Shown one piece after another: positions 1-36,411 of a stretch of 36,411 nucleotides of DNA (position 1 is the first letter of the stretch; each line of letters starts with the position of its first letter). This DNA comes from Clostridia bacterium (lineage in GTDB: Bacteria; Bacillota; Clostridia; Oscillospirales; CAG-272): positions 1 through 36,411 of the forward strand of contig JAFVRI010000166.1 of NCBI GenBank assembly GCA_017504335.1, written 5' to 3'. The translations under genes were made by a program, and so were the position numbers. The notes beneath the pieces were generated by a model. The model was not told the DNA's origin and ran no database searches. It saw only the letters and a list, made by a program, of their open reading frames with translations.

Positions 1-2974
1 CGTAAGAAATTGCTTCGAACGCGTCAAAGATCCGCTCCGAAACGACCTTCCGCATCCGATCGGGATCCACCTTCAACACCTTGCGGTCGTAGGTGAGAAG
101 TCCGTTGGTCTCGTCCTCCACGTCGCTGACCTGAGTGAGGATGGCGCCTGCCAAACCCTTTTGGATGGCGGGAACGATCTCGGAACGATACAGCTCCTCC
201 AGATCTCTTTGAAGCGTCTCGGGATCGGCACAGGTCTTGTAGCCGTAGGTCTTGTCCAGATTGAAGGCATGGTCAGACAGCTTGCAGGAATATCCGCCAA
301 ACTCCGAAAGGATCACGGGCAGTTCCCCATAGGAAAGATCCACGGGCTTGAAATACACGTGCTCGCTCTGTACGTCGCTTTCCTTCGGGATGAACCACCC
401 CGATGCGGTGTCATACACACGGGTGGGATCCAATTCCTTCAGCTCTCGGTAGATCCGCTCCGCCCCCGCATACTGTCCCCAGCCCTCGTTGAAAATGGTG
501 TAATATACCACGGAAGGATGATTGTACAACAGAGAAACCGTCCCACGGGCACTGCACTCAAAATCCCTGCGGCGGCGGGCAGAGACGCGGTGACCGCGGC
601 GCTGCTTGAATCCTACCGTGGGAAGTACCGTATCCGCAAGAAAATGATACTTGCCGTTGTTCACCATGTCCTGAAGCACCAACATTCCCTGACGGTCGCA
701 TTCGTAATAAAAGACCGCAGGCTCGATCTTGATGTGCTTCCGAAGGGCGTTGAAGCCGCAGGACTTCATCTGACGCACGTCGCCTGCGTACCCCTCGGGA
801 GTAGCGGGCAGGTAGATGCCGTCGCTGAAATAGCCCTGATCCAACAGCCCGTGAATGAAATAAGGCTTGCCGTTCAGATAGCATGCCGCCCTACCCTTCT
901 CCCGCCTTGCCTCAAAGGTGCGCAGAGCGAAATAGGATTCGATGCGGTCCTCTCCGCACTCCAAGATGAAGGAATACAGATGCGGATGTTCAGGCGACCA
1001 CAAAATGGGATCGTCGAGAACCAACGTAAAGGAATCTCCCTCGTAGGTGTAGATCTTCTCTTCCCCATTCAAGATAAGGCGCAGCTTCTTGTTCGCTTCT
1101 CCCCCTTCGGTCTCGATGGTCACCGAGTTCAACGTAGGGGTCAATCGAAGATTACGGATATATTCCTTCGGCACGCGCTCCAGCCAAACGGGCTGCCAGA
1201 TGCCACTTGTGGGCGTGTACCACATCCCGCCCCGTTTCTTTCTCTGCTTGCCGTAGCAAAGCTCCGTGTCGGTTTGATCGGTGACCGTCACCGAAAGCAG
1301 ATTGTCGCCCACATGGGCATGCTCGCAAAGATCAAAGGAGAACGGAAGATAACCGCCCTCATGTCTGCCGAGAAGAATGCCGTTCAGCGAAACCTCGGCG
1401 ATCTGATCCACCGCACCGAAGTGCAGCAACAGATGCCCTCTGAGCTCCTCATGGGTCAGAGTCACCCTGCGCTCATAGAGATATCGTTCTCCCTTTTTCA
1501 AGGTTCGTCCGATCCCCGACAGCTCACTTTCGGGCGGAAACGGCACACGGACAATTCCGAGAGAACGACGCTCCCCTCCTTGCAGCACCGACAGCTCCCA
1601 TTCCCCCGACAGAGAGCGGAAGGAATTCCGCTTCATTTGCGGCCTCGGATATTCCTCCTCCCATTCCCTCCCCGTAGCGGATTCCTCAAAGGGAGTGGAG
1701 AGACGGACGGTTCGTCCGCGGCGAAAAAGAAGCGACAGAAGAAGCAAAATCACAAGAGCGAAAATGGCAAGAAGAGCCGCCAAGAAAATATTGGCATTTG
1801 GGATAAAGGAGGTAGTTCCGTCGGAATTGGTGACCGTCTCGGCATTGGCAAGCACCGCGCTTCCGATGGCGGGACCGATCAGCCCCGGAAGAAGCACCTG
1901 AGAGGTAATGCGGATGCCCTGCAGCCGTCCTGCCCGACCCTCGGGGGTCAGATCGCGGATCTTGGCGCCGAATACCGCCATGCCCGACAGATAGCCGCAC
2001 ATCATCAAAAGCGAGCCTGCAAACACCGCGGGGGTGGTGCGGAAGAAAAAGAGAATCAGGTATCCCGCCATCAGCCATCCGAGGGCGATCCACACCGAGA
2101 AGGAAAATCCCTTTTTGTCGTAGACCTTGCCCCAGATCGCCGTCACAACCGACGCAAGCACAATGGCAGGCGCCATGATCAGCACGTAGTCGGCAAGCCC
2201 CAAGGACTTCTCGTAGTAAAGAATCAGATAGGGCATGAAGATCTGAATGGAAATATTGAACAGAATAAACAGAACAAAATGAAAATACAGCGAGGGGTTT
2301 TTGCGGACGGTAGCGGGACGGAAGCCGTAGATCACATTCGACCAATATCCCGTTTCAGAGCGAACGGTGCTTTTGGGCTCCTTGATGAGAAATAGACCGA
2401 GGATGCCCACCAGAAGCACCACCGAGCCGATGATGCAGAAGATCCACGTCCAGCTGGCGGGAACGGTGAGATCAAAGAACATAAAGCCGCCGAACACCGC
2501 GAGAATGGCGCAAAGGGGCATCATGGAGTTGATCCCCTCGGCAGAGCCGCGGTTGGTCTCGTCGGTGCTATCGGTGAGCCACGCGTTGAAGGCGGCATCG
2601 TTGGCGGACGATCCAAAGAAGGTCATCAGGCAATCCAACGCGATGACGATGAGAATGCCCAGCGCCGCCGCCGTGACCGTCATGGATAGCGCAAAGCCGA
2701 AGATGGAGACGCCCCATAGAATATAGCCGCCGCAAATAAAGAGCTTGCGCTTTCCGATGCGGTCGGACAGAGCGCCGATAAACACCGTGGTGACCGCTGC
2801 CGAAACGGCGCTTGCCGCCACCATGCGGCTGATATCCGCCGCGCTCGCGCGGAACATCTCGTAAATAAAAATATTCAGATACATATTCTCCACCACCCAG
2901 GCGATCTGCCCGATCAGGGAGAAGAGTGTCAGGGCGCACCAAAAGCGACCCGACAGCTTGGTCCTTGTGCTCAT
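1..2974 (-). CDS. MFS transporter (12 predicted TM segments) fused in frame to a glycoside hydrolase family 2 enzyme; the 3' end runs off the window
   Basis: ATG at 2974..2972 follows GGAGGT (plus-strand 2981-2986). Hand translation of the minus strand gives MSTRTKLSGRFWCALTLFSLIGQIAWVVENMYLNIFIYEMF..., MFS motif GALSDRIGKRK and 12 hydrophobic segments. The linker ...LFRRGRTVRLSTPFEESATGREWEEEYPRPQ is followed by MKRNSFRSLSGEWEL... with GH2 hallmarks (LNGILLGRHEGGYLPFSFDL, NHPSVVYYTIFNEGWG, VILSEFGGY). 2974-1636=1338 is divisible by 3. I found no stop when checking codon by codon across 1636-1723. The ORF track lists no stop-terminated minus ORF in this frame, as expected if it stays open to position 1. 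Confidence 0.8.
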   Translation of the reverse strand, partial: MSTRTKLSGRFWCALTLFSLIGQIAWVVENMYLNIFIYEMFRASAADISRMVAASAVSAAVTTVFIGALSDRIGKRKLFICGGYILWGVSIFGFALSMTVTAAALGILIVIALDCLMTFFGSSANDAAFNAWLTDSTDETNRGSAEGINSMMPLCAILAVFGGFMFFDLTVPASWTWIFCIIGSVVLLVGILGLFLIKEPKSTVRSETGYWSNVIYGFRPATVRKNPSLYFHFVLFILFNISIQIFMPYLILYYEKSLGLADYVLIMAPAIVLASVVTAIWGKVYDKKGFSFSVWIALGWLMAGYLILFFFRTTPAVFAGSLLMMCGYLSGMAVFGAKIRDLTPEGRAGRLQGIRITSQVLLPGLIGPAIGSAVLANAETVTNSDGTTSFIPNANIFLAALLAIFALVILLLLSLLFRRGRTVRLSTPFEESATGREWEEEYPRPQMKRNSFRSLSGEWELSVLQGGERRSLGIVRVPFPPESELSGIGRTLKKGERYLYERRVTLTHEELRGHLLLHFGAVDQIAEVSLNGILLGRHEGGYLPFSFDLCEHAHVGDNLLSVTVTDQTDTELCYGKQRKKRGGMWYTPTSGIWQPVWLERVPKEYIRNLRLTPTLNSVTIETEGGEANKKLRLILNGEEKIYTYEGDSFTLVLDDPILWSPEHPHLYSFILECGEDRIESYFALRTFEARREKGRAACYLNGKPYFIHGLLDQGYFSDGIYLPATPEGYAGDVRQMKSCGFNALRKHIKIEPAVFYYECDRQGMLVLQDMVNNGKYHFLADTVLPTVGFKQRRGHRVSARRRRDFECSARGTVSLLYNHPSVVYYTIFNEGWGQYAGAERIYRELKELDPTRVYDTASGWFIPKESDVQSEHVYFKPVDLSYGELPVILSEFGGYSCKLSDHAFNLDKTYGYKTCADPETLQRDLEELYRSEIVPAIQKGLAGAILTQVSDVEDETNGLLTYDRKVLKVDPDRMRKVVSERIFDAFEAISY

Positions 2975-3004
2975 ACCGTTACCTCCGCTTGTATTTCTTT
3001 CTTC

Positions 3005-3033
3005 ATTGTATCATGAGTGCAATCGCATTGCAA
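3005..3033 (-). promoter_or_regulatory. sigma-70-type promoter for the MFS-GH2 gene, overlapped by a palindrome
   Basis: The minus strand reads TTGCAA (3033..3028), a 17-nt spacer, then TACAAT (3010..3005) with an upstream TG (extended -10). The palindrome TGCAAT-cgc-ATTGCA at 3018-3032 overlaps the -35. Confidence 0.55.
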
Positions 3034-3034
3034 G

Positions 3035-3064
3035 AGCTTTTAAGGCTAAAAAGCGTAAAAACAG
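3035..3064 (-). repeat. head-only copy of the family T repeat (AT-rich palindrome directly after the AraC stop codon)
   Basis: The minus strand reads TAA CTG TTTTTACGCTTTTT-AGCCTT-AAAAAGCTCTTGC. This closely matches the head of copy D (TTTTTACGCTTTTTGAAAAAAGCTTGGC). Confidence 0.4.
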
Positions 3065-3904
3065 TTACTCCCCTGCCTTCATTCGCTTGAGATCGGCAGA
3101 GGGTGACAGTCCCGTTACCCGTGTATAGTTGCGGTAAAACACCGAATAATCCCCGAAGCCGCTGGCGAGAAACGCGGCATTGATGCTTCCGCTCACGTAC
3201 AGCTCCTGTCGGGCATTGAAGATCCGCTTACGGATCACATATTCCCAGATCCCGCATCCCATCACCGACTTGAAGCAACGGTTGAGCGTCGCCTTATCTC
3301 TGAAAAATTCCTTCTCCAGAAGCGAAAGACTCAAGGGGGCGGTCAGATTGCGGTTCACATAGCGAACGATCTCGCGCACCGTCTCATTTTCGGGGTCGTC
3401 CGCCCCGGATGATAAGGCAGCCAGGCTCTTCATTTTTACAAGAAGCATCCGAAGGAAGGAGAGCAGCGCGTCTCTGCGCTCGACATCCTCCTCCGTGCCT
3501 CCCTCGATCGCCATACAGCACTCTTCAAACCAGACCTGCTCCCGTCCGTTCAGATGAAACACGTGATGTCCCCGCTCAGCGGAGCGGATCAGCTCCTCTG
3601 CCGATTCGGGTAAGAGCTTCATGCCGAACATCAAAACGATCCGCTCATAGGGTGTTCCCCTATTTCGAACATTCAAGTGATGCACCTGACCGCCCGCGGA
3701 CAGGATCAAGGTTCCCTTTGACAAAGGATAGGTCACGCCCTCTACCGTAAAATCCCCATCGCCTCCCGCGAAGTAATACAGCTCATGCATATGGTGAGAA
3801 TGCAAACGAAAGGGAAAATTATCGGGATCGGGCGAGGGTGTCACCGTGTGGTGAAAGTATAACTGCTCGTCGCGGTACGAAAAAAGTACGGTTTGGTTCA
3901 TCAT
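3065..3904 (-). CDS. AraC family transcriptional regulator (cupin-like N-terminus plus C-terminal HTH)
   Basis: Track ORF 3065..4081, trimmed to MMNQTVLFSYRDEQ... at 3904 (AAAGGAG upstream). The cupin-like part is HSHHMHELYYFAGGDGDFTVEG. The C-terminal AraC HTH is ...INAAFLASGFGDYSVFYRNYTRVTGLSPS. Confidence 0.85.
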   Translation of the reverse strand: MMNQTVLFSYRDEQLYFHHTVTPSPDPDNFPFRLHSHHMHELYYFAGGDGDFTVEGVTYPLSKGTLILSAGGQVHHLNVRNRGTPYERIVLMFGMKLLPESAEELIRSAERGHHVFHLNGREQVWFEECCMAIEGGTEEDVERRDALLSFLRMLLVKMKSLAALSSGADDPENETVREIVRYVNRNLTAPLSLSLLEKEFFRDKATLNRCFKSVMGCGIWEYVIRKRIFNARQELYVSGSINAAFLASGFGDYSVFYRNYTRVTGLSPSADLKRMKAGE

Positions 3905-4031
3905 GAAGCTCCTTTTATCAAGAGATATCTGTGGACCGAAGAAAATTTGAGCCTCCCCTTGTGAGGGAAGTGGGGACAGGCAAAGCCGTGGATGATTCGG
4001 TACAAAAGCAATCTCCTTTGCTTTCCCATCC

Positions 4032-4060
4032 ATTATATCACAATATGTCACGATTTGCAA
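4032..4060 (-). promoter_or_regulatory. promoter of the AraC regulator gene
   Basis: The minus strand reads TTGCAA (4060..4055), a 17-nt spacer, then TGATATAAT (extended -10, TATAAT at 4037..4032). The same 12-mer ATTATATCACAA also forms the -10 of the second AraC gene at 15996-16007. Confidence 0.55.
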
Positions 4061-4110
4061 TAAAAAAGCTGATATTTGCAATGGACTTGCAAAAAAAGAT
4101 AGTTTATAAT
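4053..4110 (+). promoter_or_regulatory. activator-type promoter region of the nagB-like operon, with two direct repeats
   Basis: ATTTGCAAT occurs at 4053-4061 and 4074-4082, 21 bp apart (two helical turns). The repeats abut the -35 position of a TATAAT at 4105-4110, which has no good -35 hexamer at 17 bp. This geometry is typical for AraC-family activators. Confidence 0.5.
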
Positions 4111-4134
4111 GATGTCAACAGGAGGTGTATTACT

Positions 4135-4902
4135 ATGAAAATCATTCAAAAAGACAAAATGACCGTAAAAATTTACGAAACCAGAGCCGCTATGGGTGCG
4201 GCTGCCGCAGCGGACATTGCCGCTTGCATCCACAAGCTGCTCGCGGAAAAGGACGAGATCTACATGATCTTCGCCGCCGCTCCCTCTCAGAACGAGTCCC
4301 TGCGCGGACTGCTGGAGGATAAGACCATTCCGTGGAACCGAATCCATGCTTACCACATGGACGAGTACGTGGGCATCTCCCCCGAGGCTCCTCAGGGCTT
4401 TGCCATGTTCCTTCGGAACGCGCTCTTTGATCACGTTCCCTTCGCGTCGGTGAATCTCATCGACTGCACCGCCGAGGCTGAGACTGAGGCAAAGCGCTAC
4501 TCCGCTCTTCTTGCCGAGCATCCCGCCGACATCGTCTGCATGGGCATCGGAGAGAACGGACACATCGCCTTCAATGACCCCCATGTTGCCGACTTCAACG
4601 ATCCCGCTCTCGTGAAGGTAGTGGATCTGGACGAGACCTGCCGTATGCAGCAGGTTCACGACGGCTGCTTCGCAACCCTTGCGGACGTACCGAAGTACGC
4701 GCTGACTCTGACGGTCCCCACCCTGGCAAACGCTCCTTACCGTTTCTGCGTGGTTCCCGCCGCCACCAAGGCGCAGGCAGTTCGCAACACGGTAGAGGGT
4801 GAGATCGGCGCGGCTTGCCCCGCAACGGTTCTTCGTCTGAAGGACAATTCGATCATGTACTGCGACGCGGACAGCGCATCGCTTCTCTCGGAGGGTCTTT
4901 GA
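4135..4902 (+). CDS. glucosamine-6-phosphate deaminase/isomerase family protein (NagB/6-phosphogluconolactonase superfamily)
   Basis: ATG at 4135 follows AGGAGGTG (4120-4127) and is in frame with track ORF 3931..4902. Motifs are HAYHMDEYVG and GIGENGHIAFNDP. Confidence 0.85.
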   Translation: MKIIQKDKMTVKIYETRAAMGAAAAADIAACIHKLLAEKDEIYMIFAAAPSQNESLRGLLEDKTIPWNRIHAYHMDEYVGISPEAPQGFAMFLRNALFDHVPFASVNLIDCTAEAETEAKRYSALLAEHPADIVCMGIGENGHIAFNDPHVADFNDPALVKVVDLDETCRMQQVHDGCFATLADVPKYALTLTVPTLANAPYRFCVVPAATKAQAVRNTVEGEIGAACPATVLRLKDNSIMYCDADSASLLSEGL

Positions 4903-4903
4903 G

Positions 4904-5797
4904 ATGAACGGAAAGCTCCCCTTTTCCGTAGGTGTCATCACCGATGAGGTATCCCAATCCCTTGCCGTTGCCATTGAATTCTGCAAGCAATTTGGTCTGA
5001 CCGCCTTAGAGCTTCGCTCGGTGGACGGTGTCTCTCCCTTTGACTGGACCGAGGCGCAGGTCAAGGACATGAAGGCGCTCTGCGACGAGCACGGCATGCA
5101 GGTGGTCGCCATCTCCGCTCCGCTCTTCAAGTGCGAGATCGGGGATACGGACGCGGTTGCCAATCACGTGGCATCCTTCGAGCGTCTTTGCGGCTTTGCG
5201 AAGATCCTCGATGCGGACCTCATCCGCGGCTTCGATTTCTGGGAATGCGGTGCTTCTCTCGAAGATCGCGCCAAGAAATACGCGCCCATCATCGAGCTGT
5301 GTGAGAAATATGACGTCTTTTGCGCATTGGAGTATGATCCTTCGGTTCATTCCTCTGATCCCTTGAAGCTCTCGGAGATGGTCAATGCCATCAACCACAA
5401 GAGAATCGGAGCCCTCTACGATCCCGGCAACGGACTTTACTCCGATCCCTCCATCGTTCCCTATCCTCAGGGTTATGAGGCGCTCAAGGATCGCCTCTGC
5501 CACATCCACGTAAAGGATGCGATCGCGTATGCCTCTCCCAAGGGAACCGAGGCGGTACGGGTAGGCGAGGGACAGGTGGATTGGCACGGTCTCTTTACCC
5601 GACTCCTCCGTGACGGATATGACGGATACGTCATGCTGGAGACCCACTATCGCAAGAACGTCATCCTCACCGAGGAGCAGCTGCAGCGTCCGGGCGGATA
5701 CGATTTCTCGGACGGTGCCTACGACGCGTCTCTTGAAAGCATGGAGTCTTTACTCCAAATCATAGAACAAGCAAGAAAGGAAGTAACACAATCATGA
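4904..5797 (+). CDS. sugar phosphate isomerase/epimerase (xylose-isomerase-like TIM barrel)
   Basis: 297-aa ORF with GGAGGG upstream that starts 1 nt after the preceding stop. The sequence pattern LELRSV...ISAPLF...IRGFDFW...ALEYDP...HIHVKD...MLETH is typical of the AP_endonuc_2/XI-like TIM family. Confidence 0.8.
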   Translation: MNGKLPFSVGVITDEVSQSLAVAIEFCKQFGLTALELRSVDGVSPFDWTEAQVKDMKALCDEHGMQVVAISAPLFKCEIGDTDAVANHVASFERLCGFAKILDADLIRGFDFWECGASLEDRAKKYAPIIELCEKYDVFCALEYDPSVHSSDPLKLSEMVNAINHKRIGALYDPGNGLYSDPSIVPYPQGYEALKDRLCHIHVKDAIAYASPKGTEAVRVGEGQVDWHGLFTRLLRDGYDGYVMLETHYRKNVILTEEQLQRPGGYDFSDGAYDASLESMESLLQIIEQARKEVTQS

Positions 5798-6864
5798 ACA
5801 TGCTGAACGTAGCCATTATCGGACAAGGAAGAAGCGGACGTGACATTCACGGTGCCTTCTTCAAAAGCGAATTGAATACAAAATACCGCGTAGTAGCGGT
5901 AGTCGACGCACTTCCCGAGCGCAGAGAGCGCGCAAAACAGGAATGGGGCGAGGGTGTAGACGTATACGAAAGCTACACCGAGCTGTACGGAAGAACCGAC
6001 ATTGACGTGGTCGTCAACAGCACCTTCTCCCACATGCATGCCGCAGTAACCGAGGATCTTCTGCTCCACGGCTTCAACGTGGTCTGTGAAAAGCCCTTCG
6101 CCCGTACCTACGAGGAAGGCGCTCACGCAGTCAAGGTTGCGGAGAAGAGCGGCAAGATGCTGAACATTTTCCAGCAGTCCCGCTTTGCTCCCTACTACGT
6201 AAAGATCCGCGAGATCATTGATTCCGGTATTCTGGGTGATCCCGTACAGATCGCCATCAGCTTCTCCGGCTATGCCCGCCGTTGGGACTGGCAGACCTCT
6301 TTGGCTTACGGTGGAGGCAACCTGCGCAACACCGGACCTCATCCCTTGGATCAGGCATTGGATTGGCTGGACTTTGACGAGAACATCCGTGTTCTTTCCC
6401 GCATGACCACGGTCAACACCGCGGGAGATGCCGAGGACTACGCAAAGATCCTCATGGATTGCCCCGGCAAGCCTCTTATTGACGTAGAGATCTCCTCTTG
6501 CGATGCTTACCTGCCCTACACCTACCGCATCTCCTGTACCAAGGGTTGTCTCCGTTCCACCCATAAGGTCATCGAGATGAAGTATTTCGATCCCGAGGCT
6601 CAGCCCATTCCCGCTCAGGTACTGGCTCCCCTTTGCAAGGAGGACGGTACCCCCGCATACTGCTCCGAGACCCTTGATTGGAAGGAAGAGACCATCCAGC
6701 TGGAGGGAACCGCCTTCACCTACGCGGTTCGTTCCTACTACGATATGATCTACGATTATCTGGTAGACGGCAAGCCCATGAAGATCACCCCCTATCAGGT
6801 TCTCCGCCAGCTCCGTCTCATCGATGAGATCCGTGCGCAGAATCCTCTGCCTCTGAAGGATTGA
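5794..6864 (+). CDS. Gfo/Idh/MocA family oxidoreductase
   Basis: N-terminal Rossmann motif VAIIGQGRSGRDIH and the EKP motif (VVCEKPFA). An ATGA start/stop overlap with the upstream gene lies at 5794-5797. Confidence 0.9.
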   Translation: MNMLNVAIIGQGRSGRDIHGAFFKSELNTKYRVVAVVDALPERRERAKQEWGEGVDVYESYTELYGRTDIDVVVNSTFSHMHAAVTEDLLLHGFNVVCEKPFARTYEEGAHAVKVAEKSGKMLNIFQQSRFAPYYVKIREIIDSGILGDPVQIAISFSGYARRWDWQTSLAYGGGNLRNTGPHPLDQALDWLDFDENIRVLSRMTTVNTAGDAEDYAKILMDCPGKPLIDVEISSCDAYLPYTYRISCTKGCLRSTHKVIEMKYFDPEAQPIPAQVLAPLCKEDGTPAYCSETLDWKEETIQLEGTAFTYAVRSYYDMIYDYLVDGKPMKITPYQVLRQLRLIDEIRAQNPLPLKD

Positions 6865-6872
6865 GGTGCCAA

Positions 6873-7736
6873 ATGAAAAAGATCCGAATTGCCTTTCTCG
6901 GCACAGAAAATTCTCACGCGTTTGCCTTTTGCCGTGTTCTGTGCGGCAATCCCGATTATGCCGACATCGAGATCGTCGGTGCCTACGGGCCCGACGAAGA
7001 GGCAAACAAGCAGCTCCGTGATGCGGGCTACGTCTCCTACTTTGCCAAGACCCCCGATGAGTTCCTCGGCAAGGTAGACGCGGTGGTGGTGACCGCCCGT
7101 CACGGAGACCTGCACTATGAATATGCCATGCCCTATCTGAAGGCAGGCATTCATGCCTTCATCGACAAGCCCTTTACCGTAGATCTCTCAAAGGCACAGG
7201 AAATGTTCGACGTGGCAAACAAGACGGGCGCTCTGATGTGCGGCGGCTCCACGCTCCGCTTTTTGGATGAGTTCCGTCCTCTCGCGCGCTTCGTACAGAA
7301 AAACAAGGTGGTCTGCGGTCACGTTGCCGCTCCCATTGATATGGTCAACGAATACGGCGGATTTTACTTCTATGCCCAGCATCTGACCGAATCGGTGCTG
7401 ACCATCTTCGGCCCCAACGTTCGCTCGGTATTGGCGCGTGCCGCCGCTCCCGAGCAGAACCGTGTGAGCGTGATCTTCTCCTACGACGACTTTGACGTGG
7501 CGGGTACCTACACCTCCTCCTACACCTATGCCGCTCGCGTTATGGGTGAGAAGGAATGTCTGGATGTTCACACCGTCGGATCGGTCAGCTACGCCTACAC
7601 GTACGAAATCAACGAGATGGTGGAAATGTTCCGTACCGGCAAGCGTGCCACCGATGACGAGACCATGATCCGTCCTCTTCGCATTCTGCACGCCATTGAG
7701 GAATCCTACACCGCAGGCAAGGAAGTGACGCTGTGA
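6873..7736 (+). CDS. Gfo/Idh/MocA-like oxidoreductase (short, divergent)
   Basis: MKKIRIAFLGTENSHAFAF... with a DKP variant of the EKP motif (AFIDKPFT). I prefer the ATG at 6873 (GAGGTG upstream) to the TTG at 6861. Confidence 0.75.
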   Translation: MKKIRIAFLGTENSHAFAFCRVLCGNPDYADIEIVGAYGPDEEANKQLRDAGYVSYFAKTPDEFLGKVDAVVVTARHGDLHYEYAMPYLKAGIHAFIDKPFTVDLSKAQEMFDVANKTGALMCGGSTLRFLDEFRPLARFVQKNKVVCGHVAAPIDMVNEYGGFYFYAQHLTESVLTIFGPNVRSVLARAAAPEQNRVSVIFSYDDFDVAGTYTSSYTYAARVMGEKECLDVHTVGSVSYAYTYEINEMVEMFRTGKRATDDETMIRPLRILHAIEESYTAGKEVTL

Positions 7737-8854
7737 AAAAGTTTTATCAGAACGGTGTGATCATCACCGACGGCAAGGAGATCCGCGACATGGGAATCCT
7801 CACCGAGGATGGCAAGATCCTCGATCTGATCCCCTCTGCTCCCGCGGATGCCGAGATCGTGGAGCTTCACGGAAATTATATCCTGCCCGGACTCATTGAG
7901 CTGCACTGTCACGGCGGTGACGGCGCCGAGTTCATTGACGGCACCGAGGAGTCGATCCTTCGCGCCTGCCGTCTTCATGCCGACCACGGCACACGGGTGC
8001 TCTATCCCACCATTTCCGCCACCGATTACGATACCATGGTTCGGGCACTGGAGGCATTGGAAGCCTGCCGTGACCGTATGCCCCTGGAAATTCCCGGTGC
8101 CCATTTGGAGGGTCCCTATCTGGCGCCCGAAATGTGCGGTGCCCAGGATACAGCTGTGATCCGTCTGCCCAATCCCCAAGAATACGAGGCACTGGTGGAA
8201 CGGTTCGGCTCTCTCATTGCCCGTTGGAGCTATGCTCCCGAGCGGGACACGGACGGCAAATTCCTTGCCTTCCTGAAAAAGAAGGGCATCACCCCCGCCA
8301 CGGCGCATTCCTCCGCGGAATATTCCCACATGAAGGAAGCCCTTGCGGGCGGAAACCGTTTGGTGACCCATCTTTACTCCTGTACCTCGACCATCACCCG
8401 CCACGGCGGCTTCCGCCATCTGGGTGTCATTGAGTCTGCCTTCCTCATGGATGACATTTATGTGGAGACCATTGCGGACGGCTGTCATCTCCCTCCTGAG
8501 CTTCTGCGCATGATCGTGAAGATCAAGGGTGTGGATCGCGTATGTCTGGTGACCGATGCCATTCGCTTCGGCGGCTTGACTGCCGGTGAGGTAGGCGGTT
8601 CGGTTCCCTATGTCATTGAGGACGGTGTAGCAAAGCTCGCGGATCGCTCCGCCTTTGCGGGTAGCATCGCCACCGCCGATATGCTCATCGAGCGTACCGT
8701 CCGCGCCGGCTTCTCCCTGCCCGACACGGTGCGCATGATGACCGAGACCCCCGCTACCCTGATGGGTCTTTCCACCAAGGGACACATCGCCCGTGGCTAC
8801 GATGCCGATTTCACGGTATTGGATCGGGACTTGAAGAGTGTAGCGGTTGGTTAA
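7733..8854 (+). CDS. nagA: N-acetylglucosamine-6-phosphate deacetylase-like amidohydrolase
   Basis: Metal-binding motif LIELHCHGGDGAEFIDG of the Bacillus-type NagA, and the fold marker ...VTDAIRFGG... The GTG start overlaps the upstream stop (GTGA at 7733-7736). Confidence 0.8.
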   Translation: MKKFYQNGVIITDGKEIRDMGILTEDGKILDLIPSAPADAEIVELHGNYILPGLIELHCHGGDGAEFIDGTEESILRACRLHADHGTRVLYPTISATDYDTMVRALEALEACRDRMPLEIPGAHLEGPYLAPEMCGAQDTAVIRLPNPQEYEALVERFGSLIARWSYAPERDTDGKFLAFLKKKGITPATAHSSAEYSHMKEALAGGNRLVTHLYSCTSTITRHGGFRHLGVIESAFLMDDIYVETIADGCHLPPELLRMIVKIKGVDRVCLVTDAIRFGGLTAGEVGGSVPYVIEDGVAKLADRSAFAGSIATADMLIERTVRAGFSLPDTVRMMTETPATLMGLSTKGHIARGYDADFTVLDRDLKSVAVG

Positions 8855-8860
8855 TGAATT

Positions 8861-9041
8861 CGTTACGACTCGTTTTTTCCGCTTTTAGAAAAAGCTTGGC
8901 AAAACTTTCATACAAATTATGACTTGACCCTTGTACATTCTTCTCGTCATGATTTTGCAGTAAAATATTGTTTTTCTCTAAGGTAGAAAACCATCGGACG
9001 GCTACACGTGCTACGCACAGCCACCGATGGTTTTCTTTTTG
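8861..9041 (+). repeat. family T repeat, copy A (3' of the nagA-like gene)
   Basis: It starts 7 nt after the stop. The order is TTACGAC (8863-8869), palindrome GCTTTTAGAAAAAGC, GCAAAACTTTCATACAAATTATGACTTGACCCTTGTACATTCTTCTCGTCATGATTT, then TTTCTCTAAGGTAGAAAACCATCGG...CCGATGGTTTTC TTTTT (hairpin 8986-9035 plus T-run). Confidence 0.85.
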
Positions 9042-9050
9042 TATTTATAA

Positions 9051-9203
9051 CGGGACGTCGAGGACGTCGTCCCCTACAAGATAGAAATTATTTGTCGTAC
9101 ATTCTCCTAAATAAACAAAGGCATACCCGATTGCTTATTTATTTAGGAAAATTGCATTGGCATCCCTCTATCATTTGTAGGGGGCGACGTCCTCGACGCC
9201 CCG
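9051..9203 (+). repeat. family H long-hairpin element, copy H1 (MITE-like)
   Basis: 27-nt terminal inverted repeats: CGGGACGTCGAGGACGTCGTCCCCTAC (9051-9077) and GTAGGGGGCGACGTCCTCGACGCCCCG (9177-9203). An inner inverted repeat is TCCTAAATAAA...TTTATTTAGGA. The element begins about 10 nt after the T-run of copy A. Confidence 0.8.
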
Positions 9204-9302
9204 AGAAACAATCGCATCCCGTTTTCTTCTTGTGTGAATCCTTCTGTGAAAATGCTCCCTCCGGGAGGGAGCTGAAAGCGACTGAGGGAGAGTGCGATCA
9301 CA
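9204..9302. repeat. GC-rich hairpin block
   Basis: Perfect palindrome GCTCCCTCCGGGAGGGAGC at 9254-9272, followed by GAAAGCGACTGAGGGAGAGTG. The segment GAAACAATCGCATCCC (9206-9221) recurs inverted at 18199-18214 next to copy H2. Confidence 0.5.
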
Positions 9303-9390
9303 ATAAAGAGAGACGGAACATCGCGGGCGAGCAATCAACCTACCAAATCGTTCAAGTCATTTTTTCATCGTTCATTCTTTTCCGATTCCC

Positions 9391-9420
9391 TTGACAAAGG
9401 CGGAAGAATTCTGTTATAAT
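9391..9420 (+). promoter_or_regulatory. promoter of the metallophosphoesterase/GH20 operon
   Basis: TTGACA (9391-9396), an 18-nt spacer, then TGTTATAAT (extended -10, TATAAT at 9415-9420). Confidence 0.6.
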
Positions 9421-9455
9421 GAAGGAAACAATTTATAACCAAAGGAGACCGAAAC

Positions 9456-10310
9456 ATGGAAACGGTTGAAAAGAAATACCCCCGTTGGTCGGAGATCACC
9501 ATTGACGTAGGAGCCACTGCTCCCTTCCGCGTGTTGCACATGAGCGACACTCATCTGACCGAAGCGGACGAGCGGGACGATGACCGCAAGCTCGCCTTAG
9601 CGGCACAGCGAAGCAAATATTTCGCCCGCGCGGGAATTTTGGTGGAGAGCGCGACCGAATACGCAAAAAAAGAAGGCGTTCCGATCTTCCATACGGGAGA
9701 TCTGATCGACTTCGTTTCTTATAAAAATCTGGACGTTGCCCGTACTTTTTCCGAGGAAAACGATCTGTTTATGGCAGCGGGCAACCACGAATTCAGCCTT
9801 TACGTAGGAGAGGCAGTTGAGGATGCCGCCTACCGTGCGCAGAGCCTTGACAAGGTACAGGCTGCCTTTAAGAACGACATCCGTTTTTCCAAGCGAGAGA
9901 TGGGTGGCGTGAATTTCGTGGCGTTGGATAACTCCTACTATCTCATTGAGGAATGGCAGCTGAATGCCCTCAAGGAGGTGGTTGCCGAGGGAAAGCCCGT
10001 GGTTCTGCTCATCCACAACCCGCTTTACTGTGAAGCACTTTACAACCATGAAATCGTAGAAAAGAAATCGGACTCCGCCTATCTGATGGCAGTTCCCGAG
10101 GAAAAAATGAAGGGCTACAGCGAACACCGCTTCCGTCAGCAGAAGGCAGACGAGACCACCCTTCTCGCCTATGACTACATCTGCTCCGAGCCCACCATCC
10201 GTGCTATCCTAACGGGTCATTTGCACGAGGATGCCGAATATGCCATCAATGACCGTCTGACCCAGTACATGACCCGATGCACCACCCTGAAGATCGTAAA
10301 TTTCCGGTAA
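9456..10310 (+). CDS. metallophosphoesterase (calcineurin-like)
   Basis: AAAGGAG RBS. Motifs are VLHMSDTHL, HTGDLIDF, AAGNHEF and LIHNP...GHLH. Confidence 0.85.
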   Translation: METVEKKYPRWSEITIDVGATAPFRVLHMSDTHLTEADERDDDRKLALAAQRSKYFARAGILVESATEYAKKEGVPIFHTGDLIDFVSYKNLDVARTFSEENDLFMAAGNHEFSLYVGEAVEDAAYRAQSLDKVQAAFKNDIRFSKREMGGVNFVALDNSYYLIEEWQLNALKEVVAEGKPVVLLIHNPLYCEALYNHEIVEKKSDSAYLMAVPEEKMKGYSEHRFRQQKADETTLLAYDYICSEPTIRAILTGHLHEDAEYAINDRLTQYMTRCTTLKIVNFR

Positions 10311-10325
10311 AAGGAGACAAAAAGC

Positions 10326-12176
10326 ATGAAAGTCAAGTTTTCGATTCCCGAAGAATTTTCCGTCGGCATTGCCCGCCTGCTTCCGCTTTTGGACTGTGAG
10401 GAGGGCGATGACATCCTCGTCCGTGCCGAGGCATCCGACCGTACGGGTGTGACCCTTCATAACGGTGAAGCGATCATTTACTACACAAAAAAACACCTCT
10501 TCTTCCGTGAGCTGTCGGTGCTTCTGACCGAGGCGAAGGAAAAGGACTCCTTCGAATGGTGGGAGGACGGTCACTTTGAGACGGTCTCTACCATGATCGA
10601 TACCTCCCGTTGTGCGGTCCCCACCGTCAAGACCGTGAAGAATCTGATCGACCGACTGGTGCTGATGGGCTACGGCATGGTCATGCTCTACACCGAGGAC
10701 GTGCTGACCCTTCCGAACCGCCCCTATTTCGGCTATATGCGCGGTCGCTACACCCCCGAGGAATTGCGTGCCGTGGACGACTATGCCTTCGAATACGGCA
10801 TTGAGGTCATTCCCTGTCTCGAATGCTACGGTCACATGGAAAAGTATCTCATGTGGAAGGAGGCATCTCCCATCAAGGATACGGCAAGGGTGCTTCTGGC
10901 AAGAGAGGAAAAGACCTTTGACTTTCTGGACGAGCTGATCGGTACGGTCTCTGCCTGCTTCCGCTCCCGCCGCATTCACATCGGCATGGACGAGGCATGG
11001 GATATGGGACGCGGAAAGTTTTTGGACAGAAACGGCTACGTTCCTGCCTTTGAGATCTTCAACGAATACATGGAGCGGCTGATCTCCATTACAAGGAAAT
11101 ACGGACTTCGCCCCATGATGTGGAGCGATATGTACTTCCGTGTCTGCCATCCGAAGCACAAATATTGCGCCCCCGAAACCGAAATCCCACCCGAGGTAGC
11201 GAAAAGAATCCCCGCCGAGGTGGAGCTGGTATTCTGGCATTACGGTGAGGAGTACGGCAGTGATGATTACATGCTCAAAAAGCACAAGGCGCTAAATCGT
11301 TCCGTGATCTTCGCGGGCGGTCTTTGGAGCTGGATCGGTCATTTTCCCGAGCATTATTACACCATGGATTGCACAAAGCAGTCTCTGCTTGCCTGCCGCG
11401 CAAATGACGTGCGGGAAGCCATGGCGACCCTTTGGACCAATGACAATGCCGAGTGCGATTGGTACACAAATCTGTTCGGACTCTCCTATTTCGCGGAGCT
11501 TTGCTACGACAAAGACCCGACCGAAGAAAAGCTGCGTCGCCGTTTCCATGCGGTCAGCGGCGGTAACTATGATGCCTTCCTGCTCATGAGCGACTACCAC
11601 AACAAGGATCTTGCCAAGGACTATGAGAACTATTCTCACCGCTTCCTCGGAAAGCCTCTCTTCTGGCAGGACATTATGGAGGGTCTCTATGACAGTCACT
11701 TAGAGGGCCATCCCATGAGTTCGCACTATGCCGAGGCGACCCGCCGTATGGCAGCCTACGCGGATGCCGAGGGCGAATGGCAGTTCCTCTACTCCTTTGC
11801 AGCCAAGGTCTTTGACTACATGGGCGTCAAAACCCTGATTGCCGAAAATCTGGTATCAGCTTACAAGCGGGGAGACCGCGCGCTTCTTTCGGAGATTGCC
11901 GAGATCCTGCTCCCTGCCCTCAAGGATGCCGTCATCCGTGTTCACGAGGCGCATAAGGCGATCTGGTTCAAGCACAATAAGATCATCGGTTGGTCCAACC
12001 TCGACGTGCGCTATGCCGGTGTTGCCGCCCGTTGCGATACCGCAAAGGCGCTCATCGAAGCCTACCTCGCAGGGGAGCTCGACTCCCTCGAAAAATTGGA
12101 CGAGCCCCGTCTCCACAAGCCCTTAGACGGATTTGTGCAGTACAGCGCCATCGCTACGCCGAATCTGAAAACGTGA
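10326..12176 (+). CDS. GH20-like beta-N-acetylhexosaminidase family protein
   Basis: AAAGGAG RBS. The segment order matches the GH20 catalytic barrel: MIDTSRC, MLYTED, IEVIPCLECYGHM, RIHIGMDEAWD (the D-E catalytic pair position). Confidence 0.7.
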   Translation: MKVKFSIPEEFSVGIARLLPLLDCEEGDDILVRAEASDRTGVTLHNGEAIIYYTKKHLFFRELSVLLTEAKEKDSFEWWEDGHFETVSTMIDTSRCAVPTVKTVKNLIDRLVLMGYGMVMLYTEDVLTLPNRPYFGYMRGRYTPEELRAVDDYAFEYGIEVIPCLECYGHMEKYLMWKEASPIKDTARVLLAREEKTFDFLDELIGTVSACFRSRRIHIGMDEAWDMGRGKFLDRNGYVPAFEIFNEYMERLISITRKYGLRPMMWSDMYFRVCHPKHKYCAPETEIPPEVAKRIPAEVELVFWHYGEEYGSDDYMLKKHKALNRSVIFAGGLWSWIGHFPEHYYTMDCTKQSLLACRANDVREAMATLWTNDNAECDWYTNLFGLSYFAELCYDKDPTEEKLRRRFHAVSGGNYDAFLLMSDYHNKDLAKDYENYSHRFLGKPLFWQDIMEGLYDSHLEGHPMSSHYAEATRRMAAYADAEGEWQFLYSFAAKVFDYMGVKTLIAENLVSAYKRGDRALLSEIAEILLPALKDAVIRVHEAHKAIWFKHNKIIGWSNLDVRYAGVAARCDTAKALIEAYLAGELDSLEKLDEPRLHKPLDGFVQYSAIATPNLKT

Positions 12177-12181
12177 TATTA

Positions 12182-12351
12182 CTTACGACTAATATTAGGT
12201 CGCTTTTGAAAAAGCTCCGCAAAACTTTTCATACAAGGATATTTTTATTTTTTATTCACGTTCCTTGTCTTTGTGTCACGTGTAAACGTATGGTTTCTCT
12301 CTAAGGTGGAAATCCGTCGGACCCTCTGGCGTCCCGACGGATTTCTTTTTG
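12182..12351 (+). repeat. family T repeat, copy B1 (3' of the GH20-like gene)
   Basis: TTACGAC at 12183-12189, 6 nt after the stop. GTCGCTTTTGAAAAAGCTCCGCAAAACTTTTCATACAA follows, then the subtype-2 core ATATTTTTATTTTTTATTCACGTTCCTTGTCTTTGTG, then TCTCTAAGGTGGAAATCCGTCGG...CCGACGGATTTC TTTTT (12309-12351). Confidence 0.85.
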
Positions 12352-12360
12352 TTTTTTTTT

Positions 12361-12580
12361 AATAAAAAAGAAAACCATCGGTGTCCTCCTTCGCTTCGCT
12401 TCGGGACATATGCTTGCGCATATGTTGGCTCAGCAACGCAGTCCGATGGTTTTCTACCTTAGAGAAAAAACAATATTCTTTTACGCAAATCATGACGAGA
12501 ACAATGCACAAAGGTCAAGCCAAAACAAGTAATAAAGTTTTTGCGCCACTTTTTTCAAAAAGTGGCAAATCGCGTCCCTC
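12361..12580 (-). repeat. family T repeat, copy B2 (3' end of the LacI gene, overlapping its last codons and stop)
   Basis: The minus strand reads GGGACGCGATTTGCCACTTTTTGAAAAAAGTGGCGCAAAAACTTTATTAC...GGCTTGACCTTTGTGCATTGTTCTCGTCATGATTTGCG...TTTTCTCTAAGGTAGAAAACCATCGG-(about 60-nt loop insert)-CCGATGGTTTTC TTTTTT. It lies convergent with copy B1. Confidence 0.85.
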
Positions 12581-13532
12581 TCAGCTCCGATGGCAGGCGG
12601 GTGAATTTTTCGTCGGGGAAAATGCCGGATTCCACGTATCGGTTAGCAAGGGAGAGTGCCTTGCGCATCTGCGTTTCGGGGGATTGAATCGCCAGAGCGG
12701 CGATCCGACCGTTTTCCCAATGCTTTTGTGCCGTAGGGGGAAACTCGAAGCCGATATAGCGGCAATCCATGCGATCCTTTAATTTATAGAGCGCATCGCA
12801 AGCGGAGGCGGTCACACCGTCAAAACCGAAAAGATAATCGAGCTTCTTTCCCGACCCGTCAATGGTTCGGGCAAGGTGGGAGGCATAGAGCGCAGAGGCT
12901 TCGGGTGGATCGATCATGAGGATCTCCGCACAGTCACCGAGCCCATCCGAGAATCCTCGCACACGCTCGATAGCGGAAACGCTTCCGTTGGGGCGAAGAA
13001 CCCCAACTGTCGGGCACTGCCCTCCATCGAACCGCACCGCCTCGGCAAGCGCCAATCCGTCTTCGTAAAAATCCGATCCCACAAAAAAGGTGTTCGGGAT
13101 AGGCGTATATTCGCAAAGCTGAAGAATCAGCATTCTGTCCGCCAGCCGAGCCAGCTCCTCTCGGAGTTCCTCTCCTGGAAGGGCGGCAAGGATCACCGCC
13201 GACACGCCCGCCTCAACAGCTTGGGAGAGACAAAGAGAAACTTCTCGATCTTCCCTGTCACGGTGCATAGCGGAATAGATCTTCAGCGTCTCGTTTTTAC
13301 CGCCCAAAACCGCCAGTGCCCGATTCCAGAAAAACTTGGGATTGTCGGGAAGAATCACACAAATACCGTTTCCTTCCCTGCGAGATGCCAAGGGTTCTCC
13401 CGCGCATACCGCGGCGCGTACCGCCTCTCTCGTCTCGTAATCGACCCCGGGGCAATTTCGGAGAACCTTGCTGACCGTAGAGACACTTTTGCCGCTTCGG
13501 TTGGCAATCTCGGTCATACTTTGTTTACTCAT
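12555..13532 (-). CDS. LacI family transcriptional regulator
   Basis: Track ORF 12555..13622, trimmed to MSKQSMTEIANRSGKSVSTVSKVLRN (LacI-type HTH) at 13532, with a G-rich SD upstream. The rest resembles a periplasmic-binding-protein-like sugar-binding core. Confidence 0.85.
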   Translation of the reverse strand: MSKQSMTEIANRSGKSVSTVSKVLRNCPGVDYETREAVRAAVCAGEPLASRREGNGICVILPDNPKFFWNRALAVLGGKNETLKIYSAMHRDREDREVSLCLSQAVEAGVSAVILAALPGEELREELARLADRMLILQLCEYTPIPNTFFVGSDFYEDGLALAEAVRFDGGQCPTVGVLRPNGSVSAIERVRGFSDGLGDCAEILMIDPPEASALYASHLARTIDGSGKKLDYLFGFDGVTASACDALYKLKDRMDCRYIGFEFPPTAQKHWENGRIAALAIQSPETQMRKALSLANRYVESGIFPDEKFTRLPSELRGTRFATF

Positions 13533-13568
13533 TCCAAAAATCCCCCCTATATTTGTGCATCTTGTACA

Positions 13569-13597
13569 TTGACGGAAAATCTTCCTCATGTTACAAT
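13569..13597 (+). promoter_or_regulatory. promoter of the 433-aa Gfo/Idh/MocA gene
   Basis: TTGACG (13569-13574), a 17-nt spacer, then TGTTACAAT (extended -10, TACAAT at 13592-13597). Confidence 0.55.
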
Positions 13598-13646
13598 GAA
13601 TCCATCGGTTATATCTTATCATAAAAACAAAAAGGAGTCAACCACT

Positions 13647-14948
13647 ATGGAAGCAAAAAACAAAAGACTGAAGATCGGTGTGTTCGGCGGTGCCCGCGGC
13701 TATACCATGATTCAGGTGCTCTTCTCCCATGATAAAGCGGACCTTGTTGCCGTCTGCGATAAGTACGAGCCTCTTCTGGATAAGGTCAAGGAAAAGGCAA
13801 AGGAGTTGGGTACCGAGGTTGCTTGCTACAACAATTTTGAGGATTTTCTGAATCACCCCGAGCTGGATGCGGTGGTTCTTGCCAACTATGCCACCGAGCA
13901 CGTTCCCTTTGCCATCCGTTGCATGAAAGCGGGCAAGCACGTGCTTTCCGAGGTACTTCCCTGCGAGACTATGGCAGAGGCAGTGGAGCTGATCGAGGCG
14001 GTAGAAGAGACCGGAATGGTTTATGCCTACGCAGAGAACTATTGCTATATGCAGCATTCCTTTGAGATGTGGCAGAGATACCAATCGGGTGAGATGGGCG
14101 AGGCTCACTATGGCGAGGGCGAGTACATTCACGATTGCTCCTCCATCTGGCCCCGTTGCACCTACGGTGACCGCAATCACTGGAGAAACCGCCTGTACGC
14201 TACCTTCTATTGCACCCACTCCTTGGGTCCGCTGATCGCCATGACAGGTCTGCGCCCCAAGTCGGTGGTCGGCTTTGAGACCAATCCCATCAAGGGCGGA
14301 CTGCTTGCGAAAGGAACCGCAGGTCTTGCGGGAATCGAAATGGTCACCATGGAGAATGGCGCCGTATTCAAGAGCATCCACGGCGGACTCAAGCGTGAGC
14401 CCGGCAGCATCAACTACCAGCTCTATTGCGACAAGGGCGTGATGGAATCGGGCAGACACTTCTCCCGTCATCCCGAGAGAAGCGTAGGCAACTGCCTCTA
14501 CGTCTATAAGGAAGGCGAAGAGCTTTGCAAGGGCGATTGGGAAAAGTACGACCCCGACTGCCAGATCGCCCGTGACGGCAGACTGAAGAGCGGCATCGAA
14601 TCCCACGCAGGCTCCGATTTCTACCCCACCCACTGCTTCATCGAAAAGATTTTGGGCGGTGAGGACGGAAAGTGGTCCATCGACGTCTATCAGGCGGTTG
14701 ACATGGGCATCTGCGGAATCCTTGCTTGGCGTTCGGTATTGAACGGAAATACCCCCATGGCTGTTCCCAATCTTCGCAATCAAGAGGAGCGTGACGCATG
14801 GAGAAACGACCGCGCCTGCACGACCCCCGAGAAGGCGGGCGACGAGCTGCTTCCCATTAGCTCCCACGAAGAGCTTCTGGTAGATCCCGGCGACGAGGTC
14901 TATGAAGAGATCCGCCGTCTGTGGCTGGCAGGAGAAAAGCAGAAATAA
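13647..14948 (+). CDS. Gfo/Idh/MocA family oxidoreductase (433 aa, long C-terminal domain)
   Basis: ATG at 13647 follows AAAGGAG and is in frame with track ORF 12876..14948. The N-terminus is KIGVFGGARGYTMIQ..., with a SEVLP variant of the EKP motif. The upstream 257 codons of the track ORF read through the antisense of the LacI gene and are not credible. Confidence 0.85.
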   Translation: MEAKNKRLKIGVFGGARGYTMIQVLFSHDKADLVAVCDKYEPLLDKVKEKAKELGTEVACYNNFEDFLNHPELDAVVLANYATEHVPFAIRCMKAGKHVLSEVLPCETMAEAVELIEAVEETGMVYAYAENYCYMQHSFEMWQRYQSGEMGEAHYGEGEYIHDCSSIWPRCTYGDRNHWRNRLYATFYCTHSLGPLIAMTGLRPKSVVGFETNPIKGGLLAKGTAGLAGIEMVTMENGAVFKSIHGGLKREPGSINYQLYCDKGVMESGRHFSRHPERSVGNCLYVYKEGEELCKGDWEKYDPDCQIARDGRLKSGIESHAGSDFYPTHCFIEKILGGEDGKWSIDVYQAVDMGICGILAWRSVLNGNTPMAVPNLRNQEERDAWRNDRACTTPEKAGDELLPISSHEELLVDPGDEVYEEIRRLWLAGEKQK

Positions 14949-14950
14949 AA

Positions 14951-15137
14951 ACGCGGACGCGAGGACGCGGGGGACGCGATTTGTCGCTTTTTAAAAAAAG
15001 CTCCGCAAAAACTTTATTACAGGTTATGGCTTGACCCTTCTGCATTGTCCTCGTCATTGTTTTTGTAAAAGAATATTCTTTTTTCTCTAAGGTGGAAATC
15101 CGTCGGACCCTGCTGCGTCCCGACGGATTTCTTTTTT
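14951..15137 (+). repeat. family T repeat, copy C (3' of the Gfo/Idh/MocA gene)
   Basis: ACGCGGACGCGAGGACGCGGGGGACGCGATTTGTCGCTTTTTAAAAAAAGCTCCGCAAAAACTTTATTACAGGTTATGGCTTGACCCTTCTGCATTGTCCTCGTCATTGTTT...TTTTCTCTAAGGTGGAAATCCGTCGG...CCGACGGATTTC TTTTTT. Confidence 0.85.
15095..15137. terminator. bidirectional intrinsic terminator shared by the Gfo gene (+) and the AraC gene (-)
   Basis: The GAAATCCGTCGG...CCGACGGATTTC hairpin is followed by TTTTTT. The convergent AraC stop codon lies at 15150..15148. Confidence 0.75.
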
Positions 15138-15147
15138 CATGATCGAT

Positions 15148-15975
15148 TCAACGGTGCAGTCTGCGAAATTCGGAAGGACTCATTCCCTCGGTACGCCGAA
15201 AGATCGAGCAAAAATAGCTCACATCCTCAAAGCCGACCGAATAAGCAGCCTCCCGAATAGAGGTCTCGGGATGCTCCAAGAGAACCTCCTTGCATTTCCG
15301 TATCTTGACCATGTTGACATATTCAAGGGGCGTTTGACACATAACCCTTTTGAAGGACGCGCAAAAATGCTGTGGTGTACATCCGACCTGCTCCGCAAGC
15401 TCCGAGAGCGAGATCGGACGGTGATAATTTTGTTCGATGTAGGCAAGAACGGGACCGAGCTTCGCCAGACGATGGGTCATGGACGGTGTTTTTTCGGAGG
15501 AAAGAAACCGAAGAAGATCGGAAAGAATGGCGTATACCAAAGAGGAGCACAGAATATTTTTTGCGGGGAGAGCGGACACAGCCGTGTCATACAGATCCTC
15601 CAGCTTTCCCGCAAGCACATAGGGTGTAGTGACCGTCAGCACGCTTGATTCCCGAACACCCAGGATCTCTCGGATAAACCGCTCGGTTTCGGTTCCCGAA
15701 AAGATGATCCAATCCACGGTCCAACCGGGAGTCAGCGCGAAATATTCGTGGGGCTCGTTGGGAAAGAGAAGCATTCCCTTTCCCTCCTCCAACGTGTAGG
15801 TATTTCCCCGAAGATACAGCTCCCCCTTCCCCTCTCGGCATTGGATCCACTGATATCGGGGATGTCCGATGGGACGGTGAATATGCTCCTGCTCATACCG
15901 AATGCCAACCCCCGCAAAATAATATGGGAGCGTCAGGTCAAATTCCGTAGCGACGGGTAATATGAATTTTTTCAT
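15148..15975 (-). CDS. AraC family transcriptional regulator (cupin N-terminus plus HTH)
   Basis: ATG at 15975 (AGAGGTG RBS); the track start at 15984 is a GTG inside the RBS. The C-terminal HTH is ...AAYSVGFEDVSYFCSIFRRTEGMSPSEFR. Confidence 0.85.
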   Translation of the reverse strand: MKKFILPVATEFDLTLPYYFAGVGIRYEQEHIHRPIGHPRYQWIQCREGKGELYLRGNTYTLEEGKGMLLFPNEPHEYFALTPGWTVDWIIFSGTETERFIREILGVRESSVLTVTTPYVLAGKLEDLYDTAVSALPAKNILCSSLVYAILSDLLRFLSSEKTPSMTHRLAKLGPVLAYIEQNYHRPISLSELAEQVGCTPQHFCASFKRVMCQTPLEYVNMVKIRKCKEVLLEHPETSIREAAYSVGFEDVSYFCSIFRRTEGMSPSEFRRLHR

Positions 15976-15995
15976 AAAGATCACCTCTTTTATAG

Positions 15996-16024
15996 ATTAT
16001 ATCACAAGAATACAAAAAGGTCAA
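15996..16024 (-). promoter_or_regulatory. promoter of the second AraC gene
   Basis: The minus strand reads TTGACC (16024..16019), a 17-nt spacer, then TGATATAAT (TATAAT at 16001..15996). Confidence 0.5.
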
Positions 16025-16059
16025 TCTTAATATTGCCATATTTCTTGAAAATAATCTGA

Positions 16060-16088
16060 TTGACAGGGCGATCCGAATATGATATTCT
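16060..16088 (+). promoter_or_regulatory. candidate promoter of the GH42 gene
   Basis: TTGACA (16060-16065), a 17-nt spacer, then TATTCT (16083-16088). The -10 is weak. Confidence 0.4.
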
Positions 16089-16120
16089 ATCCTCATCAAC
16101 CATAAAAAGGAGAATCCGCA

Positions 16121-18154
16121 ATGAGAAAAAAACTGACTGCAGACCGTTTGACCCTTGGCGTTTGTTATTATCCCGAGCATTGGGATCCCTCTCTTTGGCG
16201 AGAGGATCTTCGCCGCATGAAGGAAATGGGAATTTCGGTCATTCGTATTGCCGAATTTGCCTGGAATAAGTTTGAGCCGGAAGAGGGGATCTTCACCTTC
16301 GAATTTTTCGACTCCTTCATGGAGATCGTAAAGGAAGAAGGGATGCGCGTCATCTTCTGCACCCCCACAGCCACTCCCCCCGCGTGGATGAGCCACAAGT
16401 ATCCCGAGATCCTCAATGCCGATCTAAACGGCAATCTGATTCGCCACGGTCACCGTCGGCACTATAATATGACAAGCGATGCCTATCGCGCGTTTGTGGC
16501 AAGGATCACGGAAAAGCTGGGAGAGCATTACGGAAAGCACCCGAACATTGTCGCATGGCAGTTGGACAACGAGATCAACTGTGAATGCCATCTCTACTAT
16601 TCCGAAAGTGACCACAAAGCGTTCCGCGACTACCTCAGAAAGCAGTTCAAAACCCTTGACGCGCTCAATGATGCCATTGGCGCCGTGTTTTGGAATCAAA
16701 CCTACACCGATTGGGAAGAGGTGTATCTGACACGCCCTACTCTTCACAAGGGACATACCAATCCGCATATGGAGCTTCTGGAGCGTCGTTTTATTTCCGA
16801 CACCGTAATCGATTTTTTCAAGCTGCAGACCGACATCCTTCGCAAGTATACCGACGCGAAAATCACCACCAACGGACTCTTCCGCTATATCGACTATCAC
16901 CGTCTGACCGATGAGGTCCTGGATTTTATTACCCTTGACAACTACCCGCATTTCAACGAAAAACGGGACGAGCTCAATAATGTGGAGCAAAGACGCAAGG
17001 CGACCTATCGCTTGGCAAGGACCAGAAGCATCTCTCCCATCTTCGGCATCATGGAGCAGCAATCGGGTGTGGGCGGCTGGACCTTTTGGCACCCAACGGA
17101 AGCGCCAAAGCCGGGATACCTTCGCCTTTGGGCATTGCAATCCATCGCCAACGGCGCCGACTTTGTCAGCTTCTTCCGCTATCGGACCTGCTCCTTTGGC
17201 ACGGAGATCTACTGGCATGGCATCCTCAATTACGACAATCGGGACAACCGTAGAGTGGAAGAAGTCAAAAAGCTTTGGCGCGATCTGCAAAAGATCGAAC
17301 AGATCGCCGGCAAGCCGTTCAAGGCAGAGCTTGCCATTCTCAGAGATTATGACAATGAATTGGACGGAGAAAATGATCTTTGGCACGGCGATGCCGATGG
17401 GATCAGCTATCCCGCATGGGTTTCCGCCGCCGAGAAGGCGCATATCCCCTTTGATCTGGTATATATCAACGATGACACCAACCCCGCTGAGCTAAGCAAC
17501 TATAAAATGGTGGTATATCCCCATGCCGCGATCCTCACCGAGAAGCGTGCAGGCATGCTCCGTTCCTATGCGGAAGCGGGAGGCACGGTTCTGTTCGGAT
17601 GCCGCACGGGCTACAAGGATCTATACGGTCGATGCCCCATGATGCCCATGCCCGGATACGCGGCCGAGCTTTGCGGTATCACGGTGGATGACTTTACCGC
17701 TGTATCGAATGAGGGAGATGGCGCCTGGGTCGAGCTGGACGGTCAGCGGATCAGCGCCCCCGTCTTTAATGATATTCTGACCCCCATTGATGCCGATACG
17801 GTAGCAACCTTTGACAATCGCTACTATAAGGGTGCTTGCGCCCTTTCCGAAAAAAAGGTCGGAAAAGGAAAGGCTCTCTATTTCGGAGGCGCGTTTGGCG
17901 AGGACACCGCAAGAGCGATCCTCAAACGGGAAAGCATCGAGGCTCCCGATCAATGGAGCAGGATCCTTTCCCTGCCCGAGACGGTCGGTCTTACCGTCCG
18001 AGGCGAATACGCGTTCCTGCTGAATTACAGCGAGCAAGCCGTAGAAATCCCCTGCACCGAGCCATTATTCAGCCTATTTGAGGAAACAACCGTAACCGAA
18101 ACTCTCCTACTCGCTCCGCTGGATGTGGCAGTCTTAAAACGCAAAAATCCGTAA
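16121..18154 (+). CDS. GH42 beta-galactosidase
   Basis: AAAGGAG RBS. The sequence runs LGVCYYPEHW...IRIAEFAWNKFEPEEG...FCTPTATPPAW...WQLDNEINCE (acid/base Glu)...IMEQQSG (nucleophile Glu). At 677 aa the length is typical for GH42. Confidence 0.9.
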   Translation: MRKKLTADRLTLGVCYYPEHWDPSLWREDLRRMKEMGISVIRIAEFAWNKFEPEEGIFTFEFFDSFMEIVKEEGMRVIFCTPTATPPAWMSHKYPEILNADLNGNLIRHGHRRHYNMTSDAYRAFVARITEKLGEHYGKHPNIVAWQLDNEINCECHLYYSESDHKAFRDYLRKQFKTLDALNDAIGAVFWNQTYTDWEEVYLTRPTLHKGHTNPHMELLERRFISDTVIDFFKLQTDILRKYTDAKITTNGLFRYIDYHRLTDEVLDFITLDNYPHFNEKRDELNNVEQRRKATYRLARTRSISPIFGIMEQQSGVGGWTFWHPTEAPKPGYLRLWALQSIANGADFVSFFRYRTCSFGTEIYWHGILNYDNRDNRRVEEVKKLWRDLQKIEQIAGKPFKAELAILRDYDNELDGENDLWHGDADGISYPAWVSAAEKAHIPFDLVYINDDTNPAELSNYKMVVYPHAAILTEKRAGMLRSYAEAGGTVLFGCRTGYKDLYGRCPMMPMPGYAAELCGITVDDFTAVSNEGDGAWVELDGQRISAPVFNDILTPIDADTVATFDNRYYKGACALSEKKVGKGKALYFGGAFGEDTARAILKRESIEAPDQWSRILSLPETVGLTVRGEYAFLLNYSEQAVEIPCTEPLFSLFEETTVTETLLLAPLDVAVLKRKNP

Positions 18155-18158
18155 AAAA

Positions 18159-18198
18159 GAAAACCGTCGGGACGCAAGGACCCGACGGATTTCTTTTT
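18159..18198 (+). terminator. intrinsic terminator of the GH42 gene (same hairpin family as the family T tails, inverted loop)
   Basis: GAAAACCGTCGGGACGCAAGGACCCGACGGATTTC followed by TTTTT. It starts 5 nt after the stop. Confidence 0.75.
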
Positions 18199-18216
18199 GG
18201 GGATGCGATTGTTTCA

Positions 18217-18365
18217 CGGGACGTCGAGGACGTCGTCCCCTACGAGACAGATGTGATTTATCGCACATTTTTCTATTGAAACAAAGGGATTTTCGATTGT
18301 TTATTTAGAAAAATTGCAAAGGCTTTCCACCATCATTTGTAGGGGACGACGTCCTCGACGTTCCG
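18217..18365 (+). repeat. family H long-hairpin element, copy H2 (diverged)
   Basis: The arms are CGGGACGTCGAGGACGTCGTCCCCTAC (18217-18243) and GTAGGGGACGACGTCCTCGACGTTCCG (18339-18365). The interior is collinear with H1 but more diverged. The element is wedged between two terminator hairpins. Confidence 0.75.
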
Positions 18366-18580
18366 TTACAAATAAAGAAATCCGTGGTGGCGTAGCAGCC
18401 GTCCACGGATTTCTACCTTAGAGAAAGAACATTCGCTCACATCCCAAACAAAGACGAGAAACGTGAACAAAAATAAAAATATTTTTGTATGAAAGTTTTT
18501 GCGGAGCTTTTTTCAAAAAGCGACAAAAAGTTTTTGCCAAGCTTTTTTCAAAAAGCGTAAAAATTCCAGTCGTAACTAAT
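18366..18580 (-). repeat. family T repeat, copy D (3' of cysS), with a tandemly duplicated head palindrome
   Basis: The minus strand reads TGA ATTAG TTACGAC TGGAATTTTTACGCTTTTTGAAAAAAGCTTGGCAAAAACTTTTTGTCGCTTTTTGAAAAAAGCTCCGCAAAAACTTTCATACAAAAATATTTTTATTTTTGTTCACGTTTCTCGTCTTTGT...TTTCTCTAAGGTAGAAATCCGTGG...CCACGGATTTC TTTATTT. The palindromes lie at 18506-18521 and 18541-18556. Confidence 0.85.
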
Positions 18581-20017
18581 TCACTGCATCTTGTACTGAG
18601 TACCCTGAGGGGTATCGATGAGGGTCACGCCTTCGGCAAGAAGGGTCTGACGGATCTCATCGGCGCGGGCGTAATTCTTCGCCTTCTTTGCCTCGGCACG
18701 CTCGCGGATCAGCTCCTCGATGCGGCGAATGACGGGATCATCGGAGAGAGGAGCATTTGCCGCCTCCTCCTCTGCCTTCTTCAGCAGCTCGGCTTCCTTG
18801 ATCAGATCCAGACCCAGCACGCGGTCAAAGTCAGCGATCAGTGCCAGCTTGGTAGCGGGCGTGGTATTCGCCTTCAGTACGTCATACAGAGCCGTTACAC
18901 CCAAGGAGGTGTTCATATCATTGTCCAGAGCGGCGCAGAAGGCTGCCTTTCTTTCTTCAAACGCAGCGGGATCGATCTCTCCCTGCTCGGACTTCAGAAG
19001 GGTCAGAATACGGGCAACCAGCTTCTTGTATGCCACCGCCGCGTTGTCCAGATTCTCGTAGGAGAATACCAAGGACTTGCGGTAGTGAGACTGGAGGCAG
19101 AAGAAACGGTACACCAAGGGATTGTAGCCCTTGGACTCCAACAGCGATACGGTCAGAAATTCACCCGAGCTCTTGCTCATCTTGCCGCTATTGGTGTTCA
19201 GATGATGCACGTGGAACCAGTAGTTACACCACTTGTGTCCCAGATATGCCTCGCTCTGCGCGATCTCATTGGTGTGATGGGGGAAGGCGTTGTCAATTCC
19301 ACCGCAGTGGATGTCCAGGGTCTCGCCCAAATGCTTCATGCTGATGCAGGAGCACTCAATATGCCAGCCGGGGTAGCCTACACCCCAAGGGCTGTCCCAC
19401 TTCAATTCCTGATCGTCAAACTTGGACTTGGTGAACCAAAGAACGAAATCCGCCTTGTTGCGCTTGTTTCCGTCCTCTTCCACACCTTCGCAGACACCTA
19501 CCTCCAGGTCCTCCTCGCGGAAGTCGTTGAACACGTAATACTGCTTCAGCTTGGAGGTATCAAAATAAATGTTGCCACCCGCCTCATAGGCAAATCCCTT
19601 TTCCAGAAGTCCCTCGATCACATGGATGAACTCGTCAATACAGCCCGTGGCGGGAGCCACTACATCGGGGGTTTTGATGTTCAGCTTGGCACAGTCGGCA
19701 AAGAAGGCGTCGGTGTAATACTTGGCGATCTCCATGACCGTCTTCTTTTCGCGCTTGGCACCCTTGAGCATCTTGTCCTCGCCCGTATCGGCATCGCTGG
19801 TCAGGTGACCTACGTCGGTGATGTTCATGACACGGGTCACATCATAGCCCGCATAGCGCAGATACTTCTCCAGAATATCCTCCATGATGTAGCTGCGAAG
19901 GTTTCCGATGTGAGCATAGTGATAGACGGTCGGTCCACAGGTGTACATGCTCACCTTTCCGGGTACGTTGGGAATGAACTCGTCTCTTCTTCTGGTCAGT
20001 GAATTGTATAATAACAT
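18581..20017 (-). CDS. cysS: cysteine--tRNA ligase
   Basis: Class I aminoacyl-tRNA synthetase signatures: CGPTVYHYAHIGNLRSY (HIGH) and GKMSKSSGEF (KMSKS). 478 aa. Confidence 0.95.
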   Translation of the reverse strand: MLLYNSLTRRRDEFIPNVPGKVSMYTCGPTVYHYAHIGNLRSYIMEDILEKYLRYAGYDVTRVMNITDVGHLTSDADTGEDKMLKGAKREKKTVMEIAKYYTDAFFADCAKLNIKTPDVVAPATGCIDEFIHVIEGLLEKGFAYEAGGNIYFDTSKLKQYYVFNDFREEDLEVGVCEGVEEDGNKRNKADFVLWFTKSKFDDQELKWDSPWGVGYPGWHIECSCISMKHLGETLDIHCGGIDNAFPHHTNEIAQSEAYLGHKWCNYWFHVHHLNTNSGKMSKSSGEFLTVSLLESKGYNPLVYRFFCLQSHYRKSLVFSYENLDNAAVAYKKLVARILTLLKSEQGEIDPAAFEERKAAFCAALDNDMNTSLGVTALYDVLKANTTPATKLALIADFDRVLGLDLIKEAELLKKAEEEAANAPLSDDPVIRRIEELIRERAEAKKAKNYARADEIRQTLLAEGVTLIDTPQGTQYKMQ

Positions 20018-20020
20018 GAT

Positions 20021-20821
20021 TTATTTTCTTCCTTTCGTTTGTTTCTTGATCTCGGAAAGCTCGCCCTCCAATGCCGCCAGTTTCTCCTCCAAGCGACGGA
20101 TCTCCTGAGCAACAGGGTCAGGGATGTGGATCTGATCCAGCTCATCCTCTACCTTCACGCCGTCCTTTTTCACCACACGGGCGGGAATACCCACCGCCGT
20201 ACATTGGTCGGGGATCTCCGCCAGTACCACCGCGTTGGCGGCGATCTTGGTGTTGTCTCCGATGCGGAACGGACCCAAAACCTTGGCACCCGCTCCCACC
20301 AACACGTTGTTGCCAAGGGTCGGATGACGCTTTCCCACGTCCTTACCCGTACCGCCCAAGGTCACACCTTGGTAGAGCGTACAATGGTCTCCGATCTCAG
20401 CGGTCTCACCGATCACCACGCCCATACCGTGGTCGATCATCAAGCCCTTGCCGATCTTGGCACCGGGGTGGATCTCGATTCCCGTAATGGCTCTGGCGGT
20501 CTGGCTGATGGCACGCGCGCCGAAATAATATCCCTTTTCATGAAGCCTGTGGGCAACACGGTAGGCAGCAAGGGCATGAATACCGGGATAGAGCAAAAGG
20601 ACCTCCTTGTTGCTTCTTGCGGCGGGATCTCGCTCGCGGGTCGCCTGCACATCCTCCTTCACCGCCGCTACCGTTTCCTTGGCGGCAGACGCAAGAGTTC
20701 CGATGAATCCTGCGGTTCTCGCGGCTCTTTTCTTCAGTTTTTTCATCCCCTCCGACATTTGAGGCTTTGGATCCTCCTCAAATCTTTGGGGGCTTTTCTT
20801 TTTTACCGTAGTAGGCTCCAT
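20021..20821 (-). CDS. cysE: serine O-acetyltransferase
   Basis: ATG at 20821 follows AAGGAGG. The conserved block DPAARS...[30 protein letters not shown]...VTLGGTGK and the C-terminal LxxPDPV-coiled segment resemble the short Bacillus-type CysE. The gene ends 4 nt before cysS starts. Confidence 0.9.
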
Positions 20822-20834
20822 ATTTGCCTCCTTG

Positions 20835-21100
20835 AAAAAATAAGCCTCTGTACCCTTGGGGGTACAGAGGCATGATACACACGCGGTTCCACTCTGCTTG
20901 AAGGGATTTTTCGCAATGCTTCCCTTCCTCATGCTTCCTTAACGCGGAATGACGCCGAGACTACGCACCCACCGAGAGATGAGCTTCGCCTGCGGGATCT
21001 CCCGGGCGCACAAGCCGACAGCTTTCTGTTTGCCGCTCCCAGCCCATGGCGGCAATTCTCTGGTACAGATTCGGTCGGTTTCTTCCCGTTCAACGATCTA
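20835..21100 (-). promoter_or_regulatory. T-box leader (probable Cys specifier) controlling cysE-cysS
   Basis: The minus strand carries a T-box core AGAGTGGAACCGCG (plus-strand 20881-20896). The terminator is GCCTCTGTACCC-ttgg-GGGTACAGAGGC plus a U-run (20835-20871). A candidate specifier UGC in GUCGGCUUGUGCGCC maps to plus-strand 21008-21010. The downstream genes are cysE and cysS. Confidence 0.8.
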
Positions 21101-21107
21101 CCCTATC

Positions 21108-21136
21108 ATTATACACGTTTGTGTGCCGTTTGTAAA
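21108..21136 (-). promoter_or_regulatory. promoter of the T-box-cysE-cysS unit
   Basis: The minus strand reads TTTACA (21136..21131), a 17-nt spacer, then TATAAT (21113..21108). Confidence 0.6.
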
Positions 21137-21154
21137 TAGGTTTTTGAAAATTTT

Positions 21155-22795
21155 TTATTCAACCGAGATCACATAAGGATACAGAGGCTGTCCGCCGGGC
21201 AACATGGCAATTTCGCTGTTGGGCGCTCCCTTGCGAAGGATCTCCTCGGCAACTGCCTGATCCTCCTCGGAAACTCCCTCTCCGCAAAATACCATTACGT
21301 AGGAGGCATTTGCCATCCGCCCGGTCAGCTTCTCAAGGCATTCGTTCACCGAATCCGCCACGCAATCAATGGCACCGTCCACAAGACCCAGCATCTGTCC
21401 GTCAGTGATCTGCTCACCCTGCACGGTGGTGCTTCTTACCGCGTTGGTGATCGACATGCTGACCACCCGTCCGATGGCATCCTCCATCTCACGGATGTTC
21501 TCCTCCACATCCCCATCGGGATTGAAGGCGATCATGGAAGAAATACCCTGCGGAACGCTCTTGGTGGGAATGACGCAAACTCTCTTGTCCTTGATAATTC
21601 CCGATGCCTGCTCGGCAACCATATAAATATTCTTGTTGTTGGGCAGCACGAACACGATCTCGGCAGGAGTCAGATTGACCGCGTCAATGATATCCTGCGT
21701 GCTGGGGTTCATGGTCTGTCCACCCTGAATGATCTGATCCACGCCTACGTCACGGAAGGCATCGGCAATCCCGTCGCCGAGACAAACCGATACAAAGCCG
21801 TACTTCTTCTCGGGTCTTGCCACCGCGGGCTTCTTGGGAGCGGGCTGGATTCCTCCTGCCATCTCCGAGTGCTGGATCCTCATGTTCTCGATCTTTACCG
21901 TGGCAAGCATACCGTATTTCACCGCCTCGGTCAAAACCTTACCCGGCTCATCGGTATGTACGTGCAGCTTAATGACTGCCTCGTCATCCACAAATACCAC
22001 ACTGTCTCCCAACCCCATGATATACTCATGAAGCGCCGAGACCTTTCCCTCGCCCTGATATTGCTCGGATTTATCCACGATACATTCGGTACAGTAGGAG
22101 AAGGTAATGTCCTGTGCGTCAAAGCGACCGAAATCGGCGCTGCGCAGAGTGACCTCCTCTTCTGCCAACAGCGTTACGGGTCTTTTCTTCAGAGCCGCAA
22201 CCATTCCCTTCAGAATGGTTACAAAGCCGTATCCGCCCGCATCCACCACGTTGGCTTCCTTCAGCTTGGGAAGCTGCTCGGGGGTCTTGGCCAAAGCGAT
22301 CTCTGCCGCCTCAACCAGCGCGTCAAAGAGATCCTCTACCGATCCCTTGAACTTTCCGTCGGCGGTCAGCTCCTCTGCCTTCTCGCCGCAGCGCTGCATA
22401 ACGGTCAGAATCGTACCCTTGGTGGGATTCATCACCGCACGGTATGCCTCCTCGTGCCCGATGCGGAAGGCATGCGCAATGTCCTCGGGACCCGCTTCAT
22501 CCAGCCCACGGAAAGCCTTAGACATACCGCGGAAGAAGAGAGACAGAATGGCACCCGAGTTTCCTCTTGCCGCGCGAAGCACTACCTGCGCCGCATGCTT
22601 GGCACAGTCGGAAAGAGTTCCGTCATAATCGCTAAGACCCTTGACCGTACGAAGGGTCAGAGTCATATTGATACCCGTATCTCCGTCAGGGACGGGAAAT
22701 ACGTTCATGTTGTTGATGATCTCCTTCTTGTTATCCAAGCCGTTAGCGGCGGAGATCAACATTCCGTAAAAAATAGAACCGTTGATCGTTTTCAT
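21155..22795 (-). CDS. yloV: DAK2 domain-containing protein, YloV family
   Basis: N-terminal DAK2 motif VFPVPDGDTGINMTLT. At 546 aa, with a C-terminal DegV-like/uncharacterised domain, it has the typical YloV architecture. GGAGAG RBS. Confidence 0.9.
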   Translation of the reverse strand: MKTINGSIFYGMLISAANGLDNKKEIINNMNVFPVPDGDTGINMTLTLRTVKGLSDYDGTLSDCAKHAAQVVLRAARGNSGAILSLFFRGMSKAFRGLDEAGPEDIAHAFRIGHEEAYRAVMNPTKGTILTVMQRCGEKAEELTADGKFKGSVEDLFDALVEAAEIALAKTPEQLPKLKEANVVDAGGYGFVTILKGMVAALKKRPVTLLAEEEVTLRSADFGRFDAQDITFSYCTECIVDKSEQYQGEGKVSALHEYIMGLGDSVVFVDDEAVIKLHVHTDEPGKVLTEAVKYGMLATVKIENMRIQHSEMAGGIQPAPKKPAVARPEKKYGFVSVCLGDGIADAFRDVGVDQIIQGGQTMNPSTQDIIDAVNLTPAEIVFVLPNNKNIYMVAEQASGIIKDKRVCVIPTKSVPQGISSMIAFNPDGDVEENIREMEDAIGRVVSMSITNAVRSTTVQGEQITDGQMLGLVDGAIDCVADSVNECLEKLTGRMANASYVMVFCGEGVSEEDQAVAEEILRKGAPNSEIAMLPGGQPLYPYVISVE

Positions 22796-22798
22796 GTC

Positions 22799-23662
22799 TT
22801 ATCTCTCCGTTCCTACATAAAAGATCGCAAGGGTACCGGGTCCCGAATGGGCGCCGATAACAGGTCCCGTGTATTCAATGATCACCTCGGGAACTCCAAC
22901 ATCCTTCTTCATGCGATCTGCTACGTATTCCGCATCCGCGAGACAATCTCCGTGACAGATAAAGCAGGTCTGCTTTTCGGGCTCAATCACGGTCGCCTTC
23001 ATCTTCTCAATCAAGGTATCCATTGCCGCCTTACGTCCTCTTGCTTTGGCAACGTTGATCAGCTTACCCTTGTTATCCACGTGCATAACGGGCTTGATGC
23101 TGAGCATGGTGCCCATAACAGCCGTAGCGGAGCTGACACGTCCGCCTCTCTTCAGGAAGAAGAGATCGTCCACCGTAAACCAGTGGCAGATATGCAGCTT
23201 GGTCTCCTCGGCAAACTGTCTGACCTCCTCTAAGCTTGCGCCCTCCAGACGCTTCTTGGCTGCCAGATATACCAGCAAGCCCTGACCCGTAGAAGCACAC
23301 AGGGTATCCACGGTCTTTATCGTCCGCTCGGGGTACTTCTCTGCCAGTTCATTTGCCGCAACCAGACCCGCATTGTAGGTTCCGCTGAGTTCCGAAGAGA
23401 ATCCGAGATACAGCACATCATTTCCTTCCTTCAGGAAGGGCTCCATATACTGGGTAAAGCGATCTATGCTGACCGCGGAGGTAGTCACCGAGCTTTTTGC
23501 GCGTAGCTTCGCGTAAAAGTCCTTTACATCCACCTGGTCGTTATAAACAGGGGAACAGCCCTCCATAAGAATCTCCAACGGAAGGACCCGAAGATCCAGC
23601 TCCGCAATCAACTCGCGGTCAAGATCCGCGGAAGAGTCGGTAATGAGTACAAAATTTGCCAT
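22799..23662 (-). CDS. DegV family fatty-acid-binding protein
   Basis: MANFVLITDSSADL... is the DegV N-terminal signature. I prefer the ATG at 23662 (AGGAAAG RBS) to the track start at 23680. Confidence 0.9.
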   Translation of the reverse strand: MANFVLITDSSADLDRELIAELDLRVLPLEILMEGCSPVYNDQVDVKDFYAKLRAKSSVTTSAVSIDRFTQYMEPFLKEGNDVLYLGFSSELSGTYNAGLVAANELAEKYPERTIKTVDTLCASTGQGLLVYLAAKKRLEGASLEEVRQFAEETKLHICHWFTVDDLFFLKRGGRVSSATAVMGTMLSIKPVMHVDNKGKLINVAKARGRKAAMDTLIEKMKATVIEPEKQTCFICHGDCLADAEYVADRMKKDVGVPEVIIEYTGPVIGAHSGPGTLAIFYVGTER

Positions 23663-23717
23663 ATTCTTTCCTTTCTGCATTTCGTTTGAAATTCCGCTTG
23701 ACGTAGTTTCAAAAACT

Positions 23718-23746
23718 ATTATACAAGATCAAGGGGTCCTTGTCAA
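23718..23746 (-). promoter_or_regulatory. promoter of degV-yloV
   Basis: The minus strand reads TTGACA (23746..23741), a 17-nt spacer, then TATAAT (23723..23718). Confidence 0.6.
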
Positions 23747-23757
23747 GCATTTTTCGC

Positions 23758-25485
23758 TTATTTCAGCAAATGGCGCTTAATCTTCTTGGAGGTAGTCTTT
23801 TCAAAGGGAGTGTTGCGCAGCTCAACCAGCTTGATCTGCTTGTAGGTGGGAAGCTTCTTGTTCATCGCCATAATCGTATCCTCAATATCGTCTAAGATCA
23901 CGGAATCAGAAGTTCCCTCGGGGTACTTGGTATAGTCGGGATATACAATGGCAACCAGCGTGACCGTCTCATCCTTTTCTCTGCCCAGCACCACGCTCTC
24001 CGCAATGGTATCGATCTCACCCAGATACTCCTCGATCTCCTCGGGGAATACGTTCTTTCCGTTTTCCAGAACGATCAGATTCTTCAGTCGGCCGGTAATG
24101 AAGCAGTAGCCGTCCTCGTCCATATATGCCATATCGCCCGTGCGGAACCAGCCGTCCGCCGTAAATGCCTGCGCATTTGCGGAAGGATTGTTGTAGTAGC
24201 CCAGCATGACGTTGTCACCCTTGACCTGAAGCTCACCCTCAATGAATCCCTTCTCGTTGATCTCGTCTCCGTCAATTCGGATCTGACAGCAAGGAACAGC
24301 GGGACCCACCGAGCCGTACTTACGGGCATAATAGGGAGTTACGCAAACCAAAGGCGAGCATTCGGTAATACCGAAGCCCTCGTAGATGGAAATACCGATG
24401 CTCTCGAAGAACTCGATCATACGGGGATTCAGTGCCGCGCCGCCGCAGATGATCTTCTCGACTCTGCCGCCAAAGGAATCCAGAACCTCGCCGAAAATCT
24501 TTCTGCGCTTGTCAATACCGATGCTGGTCATGGCACGGGACGCGCTCAGACCCAGCTTCAGCTTCTTATCCCGTCCGGTCTTCTTTGCCTCTGTCCAGAT
24601 CTTCTTATAGATGGTGTAAACAAAGAGAGGCACCAGCACCAAAGCCGTAGGCTTGAAGAGCTTGAAATTCTTCAGTACACGGGAGAGAGAGTCGTTGATG
24701 CAGATGTGCATGCCGTAATCCATTGCCGCCAGAAGGCACGCGAGCTCGTAGGTATGGTGAATGGGAAGCACCGAAACGATCACATCGTCGGGATAGAAAT
24801 CCACCGTCTCTGCCGCGGAGCTGACTGCCGCGAAGATGTTCTTCTGGCTGAGCATGACGCACTTGCTGGTTCCCGTGGTGCCCGAGGTAAACAGCATCTC
24901 TGCCAGTCCCTCACGATCCTTCACGGGCGGGAAGCGGTAGCCTTCCTTGCGGGCAGCCTTACCCATTTCCAAAACCTTTTCAAAGGAAACCACGTTCTCT
25001 ACCGCAGACTCCGCCTCATTGGGCGCGATGGCAATAAAGTGCTTCAGGCTCTTATGCTCCTTCTGCGTGTTTGAAAACTTTCCGTTGAAGCTTGCGGAAT
25101 AAATGATACCCTCTGCCTCCACTCCGTCAAGGAAGCCCTCGATCGCCTCGATCTCCAGCTCCTTATCCATGGGAATGGCAACGCCGCCGATGGAAAGAAT
25201 CGCCAGATAGGAAGCCAGCCACTGCACGGAGGTCTCTCCGATGATCGCTACTCGCTTTCCCTCCAGACCGATCTTGGCCAGACCTGCCGCCGTTCTGCGG
25301 ATCATCTTGGTGAACTGCGCATAGGTCATATCGATCAGCTTTCTCTTTTCGCCGAAATAGGAGAAGGCAACACGGTTGCCATGCTTCTCCAATACACGGT
25401 AATAATCCAACACGTTTGATACGCGCTCATACTGTCTCTTGGTCTTTTTCGCCGTATGAATCTTTACGGGCTTTGTGTTTTTCAT
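23758..25485 (-). CDS. AMP-dependent synthetase/ligase (long-chain fatty acid-CoA ligase-like)
   Basis: ATG at 25485 follows GGAGGA. The AMP-binding motif is FTSGTTGTSKCVML. Also present are GYGITE-like EGFGITEC and WFRTGD. Confidence 0.85.
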   Translation of the reverse strand: MKNTKPVKIHTAKKTKRQYERVSNVLDYYRVLEKHGNRVAFSYFGEKRKLIDMTYAQFTKMIRRTAAGLAKIGLEGKRVAIIGETSVQWLASYLAILSIGGVAIPMDKELEIEAIEGFLDGVEAEGIIYSASFNGKFSNTQKEHKSLKHFIAIAPNEAESAVENVVSFEKVLEMGKAARKEGYRFPPVKDREGLAEMLFTSGTTGTSKCVMLSQKNIFAAVSSAAETVDFYPDDVIVSVLPIHHTYELACLLAAMDYGMHICINDSLSRVLKNFKLFKPTALVLVPLFVYTIYKKIWTEAKKTGRDKKLKLGLSASRAMTSIGIDKRRKIFGEVLDSFGGRVEKIICGGAALNPRMIEFFESIGISIYEGFGITECSPLVCVTPYYARKYGSVGPAVPCCQIRIDGDEINEKGFIEGELQVKGDNVMLGYYNNPSANAQAFTADGWFRTGDMAYMDEDGYCFITGRLKNLIVLENGKNVFPEEIEEYLGEIDTIAESVVLGREKDETVTLVAIVYPDYTKYPEGTSDSVILDDIEDTIMAMNKKLPTYKQIKLVELRNTPFEKTTSKKIKRHLLK

Positions 25486-25547
25486 ATTTATCTTCCTCCA
25501 AATCACGTACTTTATAACAATATACTTTTTCTGTCAGAATGATTCAT

Positions 25548-26015
25548 TCAAAGCATGTCTTCTGCGCTTCTCAAATTTTCGCAGATTTCATCAAGGGTTT
25601 CATAAAATATCGCCAGCTGATCCTTGGGAATGCTACCGCTGACGTGGGCATGAATCCGTATGACCAGATCGTTGATCTCCTCGGTGATCTCTCTTCCCCG
25701 CTCGGTCAGCGCGCACCGCTTGCGGTAACGGGAGCCGTTTCCGATCTCATTCACGTAGCCCTTTTCCAAAAGCTCTCCGATGACGCGGGTGATCTGCGCC
25801 CGATCCACGGCACAATAGCCTGCCAGCTCGGTTCTGGTCAATCCCTCGGGAGCATCAAACAGTCTGCGCATGCAGATGGTGTGCGTACCACTCAGACCAT
25901 ATTCGCTCATTTTGCGGTTTTTGATCTTTTCGATACTCTTCGTAGCGCTCCCGATCATGCCGCTGAAGGTCTCAAATCCCCCCTCGTTTTCCGGTCTCGC
26001 CATCCTGTTATCCAC
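25548..26015 (-). CDS. MarR family transcriptional regulator
   Basis: Winged-HTH region LTRTELAGYCAVDRAQITRVIGELLEKGYV. The start is uncertain: GTG at 26015 (8 nt after AAGGAGG), versus the track GTG at 26024 inside the RBS, or ATG at 26003. Confidence 0.8.
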   Translation of the reverse strand: MDNRMARPENEGGFETFSGMIGSATKSIEKIKNRKMSEYGLSGTHTICMRRLFDAPEGLTRTELAGYCAVDRAQITRVIGELLEKGYVNEIGNGSRYRKRCALTERGREITEEINDLVIRIHAHVSGSIPKDQLAIFYETLDEICENLRSAEDML

Positions 26016-26041
26016 GAACTTCACCTCCTTGCCTACTGTAC

Positions 26042-26070
26042 ATTATATCACGAAAATGTTGAGATGTCAA
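26042..26070 (-). promoter_or_regulatory. promoter of marR-acyl-CoA synthetase, with an overlapping inverted repeat
   Basis: The minus strand reads TTGACA (26070..26065), a 17-nt spacer, then TATAAT (26047..26042). The inverted repeat GTTGA-catc-TCAAC spans the -35 and is a candidate MarR operator. Confidence 0.55.
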
Positions 26071-26270
26071 CAAGAATGTGCATTTTTCTTTTTCCTCCCA
26101 ATATTTTTGTATGTTTTTTGTGAAAAATACATGGAAAAGTTTCGAAAAATTTAGATTTAGGATGAAAAAATCCGATCGTCGGACTCCTACAGAAGGAAAC
26201 GGTGGTCGATTTTTTCGGGTCGTAAGATTCTTCTCACCCATCGTCCGCCGAGATAGACGCTTCCCAACAC

Positions 26271-26302
26271 AAAAAAGCAGGCAGAGAAGCCTCTCTGCCT
26301 GC
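26271..26302 (-). terminator. intrinsic terminator of the P-type ATPase gene
   Basis: The stem GCAGGCAGAG (26277-26286) pairs with CTCTGCCTGC (26293-26302). The A-run at 26271-26276 reads as a U-run on the minus strand. Confidence 0.8.
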
Positions 26303-26316
26303 TTGATCAAATTCAA

Positions 26317-29007
26317 TTAACCGTTCCGATCTTTCTTTCGGTCGATTCTGCGGTGAATGATCTTCACCAGCTCTACGATGGGAATGATGGTCACGGCAAG
26401 CGCCATGGCAATACCGTATTCCATCCAGTTCAGATGTGCCAGCTCAAATGCCTCGCACAGGAAGTCTACCTCCACCACAACGGTGGTCAGAATGAAGGAC
26501 AGCACCGCGGCACCCCAGAGCCACTTGTTCTGCCCCTTGAGCTTAAAGATCGAGCCGTGCAGAGACCGCATGTTGAAGGCATGGAAGATCTCGCACATGG
26601 AAAGGGTCAGGAACGCCATACTGGAGCCGAGCATCTCCGCGGAGTACGCACCCGAAGCAATCGCCTCGGCATGATGCTCAACCGCCAGCCAATACCGTCC
26701 GATCATATAGGACGCAATGGTGATTCCGGTCACCAGAATTCCCTGGTACGCAACGGCAAATCCGAGACCACCCGCGAAAATTCCCTCTCGGGAATCACGG
26801 GGCTTTCGCTCCATGACATTCGCCTCGGGCTTTTCCATGCCCAGCGCCAGTGCCGGGAAGCAGTCGGTGATCAGATTGATCCACAACAGATGCACGGGCT
26901 GGAAGATGGTAAATCCAAGCAGGGTCGCCGCGAAAATGGAAAGGACCTCAGACAGGTTGGATGCCAAAAGGAACTGGATCGCCTTACGGATGTTGTCGTA
27001 AATACGGCGTCCCTCTCCCACGGCAGAAACGATGGTGGCAAAGTTATCGTCGGCAAGGATCATATCCGCCACATTCTTGGTGACGTCGGTTCCGGTAATA
27101 CCCATTCCCACACCGATGTCCGCATTCTTGATGGAGGGCGCGTCATTGACACCGTCTCCCGTCATAGCGGTAACCTTGCCCTTCTTTCTCCACGCATTGA
27201 CGATCCTCGTCTTATGCTCGGGCTGTACGCGGGCGTAAACCGAATAGCGCTCTACTGCCGTCTCAAACTCCTCATCGGAGATCTCGTTCAGCTCGGCACC
27301 CGTCAGCGCCTGATCGGCACTCTCGATCATGCCAAGCTGCTTGGCGATCGCCACGGCGGTATCCTTGTGGTCACCCGTGATCATGATGGGACGAATACCC
27401 GCCGAGCGGCACTCATCAATGGCAGGCTTTACCTCGGGACGGACGGGGTCGATCATGCCCACAAGTCCCACGAAGCAAAGCTCCTTCTCCACCGCCTCGG
27501 AGGTATATTCCGCAGGCACCGCGGAAAGGCTCTTCTTGGCAGCGGCAAGCACGCGGAGTGCCTGATCTGCCATACCCTTGTTTGCCGTAAGGATGTCGGC
27601 GCGGATCTCGTCGGTCATGGGAACCTCCGCTCCGCCCACCAACGCATGGGTGCATCTCTTGAGCAGCTCGTCGGGGGCACCCTTGGTGAACTGCAGAAGC
27701 GTGCCGTCCTCGGTCCGGTGTACCGTGGACATCATCTTTCTGCCCGAATCAAAGGGAACCTCGCCGATGCGAACGTAGACCTGCTTCTCGGTCTGCTTGG
27801 ACAGTCCCAATCGCTCGGCATAGTTGACCAGCGCGCACTCAGTGGGCTCGCCAACCGCTTCCCCTGCCTCGGGGTCAAACTCCGCGTCGGAGCAGAGCGA
27901 CATGGCATTGGCAAGCAGTCCTTCGTCCTCACCGTAGTGATCCACCACGGTCATTTTGTTCTGGGTCAGCGTACCCGTCTTATCCGAGCAGATGATCTGG
28001 GTACAACCCAAAGTTTCTACCGCCGTCAGCTTTCGGATGATGGCGTTGCGCTTCGACATATTGGTGACACCGATGGACAGCACAATGGTCACAACGGTAG
28101 CCAAGCCCTCGGGAATGGCGGCAACCGCCAAGGAGATCGCGATCATAAAGGAGCTCATGATCGACTCAAAGCCAAAGCCCTCGCGAAGCAGCTGAACGCC
28201 GAAGATGATGACACAAATACCAATCACCAGGTAGGTCAGGATCTTGGAAAGCCCTGCCAGCTTGATCTGCAAGGGGGTCTTTCCCTCCTGTGCCTCTGCC
28301 AGCGCGTTTGCGATCTTACCCATTTCGGTGTCCATGCCGGTGTTGGTGACCACCGCCTTACCTCTGCCGTAAACCACGGTAGAGCCCATAAACACCATGT
28401 TTTTGCGGTCGCCCAGTGCCACGTCACCGTTGGCATCGGGCGTCAGCGCATCCGATTCCTTGTTGACGGGAACCGATTCTCCCGTCAGAGCCGCCTCCTC
28501 AATCTTCATGGAAGCGCTCTCCAGAACACGCGCATCAGCGGGAACCGCGTCACCCGCCTCCAAAAGGATCACGTCACCGACCACCAGATCCTCGCTGGCG
28601 ATCATGGTCAGCTTTCCGTCACGGATCACCTTGCTTTGTGCCTTGGACATTTCCTGTAATGCCTCAATGGCCTTTTCCGCCTTGCTCTCCTGGAATACAC
28701 CGAGGATCGCGTTGATGATGACTACCGCAAGAATGATCACCACATCGGCGGGAAACTCGAAGCCGTGCTGCAAGCCGTTGTAAATCTCAACGCCCGCAGA
28801 AATTGCCGCCGCTACCAAAAGAATAATGGTCATCGGCTCTGCCAGCTGCTTCAAAAAGCGATGGAAAATCGACTCTCTCTTTGCCTCAACCAGCTTGTTC
28901 TTTCCGTTGACTTCCAGTCTCTTGCCTGCCTCCGCAGACGAAAGTCCGTCCGCATTGCCCTCGACCTTGCGAAGCACCTCGGAAGAATCCTCCAAGTAAA
29001 ATTTCAT
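26317..29007 (-). CDS. P2-type cation-transporting ATPase (Ca2+/Mn2+ pump-like)
   Basis: 896 aa. Motifs are LTGESVPV (A domain), ICSDKTGTLT (phosphorylation site), MITGDHKDTA and TGDGVNDAPS. The M4 motif IPEGLATV is typical of P2 Ca2+-type pumps. Confidence 0.92.
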   Translation of the reverse strand: MKFYLEDSSEVLRKVEGNADGLSSAEAGKRLEVNGKNKLVEAKRESIFHRFLKQLAEPMTIILLVAAAISAGVEIYNGLQHGFEFPADVVIILAVVIINAILGVFQESKAEKAIEALQEMSKAQSKVIRDGKLTMIASEDLVVGDVILLEAGDAVPADARVLESASMKIEEAALTGESVPVNKESDALTPDANGDVALGDRKNMVFMGSTVVYGRGKAVVTNTGMDTEMGKIANALAEAQEGKTPLQIKLAGLSKILTYLVIGICVIIFGVQLLREGFGFESIMSSFMIAISLAVAAIPEGLATVVTIVLSIGVTNMSKRNAIIRKLTAVETLGCTQIICSDKTGTLTQNKMTVVDHYGEDEGLLANAMSLCSDAEFDPEAGEAVGEPTECALVNYAERLGLSKQTEKQVYVRIGEVPFDSGRKMMSTVHRTEDGTLLQFTKGAPDELLKRCTHALVGGAEVPMTDEIRADILTANKGMADQALRVLAAAKKSLSAVPAEYTSEAVEKELCFVGLVGMIDPVRPEVKPAIDECRSAGIRPIMITGDHKDTAVAIAKQLGMIESADQALTGAELNEISDEEFETAVERYSVYARVQPEHKTRIVNAWRKKGKVTAMTGDGVNDAPSIKNADIGVGMGITGTDVTKNVADMILADDNFATIVSAVGEGRRIYDNIRKAIQFLLASNLSEVLSIFAATLLGFTIFQPVHLLWINLITDCFPALALGMEKPEANVMERKPRDSREGIFAGGLGFAVAYQGILVTGITIASYMIGRYWLAVEHHAEAIASGAYSAEMLGSSMAFLTLSMCEIFHAFNMRSLHGSIFKLKGQNKWLWGAAVLSFILTTVVVEVDFLCEAFELAHLNWMEYGIAMALAVTIIPIVELVKIIHRRIDRKKDRNG

Positions 29008-29048
29008 GCTTTACCCCTTTCTTTTTTCGGGACTTGCCCCTTCTGCGC

Positions 29049-29180
29049 AAAATAAAAAGACCCCTGCAATCCAAAAAGAATCGCAAAAGTCTCGCTACCC
29101 TTGACAGTACCAATGACCGAGCATAAGCCGTGATGACGATCATCGGAGACGCTTTTGCGCCAAGCTACTCCCTTTTACCC
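29049..29180 (-). promoter_or_regulatory. yybP-ykoY (Mn2+) riboswitch-like leader with terminator expression platform
   Basis: The minus-strand RNA reads AAAAGGGAGUAGCUUGG...(about 65 nt of hairpins)...CAAGGGUAGCGAGACUUUUGC. It matches the two hallmark strands of the yybP-ykoY aptamer (GGGGAGUAGC and UAGCAAGACC in the L. lactis reference as I recall it). The 3' strand overlaps the terminator GACUUUUGCGAUUC-UUUUU-GGAUUGCAGGGGUC UUUUUAUUUU (plus-strand 29049-29091). Confidence 0.6.
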
Positions 29181-29184
29181 CTCC

Positions 29185-29213
29185 ATTATATACCGACTTT
29201 CCAAAATTGTCAA
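29185..29213 (-). promoter_or_regulatory. promoter of the riboswitch-ATPase unit
   Basis: The minus strand reads TTGACA (29213..29208), a 17-nt spacer, then TATAAT (29190..29185). Confidence 0.6.
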
Positions 29214-29249
29214 GGGCTTTGATCGATTTTATGGAAGTTGGTTATGACC

Positions 29250-29392
29250 GATTTTTGTCGCTTTTTGGAAAATTCTTACGACTCATATTTTTGTCGCTTT
29301 TGAAAAAGCTCCGCAAAACTTTCATACAAATTATGGCTTGGGGAACATAGACTCCTCGTCCTTGTGTAGGATGTAAGTGATTCTTTTTTTAT
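29250..29392 (+). repeat. family T repeat, copy E1 (no upstream gene; head duplicated, tail missing)
   Basis: TTTTTGTCGCTTTTTGGAAAA, then TTACGAC (29276-29282), then ATTTTTGTCGCTTTTGAAAAAGCTCCGCAAAACTTTCATACAAATTATGGCTTG...CCTCGTCCTTGTGTAGGATG. The copy is truncated at a T-run where copy H3 begins. Confidence 0.75.
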
Positions 29393-29394
29393 AA

Positions 29395-29543
29395 CGGGGC
29401 GTCGAGGACGTCGCCCCCTACAAGAGATAGAGAGATGCCTTTGTAATTTTCCTAAATATGCAATCGGATATACGTTTGTTTATTTAGGAGAATGCGCGAC
29501 AAATTCCATCTATCCCGTAGGGGGCGACGTCCTCGACGCCCCG
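29395..29543 (-). repeat. family H long-hairpin element, copy H3 (interior inverted relative to H1)
   Basis: The arms are CGGGGCGTCGAGGACGTCGCCCCCTAC (29395-29421) and GTAGGGGGCGACGTCCTCGACGCCCCG (29517-29543), extended by TATAA/TTATA. The reverse complement of the interior aligns with H1 (GATAGA..ATTTGTCG..CATTCTCCTAAATAAACAAA...CCGATTGC.TATTTAGGAAAATT.CA..GGCATC.CTCTATC). Confidence 0.8.
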
Positions 29544-29547
29544 TTAT

Positions 29548-29722
29548 AAAAAGAGAAGAAATCCGTCGGGACGCAGCAGGGTCCGACGGATTTCTACCTT
29601 AGAGAAAAAAGAATCGCTCATATCCTACACAAAGACGAGGAACGTGTAGTAAGGTAAAGAAATAATTTGTATGAAAAGTTTTGCGGAGCTTTTTTCAAAA
29701 GCGACCAAAATCCATCCCTCAA
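29548..29722 (-). repeat. family T repeat, copy E2 (3' of the PocR/AraC gene)
   Basis: The minus strand reads TAG TTAGTTGAGGGATGGATTTTGGTCGCTTTTGAAAAAAGCTCCGCAAAACTTTTCATACAAATTATTTC...ACGTTCCTCGTCTTTGTGTAGGATATG...TTTTCTCTAAGGTAGAAATCCGTCGGACCCTGCTGCGTCCCGACGGATTTC. The hairpin is identical to that of copy C. Confidence 0.85.
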
Positions 29723-30553
29723 CTAACTACTCCCCCTCAATTTTCTCCATTCGGAGGGCGAGATCCCTTCCATCTTTTTAAAGCAGCGGGAGAAGTATTC
29801 CACATCGGGGAATCCGCAGCGCTCGGCGATATCGGTGACGGAAAGGGAGGTGTTGAGGAGCAGCTCACGGGCGAGCTTCATGCGTTCCTTCTGCACGTAC
29901 TGCATGATGGTCATACCGAACTCACGGCGAAAGCTTTCGGTCAGAGTTACGGTGCTGCAATGGAGACGCTGGCTGATATCCGACAGGGTAATTTTTTTCT
30001 TGAGATTTTTACGCACATACTGCTTGATCAGATAGCCGAGGGTCTGACGGCTGGAGGAGACCAGGCGATTGGCGGACAGATGCGATGCTAAGAGGGCAAG
30101 CAGACGTTCGATCGCGTCCATTTCCTCGCGGGAATGGCAAACGAGGGAGCGAGCGCCCTCGCGGAGCGCGGCGGTGCTGATTTCGGGGGCATCGGACAGC
30201 ACCAGCTGATAAAGCCCCTGCAAATGACCCGCATGCTCGGGGAAAATGGCGGGCCCAATGAAGAGATAGCCGAGAATATGCTCCCCGTCGAGGATGGGAT
30301 AGATCGCCTCCCAAAGCCCATAGGGGCAGGCATAGATCTGGGGCAGATGGGTCTGCTTTGCCTGCACCAGCATCCGCGCGTCGGAGCGGATACAGCGATC
30401 GAGGCAGAGCTTGGACTTGTGAAGGGTGGAGCAGTAGGATGCCTGATCGGCAATGTTGCAGACGCAACGGAATTGCTCGTCGTAGAGCGCGATATTCAAA
30501 TGGGTCAGCAGATGAAAGTCGTGCAAAAGCTCCTCTGCCTTGGATGTTGCCAT
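29723..30553 (-). CDS. AraC family transcriptional regulator with an N-terminal PocR-like sensory domain
   Basis: MATSKAEELLHDFHLLTHLNIALYDEQFRCVCN...CSTLHKSKLCLDRCIRSD...YACPYGLWEAIYPILDGEHILGYLFIG matches the PocR-type pattern. The C-terminal HTH is ...DIAERCGFPDVEYFSRCFKKMEGISPSEWR. The start at 30553 is uncertain (alternative ATG at 30601). Confidence 0.75.
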   Translation of the reverse strand: MATSKAEELLHDFHLLTHLNIALYDEQFRCVCNIADQASYCSTLHKSKLCLDRCIRSDARMLVQAKQTHLPQIYACPYGLWEAIYPILDGEHILGYLFIGPAIFPEHAGHLQGLYQLVLSDAPEISTAALREGARSLVCHSREEMDAIERLLALLASHLSANRLVSSSRQTLGYLIKQYVRKNLKKKITLSDISQRLHCSTVTLTESFRREFGMTIMQYVQKERMKLARELLLNTSLSVTDIAERCGFPDVEYFSRCFKKMEGISPSEWRKLRGSS

Positions 30554-30751
30554 TTCCTTCTTCCCCCCCTTTTGGTTGTGCTTTCTCTTGTATTGTATCA
30601 TGAAAATCCATAAATTACAACCCCCATTTTTGAAGAAAAACAAAAGAACCTTATTGATTTTTCAAATTGTCTTATGAATCCTTCATGGAAAAGACGGGAA
30701 ATGTTTGCTATAATCTAATCAACACTTCAAGAAAGATGGAGGATTGTGATT

Positions 30752-31804
30752 ATGAGTAAAAGAAGCTTACTGACGGGCGTTGCCTATCACGGCAACCGTA
30801 TGCCCTCCCACGCAAAATATGATTTGGAGCAGATCGCCAAGGCAGACATGGACGTGGTGGTCCATATGCTGTCGCACATTGACTGGACGCGACACAAGAA
30901 GCCCCTGACCGATGTGTTCCGTATGACCGAGGATCTTGGTATGGAGGTCTGGGTCGATAACTGGGGAATGGCGGGTGCGCCCGGCGATTCCTCCCATTTT
31001 CTCTGCTACCATCCCGACGGACATATGATCTTCTCCAACGGTGAGATGCATCCCAAGATGGTCTGCTACAACAACCCCGATTTCCATCAGTTCGCCAAGG
31101 ATTGGCTGGACACCGTAGCGGAAATGGGCGCCAAGACCGTATTCTGGGACGAGCCCTGCCTGCCCAATAAATCGCTGGGCGAGAACCTTGGCGAAGCCTA
31201 CACCTGCTGCTGCCCCCGCTGCAAGAAGCTCTTTGAGGAGAAATACGGCAGACCCATGCCCCTTTTGGCGGACGAGCAGGTCGCCGAATTCCGCAAGGAT
31301 ACCATGGTGAATTTCTTCCGCGTGGTCACCGACTATGCCGCAACCCTTGGCATCCGCAACACCTGCTGCTTTATGCCGGGTGAGTATCTGAATATGCTGG
31401 ATGCGGTCCGTGAGGTCGCCGCTCTGCCCCATATGGATAATTTGGGGGTTGACCCCTATTGGTACAGCCGCCACCGCTATAAGCAGCCCTATGAGTACGT
31501 GTACGGCTACACCAAGAAGATGATGGAGATTGCCAACGAGTACGGCAAGGAGCATAACGCGTGGATTCAGACCTATGCCGTTCCCGCGGGAAGAGAAGAG
31601 GAGATCGTGGAGGCAACCGAGGCGGCATATGACGCAGGTGCCAGATGCATCCTTGCATGGAGCTACGCGGGCGGTGAGTCCAATGACTACCAAGCGGATC
31701 GCCCCGAGCGCACATGGATCGCTACGGTGGAGGCAATGAGACGGGTAAGAGACATGGAGCGTGACCGTGTGCTTGCCGAAAATCGTGCCAAGTACAGAAA
31801 GTAA
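30752..31804 (+). CDS. uncharacterised TIM-barrel glycoside-hydrolase-like protein with a GH42-type Cys cluster
   Basis: ATG at 30752 lies 8 nt after GGAGGA; the track start is a GTG at 30746. The Cys cluster AYTCCCPRCKKLFEEKYG resembles the C-x-C-x2-C...F...YG zinc motif of GH42/GH42-like barrels. Candidate catalytic segments are TVFWDEP and AWIQTYAV. The CDS call is strong; the function is weak. Confidence 0.6.
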   Translation: MSKRSLLTGVAYHGNRMPSHAKYDLEQIAKADMDVVVHMLSHIDWTRHKKPLTDVFRMTEDLGMEVWVDNWGMAGAPGDSSHFLCYHPDGHMIFSNGEMHPKMVCYNNPDFHQFAKDWLDTVAEMGAKTVFWDEPCLPNKSLGENLGEAYTCCCPRCKKLFEEKYGRPMPLLADEQVAEFRKDTMVNFFRVVTDYAATLGIRNTCCFMPGEYLNMLDAVREVAALPHMDNLGVDPYWYSRHRYKQPYEYVYGYTKKMMEIANEYGKEHNAWIQTYAVPAGREEEIVEATEAAYDAGARCILAWSYAGGESNDYQADRPERTWIATVEAMRRVRDMERDRVLAENRAKYRK

Positions 31805-31819
31805 GAGAGAAGAGTAGCG

Positions 31820-32722
31820 ATGTCCTGGTTCCTTTTGGTTTTGATGATCGTGGTCTATACCCTGCAGTCCTTTCTGACACGGCTCTATTCCGATCACTAT
31901 CCGGGCAAGCCCGAGATGGCTGCCCCTGTGTTTACGGTAGTCAGCGGCATTGCCGTGGTGATCGCGTCCTTCGCGGTCAGCGGCTTTCACTTTGACATGT
32001 CCTGGCAGACCCTTGTATTCGGTGCCGTGGGCGGCATTGCCATGGTGATCTACAACGAATCGATCATGAAGTCGGTGCAGAGCGGACCCTATTCGGTCAT
32101 GATGGTGTTCCAGATCTCGGGTGCCATTATCATTCCCATTTTCTCGGATGCGCTGATCTTTGGTGCCAACATAACCCCCGTGCAGATCATCTGCATTTCG
32201 GTGGTACTGGTTTCGGTCTATCTGGTGTCCAAGAAGGACGGAGAGGAGAAATGCAAAAAGGGCTTTTGGGTTGCCTCCTTTGCCCTCGGCATTGCCAACG
32301 GTGTCTACGGAAGCCTTCTGAACATCCAGCAGGGAATCACGGGTCCTGAGGAGAAGGAAGAAATGCTGGCGGTGATCTTCGGTGTGGCGGTGATCATTTC
32401 CGCGACACGGCTCGCCATTGGGCAAAGACGGGAATTTTTCTCGGTCATGAAGCAAACGAGGATCTCGGCGATCTATCTGATCGTCTGCTCAGCGGTGGTA
32501 GTAGCGGGACTTTTCCTTCTGACCGCCCTGATCGGCATGATGGATCTGGCGATCCTTTATACCTTTGACAGCTCCAGTATGCTGGTGCTGAGTGTGATCT
32601 GCTCCTGCATTTTCCTGAAGGAGAAGATCTCCACCCTGAATATCATCGGATGCGTGACCATGTGCGCGGCGCTCATCTGTATGTCAGGCTGGGATTGGTT
32701 TGTCAGTATGTTTGCGAAGTAA
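31820..32722 (+). CDS. DMT superfamily (EamA-like) permease
   Basis: 300 aa with about 10 hydrophobic helices in two similar halves and no soluble domain. Confidence 0.7.
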   Translation: MSWFLLVLMIVVYTLQSFLTRLYSDHYPGKPEMAAPVFTVVSGIAVVIASFAVSGFHFDMSWQTLVFGAVGGIAMVIYNESIMKSVQSGPYSVMMVFQISGAIIIPIFSDALIFGANITPVQIICISVVLVSVYLVSKKDGEEKCKKGFWVASFALGIANGVYGSLLNIQQGITGPEEKEEMLAVIFGVAVIISATRLAIGQRREFFSVMKQTRISAIYLIVCSAVVVAGLFLLTALIGMMDLAILYTFDSSSMLVLSVICSCIFLKEKISTLNIIGCVTMCAALICMSGWDWFVSMFAK

Positions 32723-32740
32723 GAAAATAAACGGAAAGAA

Positions 32741-32767
32741 CCGCCCTCCTCGGAGGGCGGTTTTCTT
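32741..32767 (+). terminator. intrinsic terminator after the DMT permease gene
   Basis: CCGCCCTCC-tc-GGAGGGCGG followed by TTTTCTT. Confidence 0.75.
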
Positions 32768-32768
32768 G

Positions 32769-33060
32769 GTTGGCTCCTCAGCCGCGAAGGAGCTTGACGC
32801 ATCGAAAAAAACGCCAACCGATTCTCATACGGAGAGCATCCCCCATCAAACAGGCTATTCCTTATCCGTAGTGGCGTTCTGCGAGCGCCCGCGAGCGAAC
32901 ACAGTTCGCCCCTACGGAATCCTCAAAAGCCTCGCCCTTCGGGAGAGGTGGCAGGCGAAGCCTGACGGAGAGGGAGGAACATATCCCCTCTCACCCGCTA
33001 CGCGGGAGCTCTCCCCAAGGGAGAGCCTTTGGTTTCACGGCGGACGGGGAATGAGCAATT
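32769..33060. repeat. GC-rich hairpin-dense intergenic block
   Basis: A series of short GC hairpins: GGTTGGC..GCTCCT-cagccgcg-AAGGAGC..GCCAACC; CCGTAGTGGCG...CGCCCCTACGG; CCTCGCCC-ttcg-GGGAGAGG; GAGAGGG...CCCTCTC; CTCTCCC-caa-GGGAGAG. It shares TCGCCCCTAC with the family H arms and GAGGGAG-type motifs with 9204-9302. Confidence 0.5.
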
Positions 33061-33077
33061 TTCATGGAAATATCCGA

Positions 33078-33106
33078 TTGACATTTTTTGCTCAAAGTGC
33101 TATAAT
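33078..33106 (+). promoter_or_regulatory. promoter of the M20 amidohydrolase gene
   Basis: TTGACA (33078-33083), a 17-nt spacer, then TATAAT (33101-33106). Confidence 0.65.
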
Positions 33107-33140
33107 TGAAAAAAAGATTCTCATGAAGGAAGGCAAAATT

Positions 33141-34295
33141 ATGGAATCCAACGTTGTACGCATCCGCCGTCAGCTTCATATGTACCCCGAGATCGGCTTC
33201 GATCTGCCCCTCACTCTGCAGTTTTTGCGGGACGAGATGGATGCCATCGGGGTAGACTATACAGAGCAATACGGAAAAAGCTCGATCGTCGCCACGGTAA
33301 ACCCCGAAAAAACGAATTTTACCTTAGGCATTCGTGCGGATATGGATGCTCTTCCCATGGAGGAAAAGAATGACGTGCCCTACCGTTCCCGCATCAAGGG
33401 GCAGATGCATGCCTGCGGTCACGATGCCCATACGGCGATCGCTTTGGAGACCCTTCGCCGTGTATACGAGGAGCGGGACGCCATTGGCTGTCGGGTAAAA
33501 TTCCTGTTTCAGCCCTCCGAGGAGGCAGGACCGTCGGGTGCCATGCTCATGGCGGAGGACGGTGTCATGGATGACATCGACTGCATCGTGGCACTTCATT
33601 GCGATACCACCATCCCCGTGGGCAAGGTTGCCGTGACCGAGGGGGCGCAAAATGCCATCAGCGACGGTTTTACCTTGGTATTCCACGGAAAAAGCTCCCA
33701 CGCGGGCAATCAGGAAAAGGGAATTGACGCCATTATGATGGCGGTAAAGGCATATACGCAGATCGAATTTATGATCGCCAAGGATTTTTCCGCCAAGGTT
33801 CCCATGATCTTCAACGTGGGTGCCATTCACGGCGGTGTGACCAATAACATTTTAGCGGAGTCGTGTACCATGTTCTGCACCCTTCGTTCTCATACCGAGG
33901 AAACCGCCGCCTATGCGCTGGACAAGATCCGTCGAATCGGTGAATCGGTTGCCGAGCTGGAGGGCGGTCGCTTTGAAATGATCCCCAACAAGCACTATCC
34001 CATCGTCTACAACGACGCGGGTATGGTGCAACGGATCCGCCGTGCCGCTTGCGTAGTGGTGGGTGCGGACAACCTCGGCGAAAACAAGCGCTCTATGGGC
34101 GGTGAGGATTTCTCCTACTTCGCCATGAAAAAGCCCGGTGGATATTTCCGTCTCGGTGTCCGCAATGAGGAAAAGGGGATCGTCAACGGGGTGCATCACG
34201 ACAATTTCGATCTGGACGAGGCTGCCCTCGAGATCGGGGTCCGGATGTTCCTGCGGATCATTCGGGACGCGGGGGACGCGATCAGCCGTTTTTAA
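33141..34295 (+). CDS. M20D family amidohydrolase (N-acyl-amino-acid/hippurate hydrolase-like)
   Basis: ATG at 33141 follows GGAAGG (alternative ATG at 33123). The sequence runs IRRQLHMYPEIGF...GIRADMDALPM...QMHACGHDAHTA...FQPSEE...GGEDFSYF. Confidence 0.88.
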   Translation: MESNVVRIRRQLHMYPEIGFDLPLTLQFLRDEMDAIGVDYTEQYGKSSIVATVNPEKTNFTLGIRADMDALPMEEKNDVPYRSRIKGQMHACGHDAHTAIALETLRRVYEERDAIGCRVKFLFQPSEEAGPSGAMLMAEDGVMDDIDCIVALHCDTTIPVGKVAVTEGAQNAISDGFTLVFHGKSSHAGNQEKGIDAIMMAVKAYTQIEFMIAKDFSAKVPMIFNVGAIHGGVTNNILAESCTMFCTLRSHTEETAAYALDKIRRIGESVAELEGGRFEMIPNKHYPIVYNDAGMVQRIRRAACVVVGADNLGENKRSMGGEDFSYFAMKKPGGYFRLGVRNEEKGIVNGVHHDNFDLDEAALEIGVRMFLRIIRDAGDAISRF

Positions 34296-34458
34296 AAACC
34301 AAACTTCGCTTCGCCGCAACACTTGTATTACAAAATATGGCCGGATCTTCGTATAGCGTTCTCGTCATAATTTGCGTAAAATCATAGGATTGTTCTCTAA
34401 AGCAGAAAACCGTCGGACGCCTATATGTGCCGCGCACACCGCCGATGGTTTTCTTTTT
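34264..34458 (+). repeat. family T repeat, copy F (degenerate; overlaps the last codons and stop of the M20 gene)
   Basis: GGGACGCGGGGGACGCGATCAGCCGTTTTTAAAAACC...CTTGTATTACAAAATATGGCC...GTTCTCGTCATAATTTGCGTAAAAT...TTCTCTAAAGCAGAAAACCGTCGG...CCGATGGTTTTC TTTTT (hairpin 34405-34453). Confidence 0.7.
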
Positions 34459-34533
34459 ATATCCGGTATTGATAACGGACCGCCGAGAAAGCGAGAGAAC
34501 CTCCGAATCTTTTCGTCATTTTTTTCAAAAGAA

Positions 34534-34563
34534 TTGACAAACCTTTCCGATTCGTGGTATAAT
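34534..34563 (+). promoter_or_regulatory. promoter of the AEC permease gene
   Basis: TTGACA (34534-34539), an 18-nt spacer, then TGGTATAAT (extended -10, TATAAT at 34558-34563). Confidence 0.6.
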
Positions 34564-34592
34564 GGCTTGACTTTAAAAAAAAGGAGACAATC

Positions 34593-35585
34593 ATGGCTAA
34601 ACTGATTCCCGCTATTATGAATCCCATGCTTGTGCTGTTTCTTTGCATGGCGCTGGGATTTTTGTTACATAAAATCCATATCCTTCCCGACTCCGCCGGA
34701 CAGGTCATGGCGAAGCTGGAAACCTACGTGTTCTGTCCTGCATTGAGCTTTGGAACCATGGCGACCTTCTTCACCCCCAAAACCATCAAAGCCCATGCCA
34801 CCAATCTTGTCATCGGTATCCTTTTGGTGTCCTTGGCGGTATTCCTCTCCCTTTTGCTGGTTCGGTTCTTTGCCCGCAAAAAAAGTAAGGATTGGGGCGT
34901 TTATGCCTATGCTCTGGCATTCGCGAACGGCGGATATATGGGCGATCCCTTGGTACAGATGATCTTAGGCAGCTCCGCGCTTTCCTATTATAAGCTCTTT
35001 TATCTTCCCATCAATTCCGTCATCTTTACCTGGGGCATCAGCATTCTGGTTCCCGATAACGGGAAAAAAACCAATCCCATCAAAAAGATATTGAACGTAC
35101 CTACCGTTGCCATGCTGGCAGGTATGGCGGTTGGAATCACGGGAGCGGTCGATTATATTCCTTCCTTTTGCATGACCGCTATGAATTCTCTGTCGTCGTG
35201 TATGGGCCCTGTTGCCATGCTCTTGGCAGGCTTCACCGTCGCATCCTATCCCTTTGGAGAAATCCTGAAAAATAAAAAGGTCTACGTCGTTTCTTTGCTT
35301 CGCCTGATTATCCTGCCCACGCTGTTGATCACCGAGCTGCTCGGCATAAAGACCCTCGGCAACCTTTTGTTCGACTTGAACATCAACAACAACGTGCTTC
35401 ATCTTGCCTTTTTCGCCTTTGCGACCCCTCTCGGAATGAACACCATCGTGTTCCCGGAAGCATACGGAGGTGATTCCAAAACAGGCGCCAGCATGGCTCT
35501 GATCTCCCATACCCTGTGTGTCCTGTCCATCCCGATCATGTACGCGATCCTCTGCGGCATTTTCGGTGGTTACCAAGTTTTATAA
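34593..35585 (+). CDS. AEC (auxin efflux carrier) family permease
   Basis: AAAGGAGA RBS. 330 aa and all-helical, with about 10 TM segments in two halves separated by a short basic loop (FFARKKSKDWG). The N-terminus has the pattern typical of the membrane transport protein family. Confidence 0.8.
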   Translation: MAKLIPAIMNPMLVLFLCMALGFLLHKIHILPDSAGQVMAKLETYVFCPALSFGTMATFFTPKTIKAHATNLVIGILLVSLAVFLSLLLVRFFARKKSKDWGVYAYALAFANGGYMGDPLVQMILGSSALSYYKLFYLPINSVIFTWGISILVPDNGKKTNPIKKILNVPTVAMLAGMAVGITGAVDYIPSFCMTAMNSLSSCMGPVAMLLAGFTVASYPFGEILKNKKVYVVSLLRLIILPTLLITELLGIKTLGNLLFDLNINNNVLHLAFFAFATPLGMNTIVFPEAYGGDSKTGASMALISHTLCVLSIPIMYAILCGIFGGYQVL

Positions 35586-35589
35586 GATT

Positions 35590-35630
35590 CGGTACGACGA
35601 GGATTTTACGCGTTTCAGAAAACGCGTAAA
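35590..35630 (+). repeat. head-only copy of the family T repeat after the AEC stop codon
   Basis: TAA GATTCG GTACGAC GAGGATT TTACGCGTTT-caga-AAACGCGTAA. The junction motif and the position of the palindrome match the other heads, with covarying stem bases (GCGTTT/AAACGC instead of GCTTTT/AAAAGC). Confidence 0.45.
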
Positions 35631-35658
35631 GAACGAATGGTAACAAACTAAAAAACAG

Positions 35659-35690
35659 CCCCGTGCCAAACGGCACGGGGCATATTTTTT
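35659..35690. terminator. bidirectional intrinsic terminator between the AEC permease gene and PFOR
   Basis: CCCCGTGCC-aaac-GGCACGGGG is flanked by AAAAA on one side and TTTTTT on the other. Confidence 0.85.
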
Positions 35691-35694
35691 AGGA

Positions 35695-36411
35695 TTAGTT
35701 GTAGAGGTCAACCATCTTCTGGAGTCTCTCGTACTTCGCCTTTGCGTTAGCCTCGCCCTGCGCGAACAGCTCTTCTGCCTTTTCGGGGAAGGTCTGTACC
35801 AGACGAGCGTAACGGTTCTCGGACTTGATGAAGTCGATGTAGTTTCCGGTGGGCTCCTTCGAATCCAGGGTGAAGGGATTCTTGCCCTCAGCCTTCGCTG
35901 CGGGGTTGAAGCGGAACATCTGCCAGTAGCCTGCCTCAACTGCCTTCTTCATTTCGAGCTGGCAGTTCTGCATGGTTCCCTTGATGCCGTGCATCTCACA
36001 AGGAGCGTAGCCGATGATGATGGAAGGTCCGTTGTATGCCTCAGCCTCGGTCAGAGCCTTCAGAAGCTGGTTCATATCAGCGCCCATAGCAACCTGTGCA
36101 ACGTAAACGTAACCGTAGGACATTGCGATCTCAGCCAGGTTCTTCTTTCCGATTGCCTTACCGGCAGCGGCGAACTGAGCAACCTGACCGATGTTGGATG
36201 CCTTGGATGCCTGTCCACCCGTGTTGGAGTAAACCTCGGTATCGAATACCATGATGTTGACATCCTCACCGGAAGTCAGAACGTGGTCAAGACCACCAAA
36301 TCCGATGTCGTAAGCCCAACCGTCTCCACCGAAGATCCAAGTGGACTTCTTGCCCAGGTAATCCTTCTCGGCAAGAATTGCGGGAGCGACGGGGCAGCCC
36401 TCAGCGGCAGC
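35695..36411 (-). CDS. nifJ: pyruvate:ferredoxin (flavodoxin) oxidoreductase, C-terminal part (5' end outside the window)
   Basis: The frame is open from 36411. The TPP-binding motif is IFGGDGWAYDIGFGGLDHVLTSGEDVNIMVFDTEVYSNTGGQ. The C-terminal tail ...GYWQMFRFNP...FTLDSKEP... is typical of single-chain PFOR. Confidence 0.92.
   Translation of the reverse strand, partial: AAAEGCPVAPAILAEKDYLGKKSTWIFGGDGWAYDIGFGGLDHVLTSGEDVNIMVFDTEVYSNTGGQASKASNIGQVAQFAAAGKAIGKKNLAEIAMSYGYVYVAQVAMGADMNQLLKALTEAEAYNGPSIIIGYAPCEMHGIKGTMQNCQLEMKKAVEAGYWQMFRFNPAAKAEGKNPFTLDSKEPTGNYIDFIKSENRYARLVQTFPEKAEELFAQGEANAKAKYERLQKMVDLYN

Follow-up and report, generated by a model that had tools for sequence, protein, structure and literature searches.

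Does the left end of this contig encode a single protein in which an MFS permease and a GH2 glycosidase are joined and, if so, what would such a protein do? The window, i.e., the whole stretch of 36,411 nucleotides that was analyzed, is a contig of a metagenome-assembled genome. The evidence presented below favors, with a probability of roughly 0.7, a covalent import-and-cleave protein, probably for galactofuranosides, with uptake and first cleavage probably being carried out by one protein.

Open reading frame and distribution of the fusion

One frame on the minus strand extends from position 2974 to position 2 through 991 codons without a stop, until the left edge of the window, which is also that of the contig, interrupts it; an open frame of this length cannot be due to chance. 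The initial annotation had claimed an in-frame fusion of a transporter and a glycosidase, and this was borne out: the stop-free translation of 2974..1 (minus strand) matches MFS_1 and three GH2 domains in Pfam, with the permease preceding the glycosidase, and the ATG at 2974 is in frame with Met447 (nt 1636-1634). The C termini of homologues lie close to this point; no more than a few residues should therefore be missing at the contig edge, and the predicted product has a mass of about 112 kDa. Direct reading of the sequence shows a Shine-Dalgarno sequence, GGAGG (2982..2986, minus strand), 7 nt before the ATG. The region immediately preceding the fused gene contains the promoter-like sequence TTGCAA-17 nt-TACAAT with TG upstream (3005..3033, minus strand); the consensus scan that revealed it found 4 sites versus 2.5 expected and is weak evidence taken alone. 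The database entry for the protein (P0001) is labelled "MFS transporter, partial".

The best 120 database matches were all fused MFS_1 plus GH2 proteins of 983 to 1006 aa with 62 to 100% identity. A profile search returned 1740 clusters at E ≤ 1e-20, the best 120 of which were likewise all fused, including clades with 42 to 48% identity, and fused representatives were found down to 35% identity. At least 580 species-level genomes carry the fusion, with carriers in the Oscillospiraceae, Acutalibacteraceae, Christensenellaceae, and Lachnoclostridium, most of them being herbivore-gut Clostridia. Independent assemblies from NCBI, ENA, JGI, and Logan contain the same protein of about 1000 aa, and the genome of a cultured isolate, [Clostridium] fimetarium DSM 9179, has a fused open reading frame of 1012 aa. 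In the 80 species-genome loci examined, the junction was crossed by one HSP in every case; an automatic "stop upstream" flag raised for 2/72 loci was a window-size artefact. Whether orthologues are fused or split, which had been left for checking, is thus answered by the best 120 homologues and the read-through in all 80 loci, and close homologues do not consist of two genes with a stop at the junction. The median identity is 65% for the MFS half and 54% for the GH2 half and, at the level of sequence comparison, both halves are therefore under selection. Taken together, the comparative sequence data indicate that the fusion is genuine, old, and widely conserved in gut Clostridia.

Relatives in which the two parts are separate also occur. 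Among 82 free-MFS loci recovered in a metagenome scan, 29 have a separate GH2 of this clade directly after the MFS gene, retaining the gene order of permease and then glycosidase, and about 22 of these pairs overlap by 4 to 17 nt, the GH2 ATG lying inside the 3′ end of the MFS gene (the automatic call gave 24/29, with 2 first-ATG artefacts). These split forms are predicted to be translationally coupled, and the adjacent, overlapping close relatives back the idea that both halves act on the same substrate. A further 31/82 free-MFS relatives have no adjacent GH2, and pairing with this enzyme is therefore not obligatory for the transporter family. The fusion would most likely have originated from an MFS-GH2 pair with a 4- to 17-nt overlap through a small frame-restoring change in that overlap. 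The same GH2 clade is also fused to galactokinase (P0144, P0135, and P0241), and a GH127 C-terminal domain is joined to one relative. The closest free GH2 proteins (P0131 and P0140) lie on contigs of only about 2 kb, the context of which is uninformative.

In the window, the fused gene is accompanied by genes for an AraC regulator, a NagB-like, a xylose-isomerase-like, two Gfo/Idh/MocA proteins, an amidohydrolase, and GH20C. In 80 other genomes, none of these families flanks the fused gene, and de novo clustering of flanking open reading frames yielded no family in more than 9/80 loci; the neighborhood was consequently rejected as substrate evidence. Given the lack of a widely shared neighbor family in these loci and its own Shine-Dalgarno and promoter-like sequences, the fused gene is regarded as a stand-alone unit.

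Architecture of the two modules and their junction

The MFS permease module comprises residues 1 to 418 (1721..2974, minus strand), as delimited by Pfam, hydropathy, AF2, and Foldseek. Pfam MFS_1 matches residues 30 to 368 with 100 bits versus a cut-off of 33.4 (E = 1.6e-28). Hydropathy and the AF2 models agree on 12 transmembrane helices in this module, and hydropathy identifies zero hydrophobic segments in the GH2 part; in the AF2 model, the first and last of the transmembrane helices are H9-41 and H395-417, and residues 197 to 226 make up the central loop. The layout is that of the MFS, i.e., two six-helix halves, a cytoplasmic connecting loop, and both termini inside, and 20 K and R residues are located inside versus 3 outside. 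The loop between TM2 and TM3 carries motif A, GALSDRIGKRK (G67-A-L-S-D71-R-I-G74-K-R76-K), residues G67, D71, G74, and R76 of which are invariant among 58 sequences. The proposal of 12 transmembrane segments and a cytoplasmic GH2 domain is thus upheld by hydropathy, charge distribution, and AF2 helices; on the basis of the 12 helices, motif A, and the charge bias, the GH2 module is placed in the cytoplasm.

The AF2 model of the MFS module (pLDDT 88, pTM 0.87) additionally features two short amphipathic helices in the central cytoplasmic loop (residues 210 to 225) and a β-hairpin in the external loop between TM11 and TM12 (residues 380 to 390). The intramembrane charged residues E29, D114, D126, E146, R340, and R355 are kept in 58/58 sequences. 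Foldseek comparison with solved MFS transporters gave TM-scores of 0.62 to 0.78 at 13 to 19% identity; the matches, including NorA, sialin, DgoT, MdfA, NupG, and MFSD2A, are generic, and neither LacY nor MelB is preferred. The MFS half has no close relative that is solved or characterized, and its PDB sequence search returned no match at E < 0.01. Likewise, the window protein has no match to PF13347 (MFS_2, GPH symporters) at E ≤ 0.01; precomputed PF13347 matches exist in a minority of homologues, and the C. fimetarium copy is borderline, its match covering just 108 residues and scoring 27.1 bits where the cut-off is 27.

The GH2 half appears to be a complete three-domain exo-glycosidase that is predicted to be catalytically competent, with the Pfam domains PF02837, PF00703, and PF02836 all above cut-off across residues 496 to 857. 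The N-terminal jelly-roll domain (residues 425 to 604, boundary approximate; 1163..1702, minus strand), assigned from Pfam GH2_N and an alignment to 7SF2/9J6N starting at residues 428 to 436, contains the conserved N-terminal segment L425-x-TPFE...W-x-x-EYPRPQ as well as K576 and Y586, the equivalents of the Galf-ase O6-binding residues K212 and Y228. It is followed by an immunoglobulin-like middle domain (residues 605 to 700, boundaries approximate; 875..1162, minus strand), which is matched by PF00703 at residues 617 to 685 and is all-β in AF2. The TIM-barrel catalytic domain (residues 701 to 991; 2..874, minus strand), assigned by PF02836, residue mapping, and Foldseek and truncated at the contig edge, contains R745, H747, N829-E830, H872, Y874, E891, Y912, T947, and E955.

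In the PDB, the best sequence matches of the GH2 half were 7SF2 (1e-92), 9J6N (5e-78), and 7XYR (6.5e-52), the next best being at 3e-20. Foldseek gave TM-scores of 0.86 to 0.89 to 9J6M/N and 7SF2 and of 0.79 to 0.89 to group III members, compared with at most 0.74 to glucuronidases and galactosidases. Group III of GH2 consists of subfamilies GH2_18 and GH2_19 and is of the furanosidase type, the stacking Trp being replaced by a conserved Thr; its members include a Thermotogae α-L-arabinofuranosidase, a bifunctional fungal enzyme, and two β-galactosidases, and in some GH2_19 members, including 7XYR, the NE motif is replaced (PMC12243196). Judged by sequence and model comparison, the module belongs with this group, and the notion of a generic LacZ/GUS-type enzyme could not be maintained. 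As to the subfamily, the cytoplasmic site fits the mostly non-secreted GH2_19, and by sequence 9J6N (GH2_18) is the nearer relative and 7XYR (GH2_19) the more distant one.

The structures 9J6M and 9J6N are those of ORF1110 of Streptomyces sp. JHA19, a GH2_18 β-D-galactofuranosidase (EC 3.2.1.146) in which K212, Y228, Y551, and E594 bind O5/O6 of Galf and discriminate Galf from Araf (PMC11627007). Residues were mapped by alignment onto those given in PMC11627007 and in the supplement of PMC12243196, and invariance was assessed across 58 sequences with identities down to 37%. N829-E830 and E891 align to N463-E464 and E530 of ORF1110; Glu830 (codon 485..487, minus strand; NE motif FNEGWGQY) is the predicted acid/base and Glu891 (codon 302..304, minus strand; LSEFGGY) the predicted nucleophile. 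T947 aligns to T586 of 9J6M, which substitutes the stacking Trp of subsite -1, and K212, Y228, H401, N463, Y551, and E594 of ORF1110, which contact O2/O3 and the exocyclic O5/O6 of Galf, correspond to K576, Y586, H747, N829, Y912, and E955. These residues, together with R745 and Y874, match catalytic or Galf-binding residues of ORF1110, and each of them is invariant (58/58), as is H872.

The two modules are connected by a basic tether, residues 419 to 424 (RGRTVR; 1703..1720, minus strand), which was recognized from column conservation and varies in sequence and length. In the window protein the tether measures about 7 residues; the TM12-to-TPFE spacing, a wider measure, is 8 to 16 residues in 58 homologues. 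The stretch RRGRTVRLSTPFEESATGREWEEEYPRPQ at the junction is free of stops, as the initial annotation had stated, but its designation as a 30-codon linker was rejected: L425, T427, E441, Y442, P443, R444, P445, and Q446 are 90 to 100% conserved, and free GH2 enzymes share this segment, bearing the same L.TP..//YPRPQ motifs at their N termini, so that most of the stretch is the conserved N terminus of the GH2 fold. Consistently, the alignment of free GH2 relatives begins at about residues 423 to 441 of the window protein. The pLDDT values over the junction range from 75 to 85, and the full-length AF2 model has a pTM of 0.69.

Two alternatives concern the gene itself. If a sequencing or assembly error, or a recent, strain-specific mutation, had turned two adjacent genes into one, the fusion would be an artefact; the source contig is metagenome assembled, and relatives exist as adjacent genes with overlapping ends, where a single indel could fake a fusion. 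Nevertheless, this explanation has practically no chance of being correct and is, on the comparative sequence data, already refuted by the agreement of the independent assemblies, the 120/120 fused top matches, the single frame in 80/80 genomes, the fused clades down to 35% identity, the isolate genome, and the conserved junction sequence. The other alternative, that a free cytoplasmic GH2 is made alongside the fusion by internal initiation at Met447 (1634..1636, minus strand), takes its appeal from an ATG and a GAGG (1643..1646, minus strand) which are present at the 6-nt spacing described initially, and from close relatives, in which Met predominates here (90%). Yet the codon is ATG in only 43/72 copies, the others having CTN, TTA, TTT, or TGC (Leu/Phe/Cys), and in the wider alignment of 58 sequences Leu is the 50% consensus. 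An SD-like 4-mer precedes codon 447 in only 1/72 copies, namely, this window, where GAGG is a by-product of the AGG codon for Arg444 and specific to this contig, and the consensus scan found no promoter-like site upstream of 1636. Met447 lies within the motif YPRPQ[ML]KR, and all free GH2 proteins of the clade begin upstream of YPRPQ, the shortest N terminus being MLNAYPRPQ; a product started at Met447 would therefore lack a near-invariant motif (Y442, P443, R444, and P445 are 97 to 100% conserved). The internal start is thus not a conserved feature, and dual products are very improbable.

Substrate and mode of action

The preferred substrate is most probably a glycoside or oligosaccharide ending in β-D-galactofuranose and less probably one with α-L-arabinofuranose or β-galactopyranose as the terminal sugar, a prediction that builds on 31 to 32% identity (structural alignment) to one characterized Galf-ase. 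The MFS half, presumably a proton symporter, would import a small glycoside or oligosaccharide, and the GH2 half, which the short tether confines to the cytoplasmic side of the permease, would strip the terminal sugar once the substrate exits the permease. Immediate cleavage would keep the internal substrate level low, and the fusion would set a 1:1 ratio of transport and hydrolysis activities and could work as a self-contained unit wherever it is inserted in a genome. The sequence and model comparisons show the conserved fusion, its topology and fold, the conserved catalytic and ligand-binding residues, and the occurrence of both split and fused states, and we infer the direction and energy coupling of transport, the identity of the substrate, and any direct hand-over between the halves.

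The same architecture might instead serve another chemistry, acting on α-L-arabinofuranosides (plant arabinan or arabinoxylan fragments) or β-galactopyranosides, which we consider possible, if doubtful. Group III holds enzymes of these types, the GH127 domain fused to one relative points to arabinose-type glycans, arabinose-rich plant glycans are plentiful in the herbivore gut from which most carriers derive, and the best sequence match, 7SF2, is uncharacterized and deposited as a "β-galactosidase"; however, the equivalents of all four Galf O5/O6-binding residues are kept and invariant, a galactose product is favored because the same clade is fused to galactokinase, and the stacking Trp of GH2 pyranosidases is replaced by T947. 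A tighter coupling than the one preferred here is unlikely: the GH2 active site would dock where the MFS half opens to the cytoplasm, perhaps via the conserved central-loop helices at residues 210 to 225, the glycoside would be passed directly, and hydrolysis would make uptake effectively irreversible, a "group translocation by hydrolysis" by which a uniporter could possibly accumulate carbon without ion coupling. The very short tether, ordered in the model, the conserved junction, and the translational coupling predicted for the split forms are compatible with such a vectorial machine. It is improbable that the GH2 half, rather than cleaving an imported substrate, acts as a regulator or sensor or is a mere soluble appendage, or that the MFS half serves as a membrane anchor only. 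Some sugar transporters do bear C-terminal regulatory domains, such as the IIA-like domain of LacS, and certain GH2_19 members, 7XYR among them, have other residues in place of the NE motif, but in this family no variation down to 37% identity is seen in that motif, in the nucleophile, or in any ligand-contacting residue, the split versions keep gene order and overlapping ends, and the MFS half is more conserved than the GH2 half (65% versus 54%) and retains its intramembrane charges. A covalent import-and-cleave protein thus remains the preferred reading.

Significance and comparison with known systems

A full-text literature search returned nothing relevant on MFS-glycosidase fusions or on Galf transport proteins of gut Clostridia, and a natural covalent permease-glycosidase fusion appears to be undescribed, although permease-glycosidase pairs are textbook knowledge. 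Because public annotation of these proteins reads "MFS transporter" only, name-based gut-microbiome surveys may miss a whole glycosidase clade of more than 1700 protein clusters in at least 580 species. Galactofuranose is made by microbes and not by mammals (PMC12290620). If the Galf specificity is true, the fusion would represent a route in gut Clostridia for uptake and use of galactofuranose-containing fragments, testable in the cultured carrier [Clostridium] fimetarium DSM 9179. The protein moreover offers a natural 1:1 system for testing transporter-to-enzyme substrate channelling, the occurrence of fused, split-coupled, and solitary states allows a controlled comparison, and a rigid soluble domain of about 65 kDa should aid cryo-EM of a small MFS protein.

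The closest functional parallels are the E. coli permease-glycosidase operon pairs LacY-LacZ, UidB(GusB)-UidA(GusA), and MelB-MelA, in which a secondary-active permease feeds a cytoplasmic glycosidase encoded beside it (a GH2 enzyme in Lac and Gus); the 29 split loci have exactly the LacY-LacZ-type arrangement. In contrast to these pairs, the protein described here is a single chain whose modules are about 7 residues apart, its MFS half is neither LacY-like nor clearly GPH-like, with weak or borderline PF13347 matches and no LacY or MelB preference in Foldseek, and its GH2 half is, unlike LacZ and GUS, a group III enzyme of about 570 aa. In the phosphotransferase system, group translocation ties uptake to immediate conversion of the sugar at the inner membrane face and thereby blocks back-flux. 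Conversion at this face is also proposed here, whereas the fusion has no PTS domains, no phosphoryl transfer, and another membrane fold, and we infer hydrolysis as its chemistry.

With ORF1110 and 7SF2, the uncharacterized BACCELL_01794 of Bacteroides cellulosilyticus, the GH2 module shares the three-domain fold, the catalytic pair, the Galf-contacting residues, and the Thr in place of the stacking Trp; the identity in structural alignment is only 31 to 32%, and the enzymatic likeness is accordingly a predicted one. ORF1110 is monomeric and its exo-type pocket is open (PMC11627007), which suits a 1:1 tethered arrangement. It is secreted by means of a signal peptide and has a C-terminal AbfB/CBM42-type domain, whereas the module described here has no signal peptide, is predicted to be cytoplasmic, and is joined N-terminally to a transporter. 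A parallel in gene organization is provided by LplT-Aas, in which an MFS transporter gives lysophospholipid to an enzyme at the cytoplasmic side, the separate proteins forming a complex; many bacteria have the two genes side by side in one operon, and others have a single fused open reading frame, as yet uncharacterized (PMC11416262). Substrate and enzyme differ in that case, being a lipid and an acyltransferase/acyl-ACP synthetase, and sequence kinship is limited to the MFS fold, but both systems combine an MFS transporter with a cytoplasmic-side enzyme and are known in the adjacent as well as the fused gene state.

Reading frame, membrane topology, and junction

The fused gene occupies a single stop-free frame of 991 codons on the minus strand (2974..1), whose translation exits the left window end. 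Pfam recognized MFS_1 at residues 30 to 368 (100 bits versus a cut-off of 33.4) and three GH2 domains at residues 496 to 602, 617 to 685, and 730 to 857, confirming the in-frame fusion of a major facilitator to a glycosidase proposed in the initial annotation. The start at 2974 is preceded at 7 nt by a strong Shine-Dalgarno sequence, GGAGG, and a promoter-like TTGCAA-17-TACAAT lies 5′ of the gene (3033-3005). The window spans the entire contig, and P0001, a database copy identical to the window protein, is labelled "MAG: MFS transporter, partial [Clostridia bacterium]"; since homologues have their C-termini at about the same position, the window protein is short of a few residues at most.

Hydropathy analysis identified 12 membrane segments, none of them within the GH2 part. 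The MFS motif A, GALSDRIGKRK, sits in the TM2-TM3 loop, and the loops contain 20 lysine and arginine residues on the predicted inside versus 3 on the outside. AlphaFold2 models were built with a 58-sequence alignment and reached a mean pLDDT of 87 and a pTM of 0.69 for the whole protein, or 88 and 0.87 for the MFS half alone (residues 1 to 418). The model features twelve long helices, the first being H9-41 and the last H395-417; the central cytoplasmic loop of the MFS half contributes two short ones, and the external TM11-TM12 loop a β-hairpin. Hydropathy, charge bias, and modeled helices therefore agree in placing the GH2 module in the cytoplasm, as had been anticipated. By sequence, the MFS half had no match in the PDB. 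Its fold is that of a generic MFS protein, with TM-scores of 0.62 to 0.78 to NorA, sialin, DgoT, MdfA, NupG, MFSD2A, and others at only 13 to 19% sequence identity, and its charged intramembrane residues are invariant in the alignment. It represents a distinct, uncharacterised MFS family that is not specifically LacY- or MelB-like.

The stretch between the halves initially described as a 30-codon linker does not deserve that name. Residues L425, T427, E441, Y442, P443, R444, P445, and Q446 are 90 to 100% conserved; alignments of solved free GH2 enzymes begin at residue 428 to 436, and those of free GH2 representatives at residue 423 to 441, corresponding to their own residues 3 to 25. The free GH2 of genomic locus L081, for instance, starts MKRINDN-LKTPEF...EYPRPQFKR. 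Thus, only residues 419 to 424 form a variable basic tether in the window protein; by a wider measure, TM12 and the TPFE motif are 8 to 16 residues apart across homologues. The pLDDT of the junction is 75 to 85. A second product besides the fusion, namely, a free GH2 initiated at Met447 (codon at 1636-1634), had also been suggested. The GAGG located 6 nt upstream is indeed present in the window, but it does not represent a conserved start: among 72 copies, codon 447 is ATG in 43 and encodes Leu, Phe, or Cys in the remaining 29, the consensus residue in the 58-sequence alignment is Leu, and an SD-like 4-mer 4 to 16 nt upstream occurs in 1/72 copies, that of the window, where it derives from an AGG arginine codon that is CGN or AGA elsewhere. 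All naturally free GH2 proteins of the clade begin upstream of YPRPQ, so a Met447 product would miss this near-invariant motif. Such a product, which would have ~61 kDa compared with ~112 kDa for the fusion, is unlikely.

Conservation and fused, split, and solitary states

Whether close homologues are split was clearly answered in favor of a real fusion. The best 120 matches among 5.8 billion clustered proteins, originating from NCBI, ENA, JGI, and Logan, all combine MFS and GH2 in 983 to 1006 residues at 62 to 100% identity. A profile search returned 1740 clusters at E ≤ 1e-20, the best 120 listed again being fused throughout, and revealed further fused clades at 58 to 60%, 47 to 48%, and 42 to 44% identity, the last being Oscillibacter. 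When representatives clustered at 50% identity were searched exhaustively, the fusion extended down to 35% identity (P0139, a database protein of 1045 residues with MFS_1 and GH2). When one genome per species was scanned, the fused gene was present in at least 580 genomes, mostly gut MAGs, from herbivores and other hosts, that belong to Oscillospiraceae, Acutalibacteraceae, Christensenellaceae, and Lachnoclostridium; a cultured carrier is [Clostridium] fimetarium DSM 9179, with a fused ORF of 1012 residues (L079 9998-13036). Residues 400 to 470 were spanned by a single one-frame tblastn segment in 80/80 loci. Relative to the window protein, median identity was 65% in the MFS half and 54% in the GH2 half (residue 425 to the end), and purifying selection acts on both. 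An artefactual origin of the fusion is excluded; the covalent permease-glycosidase is a real, conserved, and widespread gene.

The closest free MFS protein, P0246, which shares 48% identity with the MFS half, is encoded immediately 5′ of a free 567-residue GH2 of the same clade (38% identical to the window GH2 half; E 4e-137), the genes overlapping by 14 nt. A metagenome scan with P0246 as the query yielded 80 new loci, which together with L081 and L082 gave 82 for classification. The MFS gene was directly followed by a separate GH2 of the clade (35 to 52% identical to that of the window) in 29 loci, fused in 8, and without adjacent GH2 in 31, while 14 contigs were too short to classify. Among the split loci, an automatic call placed the GH2 ATG inside the MFS 3′ end in 24/29, two of these calls being artefacts of the first-ATG rule; the usual overlaps are 4, 8, 11, 14, or 17 nt. 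One split pair occupies L081 3347-4651 and 4638-6341. This series of fused, split-and-coupled, and solitary states is a classic pattern that ties the two functions together, and the overlaps offer a simple route to fusion via a small frame change inside the overlap. Because relatives without an adjacent GH2 exist, such as the one at L082 6001-7329, and are 39 to 50% identical to P0246, the transporter family is wider than the GH2 partnership.

Active site and probable substrate of the GH2 half

By sequence, the best solved relative of the GH2 half is the uncharacterised BACCELL_01794 of Bacteroides cellulosilyticus (7SF2; E 1e-92), followed by ORF1110, the β-D-galactofuranosidase of Streptomyces sp. 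JHA19 (9J6N/9J6M; E 5e-78), and 7XYR (E 6.5e-52), with the next match at 3e-20. The fold gives the same picture, with TM-scores of 0.86 to 0.89 to 9J6M/N and 7SF2 and 0.79 to 7XYR, versus at most 0.74 to all glucuronidases and galactosidases. These structures define GH2 group III (GH2_18 and GH2_19), termed the furanosidase group (PMC12243196). The residues contacting a galactofuranose (Galf)-mimic inhibitor (PMC11627007) and the signature residues (PMC12243196, supplement) were mapped by counting through the sequence alignment, with chain index + 23 giving the ORF1110 numbering. K212, Y228, R399, H401, N463, the acid/base E464, Y512, the nucleophile E530, Y551, T586 (replacing the stacking Trp), and E594 of ORF1110 (9J6M) correspond to K576, Y586, R745, H747, N829, E830, Y874, E891, Y912, T947, and E955 of the window protein, respectively, each invariant in 58/58 sequences.

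We estimate a probability of about 50% that the sugar is Galf; galactopyranose would be a distinctly weaker candidate, and arabinofuranose (Araf) or some other sugar each somewhat weaker still. Chemistry on another sugar is a viable alternative, as group III includes an α-L-arabinofuranosidase and two β-galactosidases (PMC12243196) and one relative in the GH2 clade carries a fused GH127 C-terminal domain. Against it, K212, Y228, and E594, which in ORF1110 bind O5/O6, the group distinguishing Galf from Araf (PMC11627007), are retained invariantly, and galactokinase fusions within the clade support galactose as the product. In these proteins, 43 to 50% identical to the window GH2 half, GalKase_gal_bdg and GHMP kinase domains are positioned N-terminally (P0144, P0241) or C-terminally (P0135), an arrangement that would couple hydrolysis to phosphorylation of the freed sugar. 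That the GH2 half is a regulatory domain, or the MFS half an anchor, is unlikely because the active site and the intramembrane charges are both invariant.

Other partners in the clade (P0132, P0175, P0250) are a GDSL esterase and a DUF2804, both C-terminal, and the N-terminally placed GH127 C-terminal domain. In P0133 (911 residues), the same GH2 follows a different membrane domain of ~320 residues, which shows roughly 6 to 7 hydrophobic segments, matches nothing in Pfam, and is attached via the same junction (L-E-T-P-Y...W-x-EYPRPQLKR); this domain is either a transporter, truncated or much diverged, or an independent second membrane anchor. The clade is unusually prone to fusion, although GH2_19 was described as single-module in a census of GH2 (PMC12243196).

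Gene neighborhood and comparison with known systems

Inspection of the flanking genes in 80 loci revealed no conserved neighbors, and the fused gene behaves as a self-contained unit. Of these loci, 7 have a GH123-like gene directly upstream, 6 have a SASA-type carbohydrate esterase at a distance of 63 nt downstream, and 8 have an ABC solute-binding protein nearby (recurrent-neighbor examples: L040 2421-3989, L052 13008-14486, and L052 5272-6720); they possibly hint at the natural glycan but are too rare to rely on. In the window, an AraC-type regulator (4081..3065, minus) is encoded on the 5′ side of the fused gene. Divergent from it, a cluster on the plus strand within 3065-12176 resembles a pathway for amino sugars or an oxidative glycoside pathway: its products are a NagB-like isomerase/deaminase, a TIM-barrel protein similar to xylose isomerase, two oxidoreductases of the Gfo/Idh/MocA family, a NagA-like amidohydrolase, a metallophosphoesterase, and a GH20C hexosaminidase. 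Across 80 other genomes, the 3065-12176 genes do not accompany the fused gene. The regulator at 13622..12555 (minus) is of LacI type and adjoins a third Gfo/Idh/MocA oxidoreductase, for which the long plus-strand ORF (12876-14948) has its Rossmann domain at residues 267 to 384 only, so that the real start is probably near 13650; the 409-residue minus-strand ORF at 13638-14867 lacks a Pfam match and is a shadow ORF. Galactoside cleavage is also represented on the contig by a second, conventional enzyme, a GH42 β-galactosidase (16121-18154, plus; Pfam E 1e-112), flanked by a divergent AraC-type regulator (15984..15148, minus). Further on, an AraC-family regulator with a PocR sensory domain (29723-30643, minus) lies beside ORFs at 30746-31804 (plus) and 30767-32455 (minus), both without a Pfam match.

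We propose that a small glycoside would be taken up via the MFS half, presumably by inward, proton-coupled transport, and cleaved at once by the tethered cytoplasmic exo-glycosidase, perhaps with direct hand-over between the halves. A search of a full-text literature library turned up no description of an MFS-glycosidase fusion, and the covalent permease-glycosidase is apparently undescribed so far. It is a good system for experiments in view of its covalent architecture, its abundance in gut Clostridia, the probable Galf chemistry, and the natural series of fused and split forms. Components and logic alike are familiar: LacY-LacZ and GusB-GusA work on the same principle, whereas here a single chain unites different subfamilies on both the permease and the enzyme side. 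For an MFS protein coupled or fused to an enzyme at the cytoplasmic face, the nearest documented parallel is LplT-Aas: many bacteria carry the two genes side by side and some as a fusion, and the separate proteins form a complex (PMC11416262).

Follow-up and report, generated by a model that had tools for sequence, protein, structure and literature searches.

Why do so many genes in one stretch of clostridial DNA (the window, 36,411 nt) end in what looks like the same sequence? The original prediction had described a dense, directional repeat family bound to gene 3' ends. In MAFFT alignments, a repeat search and nhmmer searches, all eight proposed copies of this 170–220 bp repeat, here termed T, were recovered at the predicted positions, exactly or to within a few bases. 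Seven are full; the eighth (E1), counted as full in the prediction, lacks the whole tail hairpin. The tail motif TCTCTAAGGTRGAAAWCCRT was matched seven times in the window with no more than three mismatches, against 0.01 matches expected by chance, and the 5' box AAAAGCTYSGCAAAAMYTTT eight times (0.04 expected), at a density of approximately one T copy per 4.5–5 kb. In every copy, 125 nt upstream of the tail hairpin can be aligned. The family is therefore far above chance, and it is present in a second species too, at non-orthologous genes.

T is a mosaic of four modules. The first is a variable tandem array of purine-rich octamers, (GGAYGCGR)n, with diverged versions TTACGACT and GGGATGGA, which abuts or overlaps the stop codon; the junction motif of the original prediction is real but is the last unit of this array, or of a diverged form of it. 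The second is an AT-cored hairpin, P, followed by GCAAAACTTTYATAC, whose arms occur as the compensated variants GCCAC/GTGGC, GCCGC/GCGGC and GTCGC/GCGAC. The third is a variable AU-rich core of about 85 nt, with at least three subtypes once the sister metagenome-assembled genome (MAG) is included, and not two as had been proposed. The fourth consists of the block TCTCTAAGGT(A/G)G, a 12-bp GC hairpin, H, and a U-run; the H stem varies between 12 and 13 bp and is followed by TTTCTTTTT in most copies. Compensatory changes are seen in four of the 13 pairs of H, where G-U is commoner than A-C; the T-run comes directly after. A conserved structured 3' UTR RNA had also been suggested, and this holds for the two terminal hairpins, which are structured and covarying, but not for the core, which is unstructured (z about -1). 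With its GC hairpin, its U-run and a same-strand gene upstream, the tail is predicted to be a Rho-independent (intrinsic) terminator. Searches of the window with the Rfam 15 covariance models yielded no matches, with only sub-threshold noise on copy C.

Pfam domain assignments gave a gene map of the window, and this bears out the prediction for seven copies, each of which points the same way as the gene before it and starts at that gene's stop codon. Copy A (8861..9045, plus strand, core type 1, tail hairpin at about 8985–9036) begins 6 nt past the stop of a NagA-like amidohydrolase gene (8854), and copy B1 (12182..12355, plus strand, core type 2, tail hairpin at about 12309–12345) 5 nt past that of a GH20 gene (12176). 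Copy C (14951..15140, plus strand) follows the GFO stop (14948) and comprises an octamer array (14953–14978), a P hairpin (about 14983–15003) and the tail block with H (15079–15131), its T-run extending to 15137. Copy D (18368..18580, minus strand, core type 2), in which the P hairpin is duplicated, starts at the cysS stop (18581), and copy E2 (29548..29722, minus strand, core type 2) at the stop of a PocR/AraC gene (29723). In the two remaining full copies the stop codon lies inside the repeat, a detail in which the prediction needs amending. Copy B2 (12361..12580, minus strand, core type 1 with a long hairpin loop) contains the final seven codons of the LacI gene that it follows, the stop (12555–12557) being the TGA of the TTTTTGA centre of the 5' palindrome. 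Likewise, the M20 peptidase ORF that precedes copy F (34264..34463, plus strand, the most diverged copy) crosses the octamers and stops at 34293–34295, in the TTTTTAA centre of the palindrome. The partial copy E1 (29250..29392, plus strand), with a duplicated 5' module and a deleted tail hairpin, is located upstream of an ATPase gene and not after a stop codon. Tabulation over the window and the sister MAG JAZSIF01, as the prediction had proposed, gave the same picture: T is co-oriented in all 16 copies that have a known upstream gene, and starts 0–125 nt (mostly less than 30 nt) 3' of its stop codon. T-flanked genes include the housekeeping genes cysS, eno (enolase), whiA and ahpC.

T is accompanied in the window by other pieces. 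Next to it lies a second family, M, which is REPIN-like and consists of two GC hairpins, each with a GTAG head, that are inverted and spaced by 95 nt; its arms are formed by GTAG and then GGGGCGACGTCCTCGACGCCCC. One M unit (9044..9204) abuts the tail of copy A, another (18213..18372) lies between a bare hairpin and copy D, and the third (29387..29551) is enclosed by the inverted pair E1 and E2. The ATAACGG...GACGTCG found after four T tails belongs to M and not to T. The bare hairpin is a tail-type terminator hairpin, AAGAAAACCGTCGGGAC...CCCGACGGATTTCTTTTT (18157..18199, plus strand), which follows the GH42 gene without a 5' module.

Among the loci sampled, full T is restricted to the window and two related MAGs; other close relatives are without it and possess bare H hairpins or other terminators there. 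Comparison of orthologous loci, likewise proposed beforehand, revealed T to be patchy: congeners may have it at the same site, lack it there or carry another subtype. At the cysS 3' site the window carries core type 2, relative L006 a type 3 copy joined to a second, convergent one, and L013 another variant, L010 and L012 have a bare hairpin only, and nothing T-related was found in L007–L009. The hairpin of copy C can be aligned with a lone terminator hairpin of L010. The M20 peptidase ends in RDAGDAISRF where copy F is present and in RDNMNGISF in its orthologs; L016, a relative with an empty site, has a plain terminator there. Native ORF ends and native terminators have thus been replaced by T. 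T also borders three rearrangements relative to congeners: the LacI-GFO block, which is bracketed by B2 and C and absent from L010; the inversion of a 15-kb AraC..GH42 block, with T, M and H at the junction; and the Mem_trans inversion. In addition, assemblies break at T sites.

The patchy distribution at orthologous sites and the replaced ORF ends are more easily explained by a non-autonomous element than by a 3' UTR passed on vertically, and to this extent the non-autonomous mobile element of the original prediction stands. What it does not have are the usual marks of transposition: no terminal inverted repeats or target-site duplication were found at any T copy, and no transposase, RAYT or integrase is encoded in the window or near any copy. 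Recent transposition is not demonstrated, since no two copies are near-identical; the best identities between copies are 86–91% over parts, with 98% reached over one 59-nt tail only, and the most similar pair, B2 and C, share 86% over 138 nt. Flanks are only about 80% identical, so that no clean filled/empty pair with a precise insertion is available. Non-orthologous copies from different species are nevertheless 72–88% identical, whereas synonymous sites of cysS are only 60–68% identical between species, which argues that the conserved blocks of T are under constraint. A host function and recognition by an element's enzyme fit this constraint equally well.

The first 35–50 bases of T are a hairpin motif that occurs after stop codons in many unrelated bacteria. 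The P motif, about 35 nt long, is nearly invariant across phyla and was found together with purine repeats in at least 120 metagenome contigs with GC contents of 0.37–0.69, diderm hosts included. Of the P instances, 67% lie within 100 nt after a co-oriented stop codon, compared to 19% for random positions. The metagenome copies add at least 10 further compensated arm types. In AT-rich contigs (L028, L037, L067) a minimal form is seen, consisting of the stop codon, P and a terminator hairpin; where contigs are GC-rich, convergent genes are separated by a pair of P modules in facing orientation. No mobility gene, or any other linked gene, recurs near P in 127 instances of the motif, and the only Rfam match in 20 P-motif loci was one tRNA. 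The 5' module of T is the local member of a far wider, multi-phylum family of stop-codon-abutting hairpins. T itself was not found in well-studied bacteria, plasmids or phages.

In order to place T, we compared it with known repeat systems. Like REP/BIME elements of Enterobacteria and REPIN-RAYT systems, T is a high-copy extragenic hairpin repeat that is located after genes and co-transcribed with them. REP/BIME elements are also mosaics of hairpins and conserved linker motifs, and act as, or adjoin, terminators and mRNA stabilisers, as is predicted for T. A GT(A/G)G head (GGTAG or GGTGG) 5' of an imperfect palindrome, typical of REPs, precedes the tail hairpin in 11 of the 16 T copies and is found in the M arms. 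However, T is long and strictly directional, and its 5' hairpin is AT-cored and without a GTAG head. The inverted doublet of REPINs is formed only by M, whose units are true GTAG-hairpin doublets; T has a single, directional tail hairpin, and the label 'REPIN-like' of the original prediction consequently fits M and not T, despite the head of the T tail. REPIN systems have a cognate RAYT (a Y1 HUH transposase) in the same genome, usually flanked by REPs. No RAYT was seen with T, and no Y1 transposase in 36 kb of this MAG together with about 70 kb of two T-bearing relatives. P is also common to several phyla, unlike species-specific REPs. REP/RAYT systems being normally confined to one species, the near-invariance of P across phyla counts against a REP/RAYT-like reading of T.

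BOX elements of Streptococcus pneumoniae (boxA-boxB(n)-boxC), about 100–300 bp in length and compared here by description, are likewise modular and intergenic, belong to a Firmicute, vary in the number of internal units, have no coding capacity and are transcribed with their neighbours. Unlike T, they have no fixed relation to stop codons, no strict co-orientation and no operon-terminator end. Correia elements (CREE) of Neisseria are also small and densely spaced, and provide gene ends with terminators or processing sites, as T would, but they carry 26-bp terminal inverted repeats and a TA duplication. PATEs derived from IS200/IS605 resemble T: they have no terminal inverted repeats, carry a subterminal hairpin near either end and lie in one orientation only with respect to a short 5' target. 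TTAC, the target of IS608, precedes four T copies (A, B1, D and E1), and the others follow GGAYGCGR, the array that stands before most copies, or GGGATGGA; however, the two hairpins of T share no sequence, and no TnpA or TnpB was found with T. The ends of T (octamers and P on one side, H and the T-run on the other) are not mutual inverted repeats, unlike those of MITEs. P corresponds to none of the repeat families in this comparison and to no Rfam family.

The reading to which we give about an even chance places T among the non-autonomous mosaic repeats, alongside REP, BIME and BOX, as one that resides in operon 3' UTRs and is co-transcribed with the operons. Its tail hairpin would then serve as the Rho-independent terminator of the operon and would hold off 3' exonucleases. 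Further copies might arise through duplication or recombination, and a possible agent of spread is a hairpin-recognising (HUH/RAYT-like) enzyme whose single gene lies elsewhere in the genome. Only those copies would survive whose place and orientation let them provide a working terminator without damage to the gene, and we propose that this selective survival accounts for the 3'-end and orientation bias. Recombination between copies may later reshuffle T module by module.

The main rival, which we hold to be possible but on balance unlikely, is that T, and above all P, is a host cis-acting signal selected at gene 3' ends, selfish spread not being the main reason for its presence. It could be a 3' UTR RNA element bound by a conserved factor and involved in mRNA 3'-end stability or processing, or it could titrate a CsrA-type protein by means of its purine-rich, GGA-containing array. 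It might also be a directional insulator, with H terminating sense transcription; on the antisense strand the complement of the purine repeats would present a C/U-rich, G-poor tract after the hairpin, where Rho could load and end antisense transcription before it reaches the gene. Conservation above that of synonymous sites, covariation in both hairpins and the sense orientation of every copy inside its transcript are as expected of such a signal, as are the minimal form in AT-rich contigs and the clustering of P near stop codons over so wide a range of GC contents, diderms included, without a linked mobility gene. Yet T is missing at the same genes in close relatives, no factor that binds it is known, and the core is unstructured and subtype-dependent. 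Absence from well-studied bacteria, plasmids and phages and the lack of an Rfam match weigh in the same direction, while the duplications, deletions and fusions of modules (D, E1 and the L006 cysS pair) resemble repeat dynamics. A more sweeping reading, about as probable as the host signal, makes P a previously undescribed, structure-defined hairpin which a single conserved machine recognises in trans; T would be one genus's elaboration of a pan-bacterial 3'-end element. P would here be composed of purine-rich tandem repeats specific to each lineage, a hairpin whose GC outer stem covaries and whose inner stem is U5/A6, and AAAAC-UUU; it abuts stop codons, and its hosts are gut Clostridia, GC-rich peat diderms and sediment organisms, with occurrences even in frame inside NRPS genes. 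The machine might be a widely transferred hairpin-specific mobilising enzyme targeting gene 3' ends or, alternatively, a universal host factor whose targets are mRNA 3' ends or antisense transcription.

It is improbable that T or P is a site-specific recombination site, marking the 3' boundary of movable gene blocks like attC or pdif and read as a folded hairpin by a distant recombinase. Like integron attC sites and Vibrio cholerae repeats (VCR), which are dense in chromosomal arrays, T is an imperfect hairpin with bulged bases that starts at or over the upstream stop codon, co-oriented and densely spaced, and both its presence at the borders of the LacI-GFO block and the two inversions and the facing P pairs of GC-rich contigs would suit such a role. 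On the other hand, the aligned ends contain no RYYYAAC or GTTRRRY core sites; no integrase (such as intI) or recombinase is found in the window or recurs near copies; the flanking genes are core housekeeping ones, often convergent and not in arrays; and T carries a predicted terminator. Homologous recombination between dispersed inverted repeats accounts for the rearrangements without a dedicated enzyme. Very improbable is that each T is a small RNA gene running from its own promoter (TTGACC-18-CATGAT in the core) to the tail terminator. A 9/12 promoter-like match is found in A and B2, and at metagenome locus L062 P is followed by GGCTTGACC upstream of rbfA. No conserved promoter was found in T, though: core types 2 and 3 lack the match, as do most copies overall, and genuine promoters in the window match 11–12 of 12 positions. 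That the copies are ordinary intrinsic terminators, independently evolved and alike by chance or composition, agrees with the terminator form of the tail and with nothing else; it is refuted by the alignable upstream 125 nt, the nhmmer results, the motif counts and the copies at non-orthologous genes of a second species, and the original prediction is supported on this point.

If T occurs once per 5 kb throughout the genome, a large proportion of the operons of these uncultured gut Clostridia would take their terminator and 3' UTR from one repeat family. This would bear on the annotation of gene ends, on assembly, because contigs break at T copies, and on genome rearrangement, because T copies lie at inversion and insertion borders. 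P would be a non-autonomous element that targets gene ends with great success and is unusually well conserved, or else an overlooked general 3'-end signal, and both readings are now testable, since the motif is defined.

The conserved H stem AAWCCRTCGG recalls DUS/USS pairs, which also form terminator stems of conserved sequence; it is confined to hairpin pairs and not dispersed in genes, and was therefore rejected as an uptake sequence. Finally, a possible remnant of the P module, CTGTTTTTACGCTTTTTAGCCTTAAAAGCTC (3030..3064, minus strand), which was read by eye and not recovered by nhmmer, lies directly after the AraC stop codon.

The repeat family recognised in the window, family T, proved to be real. 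All eight intervals assigned to it could be aligned over ~175 columns with MAFFT, and the same repeat families were recovered by a repeat search of the window. A nhmmer profile built from seven copies located these at positions 8865–9045 (copy A, plus strand), 12185–12355 (B1, plus), 12580–12361 (B2, minus), 14968–15140 (C, plus), 18528–18368 (D, minus), 29720–29548 (E2, minus) and 34270–34463 (F, plus), with E-values between 1e-39 and 1e-52. The remaining one, E1 (29280–29389, plus), matched model positions 7–118 only; it is a tail-less, partial copy upstream of a P-type ATPase gene, so that seven rather than eight of the predicted copies are full. Each of the seven lies directly 3′ of a stop codon and on the strand of the respective gene, as had been proposed: according to the Pfam gene map, the preceding genes encode a NagA-like amidohydrolase, GH20, LacI, a GFO oxidoreductase, CysS, a PocR/AraC regulator and an M20 peptidase. 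Chance terminators can be rejected as an explanation, since the tail motif is found seven times and the 5′ box eight times in the window, versus 0.01 and 0.04 occurrences expected from shuffles.

Alignment of 15–16 copies from two species resolved four modules. The first consists of one to five tandem purine-rich octamers (GGAYGCGR), their number being variable; in some copies a diverged unit (TTACGACT, GGGATGGA) takes their place. The second is hairpin P, composed of an outer arm, T4–6, G, A5–7 and the complementary arm, and followed by GCAAAACTTTYATAC. Arms of the common form, GTCGC/GCTCC, pair poorly, and six copies carry fully compensated arms (GCCAC/GTGGC, GCCGC/GCGGC or GTCGC/GCGAC). The third module, a core of ~85 nt, falls into at least three subtypes, not the two discerned originally, and only TCCTCGTC.TTGT is common to all of them. 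The folding of the core is unremarkable, z-scores of minimum free energy being mostly near −1 (−3.1 for L6c, −2.2 for D and −2.1 for M3); the M1b segment, which included its tail hairpin, scored −4.6. The tail comprises TTTTTCTCTAAGGT(A/G)G, the stem GAAAWCCRTCGG, a variable loop, CCGAYGGWTTTC and a T-run, and its GC hairpin (H) has 13 pairs, four of which show compensatory changes. This hairpin is all that RNAalifold predicts, with nothing in the core, and a structured RNA spanning the whole of T was accordingly dismissed. In the RAYT/REP literature, a GT(A/G)G head immediately 5′ of a hairpin is the signature of REP elements, and the T tail has the same head. A role of the tail stem as an uptake sequence was discarded, the stem word occurring almost exclusively in hairpin pairs. 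CodY, Spo0A and parS boxes, anti-Shine-Dalgarno pairing and similarity to 16S helix 45 gave no fit when judged by eye. At gathering and E-value thresholds there was no Rfam match in the window, on copy C or, apart from one tRNA, at 20 of the P-motif loci described below, and the window holds no tRNA or tmRNA genes.

Behind four T tails, the sequence ATAACGG(G/A)ACGTCGAGGACGTCG is the arm of a separate family, M. Its near-palindromic units of ~155 bp (9044–9204, 18213–18372 and 29387–29551) each adjoin the T-run of a T tail and contain two GTAG-headed GC hairpins in inverted orientation at a spacing of 95 nt, with inverted arms of 28–35 nt (GTAG, then GGGG(C/A)GACGTCCTCGACG(C/T)CCC). Paired inverted hairpins are the layout of REPINs; M has this layout and T does not, and the REPIN-like character suggested for T therefore belongs to its neighbour. 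At copies A and D the far side of M runs on into GAAACAATCGCATCCC, resembling the octamer junction of T. One M arm, single, is present in the IMG/VR contig L015. Additional small GC hairpin repeats, for instance CCCTTCCCC..GGGGAAGG and GTAG-headed hairpins of the type CTGTAGGGGAGGCC..GGCCTCCC, are present in L013 (8200–8516), which belongs to the same lineage, and in this viral contig (1800–1960); thus, several hairpin repeat families coexist.

Hundreds of relatives of cysS are 83–95% identical to it; those with a source name are designated 'Clostridia bacterium', and one 'Ruminococcaceae/Oscillospiraceae'. When each GTDB species, represented by one genome, was scanned for the tail pattern, the sole match was the metagenome-assembled genome (MAG) JAZSIF01 ('Eubacteriales bacterium'), whose cysS is 95% identical to that of the window in protein sequence and 86% in nucleotide sequence. 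The tail pattern had no matches in the JGI/ENA metagenome scan or in IMG/VR. The loci of JAZSIF01 contain 11 further T copies of the same layout, located behind glpP, whiA, ahpC, an aminotransferase gene, eno, a DUF4368 fragment, a GH2/MFS gene, a GFO gene and cysS; copy density is four per 21 kb in its locus L006 and eight per 36 kb in the window. An upstream gene could be identified for 16 copies from the two genomes, and every one of them has the orientation of its gene (2^-16, ~1.5e-5, considering orientation alone), bearing out the orientation rule first noticed in the window.

Between the window and JAZSIF01, T copies at non-orthologous sites share 72–88% identity over 50–200 nt, about as much as copies of a single genome do. 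For cysS, identity at third-codon positions is only 60–68% among the four closest genomes. It follows that conserved blocks of T, which are more alike between species than these positions, are being maintained, whether through selection or through ongoing amplification from conserved masters. No near-identical pair was found among the copies compared, so that these give no evidence of recent transposition. T has also overwritten gene ends. The LacI and M20 reading frames enter the repeat and stop at the centre of the 5′ palindrome (TTTTTGA or TTTTTAA). The M20 protein of the window terminates in ...RDAGDAISRF* instead of the ...RDNMNGISF* of its orthologs, the altered residues being encoded by octamers GGGACGCGGGGGACGCGA, and the last seven codons of LacI (GTRFATF*) correspond to an octamer and a P arm. 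In both proteins length is kept to within one residue.

The site 3′ of cysS differs between genomes, and T is not found everywhere (identities here are those of the CysS protein to that of the window). The window has a T copy of core type 2, whereas in JAZSIF01 (L006, 95%) a type 3 copy and the one belonging to the convergent gene are fused head-to-head, and both hairpins have been deleted. L013 (94%) carries another variant, with four octamers and a different large 5′ hairpin. In L010 and L011 (93%) the stop codon is immediately followed by a bare hairpin whose stem is the same (AAAATCCGTCGG...CCGACGGATTTT), L012 (92%) has a different hairpin, the next gene follows after 30 nt in L007 (89%), and L008 and L009 (85%) contain other, unrelated sequence. 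At the nucleotide level, cysS identity is 87% between L006 and L010, 86% between the window and L006, and 84% for L013. L010 thus falls inside the T-bearing set, which implies that gain, loss or replacement of T takes little evolutionary time.

The P module extends beyond this genus. A JGI/ENA metagenome scan with RAAAAAGCTCCGCAAAAMYTT, which represents the right arm of P plus the adjoining box, retrieved at least 120 loci; peat-moss, sediment and human-gut assemblies are among their sources. Their similarity to T is limited to model positions ~6–60. The left arm GTCGC-Tn, although outside the search pattern, is present in 122 of 127 instances among the matches listed; the P matches are therefore homologous and not due to chance. 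GC content of the listed contigs ranges from 0.37 to 0.69. One of them (GC 0.64) encodes a TonB-dependent receptor, indicating a diderm host; on another, the sole named relative of an ADH among the matches listed is a Methylovirgula protein (82% identical), and contigs of ADH orthologs differ in synteny from the GC-rich P element locus. The same loci hold 72 further P-like hairpins not constrained by the pattern, with at least ten fully compensated arm pairs, including GTTAC/GTAAC, GTTC/GAAC, CTTC/GAAG, CAGCC/GGCTG and GCTGC/GCAGC. What defines P is thus its structure, together with the T/A core and the AAAAC-TTT flank. The T-less relative L007 has two P-like hairpins (62–92 and 383–410) with other compensated arms (CCGCC/GGCGG and CCACC/GGTGG); both lie in the spacer that separates its convergent PocR/AraC and lepA genes, and AAAACTTT comes after each. 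The L008–L013 and L016 loci contain none.

In the metagenomic loci, P likewise abuts gene ends. A co-oriented frame of at least 100 codons stops −25 to +100 nt upstream of 67% of P instances versus 19% of random positions, the stop-to-P distance having its mode at 0–14 nt. Purines are enriched in the 30 nt 5′ of the hairpin (0.61 vs 0.49), which form lineage-specific short tandem repeats (AAGYAAGC, GGGGAGAC, GGGGAWAC) that often hold the stop codon. A terminator-like hairpin commonly lies 3′ of P; where genes converge, two P modules point towards one another with a GC hairpin in the middle. When 2,074 ORFs from the 120 listed loci were clustered all against all, only generic families emerged (ABC ATPases, HemC, RbfA, an NRPS), with no transposase among them, and the motif had no recurrent protein family as its neighbour. 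In four listed loci (L079, 4735–4755; L036; L056; L131) the motif lies in frame within an NRPS condensation domain, where together with its GCCTCCGGCGG flank it encodes KVFAELFSKSDPPEA within the variable stretch ahead of the PFDL motif. In a different element of ~250 bp (L021, L048, L068, L071, L075 and similar), framed by GCCTCCGGCGG...CCGCCGGAGGC terminal inverted repeats, the P motif occupies one end and a related palindrome (CAAACTTTTCAAAAGTTTG) the opposite end. No PLSDB plasmid or INPHARED phage carries the motif; blastn searches of these databases with copy C and the motif returned nothing useful regarding a plasmid or phage origin, and IMG/VR contained one real match, on a viral contig (GC 0.62). 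Judging from metagenome contigs and a few marker genes, P appears to be a stop-codon-abutting, structure-defined hairpin common to distant bacteria. No published description was found in Rfam or in the literature by descriptive words or sequence strings.

The reading best supported is that T is a non-autonomous mosaic repeat of the REP/BIME/BOX kind, residing in 3′ untranslated regions, where it would supply the operon terminator. Its orientation bias could have arisen through selection for a working terminator or, alternatively, because insertion was coupled to H hairpins already present. According to the main rival, P would be a host 3′-end signal and T with it; the conservation of P across phyla and the lack of an associated mobility gene speak for it, but congeners easily do without T. 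It is possible, albeit the case is weak, that T represents an attC-like recombination site. An sRNA gene can be rejected: a promoter-like match, at 9 of 12 positions, is present in two T copies only and missing from the other core types, so that T has no conserved promoter, whereas the real promoters of the window match the sigma-70 consensus at 11–12 of 12 positions.

Copies of T are also present at rearrangement borders. L010 has the gene order of the window with compact spacers, and 8 nt 3′ of its GH20 gene a single hairpin, alignable with that of copy C, is common to GH20 and the convergent AraC gene. The counterpart of this site in the window is occupied by B1, B2, LacI, GFO and the 5′ part of C. 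The LacI and GFO block (12361–15140), missing from L010, looks like a composite insertion, because it is flanked by B2 and C, which are inverted relative to each other and are the two T copies of the window most alike (86% over 138 nt). In addition, a 15-kb block from AraC to GH42 (~3065–18154) is inverted relative to cysS in comparison with L010; one junction (18157–18580) contains copy D, an M unit and a bare hairpin, and the other a P-like remnant behind the AraC stop codon (~3030–3064). The Mem_trans gene 3′ of copy F is inverted with respect to L016, in which a plain terminator follows M20. The site 3′ of nagA, occupied by copy A and M in the window, coincides exactly with an N-run in L010 (17160–17169) and with the contig end in L011 (17156), and the seemingly T-less L010 may therefore conceal an unassembled repeat there; several T copies in MAGs lie at contig ends. 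A promoter-like site (3033–3005, minus strand) is directed into the region 161–2942, which contains a plus-strand ORF of 744 aa without a Pfam match, overlapping several minus-strand ORFs, and may represent a decayed gene.

Follow-up and report, generated by a model that had tools for sequence, protein, structure and literature searches.

The window analysed here is a 36,411-nt stretch of DNA from a Clostridia bacterium (GCA_017504335.1, JAFVRI010000166.1:1-36411). Copies of an intergenic repeat, named family T, lie in it 3' of genes assigned by Pfam to amidohydrolase, GH20, LacI, Gfo/Idh/MocA, cysS, PocR/AraC and M20 (Table 1). When no more than one mismatch was allowed, the window contained the tail stem pattern of the repeat, GAAAWCCRTCGG, 15 times, where 1.13 occurrences were expected and 0 of 100 shuffles reached 15. 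Every arm quoted in the first-pass annotation of this DNA was found at its place, and the hairpin loops, described there as about 13 to about 60 nt long, were measured at 13 to 61 nt. A perfect promoter for the next gene, TTGACA-18-TATAAT, follows copy A, and an unrelated ordinary terminator follows the solitary palindrome at 35607-35628.

Table 1. Family T copies and related hairpins in the window. Tail arms are listed in the order of the element's own strand.
Feature	Position	Strand	Tail arms	Arm sequences	Context and basis
Copy A	8864-9044	+	8986-8997 / 9024-9035	GAAAACCATCGG / CCGATGGTTTTC	3' of amidohydrolase gene (7733-8854; Pfam); head palindrome, body, tail hairpin with 26-nt inner part, T-run; nhmmer E 1e-39, sequence, RNA fold -28.8 kcal/mol
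Copy B1	12184-12353	+	12309-12320 / 12334-12345	GAAATCCGTCGG / CCGACGGATTTC	3' of GH20 gene (10326-12176); T-run after tail; nhmmer, fold, Pfam
Copy B2	12362-12580	-	12443-12454 / 12370-12381	Same stem as copy A	3' of LacI-type gene (12555-13622, minus strand); 61-nt structured inner part; extended head palindrome GCCACTTTTT/AAAAAGTGGC
Copy C	14968-15139	+	15095-15106 / 15120-15131	GAAATCCGTCGG / CCGACGGATTTC	3' of Gfo/Idh/MocA gene; nhmmer, fold
Lone terminator hairpin of family T type, no T body	18153-18199	+	18159-18170 / 18182-18193	A-type left arm, T-type right arm; A.A mismatch	Directly after GH42 stop; hairpin 18159-18193 framed by A-run and T-run; absent from first-pass annotation
Copy D	18369-18565	-	18403-18413 / 18377-18387	CCACGGATTTC at 18403-18413; GAAATCCGTGG at 18377-18387	3' of cysS (18581-20017, minus strand); two tandem heads; compensated one-base deletion form, each arm one base shorter
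Copy E1 (partial)	29279-29392	+			nhmmer profile positions 7-123; head and body without a tail hairpin; faces E2 head-on across a REPIN-like element
Copy E2	29550-29720	-	29583-29594 / 29558-29569	CCGACGGATTTC at 29583-29594; GAAATCCGTCGG at 29558-29569	3' of PocR/AraC gene (29723-30643, minus strand)
Copy F	34270-34462	+	34405-34416 / 34442-34453	GAAAACCGTCGG / CCGATGGTTTTC; G.T wobble at stem position 8	3' of M20 peptidase gene (32700-34295); degenerate head
Solitary head-like palindrome	35607-35628	+		TACGCGTTT-CAG-AAAACGCGTA	After Mem_trans gene

The host is an uncultured gut Clostridia bacterium with a 2.05-Mb, 83%-complete genome, in which nhmmer returned 118 matches to family T, 86 of them full-length; the genome-wide total is about 100 copies. 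They are dispersed over more than 60 contigs and both strands, 3' of housekeeping genes such as cysS. The unit is about 170 nt long and consists of a head hairpin, a variable body and a terminator hairpin. The left flank is made of GGAYGCG-type tandem repeats or a AGTTAGTTACGAC-type stretch; about half of the left flanks contain TTAC (TTACGAC-type) and the other half carry the GGAYGCG repeats instead. A short A/T-rich head hairpin and CCGCAAAAACTTT come next, followed by about 100 nt of body with little conservation and by TTCTCTAAGGTR, and the unit ends with the tail hairpin (GAAAWCCRTCGG, inner helix, CCGAYGGWTTTC) and a T-run. Pairwise identity across flank, head and body was only 67%. Family T is an undescribed, very abundant intergenic repeat, that is, a new family of a kind of element already known.

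The tail stem comprises 12 bp, and its positions 5 and 8 vary on both arms with pairing kept. This joint change, together with the two-armed deletion of copy D and the G.T hybrid of copy F, had been proposed from the window and was confirmed. In the formal covariation count, which used 45 distinct family T hairpins from the whole genome, 99.3% of stem cells were paired (90.8% in shuffles), and partners slid along as a control were 36-60% paired. Double-sided changes were found in 41 cells and 5 pairs, one pair being an alignment artefact of the deletion form, and the covariation score of 0.227, compared with 0.076, was reached by 0 of 500 shuffles, so the covariation proposed by the first-pass annotation withstood a genome-wide count. 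Within the 22-nt 'loop', an apical helix covaries too, with three further pairs changed on both sides. The 86 full copies carried stem types T/G (28), A/G (20), A/A (14) and the deletion form (7), along with G.T wobbles (6), true mismatches (2-3) and fully compensated singleton variants (8). At least ten further compensated variants affect positions 1, 5, 6, 7 and 8, and two different compensated one-base deletions of the stem were seen; the objection that two clonal sublineages could account for the pattern does not apply to such a spectrum. On a tree of head and body, independent contrasts agreed in 5 of 5 supported pairs per position, and the contrasts over all branches had the same direction in 14/14 and 13/13 cases. 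Because the stem is 99.3% paired despite the low identity of flank, head and body, strong constraint on tail pairing is supported. Independent and repeated compensation is shown by the rarer variants, deletion forms included, by the apical helix and by other species.

Each of the three common stem types is tied to its own 5' and 3' flanks (AAGGTA...TTTTT versus GAGGTT...TTCTT), and this linkage on both sides points to few events and not many independent ones; the types behave as three old haplotypes. At position 5, the swap from A-T to T-A is unlikely to have recurred often, as it has no wobble intermediate. Nine groups of copies that share an identical loop sequence include two or more stem types, which is not easily fitted to simple descent or whole-hairpin replacement.

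Part of the stem is also conserved as sequence. Eight of the 12 positions are invariant or nearly so, and both the tail stem sequence and an apical TGCTNCG-like loop are retained across copies and in four or more species. As a terminator requires no particular stem sequence, this conservation of stem and loop suggests an extra sequence-specific constraint or frequent homogenisation. The proposal that structure rather than primary sequence is selected at both ends is therefore wrong for the tail, where pairing is strongly constrained but sequence is conserved too; for the head it still fits.

The commonest head palindrome is GCTTTT/AAAAGC. Covariation of the head had been claimed from three forms; all three exist, but GCCACTTTTT/AAAAAGTGGC is confined to copy B2, and the third, GCGTTT/AAACGC, belongs to the solitary palindrome at 35607-35628, outside the range given for the family. 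The head stem is short and A/T-rich and does not appear in the RNAalifold prediction. In some copies its place is taken by unrelated palindromes, CAAAAAAC-TGC-GTTTTTTG in this genome and GCACGAGCC..GGTTTGTGC or GCATGAACT..AGTTCATGC in species G061, and with such replacement the idea of structure over sequence still fits the head. The head (GCTTTT/AAAAGC) and tail (GAAAWCCRTCGG) hairpins have no common sequence. Many gut Clostridia carry an identical head module, GGTCGCTTTTGAAAAAGCTCCGCAAAACTTT, and a small number of genome bins of Aminicenantes, Acidobacteriota and Deferrimicrobium have it too.

The tail hairpins fold strongly. For all eight hairpins of the window, RNA folding gave -22.6 to -39.3 kcal/mol (z -3.5 to -5.7) and ssDNA folding gave -13.2 to -21.3 kcal/mol (z -3.5 to -7.5), and no shuffle folded as well. 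The median hairpin energy over 85 copies was -23.3 kcal/mol. At least five T were present among the 8 bases past the stem in 74 of 83 copies, at a genome T content of 0.25. Of 76 copies that could be called by codon usage, 73 had coding sequence in the same orientation in the stretch 60-360 nt upstream of the head, and among copies with an upstream co-oriented reading frame of at least 100 codons, the stop codon lay -28 to +40 nt from the element start in 45 of 48. The features of an intrinsic terminator are present: a stable GC-containing stem-loop, a T-tract 3' of the stem and a co-oriented gene upstream. Three convergent pairs share a single hairpin with a T-run on neither side.

Similar hairpins were observed in other species. 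Three shared loci were compared with the sister species (G005), which at two of them, the GH20/AraC gap and the 3' end of cysS, has only the hairpin, each time between an A-run and a T-run; the one between GH20 and AraC is the orthologue of the copy C hairpin. After cysS, more distant members of the genus carry unrelated ordinary terminators. On contig C225, a T copy begins right at the stop codon of a gene that has its own ordinary terminator in G061; no target duplication was found there relative to G061, and the native terminator is replaced from the stop codon on. T copies are retained at the same gene ends in two species. Stem and loop are not the same in the orthologous copies of G000 and G061, and body type also differs between orthologous copies.

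Taken from sequence and predicted folds, the reading we favour, with a probability of roughly 60%, is that the tail hairpin is the intrinsic terminator stem-loop of the modular, roughly 170-nt intergenic repeat family T. The transcript of the upstream gene would run into the element, where the hairpin (roughly -23 kcal/mol) and the U-tract would release RNA polymerase, and the hairpin would then probably protect the mRNA 3' end as well. REPs at 3' ends stabilise upstream mRNA. One-sided changes would weaken the stem and be selected against, wobble intermediates and completed double changes would survive, and the three common stem types would have spread as old haplotypes along with the element copies.

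By analogy, SPRITE, REP/BIME and BOX elements seem to be most like family T. SPRITE is an interspersed terminator-like repeat enriched near gene 3' ends (PMC3049150), and family T is likened to this pneumococcal repeat by architecture and not by sequence comparison: both are repeats of about 100-170 bp with a long duplex followed by a T/U-rich tract, enriched at 3' ends, with terminator co-option proposed and no clear target-site duplication. Family T differs in its copy number (about 100 versus 30), its modular build, in which the head hairpin stands apart and the body varies, the separate occurrence of its hairpin module, a GC-richer stem with a second inner helix of variable length, and its placement, as 96% of copies start immediately behind a stop codon, in sense orientation. 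REP/BIME elements of Enterobacteria and REPINs are likewise high-copy extragenic palindromes with mosaic hairpin modules and linkers, often form inverted doublets between convergent genes, and are predicted to fold as ssDNA or mRNA (PMC3116915). REPINs of Pseudomonas were reported to be distributed randomly in extragenic space (Bertels and Rainey 2011, PMC3116915), whereas 96% of T copies share the orientation of the upstream gene, and the element carries a T-run. A GTAG-type motif is absent from the T tail, where the arms are GAAAWCCRTCGG with AAGGTR upstream; a neighbouring REPIN-like family carries GTAG/CTAC. BOX of S. pneumoniae and bcr1 of the Bacillus cereus group are Firmicute repeats, about 150 bp long and modular or MITE-like, that are transcribed with neighbouring genes; for bcr1, base-pair compensatory changes that keep the RNA structure have been reported (PMC3184786). 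In family T, however, the terminator hairpin is the only conserved structure, and single copies have neither the 5-bp direct repeats of bcr1 nor the terminal inverted repeats of BOX. Assignment as a MITE was rejected on that absence of a terminal inverted repeat and of a duplication at C225, and assignment as an integron cassette (attC) on the dispersal of copies over contigs and strands after housekeeping genes.

The conserved stem and apical loop, needless for a terminator, would be accounted for if the hairpin were primarily an ssDNA recognition structure for a copying enzyme (HUH/Y1 transposase), as in REP/REPIN-RAYT systems or IS200/IS605-derived palindrome-associated elements, with terminator activity as a by-product or later co-option; we regard this as unlikely. 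Sense and antisense strands fold about equally (mean -25.0 versus -25.8 kcal/mol) and the sense strand shows no excess of wobble pairs, so the stem alone cannot tell RNA from DNA, and the ssDNA hairpin is strong. High copy number, the many contigs that end within a copy, and a second, REPIN-like repeat (GTAG and a GC-rich palindrome) adjoining many T tails point the same way. Like IS200/IS605-derived elements, family T has hairpins near both ends, no target duplication and, in about half of the copies, a TTAC-containing left junction; however, its two hairpins are mutually unrelated, GGAYGCG repeats replace TTAC in the other half, and orientation follows the genes, on both strands and at convergent pairs. 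Assignment to that class was rejected on the first two of these points. The 83%-complete genome holds one Pfam match to Y1_Tnp, an IS200-like frame on contig C172, but this is truncated to 99 aa with its HUH region broken and no T or hairpin copies flank it; neither a RAYT gene nor an intact TnpA gene was found in that assembly. Strand-specific ssDNA transposition would not predict, at convergent pairs, that 96% of copies follow the orientation of the gene upstream and that a T-run is present in 89%. Identity between nearest copies is mostly no higher than 86%, and only 4 of 85 reach 95% or more: there has been no recent burst. The persistence of T copies at the same gene ends in two species also speaks against the idea of a recognition structure.

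Arm complementarity could also arise at the DNA level without functional selection, if a change in one arm were copied to, or erased from, the other by templated repair or template switching inside the hairpin, or by gene conversion between copies. The stems are near-perfect palindromes on both strands, and the modules have been shuffled extensively: on the tree, stem type (at least 18 changes), loop class (at least 15) and body type (49) are almost uncoupled. The unlike stems and loops of the orthologous copies in G000 and G061 fit such a process too, as do the hybrid arms, one of them A.A (18159-18193) and three G.T. It should, however, erase imperfections, and a bulged C in GGAC...GTCCC and an AC/AC internal loop (15-nt class) are kept in dozens of copies and across species. 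The adjoining body, with the same exposure to recombination, is only 67% identical, and T-run and position after genes indicate function; we therefore consider this account quite improbable.

It is very unlikely that family T is a small-RNA gene or a 3'-UTR-derived regulatory RNA with the hairpin merely as its terminator. A terminator does close the unit, CCTCGTC recurs in most bodies, and one body subtype has a promoter-like site (TTGACC-18-CATGAT or CATAAT, score 9/12), but the other two subtypes lack it. RNAalifold predicted the tail hairpin as the only structure in 76 copies, with no conserved structure or covariation outside it, so the body lacks a conserved RNA structure; bodies are also poorly conserved and differ in type between orthologous copies. 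Rfam gave no match in the window at gathering scores and, for copy C, chance-level matches only, at E-values up to 10. An arm that serves as a DNA-uptake-type signal, placed by chance as inverted pairs, would resemble the Neisseria uptake sequences that act as terminators (precedent cited in PMC3049150) and would explain a conserved 11-12-mer in terminator-forming inverted pairs, but this highly improbable reading is close to refuted by the single-copy counts: single 9-mer cores were near background (114 versus about 50 + 42 + 30, or about 120 in total, expected for all occurrences of the three cores under a fourth-order Markov model), and the excess lies in inverted pairs.

Beyond the favoured terminator reading, a dedicated protein that reads this hairpin may be the reason why its basal stem, GAAAWCCRTCGG, and its apical TGCTNCG-type loop are kept; such machinery would install or maintain family T as a portable stop-to-terminator cassette at gene 3' ends. 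We hold this extension to be improbable. If it were true, the head module GGTCGCTTTTGAAAAAGCTCCGCAAAACTTT would be the marker of a widespread, undescribed class of 3'-end elements.

The first-pass annotation had reported that paired bases in the tail hairpin of family T, an intergenic repeat of about 170 nt, change together on both arms, and every arm sequence it quoted was found in the window at its place. When one mismatch is allowed, GAAAWCCRTCGG has 15 matches there compared with 1.13 expected (0 of 100 shuffles), and one further hairpin had been overlooked (see table). The window hairpins folded at −22.6 to −39.3 kcal/mol as RNA and at −13.2 to −21.3 kcal/mol as single-stranded DNA, with no shuffle as good in either case.

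Alignment of the window copies gave the order left flank, head, body of ~100 nt, TTCTCTAAGGTR, hairpin and T-run, the head being the palindrome GCTTTT(T)-N-(A)AAAAGC with TCCGCAAAAACTTT on its 3′ side. Searched with a profile built from them, the whole assembly (2.05 Mb, 276 contigs, 50.6% GC, 83% complete) yielded 118 matches, 86 of them full length. Convergent tail-to-tail pairs are frequent among them, as are matches at contig ends; because many contigs terminate inside copies, assemblies break at family T. About half of the copies are preceded by 2–4 tandem GGAYGCG(R)(R) units (G-rich 9-mers), the other half by a AGTTAGTTACGACTAA-type left flank with stop codons in two frames, and both flank types were found again in other species.

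Among 45 distinct hairpins, standard pairs occupied 99.3% of the stem cells compared with 90.8% in shuffles, confirming the paired changes. The stem covariation score was 0.227 versus 0.076 in shuffles (0 of 500), and two-sided changes were counted in 41 cells of five pairs, one pair being an artefact of the deletion form aligned without a gap. Sliding the 3′ partner by 1–3 columns as a control left pairing at 36–60%. Since these copies share only 67% pairwise identity in flank, head and body, the constraint on the stem far exceeds that on its surroundings. Pairs seen in the singleton stems are, among others, C-G or G-C (position 5), T-A (positions 6 and 8) and G-C (position 7).

Features of family T and associated elements (coordinates without a contig are those of the window; stem types are named by the bases at stem positions 5/8)
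Feature	Location	Sequence or type	Copies	Remark
Tail arms, copies A and B2		GAAAACCATCGG/CCGATGGTTTTC		
Tail arms, copies B1, C and E2		GAAATCCGTCGG/CCGACGGATTTC		
Tail arms, copy D		GAAATCCGTGG/CCACGGATTTC		One base gone from either arm
Tail stem, copy F		Position 8, G opposite T		
Additional hairpin	18159-18193	Left arm A-type, right arm T-type		Solitary, 3′ of GH42 gene
Stem form T/G			28 of 86 full copies	
Stem form A/G			20 of 86 full copies	
Stem form A/A			14 of 86 full copies	
Stem deletion form			7 of 86 full copies	
Stem with G.T wobble			6 of 86 full copies	
Stem with true mismatch			2-3 of 86 full copies	
Singleton stem			8 of 86 full copies	Fully compensated
First haplotype		AAGGTA-GAAATCCGTCGG...CCGACGGATTTC-TTTTT	40	
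Second haplotype		GAGGTT-GAAAACCGTCGG...CCGACGGTTTTC-TTCTT	20	
Third haplotype		AAGGTA-GAAAACCATCGG...CCGATGGTTTTC-TTTTT	15	
Head palindrome, third example	35607-35628			
Left flank, examples	14950-14985; 34262-34285			One or other flank type with most copies genome-wide
Second repeat family	9050-9205; 18216-18365; 29394-29545	Inverted doublet, ~150 nt		
Promoter	9391-9420	TTGACA-18-TATAAT		After copy A and REPIN-like element
Stretch missing in G005	12177-15094	2.9 kb		B1, B2, LacI-type regulator, Gfo/Idh/MocA oxidoreductase, head and body of copy C
Head-on T bodies (L149)	G061:C54:64200-64820	Meet at CTTCCTTAGAG		
Truncated IS200-type Y1 frame	C172:2344-2496, minus strand	Y1_Tnp match		99 aa, HUH region broken

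The tail "loop" is not a loop. It falls into length classes of 10, 13, 15, 21/22, 26, 28 and 61 nt, each with its own inner stem and all with a common apical TGCTNCG-like centre. The inner helix of the 22-nt class, in copies of this genome and of the congener G061, is 99.1% paired with two-sided changes in 3 of 6 pairs, adding compensation unseen in the first pass. In the same class, loop positions 3 and 21 (columns 14 and 32 of alignment A2) switch together between T/C and C/T; they face each other with no standard pair possible (ACTGCG...CGCCA versus ACCGCG...CGCTA), and this joint switch reflects either a non-canonical contact or haplotype linkage.

The number of independent compensations is smaller than the number of compensated copies would suggest. 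The three common stem types are haplotypes, since each is tied to its own 5′ and 3′ flanks, and the A-T/T-A swap at position 5, which lacks a wobble intermediate, is best read as a single old event spread by copying. On a tree of head and body, the position-5 pair required at least 18 changes versus 31 with shuffled labels, the position-8 pair at least 15 versus 19 and the loop class 49 versus 53, counts that do not equal mutation numbers because the tree has only 128 poorly conserved columns and modules have clearly been swapped among copies. Independent contrasts agreed in 5 of 5 supported pairs at each position. Nine groups of identical loop sequence contain at least two stem types, a mixture that no one simple process readily explains. 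The secure cases of independent compensation are the singleton variants, two distinct one-base deletion forms (GTGG here and GCGG in another species), the T/A combination and the position-5 C-G pair in other species, and the apical helix. Three G.T hybrids belonging to the second haplotype resemble the wobble intermediates to be expected on the way between G-C and A-T.

Judged by its anatomy and position, the tail hairpin would be a textbook intrinsic terminator. A T-run follows it in 74 of 83 copies, and a codon-usage model, whose training set was 254 long reading frames, placed a co-oriented coding sequence just 5′ of the head for 73 of the 76 copies that could be called, with stop codons mostly −28 to +40 nt from the element start. 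An initial context method based on the longest upstream reading frame (48 versus 33) was dropped as unreliable at 50% GC. The genes upstream of the window copies are ordinary (amidohydrolase, GH20, LacI, Gfo/Idh/MocA, cysS, PocR/AraC and M20 peptidase). Because the T-run is directional and the orientation is tied to genes, function in the sense transcript is favoured, and we infer that family T is transcribed and that transcription terminates at its hairpin. The perfect promoter listed in the table is of sigma-70 type with TG-TATAAT and lies ahead of a metallophosphoesterase gene.

The stem itself is symmetric, and folding energies slightly favour the antisense strand (mean −25.8 versus −25.0 kcal/mol for sense). 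On the premise that RNA structure entails G.U pairs on the sense strand only, wobble pairs were counted on both strands (43 antisense versus 22 sense; inside the 12-bp stem, 9 sense versus 4 antisense, not significant), a test that is indecisive because the antisense strand holds as many or more G.U pairs and folds slightly better. Bulges and an AC/AC internal loop are conserved in dozens of copies and across species, which counts against a process that merely perfects palindromes. Between species, the stem sequence is conserved beyond what a terminator needs. The proposal that structure rather than primary sequence is under selection was partly right: stem pairing is constrained, and the stem sequence is also conserved across species, where it may be maintained through slow double substitution, homogenisation among copies or a sequence-specific partner.

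Of 72 genomes in the genus, 15 have the hairpin pattern; it occurs 64 times in this genome (G000), 41 times in G061, 16 in G005 and 10 in G055. An initial search of 41 genomes had found family T in 16 (counting this one) of the 25 from the same genus and in none of the 16 other families sampled from the order. In the closest relative, G005 (CysS 93% identical), the syntenic contig lacks the 2.9-kb stretch listed in the table and carries a lone hairpin between GH20 and AraC, six bases after the GH20 stop codon, with an A-run on one side and a T-run on the other. A lone hairpin likewise follows its cysS, and the 3′ side of its amidohydrolase gene carries a head-type palindrome only (GCGGTCGCTT-GTAA-AAAGCGACCGC). 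Downstream of cysS, unrelated ordinary terminators were found in G002, G007, G011 and G052, another head-type palindrome with no hairpin of this family in G055, and two head-on family T bodies without a hairpin in G061, indicating that the hairpin module can be lost with the bodies kept. At other G055 loci (L145–L148) the tail hairpin is joined to this other head module, made up of GAGGGGAACTTCTTTCGAGAAGTTCCCCTC and CAAGAACTTG..CAAGTTCTTG, and the body between them includes TGTGGATAA, a perfect DnaA-box-like 9-mer. On contig C225 a copy starts at the stop codon in place of G061's own terminator, with no target duplication relative to G061. Orthologous copies of G000 and G061 are 59–74% identical compared with 82–88% for flanking genes, often differing in head, body, loop class and stem type, and all their stems are paired. 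By these comparisons, family T is a mosaic whose modules turn over separately, and the tail hairpin works as a module in its own right. An exact-protein look-up of CysS for strain-level empty sites returned no other contigs.

The head was said to covary in the same way. Its palindromes do vary; the third example cited lies outside the range given. In its common form the palindrome is short, rich in A/T and has a T-run and an A-run of matching length; a few copies have extended heads (GCCAC...GTGGC in B2, GCCGC...GCGGC and GGGTCGC...GCGACCC in others), 4–5 copies have CAAAAAAC-TGC-GTTTTTTG instead, and G061 shows still other palindromes before a constant GCTCCGCAAAAC. Varied palindromes before a constant motif make it plausible that the head is a hairpin of any sequence followed by that motif. 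The head 21-mer GAAAAAGCTCCGCAAAACTTT is exact in more than 110 contigs spread over many gut Clostridia bins, with quite different downstream sequence, and is mostly preceded by GGTCGCTTTT (loci L011–L120, e.g., L036, L079, L030 and L043). A few bins of Aminicenantes, Acidobacteriota and Deferrimicrobium have the 21-mer too, placed between a convergent pair of small genes and beside GCCTCCGGCGGCC-type sequence.

Mobilization by a Y1 or RAYT transposase is possible; several defining features of such elements fail, and the sole Y1_Tnp match in the assembly is a truncated frame (see table). That family T is a small-RNA gene is unlikely, as a promoter-like site is confined to one body subtype and RNAalifold gave no conserved structure in head or body. 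Rolling-hairpin flip-flop of the loop was rejected, an inverted loop being present in only 1 of ~85 copies with three convergent-shared hairpins set aside, as was a DNA-uptake-like motif, single copies of which occur only at background level.

Rfam gave no family at gathering scores or at E-values up to 10, plasmid and phage searches with copy C found no similarity, and a literature search by sequence string matched neither head nor stem sequences. Records with related sequence come from uncultured Clostridia/Eubacteriales of the ruminant, other animal and human gut. As far as these searches reach, family T is undescribed. Among described elements SPRITE of S. pneumoniae comes closest, being an interspersed repeat that resembles a terminator, is concentrated at gene 3′ ends and has unknown mobility (PMC3049150). 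REP/BIME/REPIN (PMC3116915) and BOX elements are, like family T, mosaic, extragenic and hairpin-forming, and bcr1 is a recorded case of compensatory change in repeat stems (PMC3184786). Family T is a novel family of an already known sort of element. The second repeat family of the window, with arms ACGGG(G/A)CGTCGAGGACGTCG(C/T)CCCCTAC ... GTAGGGG(G/A)CGACGTCCTCGACG..CCCG, is REPIN-like (GTAG plus a GC-rich palindrome) and genome-wide often lies directly 3′ of the family T T-run (TTTTTATAACGGGGCGTCGAGG).

Stem compensation in repeat-borne hairpins is already known in other families, and no long-standing question is opened here. With its ~100 paralogues, and with G005, G061 and G055 as at least three further species that have copies, family T is a clean natural data set that could be used to study stem evolution by compensation and the reshuffling of repeat modules. 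In this genome, about one operon end per 20 kb would carry the same ready-made terminator unit, which would provide a simple transcript-end marker in a clade known from metagenomes only.

What the first reader, a model, noticed from the sequence alone, without database searches (positions are those of the whole stretch)
9051..9203. Family H: three copies of a roughly 150-bp long-hairpin element with 27-nt GC-rich terminal inverted repeats, always next to terminator T-runs
H1 (9051-9203), H2 (18217-18365) and H3 (29395-29543) share arms CGGGRCGTCGAGGACGTCGYCCCCTAC / GTAGGGGRCGACGTCCTCGACG..CCG and an inner inverted repeat (TCCTAAATAAA/TTTATTTAGGA). The whole element can fold into one long hairpin. 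Each copy sits within a few nucleotides of an A/T-run flanking a family T or related terminator hairpin, and H3 appears to have split or truncated copy E1. There is no coding capacity. The element looks like a MITE with a preference for terminator T-tracts, nested into the first repeat family.
Basis: seen in the sequence. Interest (0 to 1): 0.6.

Follow-up and report, generated by a model that had tools for sequence, protein, structure and literature searches.

The report
REP hairpin doublets of gut Clostridia
The three 150-bp elements are inverted pairs of a GTAG-tagged DNA hairpin (a REP doublet, or REPIN) belonging to a REP-transposase system of an uncultured gut Clostridia bacterium, so they are a new example of a known kind of small mobile repeat and not a new class.

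Summary
H1, H2 and H3 are copies of a 148-153-bp palindromic element. The 2.05-Mb draft genome holds 11 complete copies and at least 14 more cut by contig ends.

The 27-nt "terminal inverted repeats" are not ordinary TIRs. Each arm is a self-folding GC-rich hairpin with a GTAG tetranucleotide at its inner foot, which is the defining anatomy of a REP. Stem changes are compensated within an arm (20/20) but not between arms (5/10 Watson-Crick, 2 wobble, 3 broken). There is no target-site duplication and no IS with these ends.

The genome has one RAYT-like HUH/Y1 gene on contig C251. It matches NCBIfam REP-associated tyrosine transposase (E=1.8e-20), and its only PDB hit is E. coli TnpA-REP, 4ER8. 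An H element lies just upstream of this gene, and the same REP sits in frame inside its coding sequence.

In relatives, each RAYT paralogue carries an inverted pair of its own REP variant around the HUH motif. Matching doublets are dispersed in the same genome.

About half of the arms lie within 60 nt of a terminator hairpin of a second repeat family (background 0.5%).

REP/REPIN-RAYT systems and in-frame REPs inside subclass 2.4 tnpA-REP genes are already published (Quentin et al. 2018). Verdict: new member of a known kind, of moderate interest.

The parts
9051..9203 (+). H1: a REP doublet of 153 bp. It reads hairpin+CTAC, then a 99-nt interior, then GTAG+hairpin.
   Evidence: It folds to one hairpin of -81.9 kcal/mol, z = -12.2. 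It lies downstream of an amidohydrolase gene (7733-8854, +) and upstream of a metallophosphoesterase gene.
9051..9077 (-). Left arm of H1: a REP unit read on the minus strand (GTAG + hairpin). It is the A..T stem variant.
   Evidence: CGGGACGTCGAGGACGTCGTCCCCTAC. The arm alone folds at -13.2 kcal/mol.
9177..9203 (+). Right arm of H1: a REP unit (GTAG + hairpin). It is the G..C stem variant, so it mismatches the left arm at the two co-varying positions.
   Evidence: GTAGGGGGCGACGTCCTCGACGCCCCG.
18217..18365 (+). H2: a REP doublet of 149 bp in the same interior orientation as H1.
   Evidence: Folding energy is -77.8 kcal/mol, z = -11.6. It lies between convergent GH42 beta-galactosidase and CysRS genes.
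29395..29543 (-). H3: a REP doublet of 149 bp with its interior inverted relative to H1 and H2. Both arms are the G..C variant.
   Evidence: (I1, I7). Folding energy is -96.4 kcal/mol, z = -12.0. It lies downstream of the AraC/PocR regulator gene (29723-30643, -).
8985..9036 (+). Family-T terminator-like hairpin with a T-run. Its last base is 14 nt before the first base of H1.
18159..18193 (+). Terminator-like hairpin after the GH42 gene, 23 nt before H2.
18377..18413 (-). Family-T (copy D) hairpin, 11 nt after H2.
29558..29594 (-). Family-T (copy E2) hairpin, 14 nt after H3. E1 on the other strand appears to share it, so H3 separates the body of E1 from this hairpin.
   Evidence: (I18).
9204..9245 (+). 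'Class-2 flank', AGAAACAATCGCATCCCGTTTTCTTC..., attached to the tail of the right arm of H1. The same about 30 nt follow the stop codon of the RAYT gene on C251 and flank other copies.
   Evidence: alignment of flanks with the region downstream of the RAYT gene; I13.
18199..18216 (-). The same class-2 flank, as its reverse complement, attached to the left arm of H2.
   Evidence: (I13).

Best explanation
**What it is.** H is a REPIN-type element. It consists of two copies of one REP (a GTAG tetranucleotide followed by a 22-nt GC-rich imperfect palindrome) in inverted orientation, with the GTAG 'heads' facing inward, separated by about 95 nt of loosely conserved and largely self-complementary spacer.

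**How it most likely works (inferred).** On single-stranded DNA, for example the lagging-strand template, each arm folds into its own hairpin. The genome's single-copy REP-associated tyrosine transposase (RAYT/TnpA-REP, an HUH/Y1 enzyme; gene on contig C251, 167 aa) is expected to recognise the hairpin together with the GTAG guide. It would then cut and rejoin the strand. This would move or copy REP units and doublets without a target-site duplication.

**Where copies sit.** Copies accumulate, or are tolerated, just outside genes, typically about 15 nt beyond the T-run of an intrinsic-terminator-like hairpin. If transcribed there, they would add a very stable 3' stem-loop.

**What is shown.**
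- The anatomy of the element.
- Covariation within each arm.
- The copy number.
- The absence of a TSD.
- Physical linkage of an H element to the RAYT gene.
- Presence of the same REP inside the RAYT gene.
- One-to-one matching of REP variants to RAYT paralogues in related genomes.

**What is inferred from the E. coli, Stenotrophomonas and Marinomonas systems.**
- Binding and cleavage by this enzyme.
- A single-stranded route of movement.
- Any role of the transcribed element as an RNA.
For: 1. **REP anatomy.** Every arm is hairpin+CTAC, which is GTAG+hairpin on the other strand.
2. **The hairpin is the selected structure.** Over 45 distinct REP sequences, 95% of cells are paired. There are 45 double-change cells against 13.7 in shuffles, and 0 of 500 shuffles reach that number. 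In the 10 aligned doublets the variable pair is kept 20/20 within arms. Between arms it is Watson-Crick in 5 of 10, wobble in 2 and broken in 3.
3. **Arms are constrained, the spacer is not.** Arms are 94% identical on average and interiors 70%.
4. **Multi-copy and assembly-breaking.** There are 11 complete doublets of 148-153 bp and at least 14 arms cut by contig ends in a draft that is 83% complete.
5. **No TSD and no long element with these ends**.
6. **One RAYT-like gene.** It lies at C251:14364-14864(-). It scores E=1.8e-20 against NCBIfam NF047646 'REP-associated tyrosine transposase'. Its only PDB hit is 4ER8, TnpA-REP, at 5.9e-7. The GTAG-contact positions are kept as W-Q...D-H..R (Quentin 2018, PMC6006769). 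An H doublet ends 30 nt upstream of its ATG. A second doublet shares an arm with the first, as in a BIME. The majority REP variant sits in frame just after the HUH motif.
7. **Cognate pairing in relatives.** In G067, two RAYT paralogues each hold an inverted pair of a different REP variant, and dispersed doublets of the same variants occur. G017 is similar. Of 29 paralogues examined in the genus, 27 have GTAG+hairpin at about nt 150 of the extracted gene stretch (which starts up to 40 nt before the match) and its reverse complement at about nt 320. The hairpin sequences differ.
8. **Distribution.** The 22-mer is found in more than 117 stretches of other genomes, almost all gut Clostridia. Most copies lie outside RAYT genes (163 against 15).
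9. **Terminator proximity.** 16 of 31 arms against 0.5% of random sites.
Against: - No activity data exist for this enzyme or for any enzyme of its clade.
- No empty or filled site polymorphism could be shown. The only syntenic relative (G005) is about 80% identical, and its intergenic region is simply different.
- Assembled copies are old (interiors 59-84% identical), so recent movement is not demonstrated.
- The first intragenic REP of the own RAYT gene has lost 9 nt, which could mean the system is decaying here.
- The protein scores 73.3 bits, just under NCBIfam's 80-bit cut-off. It is below Pfam's Y1_Tnp threshold.
- The genome is a binned draft with 5.8% contamination. Co-residence of C251 and the window contig therefore rests on binning and on the shared repeat.
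Confidence: 0.8

Rival explanations
1. H is a classical MITE. On this reading it is a deletion derivative of a DDE-type insertion sequence, mobilised through its 27-bp terminal inverted repeats, with a short target duplication at AT-rich terminator tracts.
For: The element is short, non-coding and multi-copy. It has near-perfect terminal inverted repeats and AT-rich flanks.
Against: There is no direct repeat at the flanks of any complete copy. No longer element is bounded by these arms on any contig. The arms are self-complementary hairpins with internal compensatory changes and a GTAG tag, which a DDE TIR has no reason to keep. The same sequence lies inside and beside a Y1/HUH gene.
Confidence: 0.04
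2. H is a host structural or regulatory element. It would act as a bidirectional terminator extension or an mRNA 3' stabiliser. It would spread only by duplication and recombination together with the family-T repeat, with no part played by the RAYT.
For: All window copies lie downstream of genes beside terminator hairpins. The stem-loops are extremely stable. The copies are old and diverged. REPs in E. coli have documented 3'-UTR roles (Di Nocera 2013, PMC3733652).
Against: This does not explain the GTAG tag. It does not explain the REP copies inside and next to the RAYT gene, or the one-to-one match of REP variants with RAYT paralogues in G067 and G017. It also does not explain the occurrence of the same REP in many genera with different spacers and flanks. 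A host role and RAYT-driven spread are not mutually exclusive.
Confidence: 0.1
3. H is a palindrome-associated element (PATE-like) derived from an IS200/IS605 insertion sequence and moved by an IS200-type TnpA.
For: The genome holds an IS200-type tnpA fragment on C172. IS200/IS605 ends are also hairpins recognised as single strands.
Against: The C172 gene is truncated after the HUH motif and has its own, unrelated hairpin. IS200/IS605 ends are two different hairpins in direct orientation, not an inverted pair of one GTAG-tagged hairpin. The protein linked to H carries the class 2 (TnpA-REP) signatures NHIH, WQ and Y-x-x-x-N-P. It does not carry the IS200 Y-x-x-x-Q signature (Quentin 2018).
Confidence: 0.03

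Closest known systems
REPINs with RAYTs of Pseudomonas and Enterobacteria (Bertels & Rainey 2011, PMC3116915; Nunvar 2010, PMC2817692)
   Same: Both have two inverted REPs with a short spacer that fold as one long hairpin. Both have tens of intergenic copies, no TSD, and a single-copy Y1/HUH gene physically linked to the repeat. In both, each RAYT paralogue has its own REP family.
   Different: The host is an uncultured gut Clostridia bacterium. The spacer is long (about 95 nt). The heads (GTAG) face inward. Assembled copies are diverged rather than a tight 'master sequence' cloud. The RAYT carries the REP inside its reading frame as well as beside it.
TnpA-REP subclass 2.4 (Bertels Group 4) with REPs inserted in frame inside the gene (Quentin, Siguier, Chandler & Fichant 2018, PMC6006769, Fig. 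S10)
   Same: Both have the NH[IFV]H and WQ motifs and GTAG REPs whose stem begins with G-C pairs. Both have a REP in frame in the variable loop between the HuH strand (beta3) and helix alphaC. In both the insertion is peripheral and disordered (pLDDT below 50 in my model).
   Different: The paper names Cyanobacteria, Bacteroidetes and 'various phyla', not Clostridia. [quoted passage not shown] Here a second, inverted copy sits at a fixed site before the HuH motif, so the pair brackets the HuH-coding segment. The Y motif is YI(L/Y)ENP rather than YIxNNP.
E. coli REP/BIME with TnpA-REP (REPtron; Ton-Hoang 2012, PMC3333891; Messing 2012, PMC3479197, PDB 4ER8; Corneloup 2021, PMC8266576)
   Same: Both have a GTAG guide at the foot of an imperfect palindrome and REPs in alternating orientation that share arms (C251:14895-15064). 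4ER8 is the only solved structure hit, and the GTAG-contact residues are conserved.
   Different: E. coli REPs have a bulged stem and linkers of 10-30 nt. The E. coli enzyme belongs to subclass 2.2 (DHLH, WE) and has no REP inside the gene.
GTAG-tagged palindromic repeats surveyed by Di Nocera, De Gregorio & Rocco 2013 (PMC3733652)
   Same: Both have a GTAG tag and mostly occur as close inverted pairs. Both lie mainly downstream of coding regions between unidirectional or convergent genes, with occasional intragenic copies.
   Different: That survey's text does not mention Clostridia or Firmicutes.
Classical bacterial MITEs (for example Correia, RUP, BOX-type elements)
   Same: Size, lack of coding capacity, terminal inverted repeats and intergenic location.
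   Different: Those have DDE-type TIRs and target duplications and are derived from identifiable ISs. H has none of these.

Membership tests
REP (GTAG-tagged repetitive extragenic palindrome) | A conserved GT[AG]G tetranucleotide at the 5' foot of the hairpin | tested here: met
   33 arms in the genome match hairpin+CTA[CT] with at most 1 mismatch; nearly all, and all six window arms, read CTAC, which is GTAG+hairpin on the other strand.
REP (GTAG-tagged repetitive extragenic palindrome) | A 20-40 nt GC-rich imperfect palindrome whose pairing is conserved | tested here: met
   The palindrome is 22 nt, folds at -13 to -15 kcal/mol, and shows 95% pairing with compensatory changes; 0 of 500 shuffles reach the observed number.
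REP (GTAG-tagged repetitive extragenic palindrome) | High copy number, mostly extragenic | tested here: met
   There are 31-34 pattern matches in 2.05 Mb. The window copies are all intergenic. The count is modest compared with the hundreds in Pseudomonas or E. coli, and the draft collapses repeats.
REP (GTAG-tagged repetitive extragenic palindrome) | Association with a RAYT/TnpA-REP gene that carries or is flanked by the same REP | tested here: met
   On C251 an H doublet ends 30 nt upstream of the ATG, a REP lies inside the ORF, and a REP-tail remnant plus the class-2 flank follows the stop codon.
REP (GTAG-tagged repetitive extragenic palindrome) | Specific binding and cleavage of the single-stranded REP by the cognate enzyme | not testable with these tools
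   This needs biochemistry.
REPIN | Two REPs in inverted orientation separated by a short spacer, with the whole able to form one hairpin | tested here: met
   11 doublets have arm spacing of 124-129 nt. Long-hairpin minimum-free-energy folds have z = -8 to -12.
REPIN | The doublet, not the single REP, is the replicating unit (doublets outnumber singlets; populations of near-identical copies) | tested here: inconclusive
   Doublets clearly predominate over tagged singlets. However, assembled copies are only 59-84% identical in the spacer, and the most similar copies would be collapsed at contig ends.
REPIN | A single-copy, vertically inherited RAYT | tested here: inconclusive
   There is one copy in this 83%-complete draft. 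45 of 61 genomes of the genus have at least one, and many have several paralogues. Inheritance was not analysed.
TnpA-REP subclass 2.4 / RAYT Group 4 | HuH motif NH[IFV]H and a conserved WQ | tested here: met
   IMPNHIHVI and NIWQ.
TnpA-REP subclass 2.4 / RAYT Group 4 | Y motif YIxNNP | tested here: inconclusive
   The sequence is YILENP here and YIYENP in most homologues. The class 2 pattern Y---NP is met, but the subclass-specific N is replaced by E.
TnpA-REP subclass 2.4 / RAYT Group 4 | A variable insertion between beta3 and alphaC made of in-frame REP sequence | tested here: met
   GASRTSPPT is encoded by GGGGCGTCGAGGACGTCGCCCCCTAC directly after the HuH strand. It is a disordered loop in the model.
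TnpA-REP subclass 2.4 / RAYT Group 4 | Placement in the published phylogeny or profile of the subclass | not tested
   The subclass profiles are not available here. NCBIfam REP_Tyr_transpos scores 73.3 bits against a cut-off of 80.
Classical (DDE) MITE | Target-site duplication flanking the TIRs | tested here: not met
   No direct repeat is seen at any of 10 complete copies. The flanks fall into two unrelated classes in any combination.
Classical (DDE) MITE | A parent IS with the same TIRs | tested here: not met
   No inward-facing arm pair is more than 200 bp apart on any contig. The draft is incomplete.
IS200/IS605-derived PATE | Distinct left and right subterminal hairpins in direct orientation, with an IS200-type TnpA (Y---Q) | tested here: not met
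   The arms are an inverted pair of one hairpin. The only IS200-type gene (C172) is truncated and has an unrelated hairpin.

The most novel reading that the evidence does not exclude
**Proposed reading.** In this large Clostridial RAYT clade, the inverted REP pair inside the gene is not a tolerated passenger but a working part of the system. It would be a REPIN whose spacer encodes the HUH segment. It could serve as the heritable master copy that keeps the enzyme and the dispersed REP and REPIN population matched. It could also act as a cis element through which the enzyme limits its own expression, or through which its mRNA forms a 26-bp duplex.

**Observations in favour.**
- Two fixed sites are kept in paralogues of 43-69% identity, with quite different hairpin sequences.
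- The pair is exactly reverse-complementary in 17 of the 27 paralogues in which a pair was found (29 examined).
- The changes that keep the stem paired alter the encoded amino acids.
- REP variants in G067 and G017 match the paralogue that carries them.

**Observations against.**
- REP-free relatives exist.
- The first site of this genome's own gene is eroded.
- No inverted HUH segment was found in 54 genes.
Probability: 0.2. Interest if true: 0.65.

Novelty: new member of a known kind. Interest (0 to 1): 0.35.

Why it matters
REP and REPIN-RAYT systems have been studied almost only in Proteobacteria. This case shows a well-developed system in uncultured gut Clostridia (Oscillospirales-type MAGs from ruminant and other guts). 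It has several co-existing RAYT paralogues, each with its own REP variant.

There are three practical consequences:
- These hairpin doublets break short-read assemblies, since many contigs of this MAG end in them.
- They create spurious small ORFs and odd loop insertions in proteins.
- They should be masked or annotated in gut-metagenome pipelines.

Biologically, the strong bias for sites just beyond terminators offers a tractable test of whether such elements are selfish, domesticated or both. So does the fixed pair of REPs inside the transposase gene.

Tried and rejected
- **Rfam.** There were no matches at gathering thresholds over the whole window. Around H1 there were only sub-threshold chance hits.
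- **My first guess on the host was wrong.** I read the intergenic motifs as Bacteroidales. The collection scan shows Clostridia.
- **TSD search.** None was found.
- **Search for a long element with the same ends.** None was found.
- **IS200 link.** The only strong Y1_Tnp hit in the genome is a truncated IS200-type gene with an unrelated hairpin.
- **Empty site in a relative.** The one syntenic genome (G005:C78) has a plain terminator in place of the family-T copy, H1 and the downstream repeat. It is too diverged (76-80% in the flanking genes) to define an exact empty site.
- **Is the H spacer derived from the parts of the RAYT gene outside the REP pair?** I saw only short, unconvincing resemblances (CTACAAG..., ...CTATCC..GTAG) and did not pursue them statistically.
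- **Consensus fold of the spacer.** RNAalifold supports only the arm-arm stem. The spacer has no conserved structure in the alignment, although each copy folds on its own.
No mixed-strand arrangement was found in 54 complete RAYT genes among my loci.
- **Spacer homology between genomes.** The 61-65-nt spacers of G067 doublets are unrelated to the H spacer. Only the arms are shared.

Full report
**Observation.**
A repeat scan recovers them as one family (D2, D6, D7, I14, I22, I23). The arms are 27 nt:
- H1: 9051-9077 and 9177-9203
- H2: 18217-18243 and 18339-18365
- H3: 29395-29421 and 29517-29543

By its interior, H3 is inverted relative to H1 and H2 (I1, I7). Each element folds into one long hairpin of -72 to -96 kcal/mol, with z = -8 to -12 against shuffles. 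The window is contig C157 of a 276-contig, 2.05-Mb draft with 50.6% G+C, 83% completeness and 5.8% contamination.

**Copy number.**
The genome holds 11 complete doublets of 148-153 bp. At least 14 further arms have their interior running off a contig end. The element is therefore a repeat that breaks the assembly. The arm pattern occurs 31-34 times, and the same pattern read backwards occurs 0 times.

**What the arms are.**
Each arm is itself a hairpin, CGGGxCG-T-CG-AGGA-CG-T-CGx'CCCG, followed by CTAC. On the other strand it reads GTAG + hairpin. The variable stem positions change together: A..T, G..C, T..A and AC..GT.

In the 10 aligned doublets this pair is kept 20/20 within arms. The corresponding pair between the left and right arm is Watson-Crick in 5 of 10, wobble in 2 and broken in 3. 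I also took 45 distinct REP sequences from this genome and from related loci. For the stem, 95% of cells are paired. Four pairs show changes on both sides. There are 45 double-change cells against 13.7 in shuffles, and 0 of 500 shuffles reach that number. All slid registers collapse. My selection required at least 4 of 6 outer pairs, so the percentage paired is somewhat inflated. The double changes are not affected by that filter.

Arms average 94% pairwise identity and interiors 70%. A GTAG tetranucleotide at the foot of a GC-rich imperfect palindrome is the published definition of a REP (Nunvar 2010, PMC2817692; Di Nocera 2013, PMC3733652; Quentin 2018, PMC6006769). An inverted pair of REPs with a spacer is a REPIN (Bertels & Rainey 2011, PMC3116915).

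**Not a TIR/TSD MITE.**
No complete copy has a direct repeat at its flanks. The flanks fall into two classes, TTT(A/G)T(A/T)A and (T)TTTCT, and these occur in any combination. No inward-facing arm pair is more than about 130 nt apart on any contig.

A few untagged single hairpins also exist, flanked by the same TTTATAA/TTATAAA (C33, C161, C201, C44, C195). They look like central deletions of doublets. That reading is inference.

**The partner gene.**
A Pfam Y1_Tnp search of the genome gave only a truncated IS200-type gene with an unrelated hairpin. In 20 other genomes that hold the arm motif, weak Y1_Tnp hits of about 170 aa turned up that contain the motif twice. In L136 the ORF 1414-1920 reads ...NIVGGDVLDAP...IMPDHIHILLRVKKGASRTSPPTRQ.... 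Here GTAGGGGGCGACGTCCTCGACGCCCC encodes VGGDVLDAP, and its reverse complement encodes GASRTSPPT.

Searching this protein against the own genome found one homologue, C251:14364-14864(-), of 167 aa. Its features:
- It scores E=1.8e-20 (73.3 bits, cut-off 80) against NCBIfam NF047646 'REP-associated tyrosine transposase'.
- Against Pfam Y1_Tnp it scores only E=0.11.
- Its only PDB hit is E. coli TnpA-REP bound to a REP, 4ER8, at E=5.9e-7. The GTAG-contact positions W94, Q95, E100, H101 and R104 are kept as W, Q, D, H and R (Quentin 2018, section 14).
- An H doublet (C251:14895-15042) ends 30 nt upstream of the ATG. A second doublet shares an arm with it before the contig ends, as in a BIME.
- The majority (G..C) REP variant lies in frame just after the HUH motif.
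- The first intragenic site is present but shortened by 9 nt.
- The stop codon is followed by ACCCG plus about 30 nt. These are the same 'class-2 flank' attached to the right arm of H1, the left arm of H2 and a copy on C95. The gene is thus bracketed by REP material, like a REPtron.

**Relatives.**
The 22-mer arm pattern is present in more than 117 stretches of other species' genomes. Almost all are gut Clostridia: Oscillospiraceae, Acutalibacteraceae, Ruminococcus (including R. flavefaciens MA2007) and 'Eubacteriales' MAGs. Most copies lie outside RAYT genes (163 against 15), in inward, outward or tandem arrangements.

In the genus, 45 of 61 genomes have at least one homologue, and often several. 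Of 29 paralogues examined, 27 have GTAG+hairpin at about nt 150 of the extracted gene stretch (which starts up to 40 nt before the match) and its reverse complement at about nt 320. The exceptions are the own gene, whose first site is shortened, and L191, a match that begins only at residue 47. The pair is exact in 17 cases. The hairpins differ, for example GGGGCGACGTCC.., GGACAGGCGTCC.., GGGAGGATATTATCCTCCC, GGGCGATCATTGATCGCCC and GGCGGGGGCTTGCTCCCGCC.

In G067 (94% complete, 20 contigs) two paralogues each carry a pair of a different variant, and dispersed doublets of the same variants occur. G017 behaves the same way. This is the one-RAYT-one-REP-family rule known from other systems. G067 doublets have unrelated spacers of 61-65 nt, so only the arms are shared between genomes.

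The protein family is large: 2,655 homologues at 90% clustering and 28,379 representatives at 50% clustering. Of the 144 best representatives with a recognisable HUH motif, 93 have VG before it and P[T/Y] after it. For at least 49 of the 144, the two peptides can be back-translated as reverse complements over 15 nt or more. Some relatives lack both sites. Some have tandem expansions.

In an AlphaFold model (mean pLDDT 78), site 1 lies in the beta1-alphaA connection. Site 2 is a disordered loop between the HUH strand and alphaC.

**Where the copies sit.**
- H1 lies downstream of an amidohydrolase gene.
- H2 lies between convergent GH42 and CysRS genes.
- H3 lies downstream of an AraC/PocR regulator gene.

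Each is 11-23 nt from a terminator-like hairpin. Genome-wide, 16 of 31 arms have a family-T hairpin within 60 nt outside the arm, against 0.5% of random sites. The arm usually starts about 15 nt after the hairpin. This could be target choice or selective retention, and I cannot tell which.

H3 sits between the body of family-T copy E1 and the hairpin that E1 appears to share with E2 (I18).

**Comparison with what is known.**
REP/BIME-TnpA-REP and REPIN-RAYT systems are well described. In vitro, E. coli, Stenotrophomonas and Marinomonas enzymes bind the folded single-stranded REP. They cut at CT or CA sites selected through the GTAG guide (Ton-Hoang 2012; Messing 2012; Corneloup 2021).

Quentin et al. 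[quoted passage not shown] The protein here fits that description, except that YI(L/Y)ENP replaces YIxNNP. Clostridia are not named for that subclass. The fixed second site before the HUH motif is not described in the text that I could read, and Figure S10 itself is not held. Bertels 2017 mentions Clostridia only for Group 1. Di Nocera 2013 does not mention Firmicutes at all.

Earlier notes of this scan, on other genomes, reach the same reading. I saw them only after forming mine, and they are not independent evidence. One of them proposed that the HUH segment flips. I found no such arrangement in 54 genes.

**Verdict.**
H is a REP doublet (REPIN- or BIME-type) of a REP-RAYT system in a gut Clostridia MAG. 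The anatomy, the covariation, the copy number, the absence of a TSD, the linkage to the RAYT gene and the cognate matching in relatives are shown. Catalysis, the single-stranded route and any RNA-level role are inferred from homologous systems. It is a new member of a known kind.

**Limits.**
- The genome is a fragmentary binned draft.
- No close strain was available for empty sites.
- There are no activity data for this clade.

Noticed in passing
window 8861-9041, 12182-12580, 14951-15137, 18366-18580, 29250-29392, 29548-29722, 34264-34458: The other repeat (family T) consists of a head, ..GAAAAAGCTCCGCAAAACTTT.., and a terminator-like tail hairpin. It is very abundant genome-wide: 82 head matches and 159 half-hairpin matches. 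A compact version also follows the RAYT gene of another genome (L136:1905-2015).
   Followed up: partly
window 9249-9308 (hairpin GCTCCCTCCGGGAGGGAGC at 9254-9272): A third short repeat lies in the leader of the metallophosphoesterase gene. It has many copies at 80-90% identity over about 60 nt in numerous genomes of the genus and 11 hairpin matches in this genome. It has no Rfam match.
   Followed up: partly
own genome contigs C35, C99, C60:14007, C177, C271, C31 (not in the window): A second GTAG-tagged REP family, GTAG-GGCGGGGGCTTGCTCCCGCC, has 8 tagged and 14 untagged matches. It is sometimes adjacent to H copies. The same hairpin is the intragenic REP of other RAYT paralogues in the genus (L199, L201). 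No cognate RAYT was found in this draft.
   Followed up: partly
own genome C172:2344-2496(-) (L001): An IS200-type tnpA gene is truncated just after its HUH motif. It has a typical IS200 upstream hairpin that is unrelated to H.
   Followed up: yes
P0013, P0019, P0023, P0024, P0029, P0129, P0163, P0233: Some RAYT homologues carry tandem expansions of the REP-encoded peptide, for example GASRTSPNGASRTSPN... or repeated GDVPDAPHE... . The two intragenic sites are therefore hotspots for slippage or repeated REP insertion.
   Followed up: no
L202-L214, L217, L218 (G067): In G067 the REP doublets sit inside a larger conserved repeat. The flanks are ..ACAGTGATGAGGTTTAGGTTGTAATGATTGTACAA and AAATAAGCAAAACATAAAT.. 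. The same spacer family occurs with two different arm variants, and both arms of a doublet are always the same variant.
   Followed up: no
own genome C33:3376, C161:8299, C201:19798, C44:3109, C195:5405, C183:31848, C209:1441, C240:2652: Single untagged hairpins (no GTAG) are flanked by the same TTTATAA/TTATAAA or TTTCT/AGAAA as the doublets. Three of them lie in identical sequence over the 40 nt displayed, and three are a shorter perfect hairpin, CGGGACGTC-GAG-GACGTCCCG.
   Followed up: no
L082, L095, L106, L107: The 22-mer arm pattern also matched single contigs labelled Gemmatimonadales, Bacteroides (MAG) and two Streptomyces genomes. These may be chance matches in GC-rich coding sequence, or mis-binned contigs.
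   Followed up: no

Follow-up and report, generated by a model that had tools for sequence, protein, structure and literature searches.

The DNA analysed here (hereafter the window) is a 36,411-nt stretch of contig JAFVRI010000166.1 from a Clostridia genome. It contains a gene coding for a LacI-family regulator on the minus strand and a divergent gene coding for a Gfo/Idh/MocA oxidoreductase, each of which is followed by a copy of an interspersed repeat designated family T, with a further copy located behind a GH20 gene (Table 1). The mechanical ORF of the regulator extends from 12555 to 13622 (minus strand) and its likely start codon is the ATG at 13532. The equivalent of M31 is the start in all 26 LacI homologues of the protein alignment, so the CDS was taken as 12555-13532 with a product of 325 aa. 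A start at 13622 was rejected, as the 90 nt located 5′ of ATG 13532 represent a promoter/operator region which is conserved at the DNA level and is also found at the P0003 locus. The product combines an N-terminal LacI-type HTH domain (PF00356, 33.7 bits) with a periplasmic-binding-protein-like sugar-binding domain (Peripla_BP_4, PF13407, 40.7 bits), both exceeding the Pfam cut-off, which is the composition characteristic of the LacI/PurR family.

The gene ends with ..CCA TCG GAG CTG AGA GGG ACG CGA TTT GCC ACT TTT TGA, which gives the C-terminus ...ELRGTRFATF*. On the plus strand, positions 12545-12566 form the palindrome GCCACTTTTTTCAAAAAGTGGC with the LacI stop (TCA, 12555-12557) in the center, and RNA folding yields a hairpin of 9-10 bp, GCCACUUUU/AAAAGUGGC, whose 4-nt loop holds the TGA; the preliminary description of this locus had likewise located the stop codon inside the palindrome. 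The copy behind LacI is an ordinary full-length member of family T. Its tail hairpin contains GC pairs, is followed by a U-run and lies downstream of LacI in the same direction, and according to the predicted fold it is a probable intrinsic terminator of the gene. The family T tail hairpins were not called by a simple terminator scan because of their long loops: the loop in the LacI copy is about 60 nt and the hairpin was seen by folding. A scan of the whole window against Rfam matched 0 families.

Table 1 Positions of the features at the LacI locus and of the genes with repeat-coded tails (positions refer to the window; genes on other contigs are listed by contig)
Feature	Position	Strand	Basis or remark
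Copy B1 of family T, 3′ of GH20, with a 5′ module of the TTACGAC type	12182..12351	+	Tail hairpin common to sister species G005
Tail hairpin of the LacI copy, GAAAACCAUCGG...CCGAUGGUUUUC then UUUUUU	12361..12458	-	RNA fold
Full family T copy 3′ of LacI: one GGGACGCGA unit, head, middle part, long-loop tail hairpin and U-run	12361..12578	-	Genome BLAST, fold
Head palindrome GCCACTTTTT-GA-AAAAAGTGGC with the LacI stop codon in the loop	12545..12566	-	Sequence, RNA fold
Repeat-derived final 7 codons (G T R F A T F) and TGA stop	12555..12578, +/- 2 nt	-	Repeat homology
LacI-family regulator CDS (325 aa and TGA)	12555..13532	-	ORF list, Pfam, homologue alignment
Final native LacI codons S315 E316 L317 R318	12579..12590	-	Conservation with homologues ends ..LPSE[L/I]..
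Divergent Gfo/Idh/MocA oxidoreductase gene, 433 aa	13647..14948	+	Syntenic with LacI at each orthologous locus examined
Copy C of family T, 3′ of Gfo and inverted relative to the LacI copy	14951..15140	+	GGGACGCGATTTG junction common to both copies
M20 amidohydrolase, within the window	32700..34295	+	Tail ..IRDAGDAISRF*
M20 ORF end: last codons in two GGGACGCG units, TAA central in a degenerate head	34262..34295	+	
RNase H	Contig C183		Tail ..FADSFLGREDAGDAGRF / ..FLGREDAGDAGRF
Glycosidase-like ORF, 490 aa	Contig C192		Tail ..AEDAGDAGDAGDAGDAGRF*
Diacylglycerol-kinase-like ORF	Contig C250		Tail ..EETRETRVAF*

The 24-nt sequence GGGACGCGATTTGCCACTTTTTGA (12578..12555, minus strand) recurs with 3 mismatches at 14971-14994 on the plus strand, the chance expectation being 0, and this match opens a 138-nt inverted repeat between the LacI copy and copy C with 86% identity. 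When the region 12340-12640 was used as a BLAST query against the 2.05-Mb assembly to which the window belongs, 85 other matches were found, none of which starts upstream of 12580. The 54 matches starting 5′ of the LacI stop include 16 at 12577-12580, in the GGGACGCG unit, and 38 between there and the stop, and the best ones show 83-89% identity across about 180-225 nt. Because of this homology with dozens of copies, the final seven codons and the stop of LacI are placed inside the repeat, i.e. a functional gene has its last codons and stop codon within a multi-copy interspersed element. The same had been claimed in the preliminary description, although the repeat-coded range given there, up to 12585, is correct for 12555-12578 and takes in two to three native codons (E316, L317 and R318).

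Family T includes at least about 100 heads in the 2.05 Mb of this genome, and its copy counts are lower bounds as the genome is a MAG which is 83% complete and consists of 276 contigs. The parts of the element come in the following order: 5′ module, AT-rich head hairpin, conserved middle part and terminator-like tail hairpin. The 5′ module consists either of one to eight tandem (R)GGAYGCG units (53 copies) or of a TTAGTTACGAC / TTAGTTACGACTAAT-type piece (27 copies). The consensus head hairpin is GTCGCTTTTTGAAAAAAGC followed by TCCGCAAAACTTT, the middle part reads ..ATGGCTTGACC..CTCCTCGTCAT... and the tail hairpin is GAAATCCGTCGGAC..GTCCCGACGGATTTC followed by a T-run.

In about 85 copies a long co-directional ORF ends just 5′ of the element. 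The distance between the stop and the array was recorded in the 50 array-type copies that have an ORF of at least 80 aa upstream; the first unit begins from -1 to +3 nt relative to the end of the stop codon in 31 of them and no more than 10 nt away in 41, the typical junctions being taaGGACGCG, tgaGGACGCG and tagGACGCG. The arrays are specific to the heads, with a head located directly 3′ of 48 out of the 60 arrays found. By direct reading, canonical GGAYGCG units are free of stop codons in every frame, with a GGACGCTGA variant unit in a few copies, and the center of the head palindrome reads TGA, TAG or TAA. An ORF that enters an array without a preceding stop therefore reads on to the TGA, TAG or TAA of the head center.

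The LacI protein was aligned with 26 homologues sharing 40-62% identity with it, a comparison proposed in the preliminary description. Conservation runs to ..FPDxKFxxLPS(E) and ends at S315/E316, two to three codons before the repeat codons, with S315 being nearly invariant. The tails of the homologues past S315 comprise 6-25 residues and are mutually unrelated; the tail of this LacI, with 10 residues, is within the normal range, and the GTRFATF tail is found in none of the 26 homologues. Several of them go on with SE(L/I)(L/I/R), for example SELRKT* and SEILRGAEA*, so the residues ELR of this LacI are plausibly native and the switch to the repeat lies at R318/G319, which fits the boundary of the repeat in the DNA. 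The orthologues without the repeat (P0005 and P0007 as well as G002 and G021 from the same genus) have other tails and are followed either by a convergent gene or by a plain terminator, so that no repeat-free orthologue with the same C-terminal residues was encountered and similarity to the element-free orthologues ends at the junction. The earlier statement that the native C-terminus was replaced is right in that the tail is repeat-derived, but the replacement concerns at most a few residues of a tail which is not conserved in the family.

All six closest homologues for which contigs were available keep the divergent Gfo/Idh/MocA gene (four have it complete, and in L019 and L020 it is truncated where the contig stops), and the loci were therefore considered orthologous. 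In three of the six, a related array or head lies flush with or over the LacI stop. The stop of P0002 is followed after 4 nt by GGGGACACGAGGGGACGCGGGGGATGCGATGGGGACGCGC, with the contig terminating within the array, and the stop of P0004, also after 4 nt, by the variant head ACTTTTCTTTTGAAAAAGAAAAGTAGGCAAAAG. In P0006 the LacI ORF crosses the variant head, reading TAC TTT TCT TTT AAA AAA GAA AAG TAA (YFSFKKEK*). Multiple copies of the variant head are present in 39 of the 61 genomes of the genus, the reversed control pattern having 0 matches; its arms differ from those of the T head and the stem is the same, which indicates that the hairpin is kept. If about 5-10% of genes carry such an element, its presence at the same gene end in four of seven orthologues would be unlikely; either the association between LacI and the element is old or the LacI gene end is a favoured one.

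No LacI orthologue with an identity above 62% was found in a search of 5.8 billion proteins, the best match having 62%. The closest matches in 40 relatives had only 48-49% identity and those in genome contigs 48% at most, and metagenome contigs yielded no closer LacI. An exact-protein look-up returned no contigs other than ones matching the window at 100% or 99.98% (a single mismatch over 5479 nt), which probably come from the same sample. A small deletion relative to P0002 that would have removed the LacI stop (CTGA...TGATAG versus CTGAGAGGG) was considered and dropped since the alignment is too uncertain at 62% identity.

Besides LacI, at least four genes of this genome have repeat-coded tails (Table 1). 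For one of them, rnhA, 37 orthologues from the genus match only to residues 144-151 of the 156-residue protein encoded by the window's genome (G000), in which ..FADSF corresponds to residues 140-144, the exceptions being two cut-off matches and the match from G005, which runs past its stop into the element. Four of the orthologues were read at the DNA level. Those from G042, G024 and G020 end with ..FADSFSE*, ..FADSL* and ..FADSFF*, respectively, and have no element 3′ of the gene. In the fourth, from the nearest species G005 (92%), the element is located at the same site and has the 5′ module GTGAGAGATTAGATTAGTT.. (GATTAGATTAG module) with an in-frame TAG. G000 possesses GGACGCGAGGACGCGGGGGACGCGG in place of this module, which provides no stop, and the frame is read to the TGA of the loop. 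As the element occupies the same rnhA site in G000 and G005, it was resident before the species split, and turnover of the 5′ module created the new tail. The leuS product, on the other hand, ends with ..NIVV(R/K)*, and the codon at which it stops is the same in each of the six species compared by DNA alignment; in both G000 and G005 the array begins on the base directly after this native stop. The element can thus lie just past an intact stop, and it reaches into coding sequence only at tails that tolerate this.

Of 24 species sampled from the genus, 14 have T heads, and no T head was detected in 16 other families of the order; at rnhA, leuS and GH20 the presence of family T varies between species. 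Copy C is 99% identical over 138 nt to a copy on the unlinked contig C134. At the GH20 locus of G005, the GH20 stop is followed after 9 nt by a solo tail hairpin and then by a convergent AraC-type gene. In between, the G000 locus contains head plus middle part of copy B1, the LacI copy, LacI, the Gfo gene and the 5′ part of copy C, this segment being flanked by 57-nt direct repeats of the tail hairpin which are 93% identical. At this locus the tail hairpin is thus inherited, and the variable portion consists of the head/middle part and the whole LacI-Gfo pair with its two inverted copies. Judging by these sequence comparisons, family T is both mobile or recombining and inherited. The preliminary description had seen in it a mobile sequence as opposed to an inherited terminator; its mobility agrees with the patchy distribution in the genus and with the nearly identical unlinked copies, but the choice itself is a false one given that the GH20 tail hairpin is common to G005.

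The search for an autonomous partner revealed only a 51-residue Y1_Tnp fragment in the window's genome (83% complete), and the occurrence of Y1_Tnp in the relatives does not track family T. Terminal inverted repeats are absent in family T, its 5′ end (GGAYGCG or TTACGAC) and 3′ end (hairpin and T-run) not being inverted copies of each other. No target-site duplication is evident at the rnhA, leuS and GH20 junctions, which offer no clean high-identity pair of an empty and a filled site.

The LacI 3′ end overlaps an abundant gene-end repeat of modular build, and it is quite probable that the native stop was lost at the arrival of the element or later. The native frame runs to ..PSELR, crosses a single array unit and the left head arm (GTRFATF) and stops at the TGA of the loop. 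Together with the native stop, 2-9 unconserved residues of the tail would probably have been lost. This loss may have occurred at the arrival of the element or, more likely, later in the fast-changing 5′ module of a copy already located at the gene end, through slippage, deletion or gene conversion of the kind visible at rnhA. As the LacI tail seems unconstrained, selection would have tolerated the change. Transcription of LacI would most likely end at the tail hairpin of the element, about 100-190 nt past the stop, according to the fold. Despite the repeat-coded tail the regulator is most likely functional, as far as its sequence allows one to judge. What speaks against this account is the distance to the nearest LacI orthologue (62%), owing to which the pre-overlap state is unseen and the route has to be drawn by analogy with rnhA.

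A fresh one-step insertion of a mobile family T copy into the last LacI codons, which would have removed the native tail and stop at once, is a possible course of events too, albeit a somewhat unlikely one. The LacI copy does look young: its 83-89% identity to other copies is beyond the neutral expectation given the divergence of the LacI orthologues, which points to a recent arrival or conversion of the present copy and fits a fresh insertion equally well. Such an insertion would also be in line with unlinked copies that are almost identical to each other (contig C134 and copy C), with the patchiness of the family among species and with the absence of the whole LacI-Gfo pair and its two inverted copies between GH20 and the AraC-type gene in G005. 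Set against this are the arrays or heads already present at the stop in three of the six closest LacI orthologues, the origin of the rnhA read-in from turnover within a resident copy, the lack of a transposase partner in this genome other than the short Y1_Tnp fragment and the lack of an empty LacI site among the loci found. The insertion or recombination at the LacI 3′ end proposed in the preliminary description is thus borne out as to the repeat origin of the tail and stop, but an insertion into the gene need not have taken place, the closest orthologue being at 62% and the rnhA read-in having come about through a resident copy. A chimeric contig joined inside the repeat, with the true LacI 3′ end being different, could be suspected because the repeat breaks assemblies and its copies often lie at contig ends in this MAG and related ones. 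This is very unlikely, however, since the stop is only 23 nt away from unique LacI sequence, i.e. within one read or k-mer, and the same junction is present in two more assemblies (99.98% identity over 5479 nt and 100% over 1778 nt), although these were probably built from the same or a related sample. It is scarcely conceivable that native LacI codons merely resemble the repeat by chance: the LacI tail is T-rich like several orthologue tails, but the expected number of 24-mer matches is 0, homology continues unbroken for up to 200 nt beyond the stop into dozens of copies, and the tail is found in no orthologue.

One could also suppose that the overlap has a selected function, i.e. that LacI is tuned by the location of its stop within the head hairpin or by the added ..RF tail, be it through ribosome pausing at a structured stop, a stability signal at the C-terminus or processing of the mRNA 3′ end. 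F is the last residue of each of the five read-in proteins, with ..RF or ..AF at the end of four. The longest perfect stem among the heads read is that of LacI, and compared to the variant on contig C190 its arms have changed in a paired manner (GCCGC/GCGGC to GCCAC/GTGGC). An effect reportedly described for E. coli by Liang, Rudd and Deutscher in 2015, where REP hairpins no more than about 15 nt from the stop codon are said to reduce expression, would point in the same direction. Nevertheless, the common tail ending is explained by common DNA with no need for selection, and read-in is seen at only about 5 of the roughly 85 gene-associated copies, which makes a selected function improbable.

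The event reconstructed for LacI has counterparts in known systems. In Coxiella burnetii, QMITE1 and QMITE2 overlap the last 1-50 bp of functional genes, and the enhC gene of strain Dugway has 33 C-terminal residues derived from a resident QMITE2 owing to an indel (PMC5896051). Like the QMITEs, family T is an interspersed hairpin-forming repeat overlapping gene 3′ ends with protein length hardly altered, and the situation resembles that at enhC, where an indel joins the ORF to the element, which supplies the C-terminus and the stop in one strain, with a stop preceding the same resident element in another. Unlike family T, in which none were seen, the QMITEs have terminal inverted repeats and direct repeats. 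Family T carries a tandem heptamer array and a terminator-like tail, and in most copies the element is flush with the stop. Coding-strand G-rich heptamers, namely (GGGAATC)n in Xanthomonas and GGGGA(C/T)T in Nostoc, lie mostly less than 50 bp from the stop and overlap it in some cases (PMC4692102). The family T arrays resemble them in being about 7 nt in unit length, G-rich, tandem, on the coding strand, intergenic and highly abundant, with at least two tandem units less than 50 bp from the stop, the LacI copy having one unit. They differ in the unit itself (GGAYGCG, one to eight units) and in always being attached to a head and the rest of an element of about 170 nt.

REP/BIME sequences and RAYT-mobilised REPINs of proteobacteria have a role in mRNA stability and termination, with the Y1 transposase thought to be the mobiliser (PMC2817692). 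Family T shares with REP/BIME the short palindromes in 3′ untranslated regions, the more than 100 copies and the frequent location very near to stops (PMC2817692). Unlike REP/REPIN, however, it has no GTAG/CGTC tag, is directional, extends over about 170 nt and contains two different hairpins, and no intact Y1 (RAYT/TnpA) gene was found in this 83%-complete MAG. Enterobacterial small mobile sequences of the RU-1/ERIC type occur inside genes (PMC2759123, PMC2229807), and, as in their case, an intergenic repeat has occasionally turned coding in family T and given new peptide ends; sequence, architecture and host (a gut Clostridia MAG) are different. By these comparisons family T matches neither a MITE, having no terminal inverted repeats, nor a REP/RAYT system, having no tag and no RAYT found in the 83%-complete MAG. 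PATEs, which derive from IS200/IS605, lack terminal inverted repeats and have a hairpin close to either end and a fixed tetra- or pentanucleotide (e.g. TTAC) 5′ of the left one. Family T is PATE-like only ambiguously: there are two hairpins, and in 27 copies the head is preceded at a distance of about 13 nt by TTACGAC, but GGAYGCG arrays are found instead in 53. No published description of family T was found in a topic-based literature search.

The LacI overlap is thus an ordinary, tolerated event of an already known kind and one of at least five in this genome. It should have little effect on LacI, as seven unconserved residues were exchanged and the regulator is probably intact to judge by its sequence. 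The family is of wider interest than LacI, having about 100 copies that start on stop codons and carry a terminator, and the family-wide rule of a repeat starting on the stop codon is a more interesting feature than the overlap itself. Its 5′ module changes fast and occasionally rewrites protein ends, and the element brackets accessory pairs such as LacI-Gfo. Family T may therefore serve as a handy natural system for studying how gene-end repeats place themselves and how new C-termini arise.

In most copies the first unit begins at the stop itself or immediately past it, and this holds even for leuS, an essential gene whose C-terminus is fixed. This raises the question of a mechanistic tie between the 5′ module and the stop codon, that is, of insertion or array growth targeted to translation stops. 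We consider such a tie doubtful at present. If it did exist, the read-ins at LacI, RNase H, M20 and the other genes would be by-products of stop-targeted insertion or growth, and family T would represent a portable module of stop, 3′-UTR and terminator peculiar to one genus of gut Clostridia.

For annotation, gene callers will report odd repeat-coded C-termini such as ..DAGDAGRF in this genus, and MAG contigs break at family T elements. Family T copies were often observed at contig ends, both in the MAG containing the window and in related MAGs.

The divergent LacI and Gfo/Idh/MocA oxidoreductase genes are bordered on both sides by inverted copies of family T (138 nt, 86%), the whole arrangement occupying positions 12361-15140 of the window. 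The entire LacI-Gfo block is missing in the sister species G005, in which a solo tail hairpin and the convergent AraC-type gene come immediately after the GH20 gene. At its two edges, the segment found only in the genome under study has direct repeats of the tail hairpin, each 57 nt long (at 12294-12350 and at 15080-15136), and it looks as if the pair was gained or lost through recombination between repeat copies.

In the sister species the tail hairpin stands alone as an ordinary terminator (positions 5860-5925 of locus L053, on contig C78 of G005, compared with window positions 12306-12350 and 15092-15136). Family T thus appears to be built of modules, with a head/middle unit placed between a stop codon and a terminator hairpin that was already there.

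The DNA between LacI and Gfo (13533-13646) is strongly conserved with positions 1444-1560 of the orthologous locus L018, the proteins being only 62% identical, and the common stretches are TTGACTCCTTTT.GTTTTTATGATARGATATA and TTTTCCGTCAATGTACA..ATGCACAAATA. This region probably comprises the divergent promoters and the LacI operator (TGTACA..TGCACA), and it also accounts for the spurious extension of the LacI ORF at its N-terminus.

LacI is not the only gene with an end coded by the repeat. The end of the M20 amidohydrolase ORF is also repeat sequence, two GGGACGCG units holding its last codons, and three further ORFs in genome contigs have array-coded tails.

ORFs other than LacI with ends coded by family T
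ORF	Location	Repeat-coded part	C-terminal residues	Stop codon
M20 amidohydrolase	window 32700-34295	34262-34295	..IRDAGDAISRF	TAA, centre of a degenerate head palindrome
RNase H	C183:6020-6493		..GREDAGDAGRF	head-loop TGA
Glycosidase-like	C192:1691-3163		..AEDAGDAGDAGDAGDAGRF	head-loop TGA
Diacylglycerol-kinase-like	C250:704-1690		..EETRETRVAF	head-loop TGA

At locus L057 of genome G006, which has no element behind leuS, the leuS stop codon is followed by GGAC (tgaGGACAAAAAGCGG), the same four bases with which the array unit begins; the match may be due to chance or may hint at the insertion target.

Copies of a sister head subfamily, CTTTTCTTTTRAAAAAGAAAAGTARGCAAAA, are present in 39 of 61 species of the genus, with up to 33 per genome (G019, G042, G058 and others). 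Its arms are entirely different while the stem is preserved, in effect covariation at the level of the family.

A second repeat family of about 170 nt, possessing GC-rich terminal inverted repeats of 28-41 nt (ACGGGACGTCGAGGACGTCGTCCCCTAC), directly adjoins family T tails at three sites in the window (9037-9220, 18200-18380 and 29381-29557).
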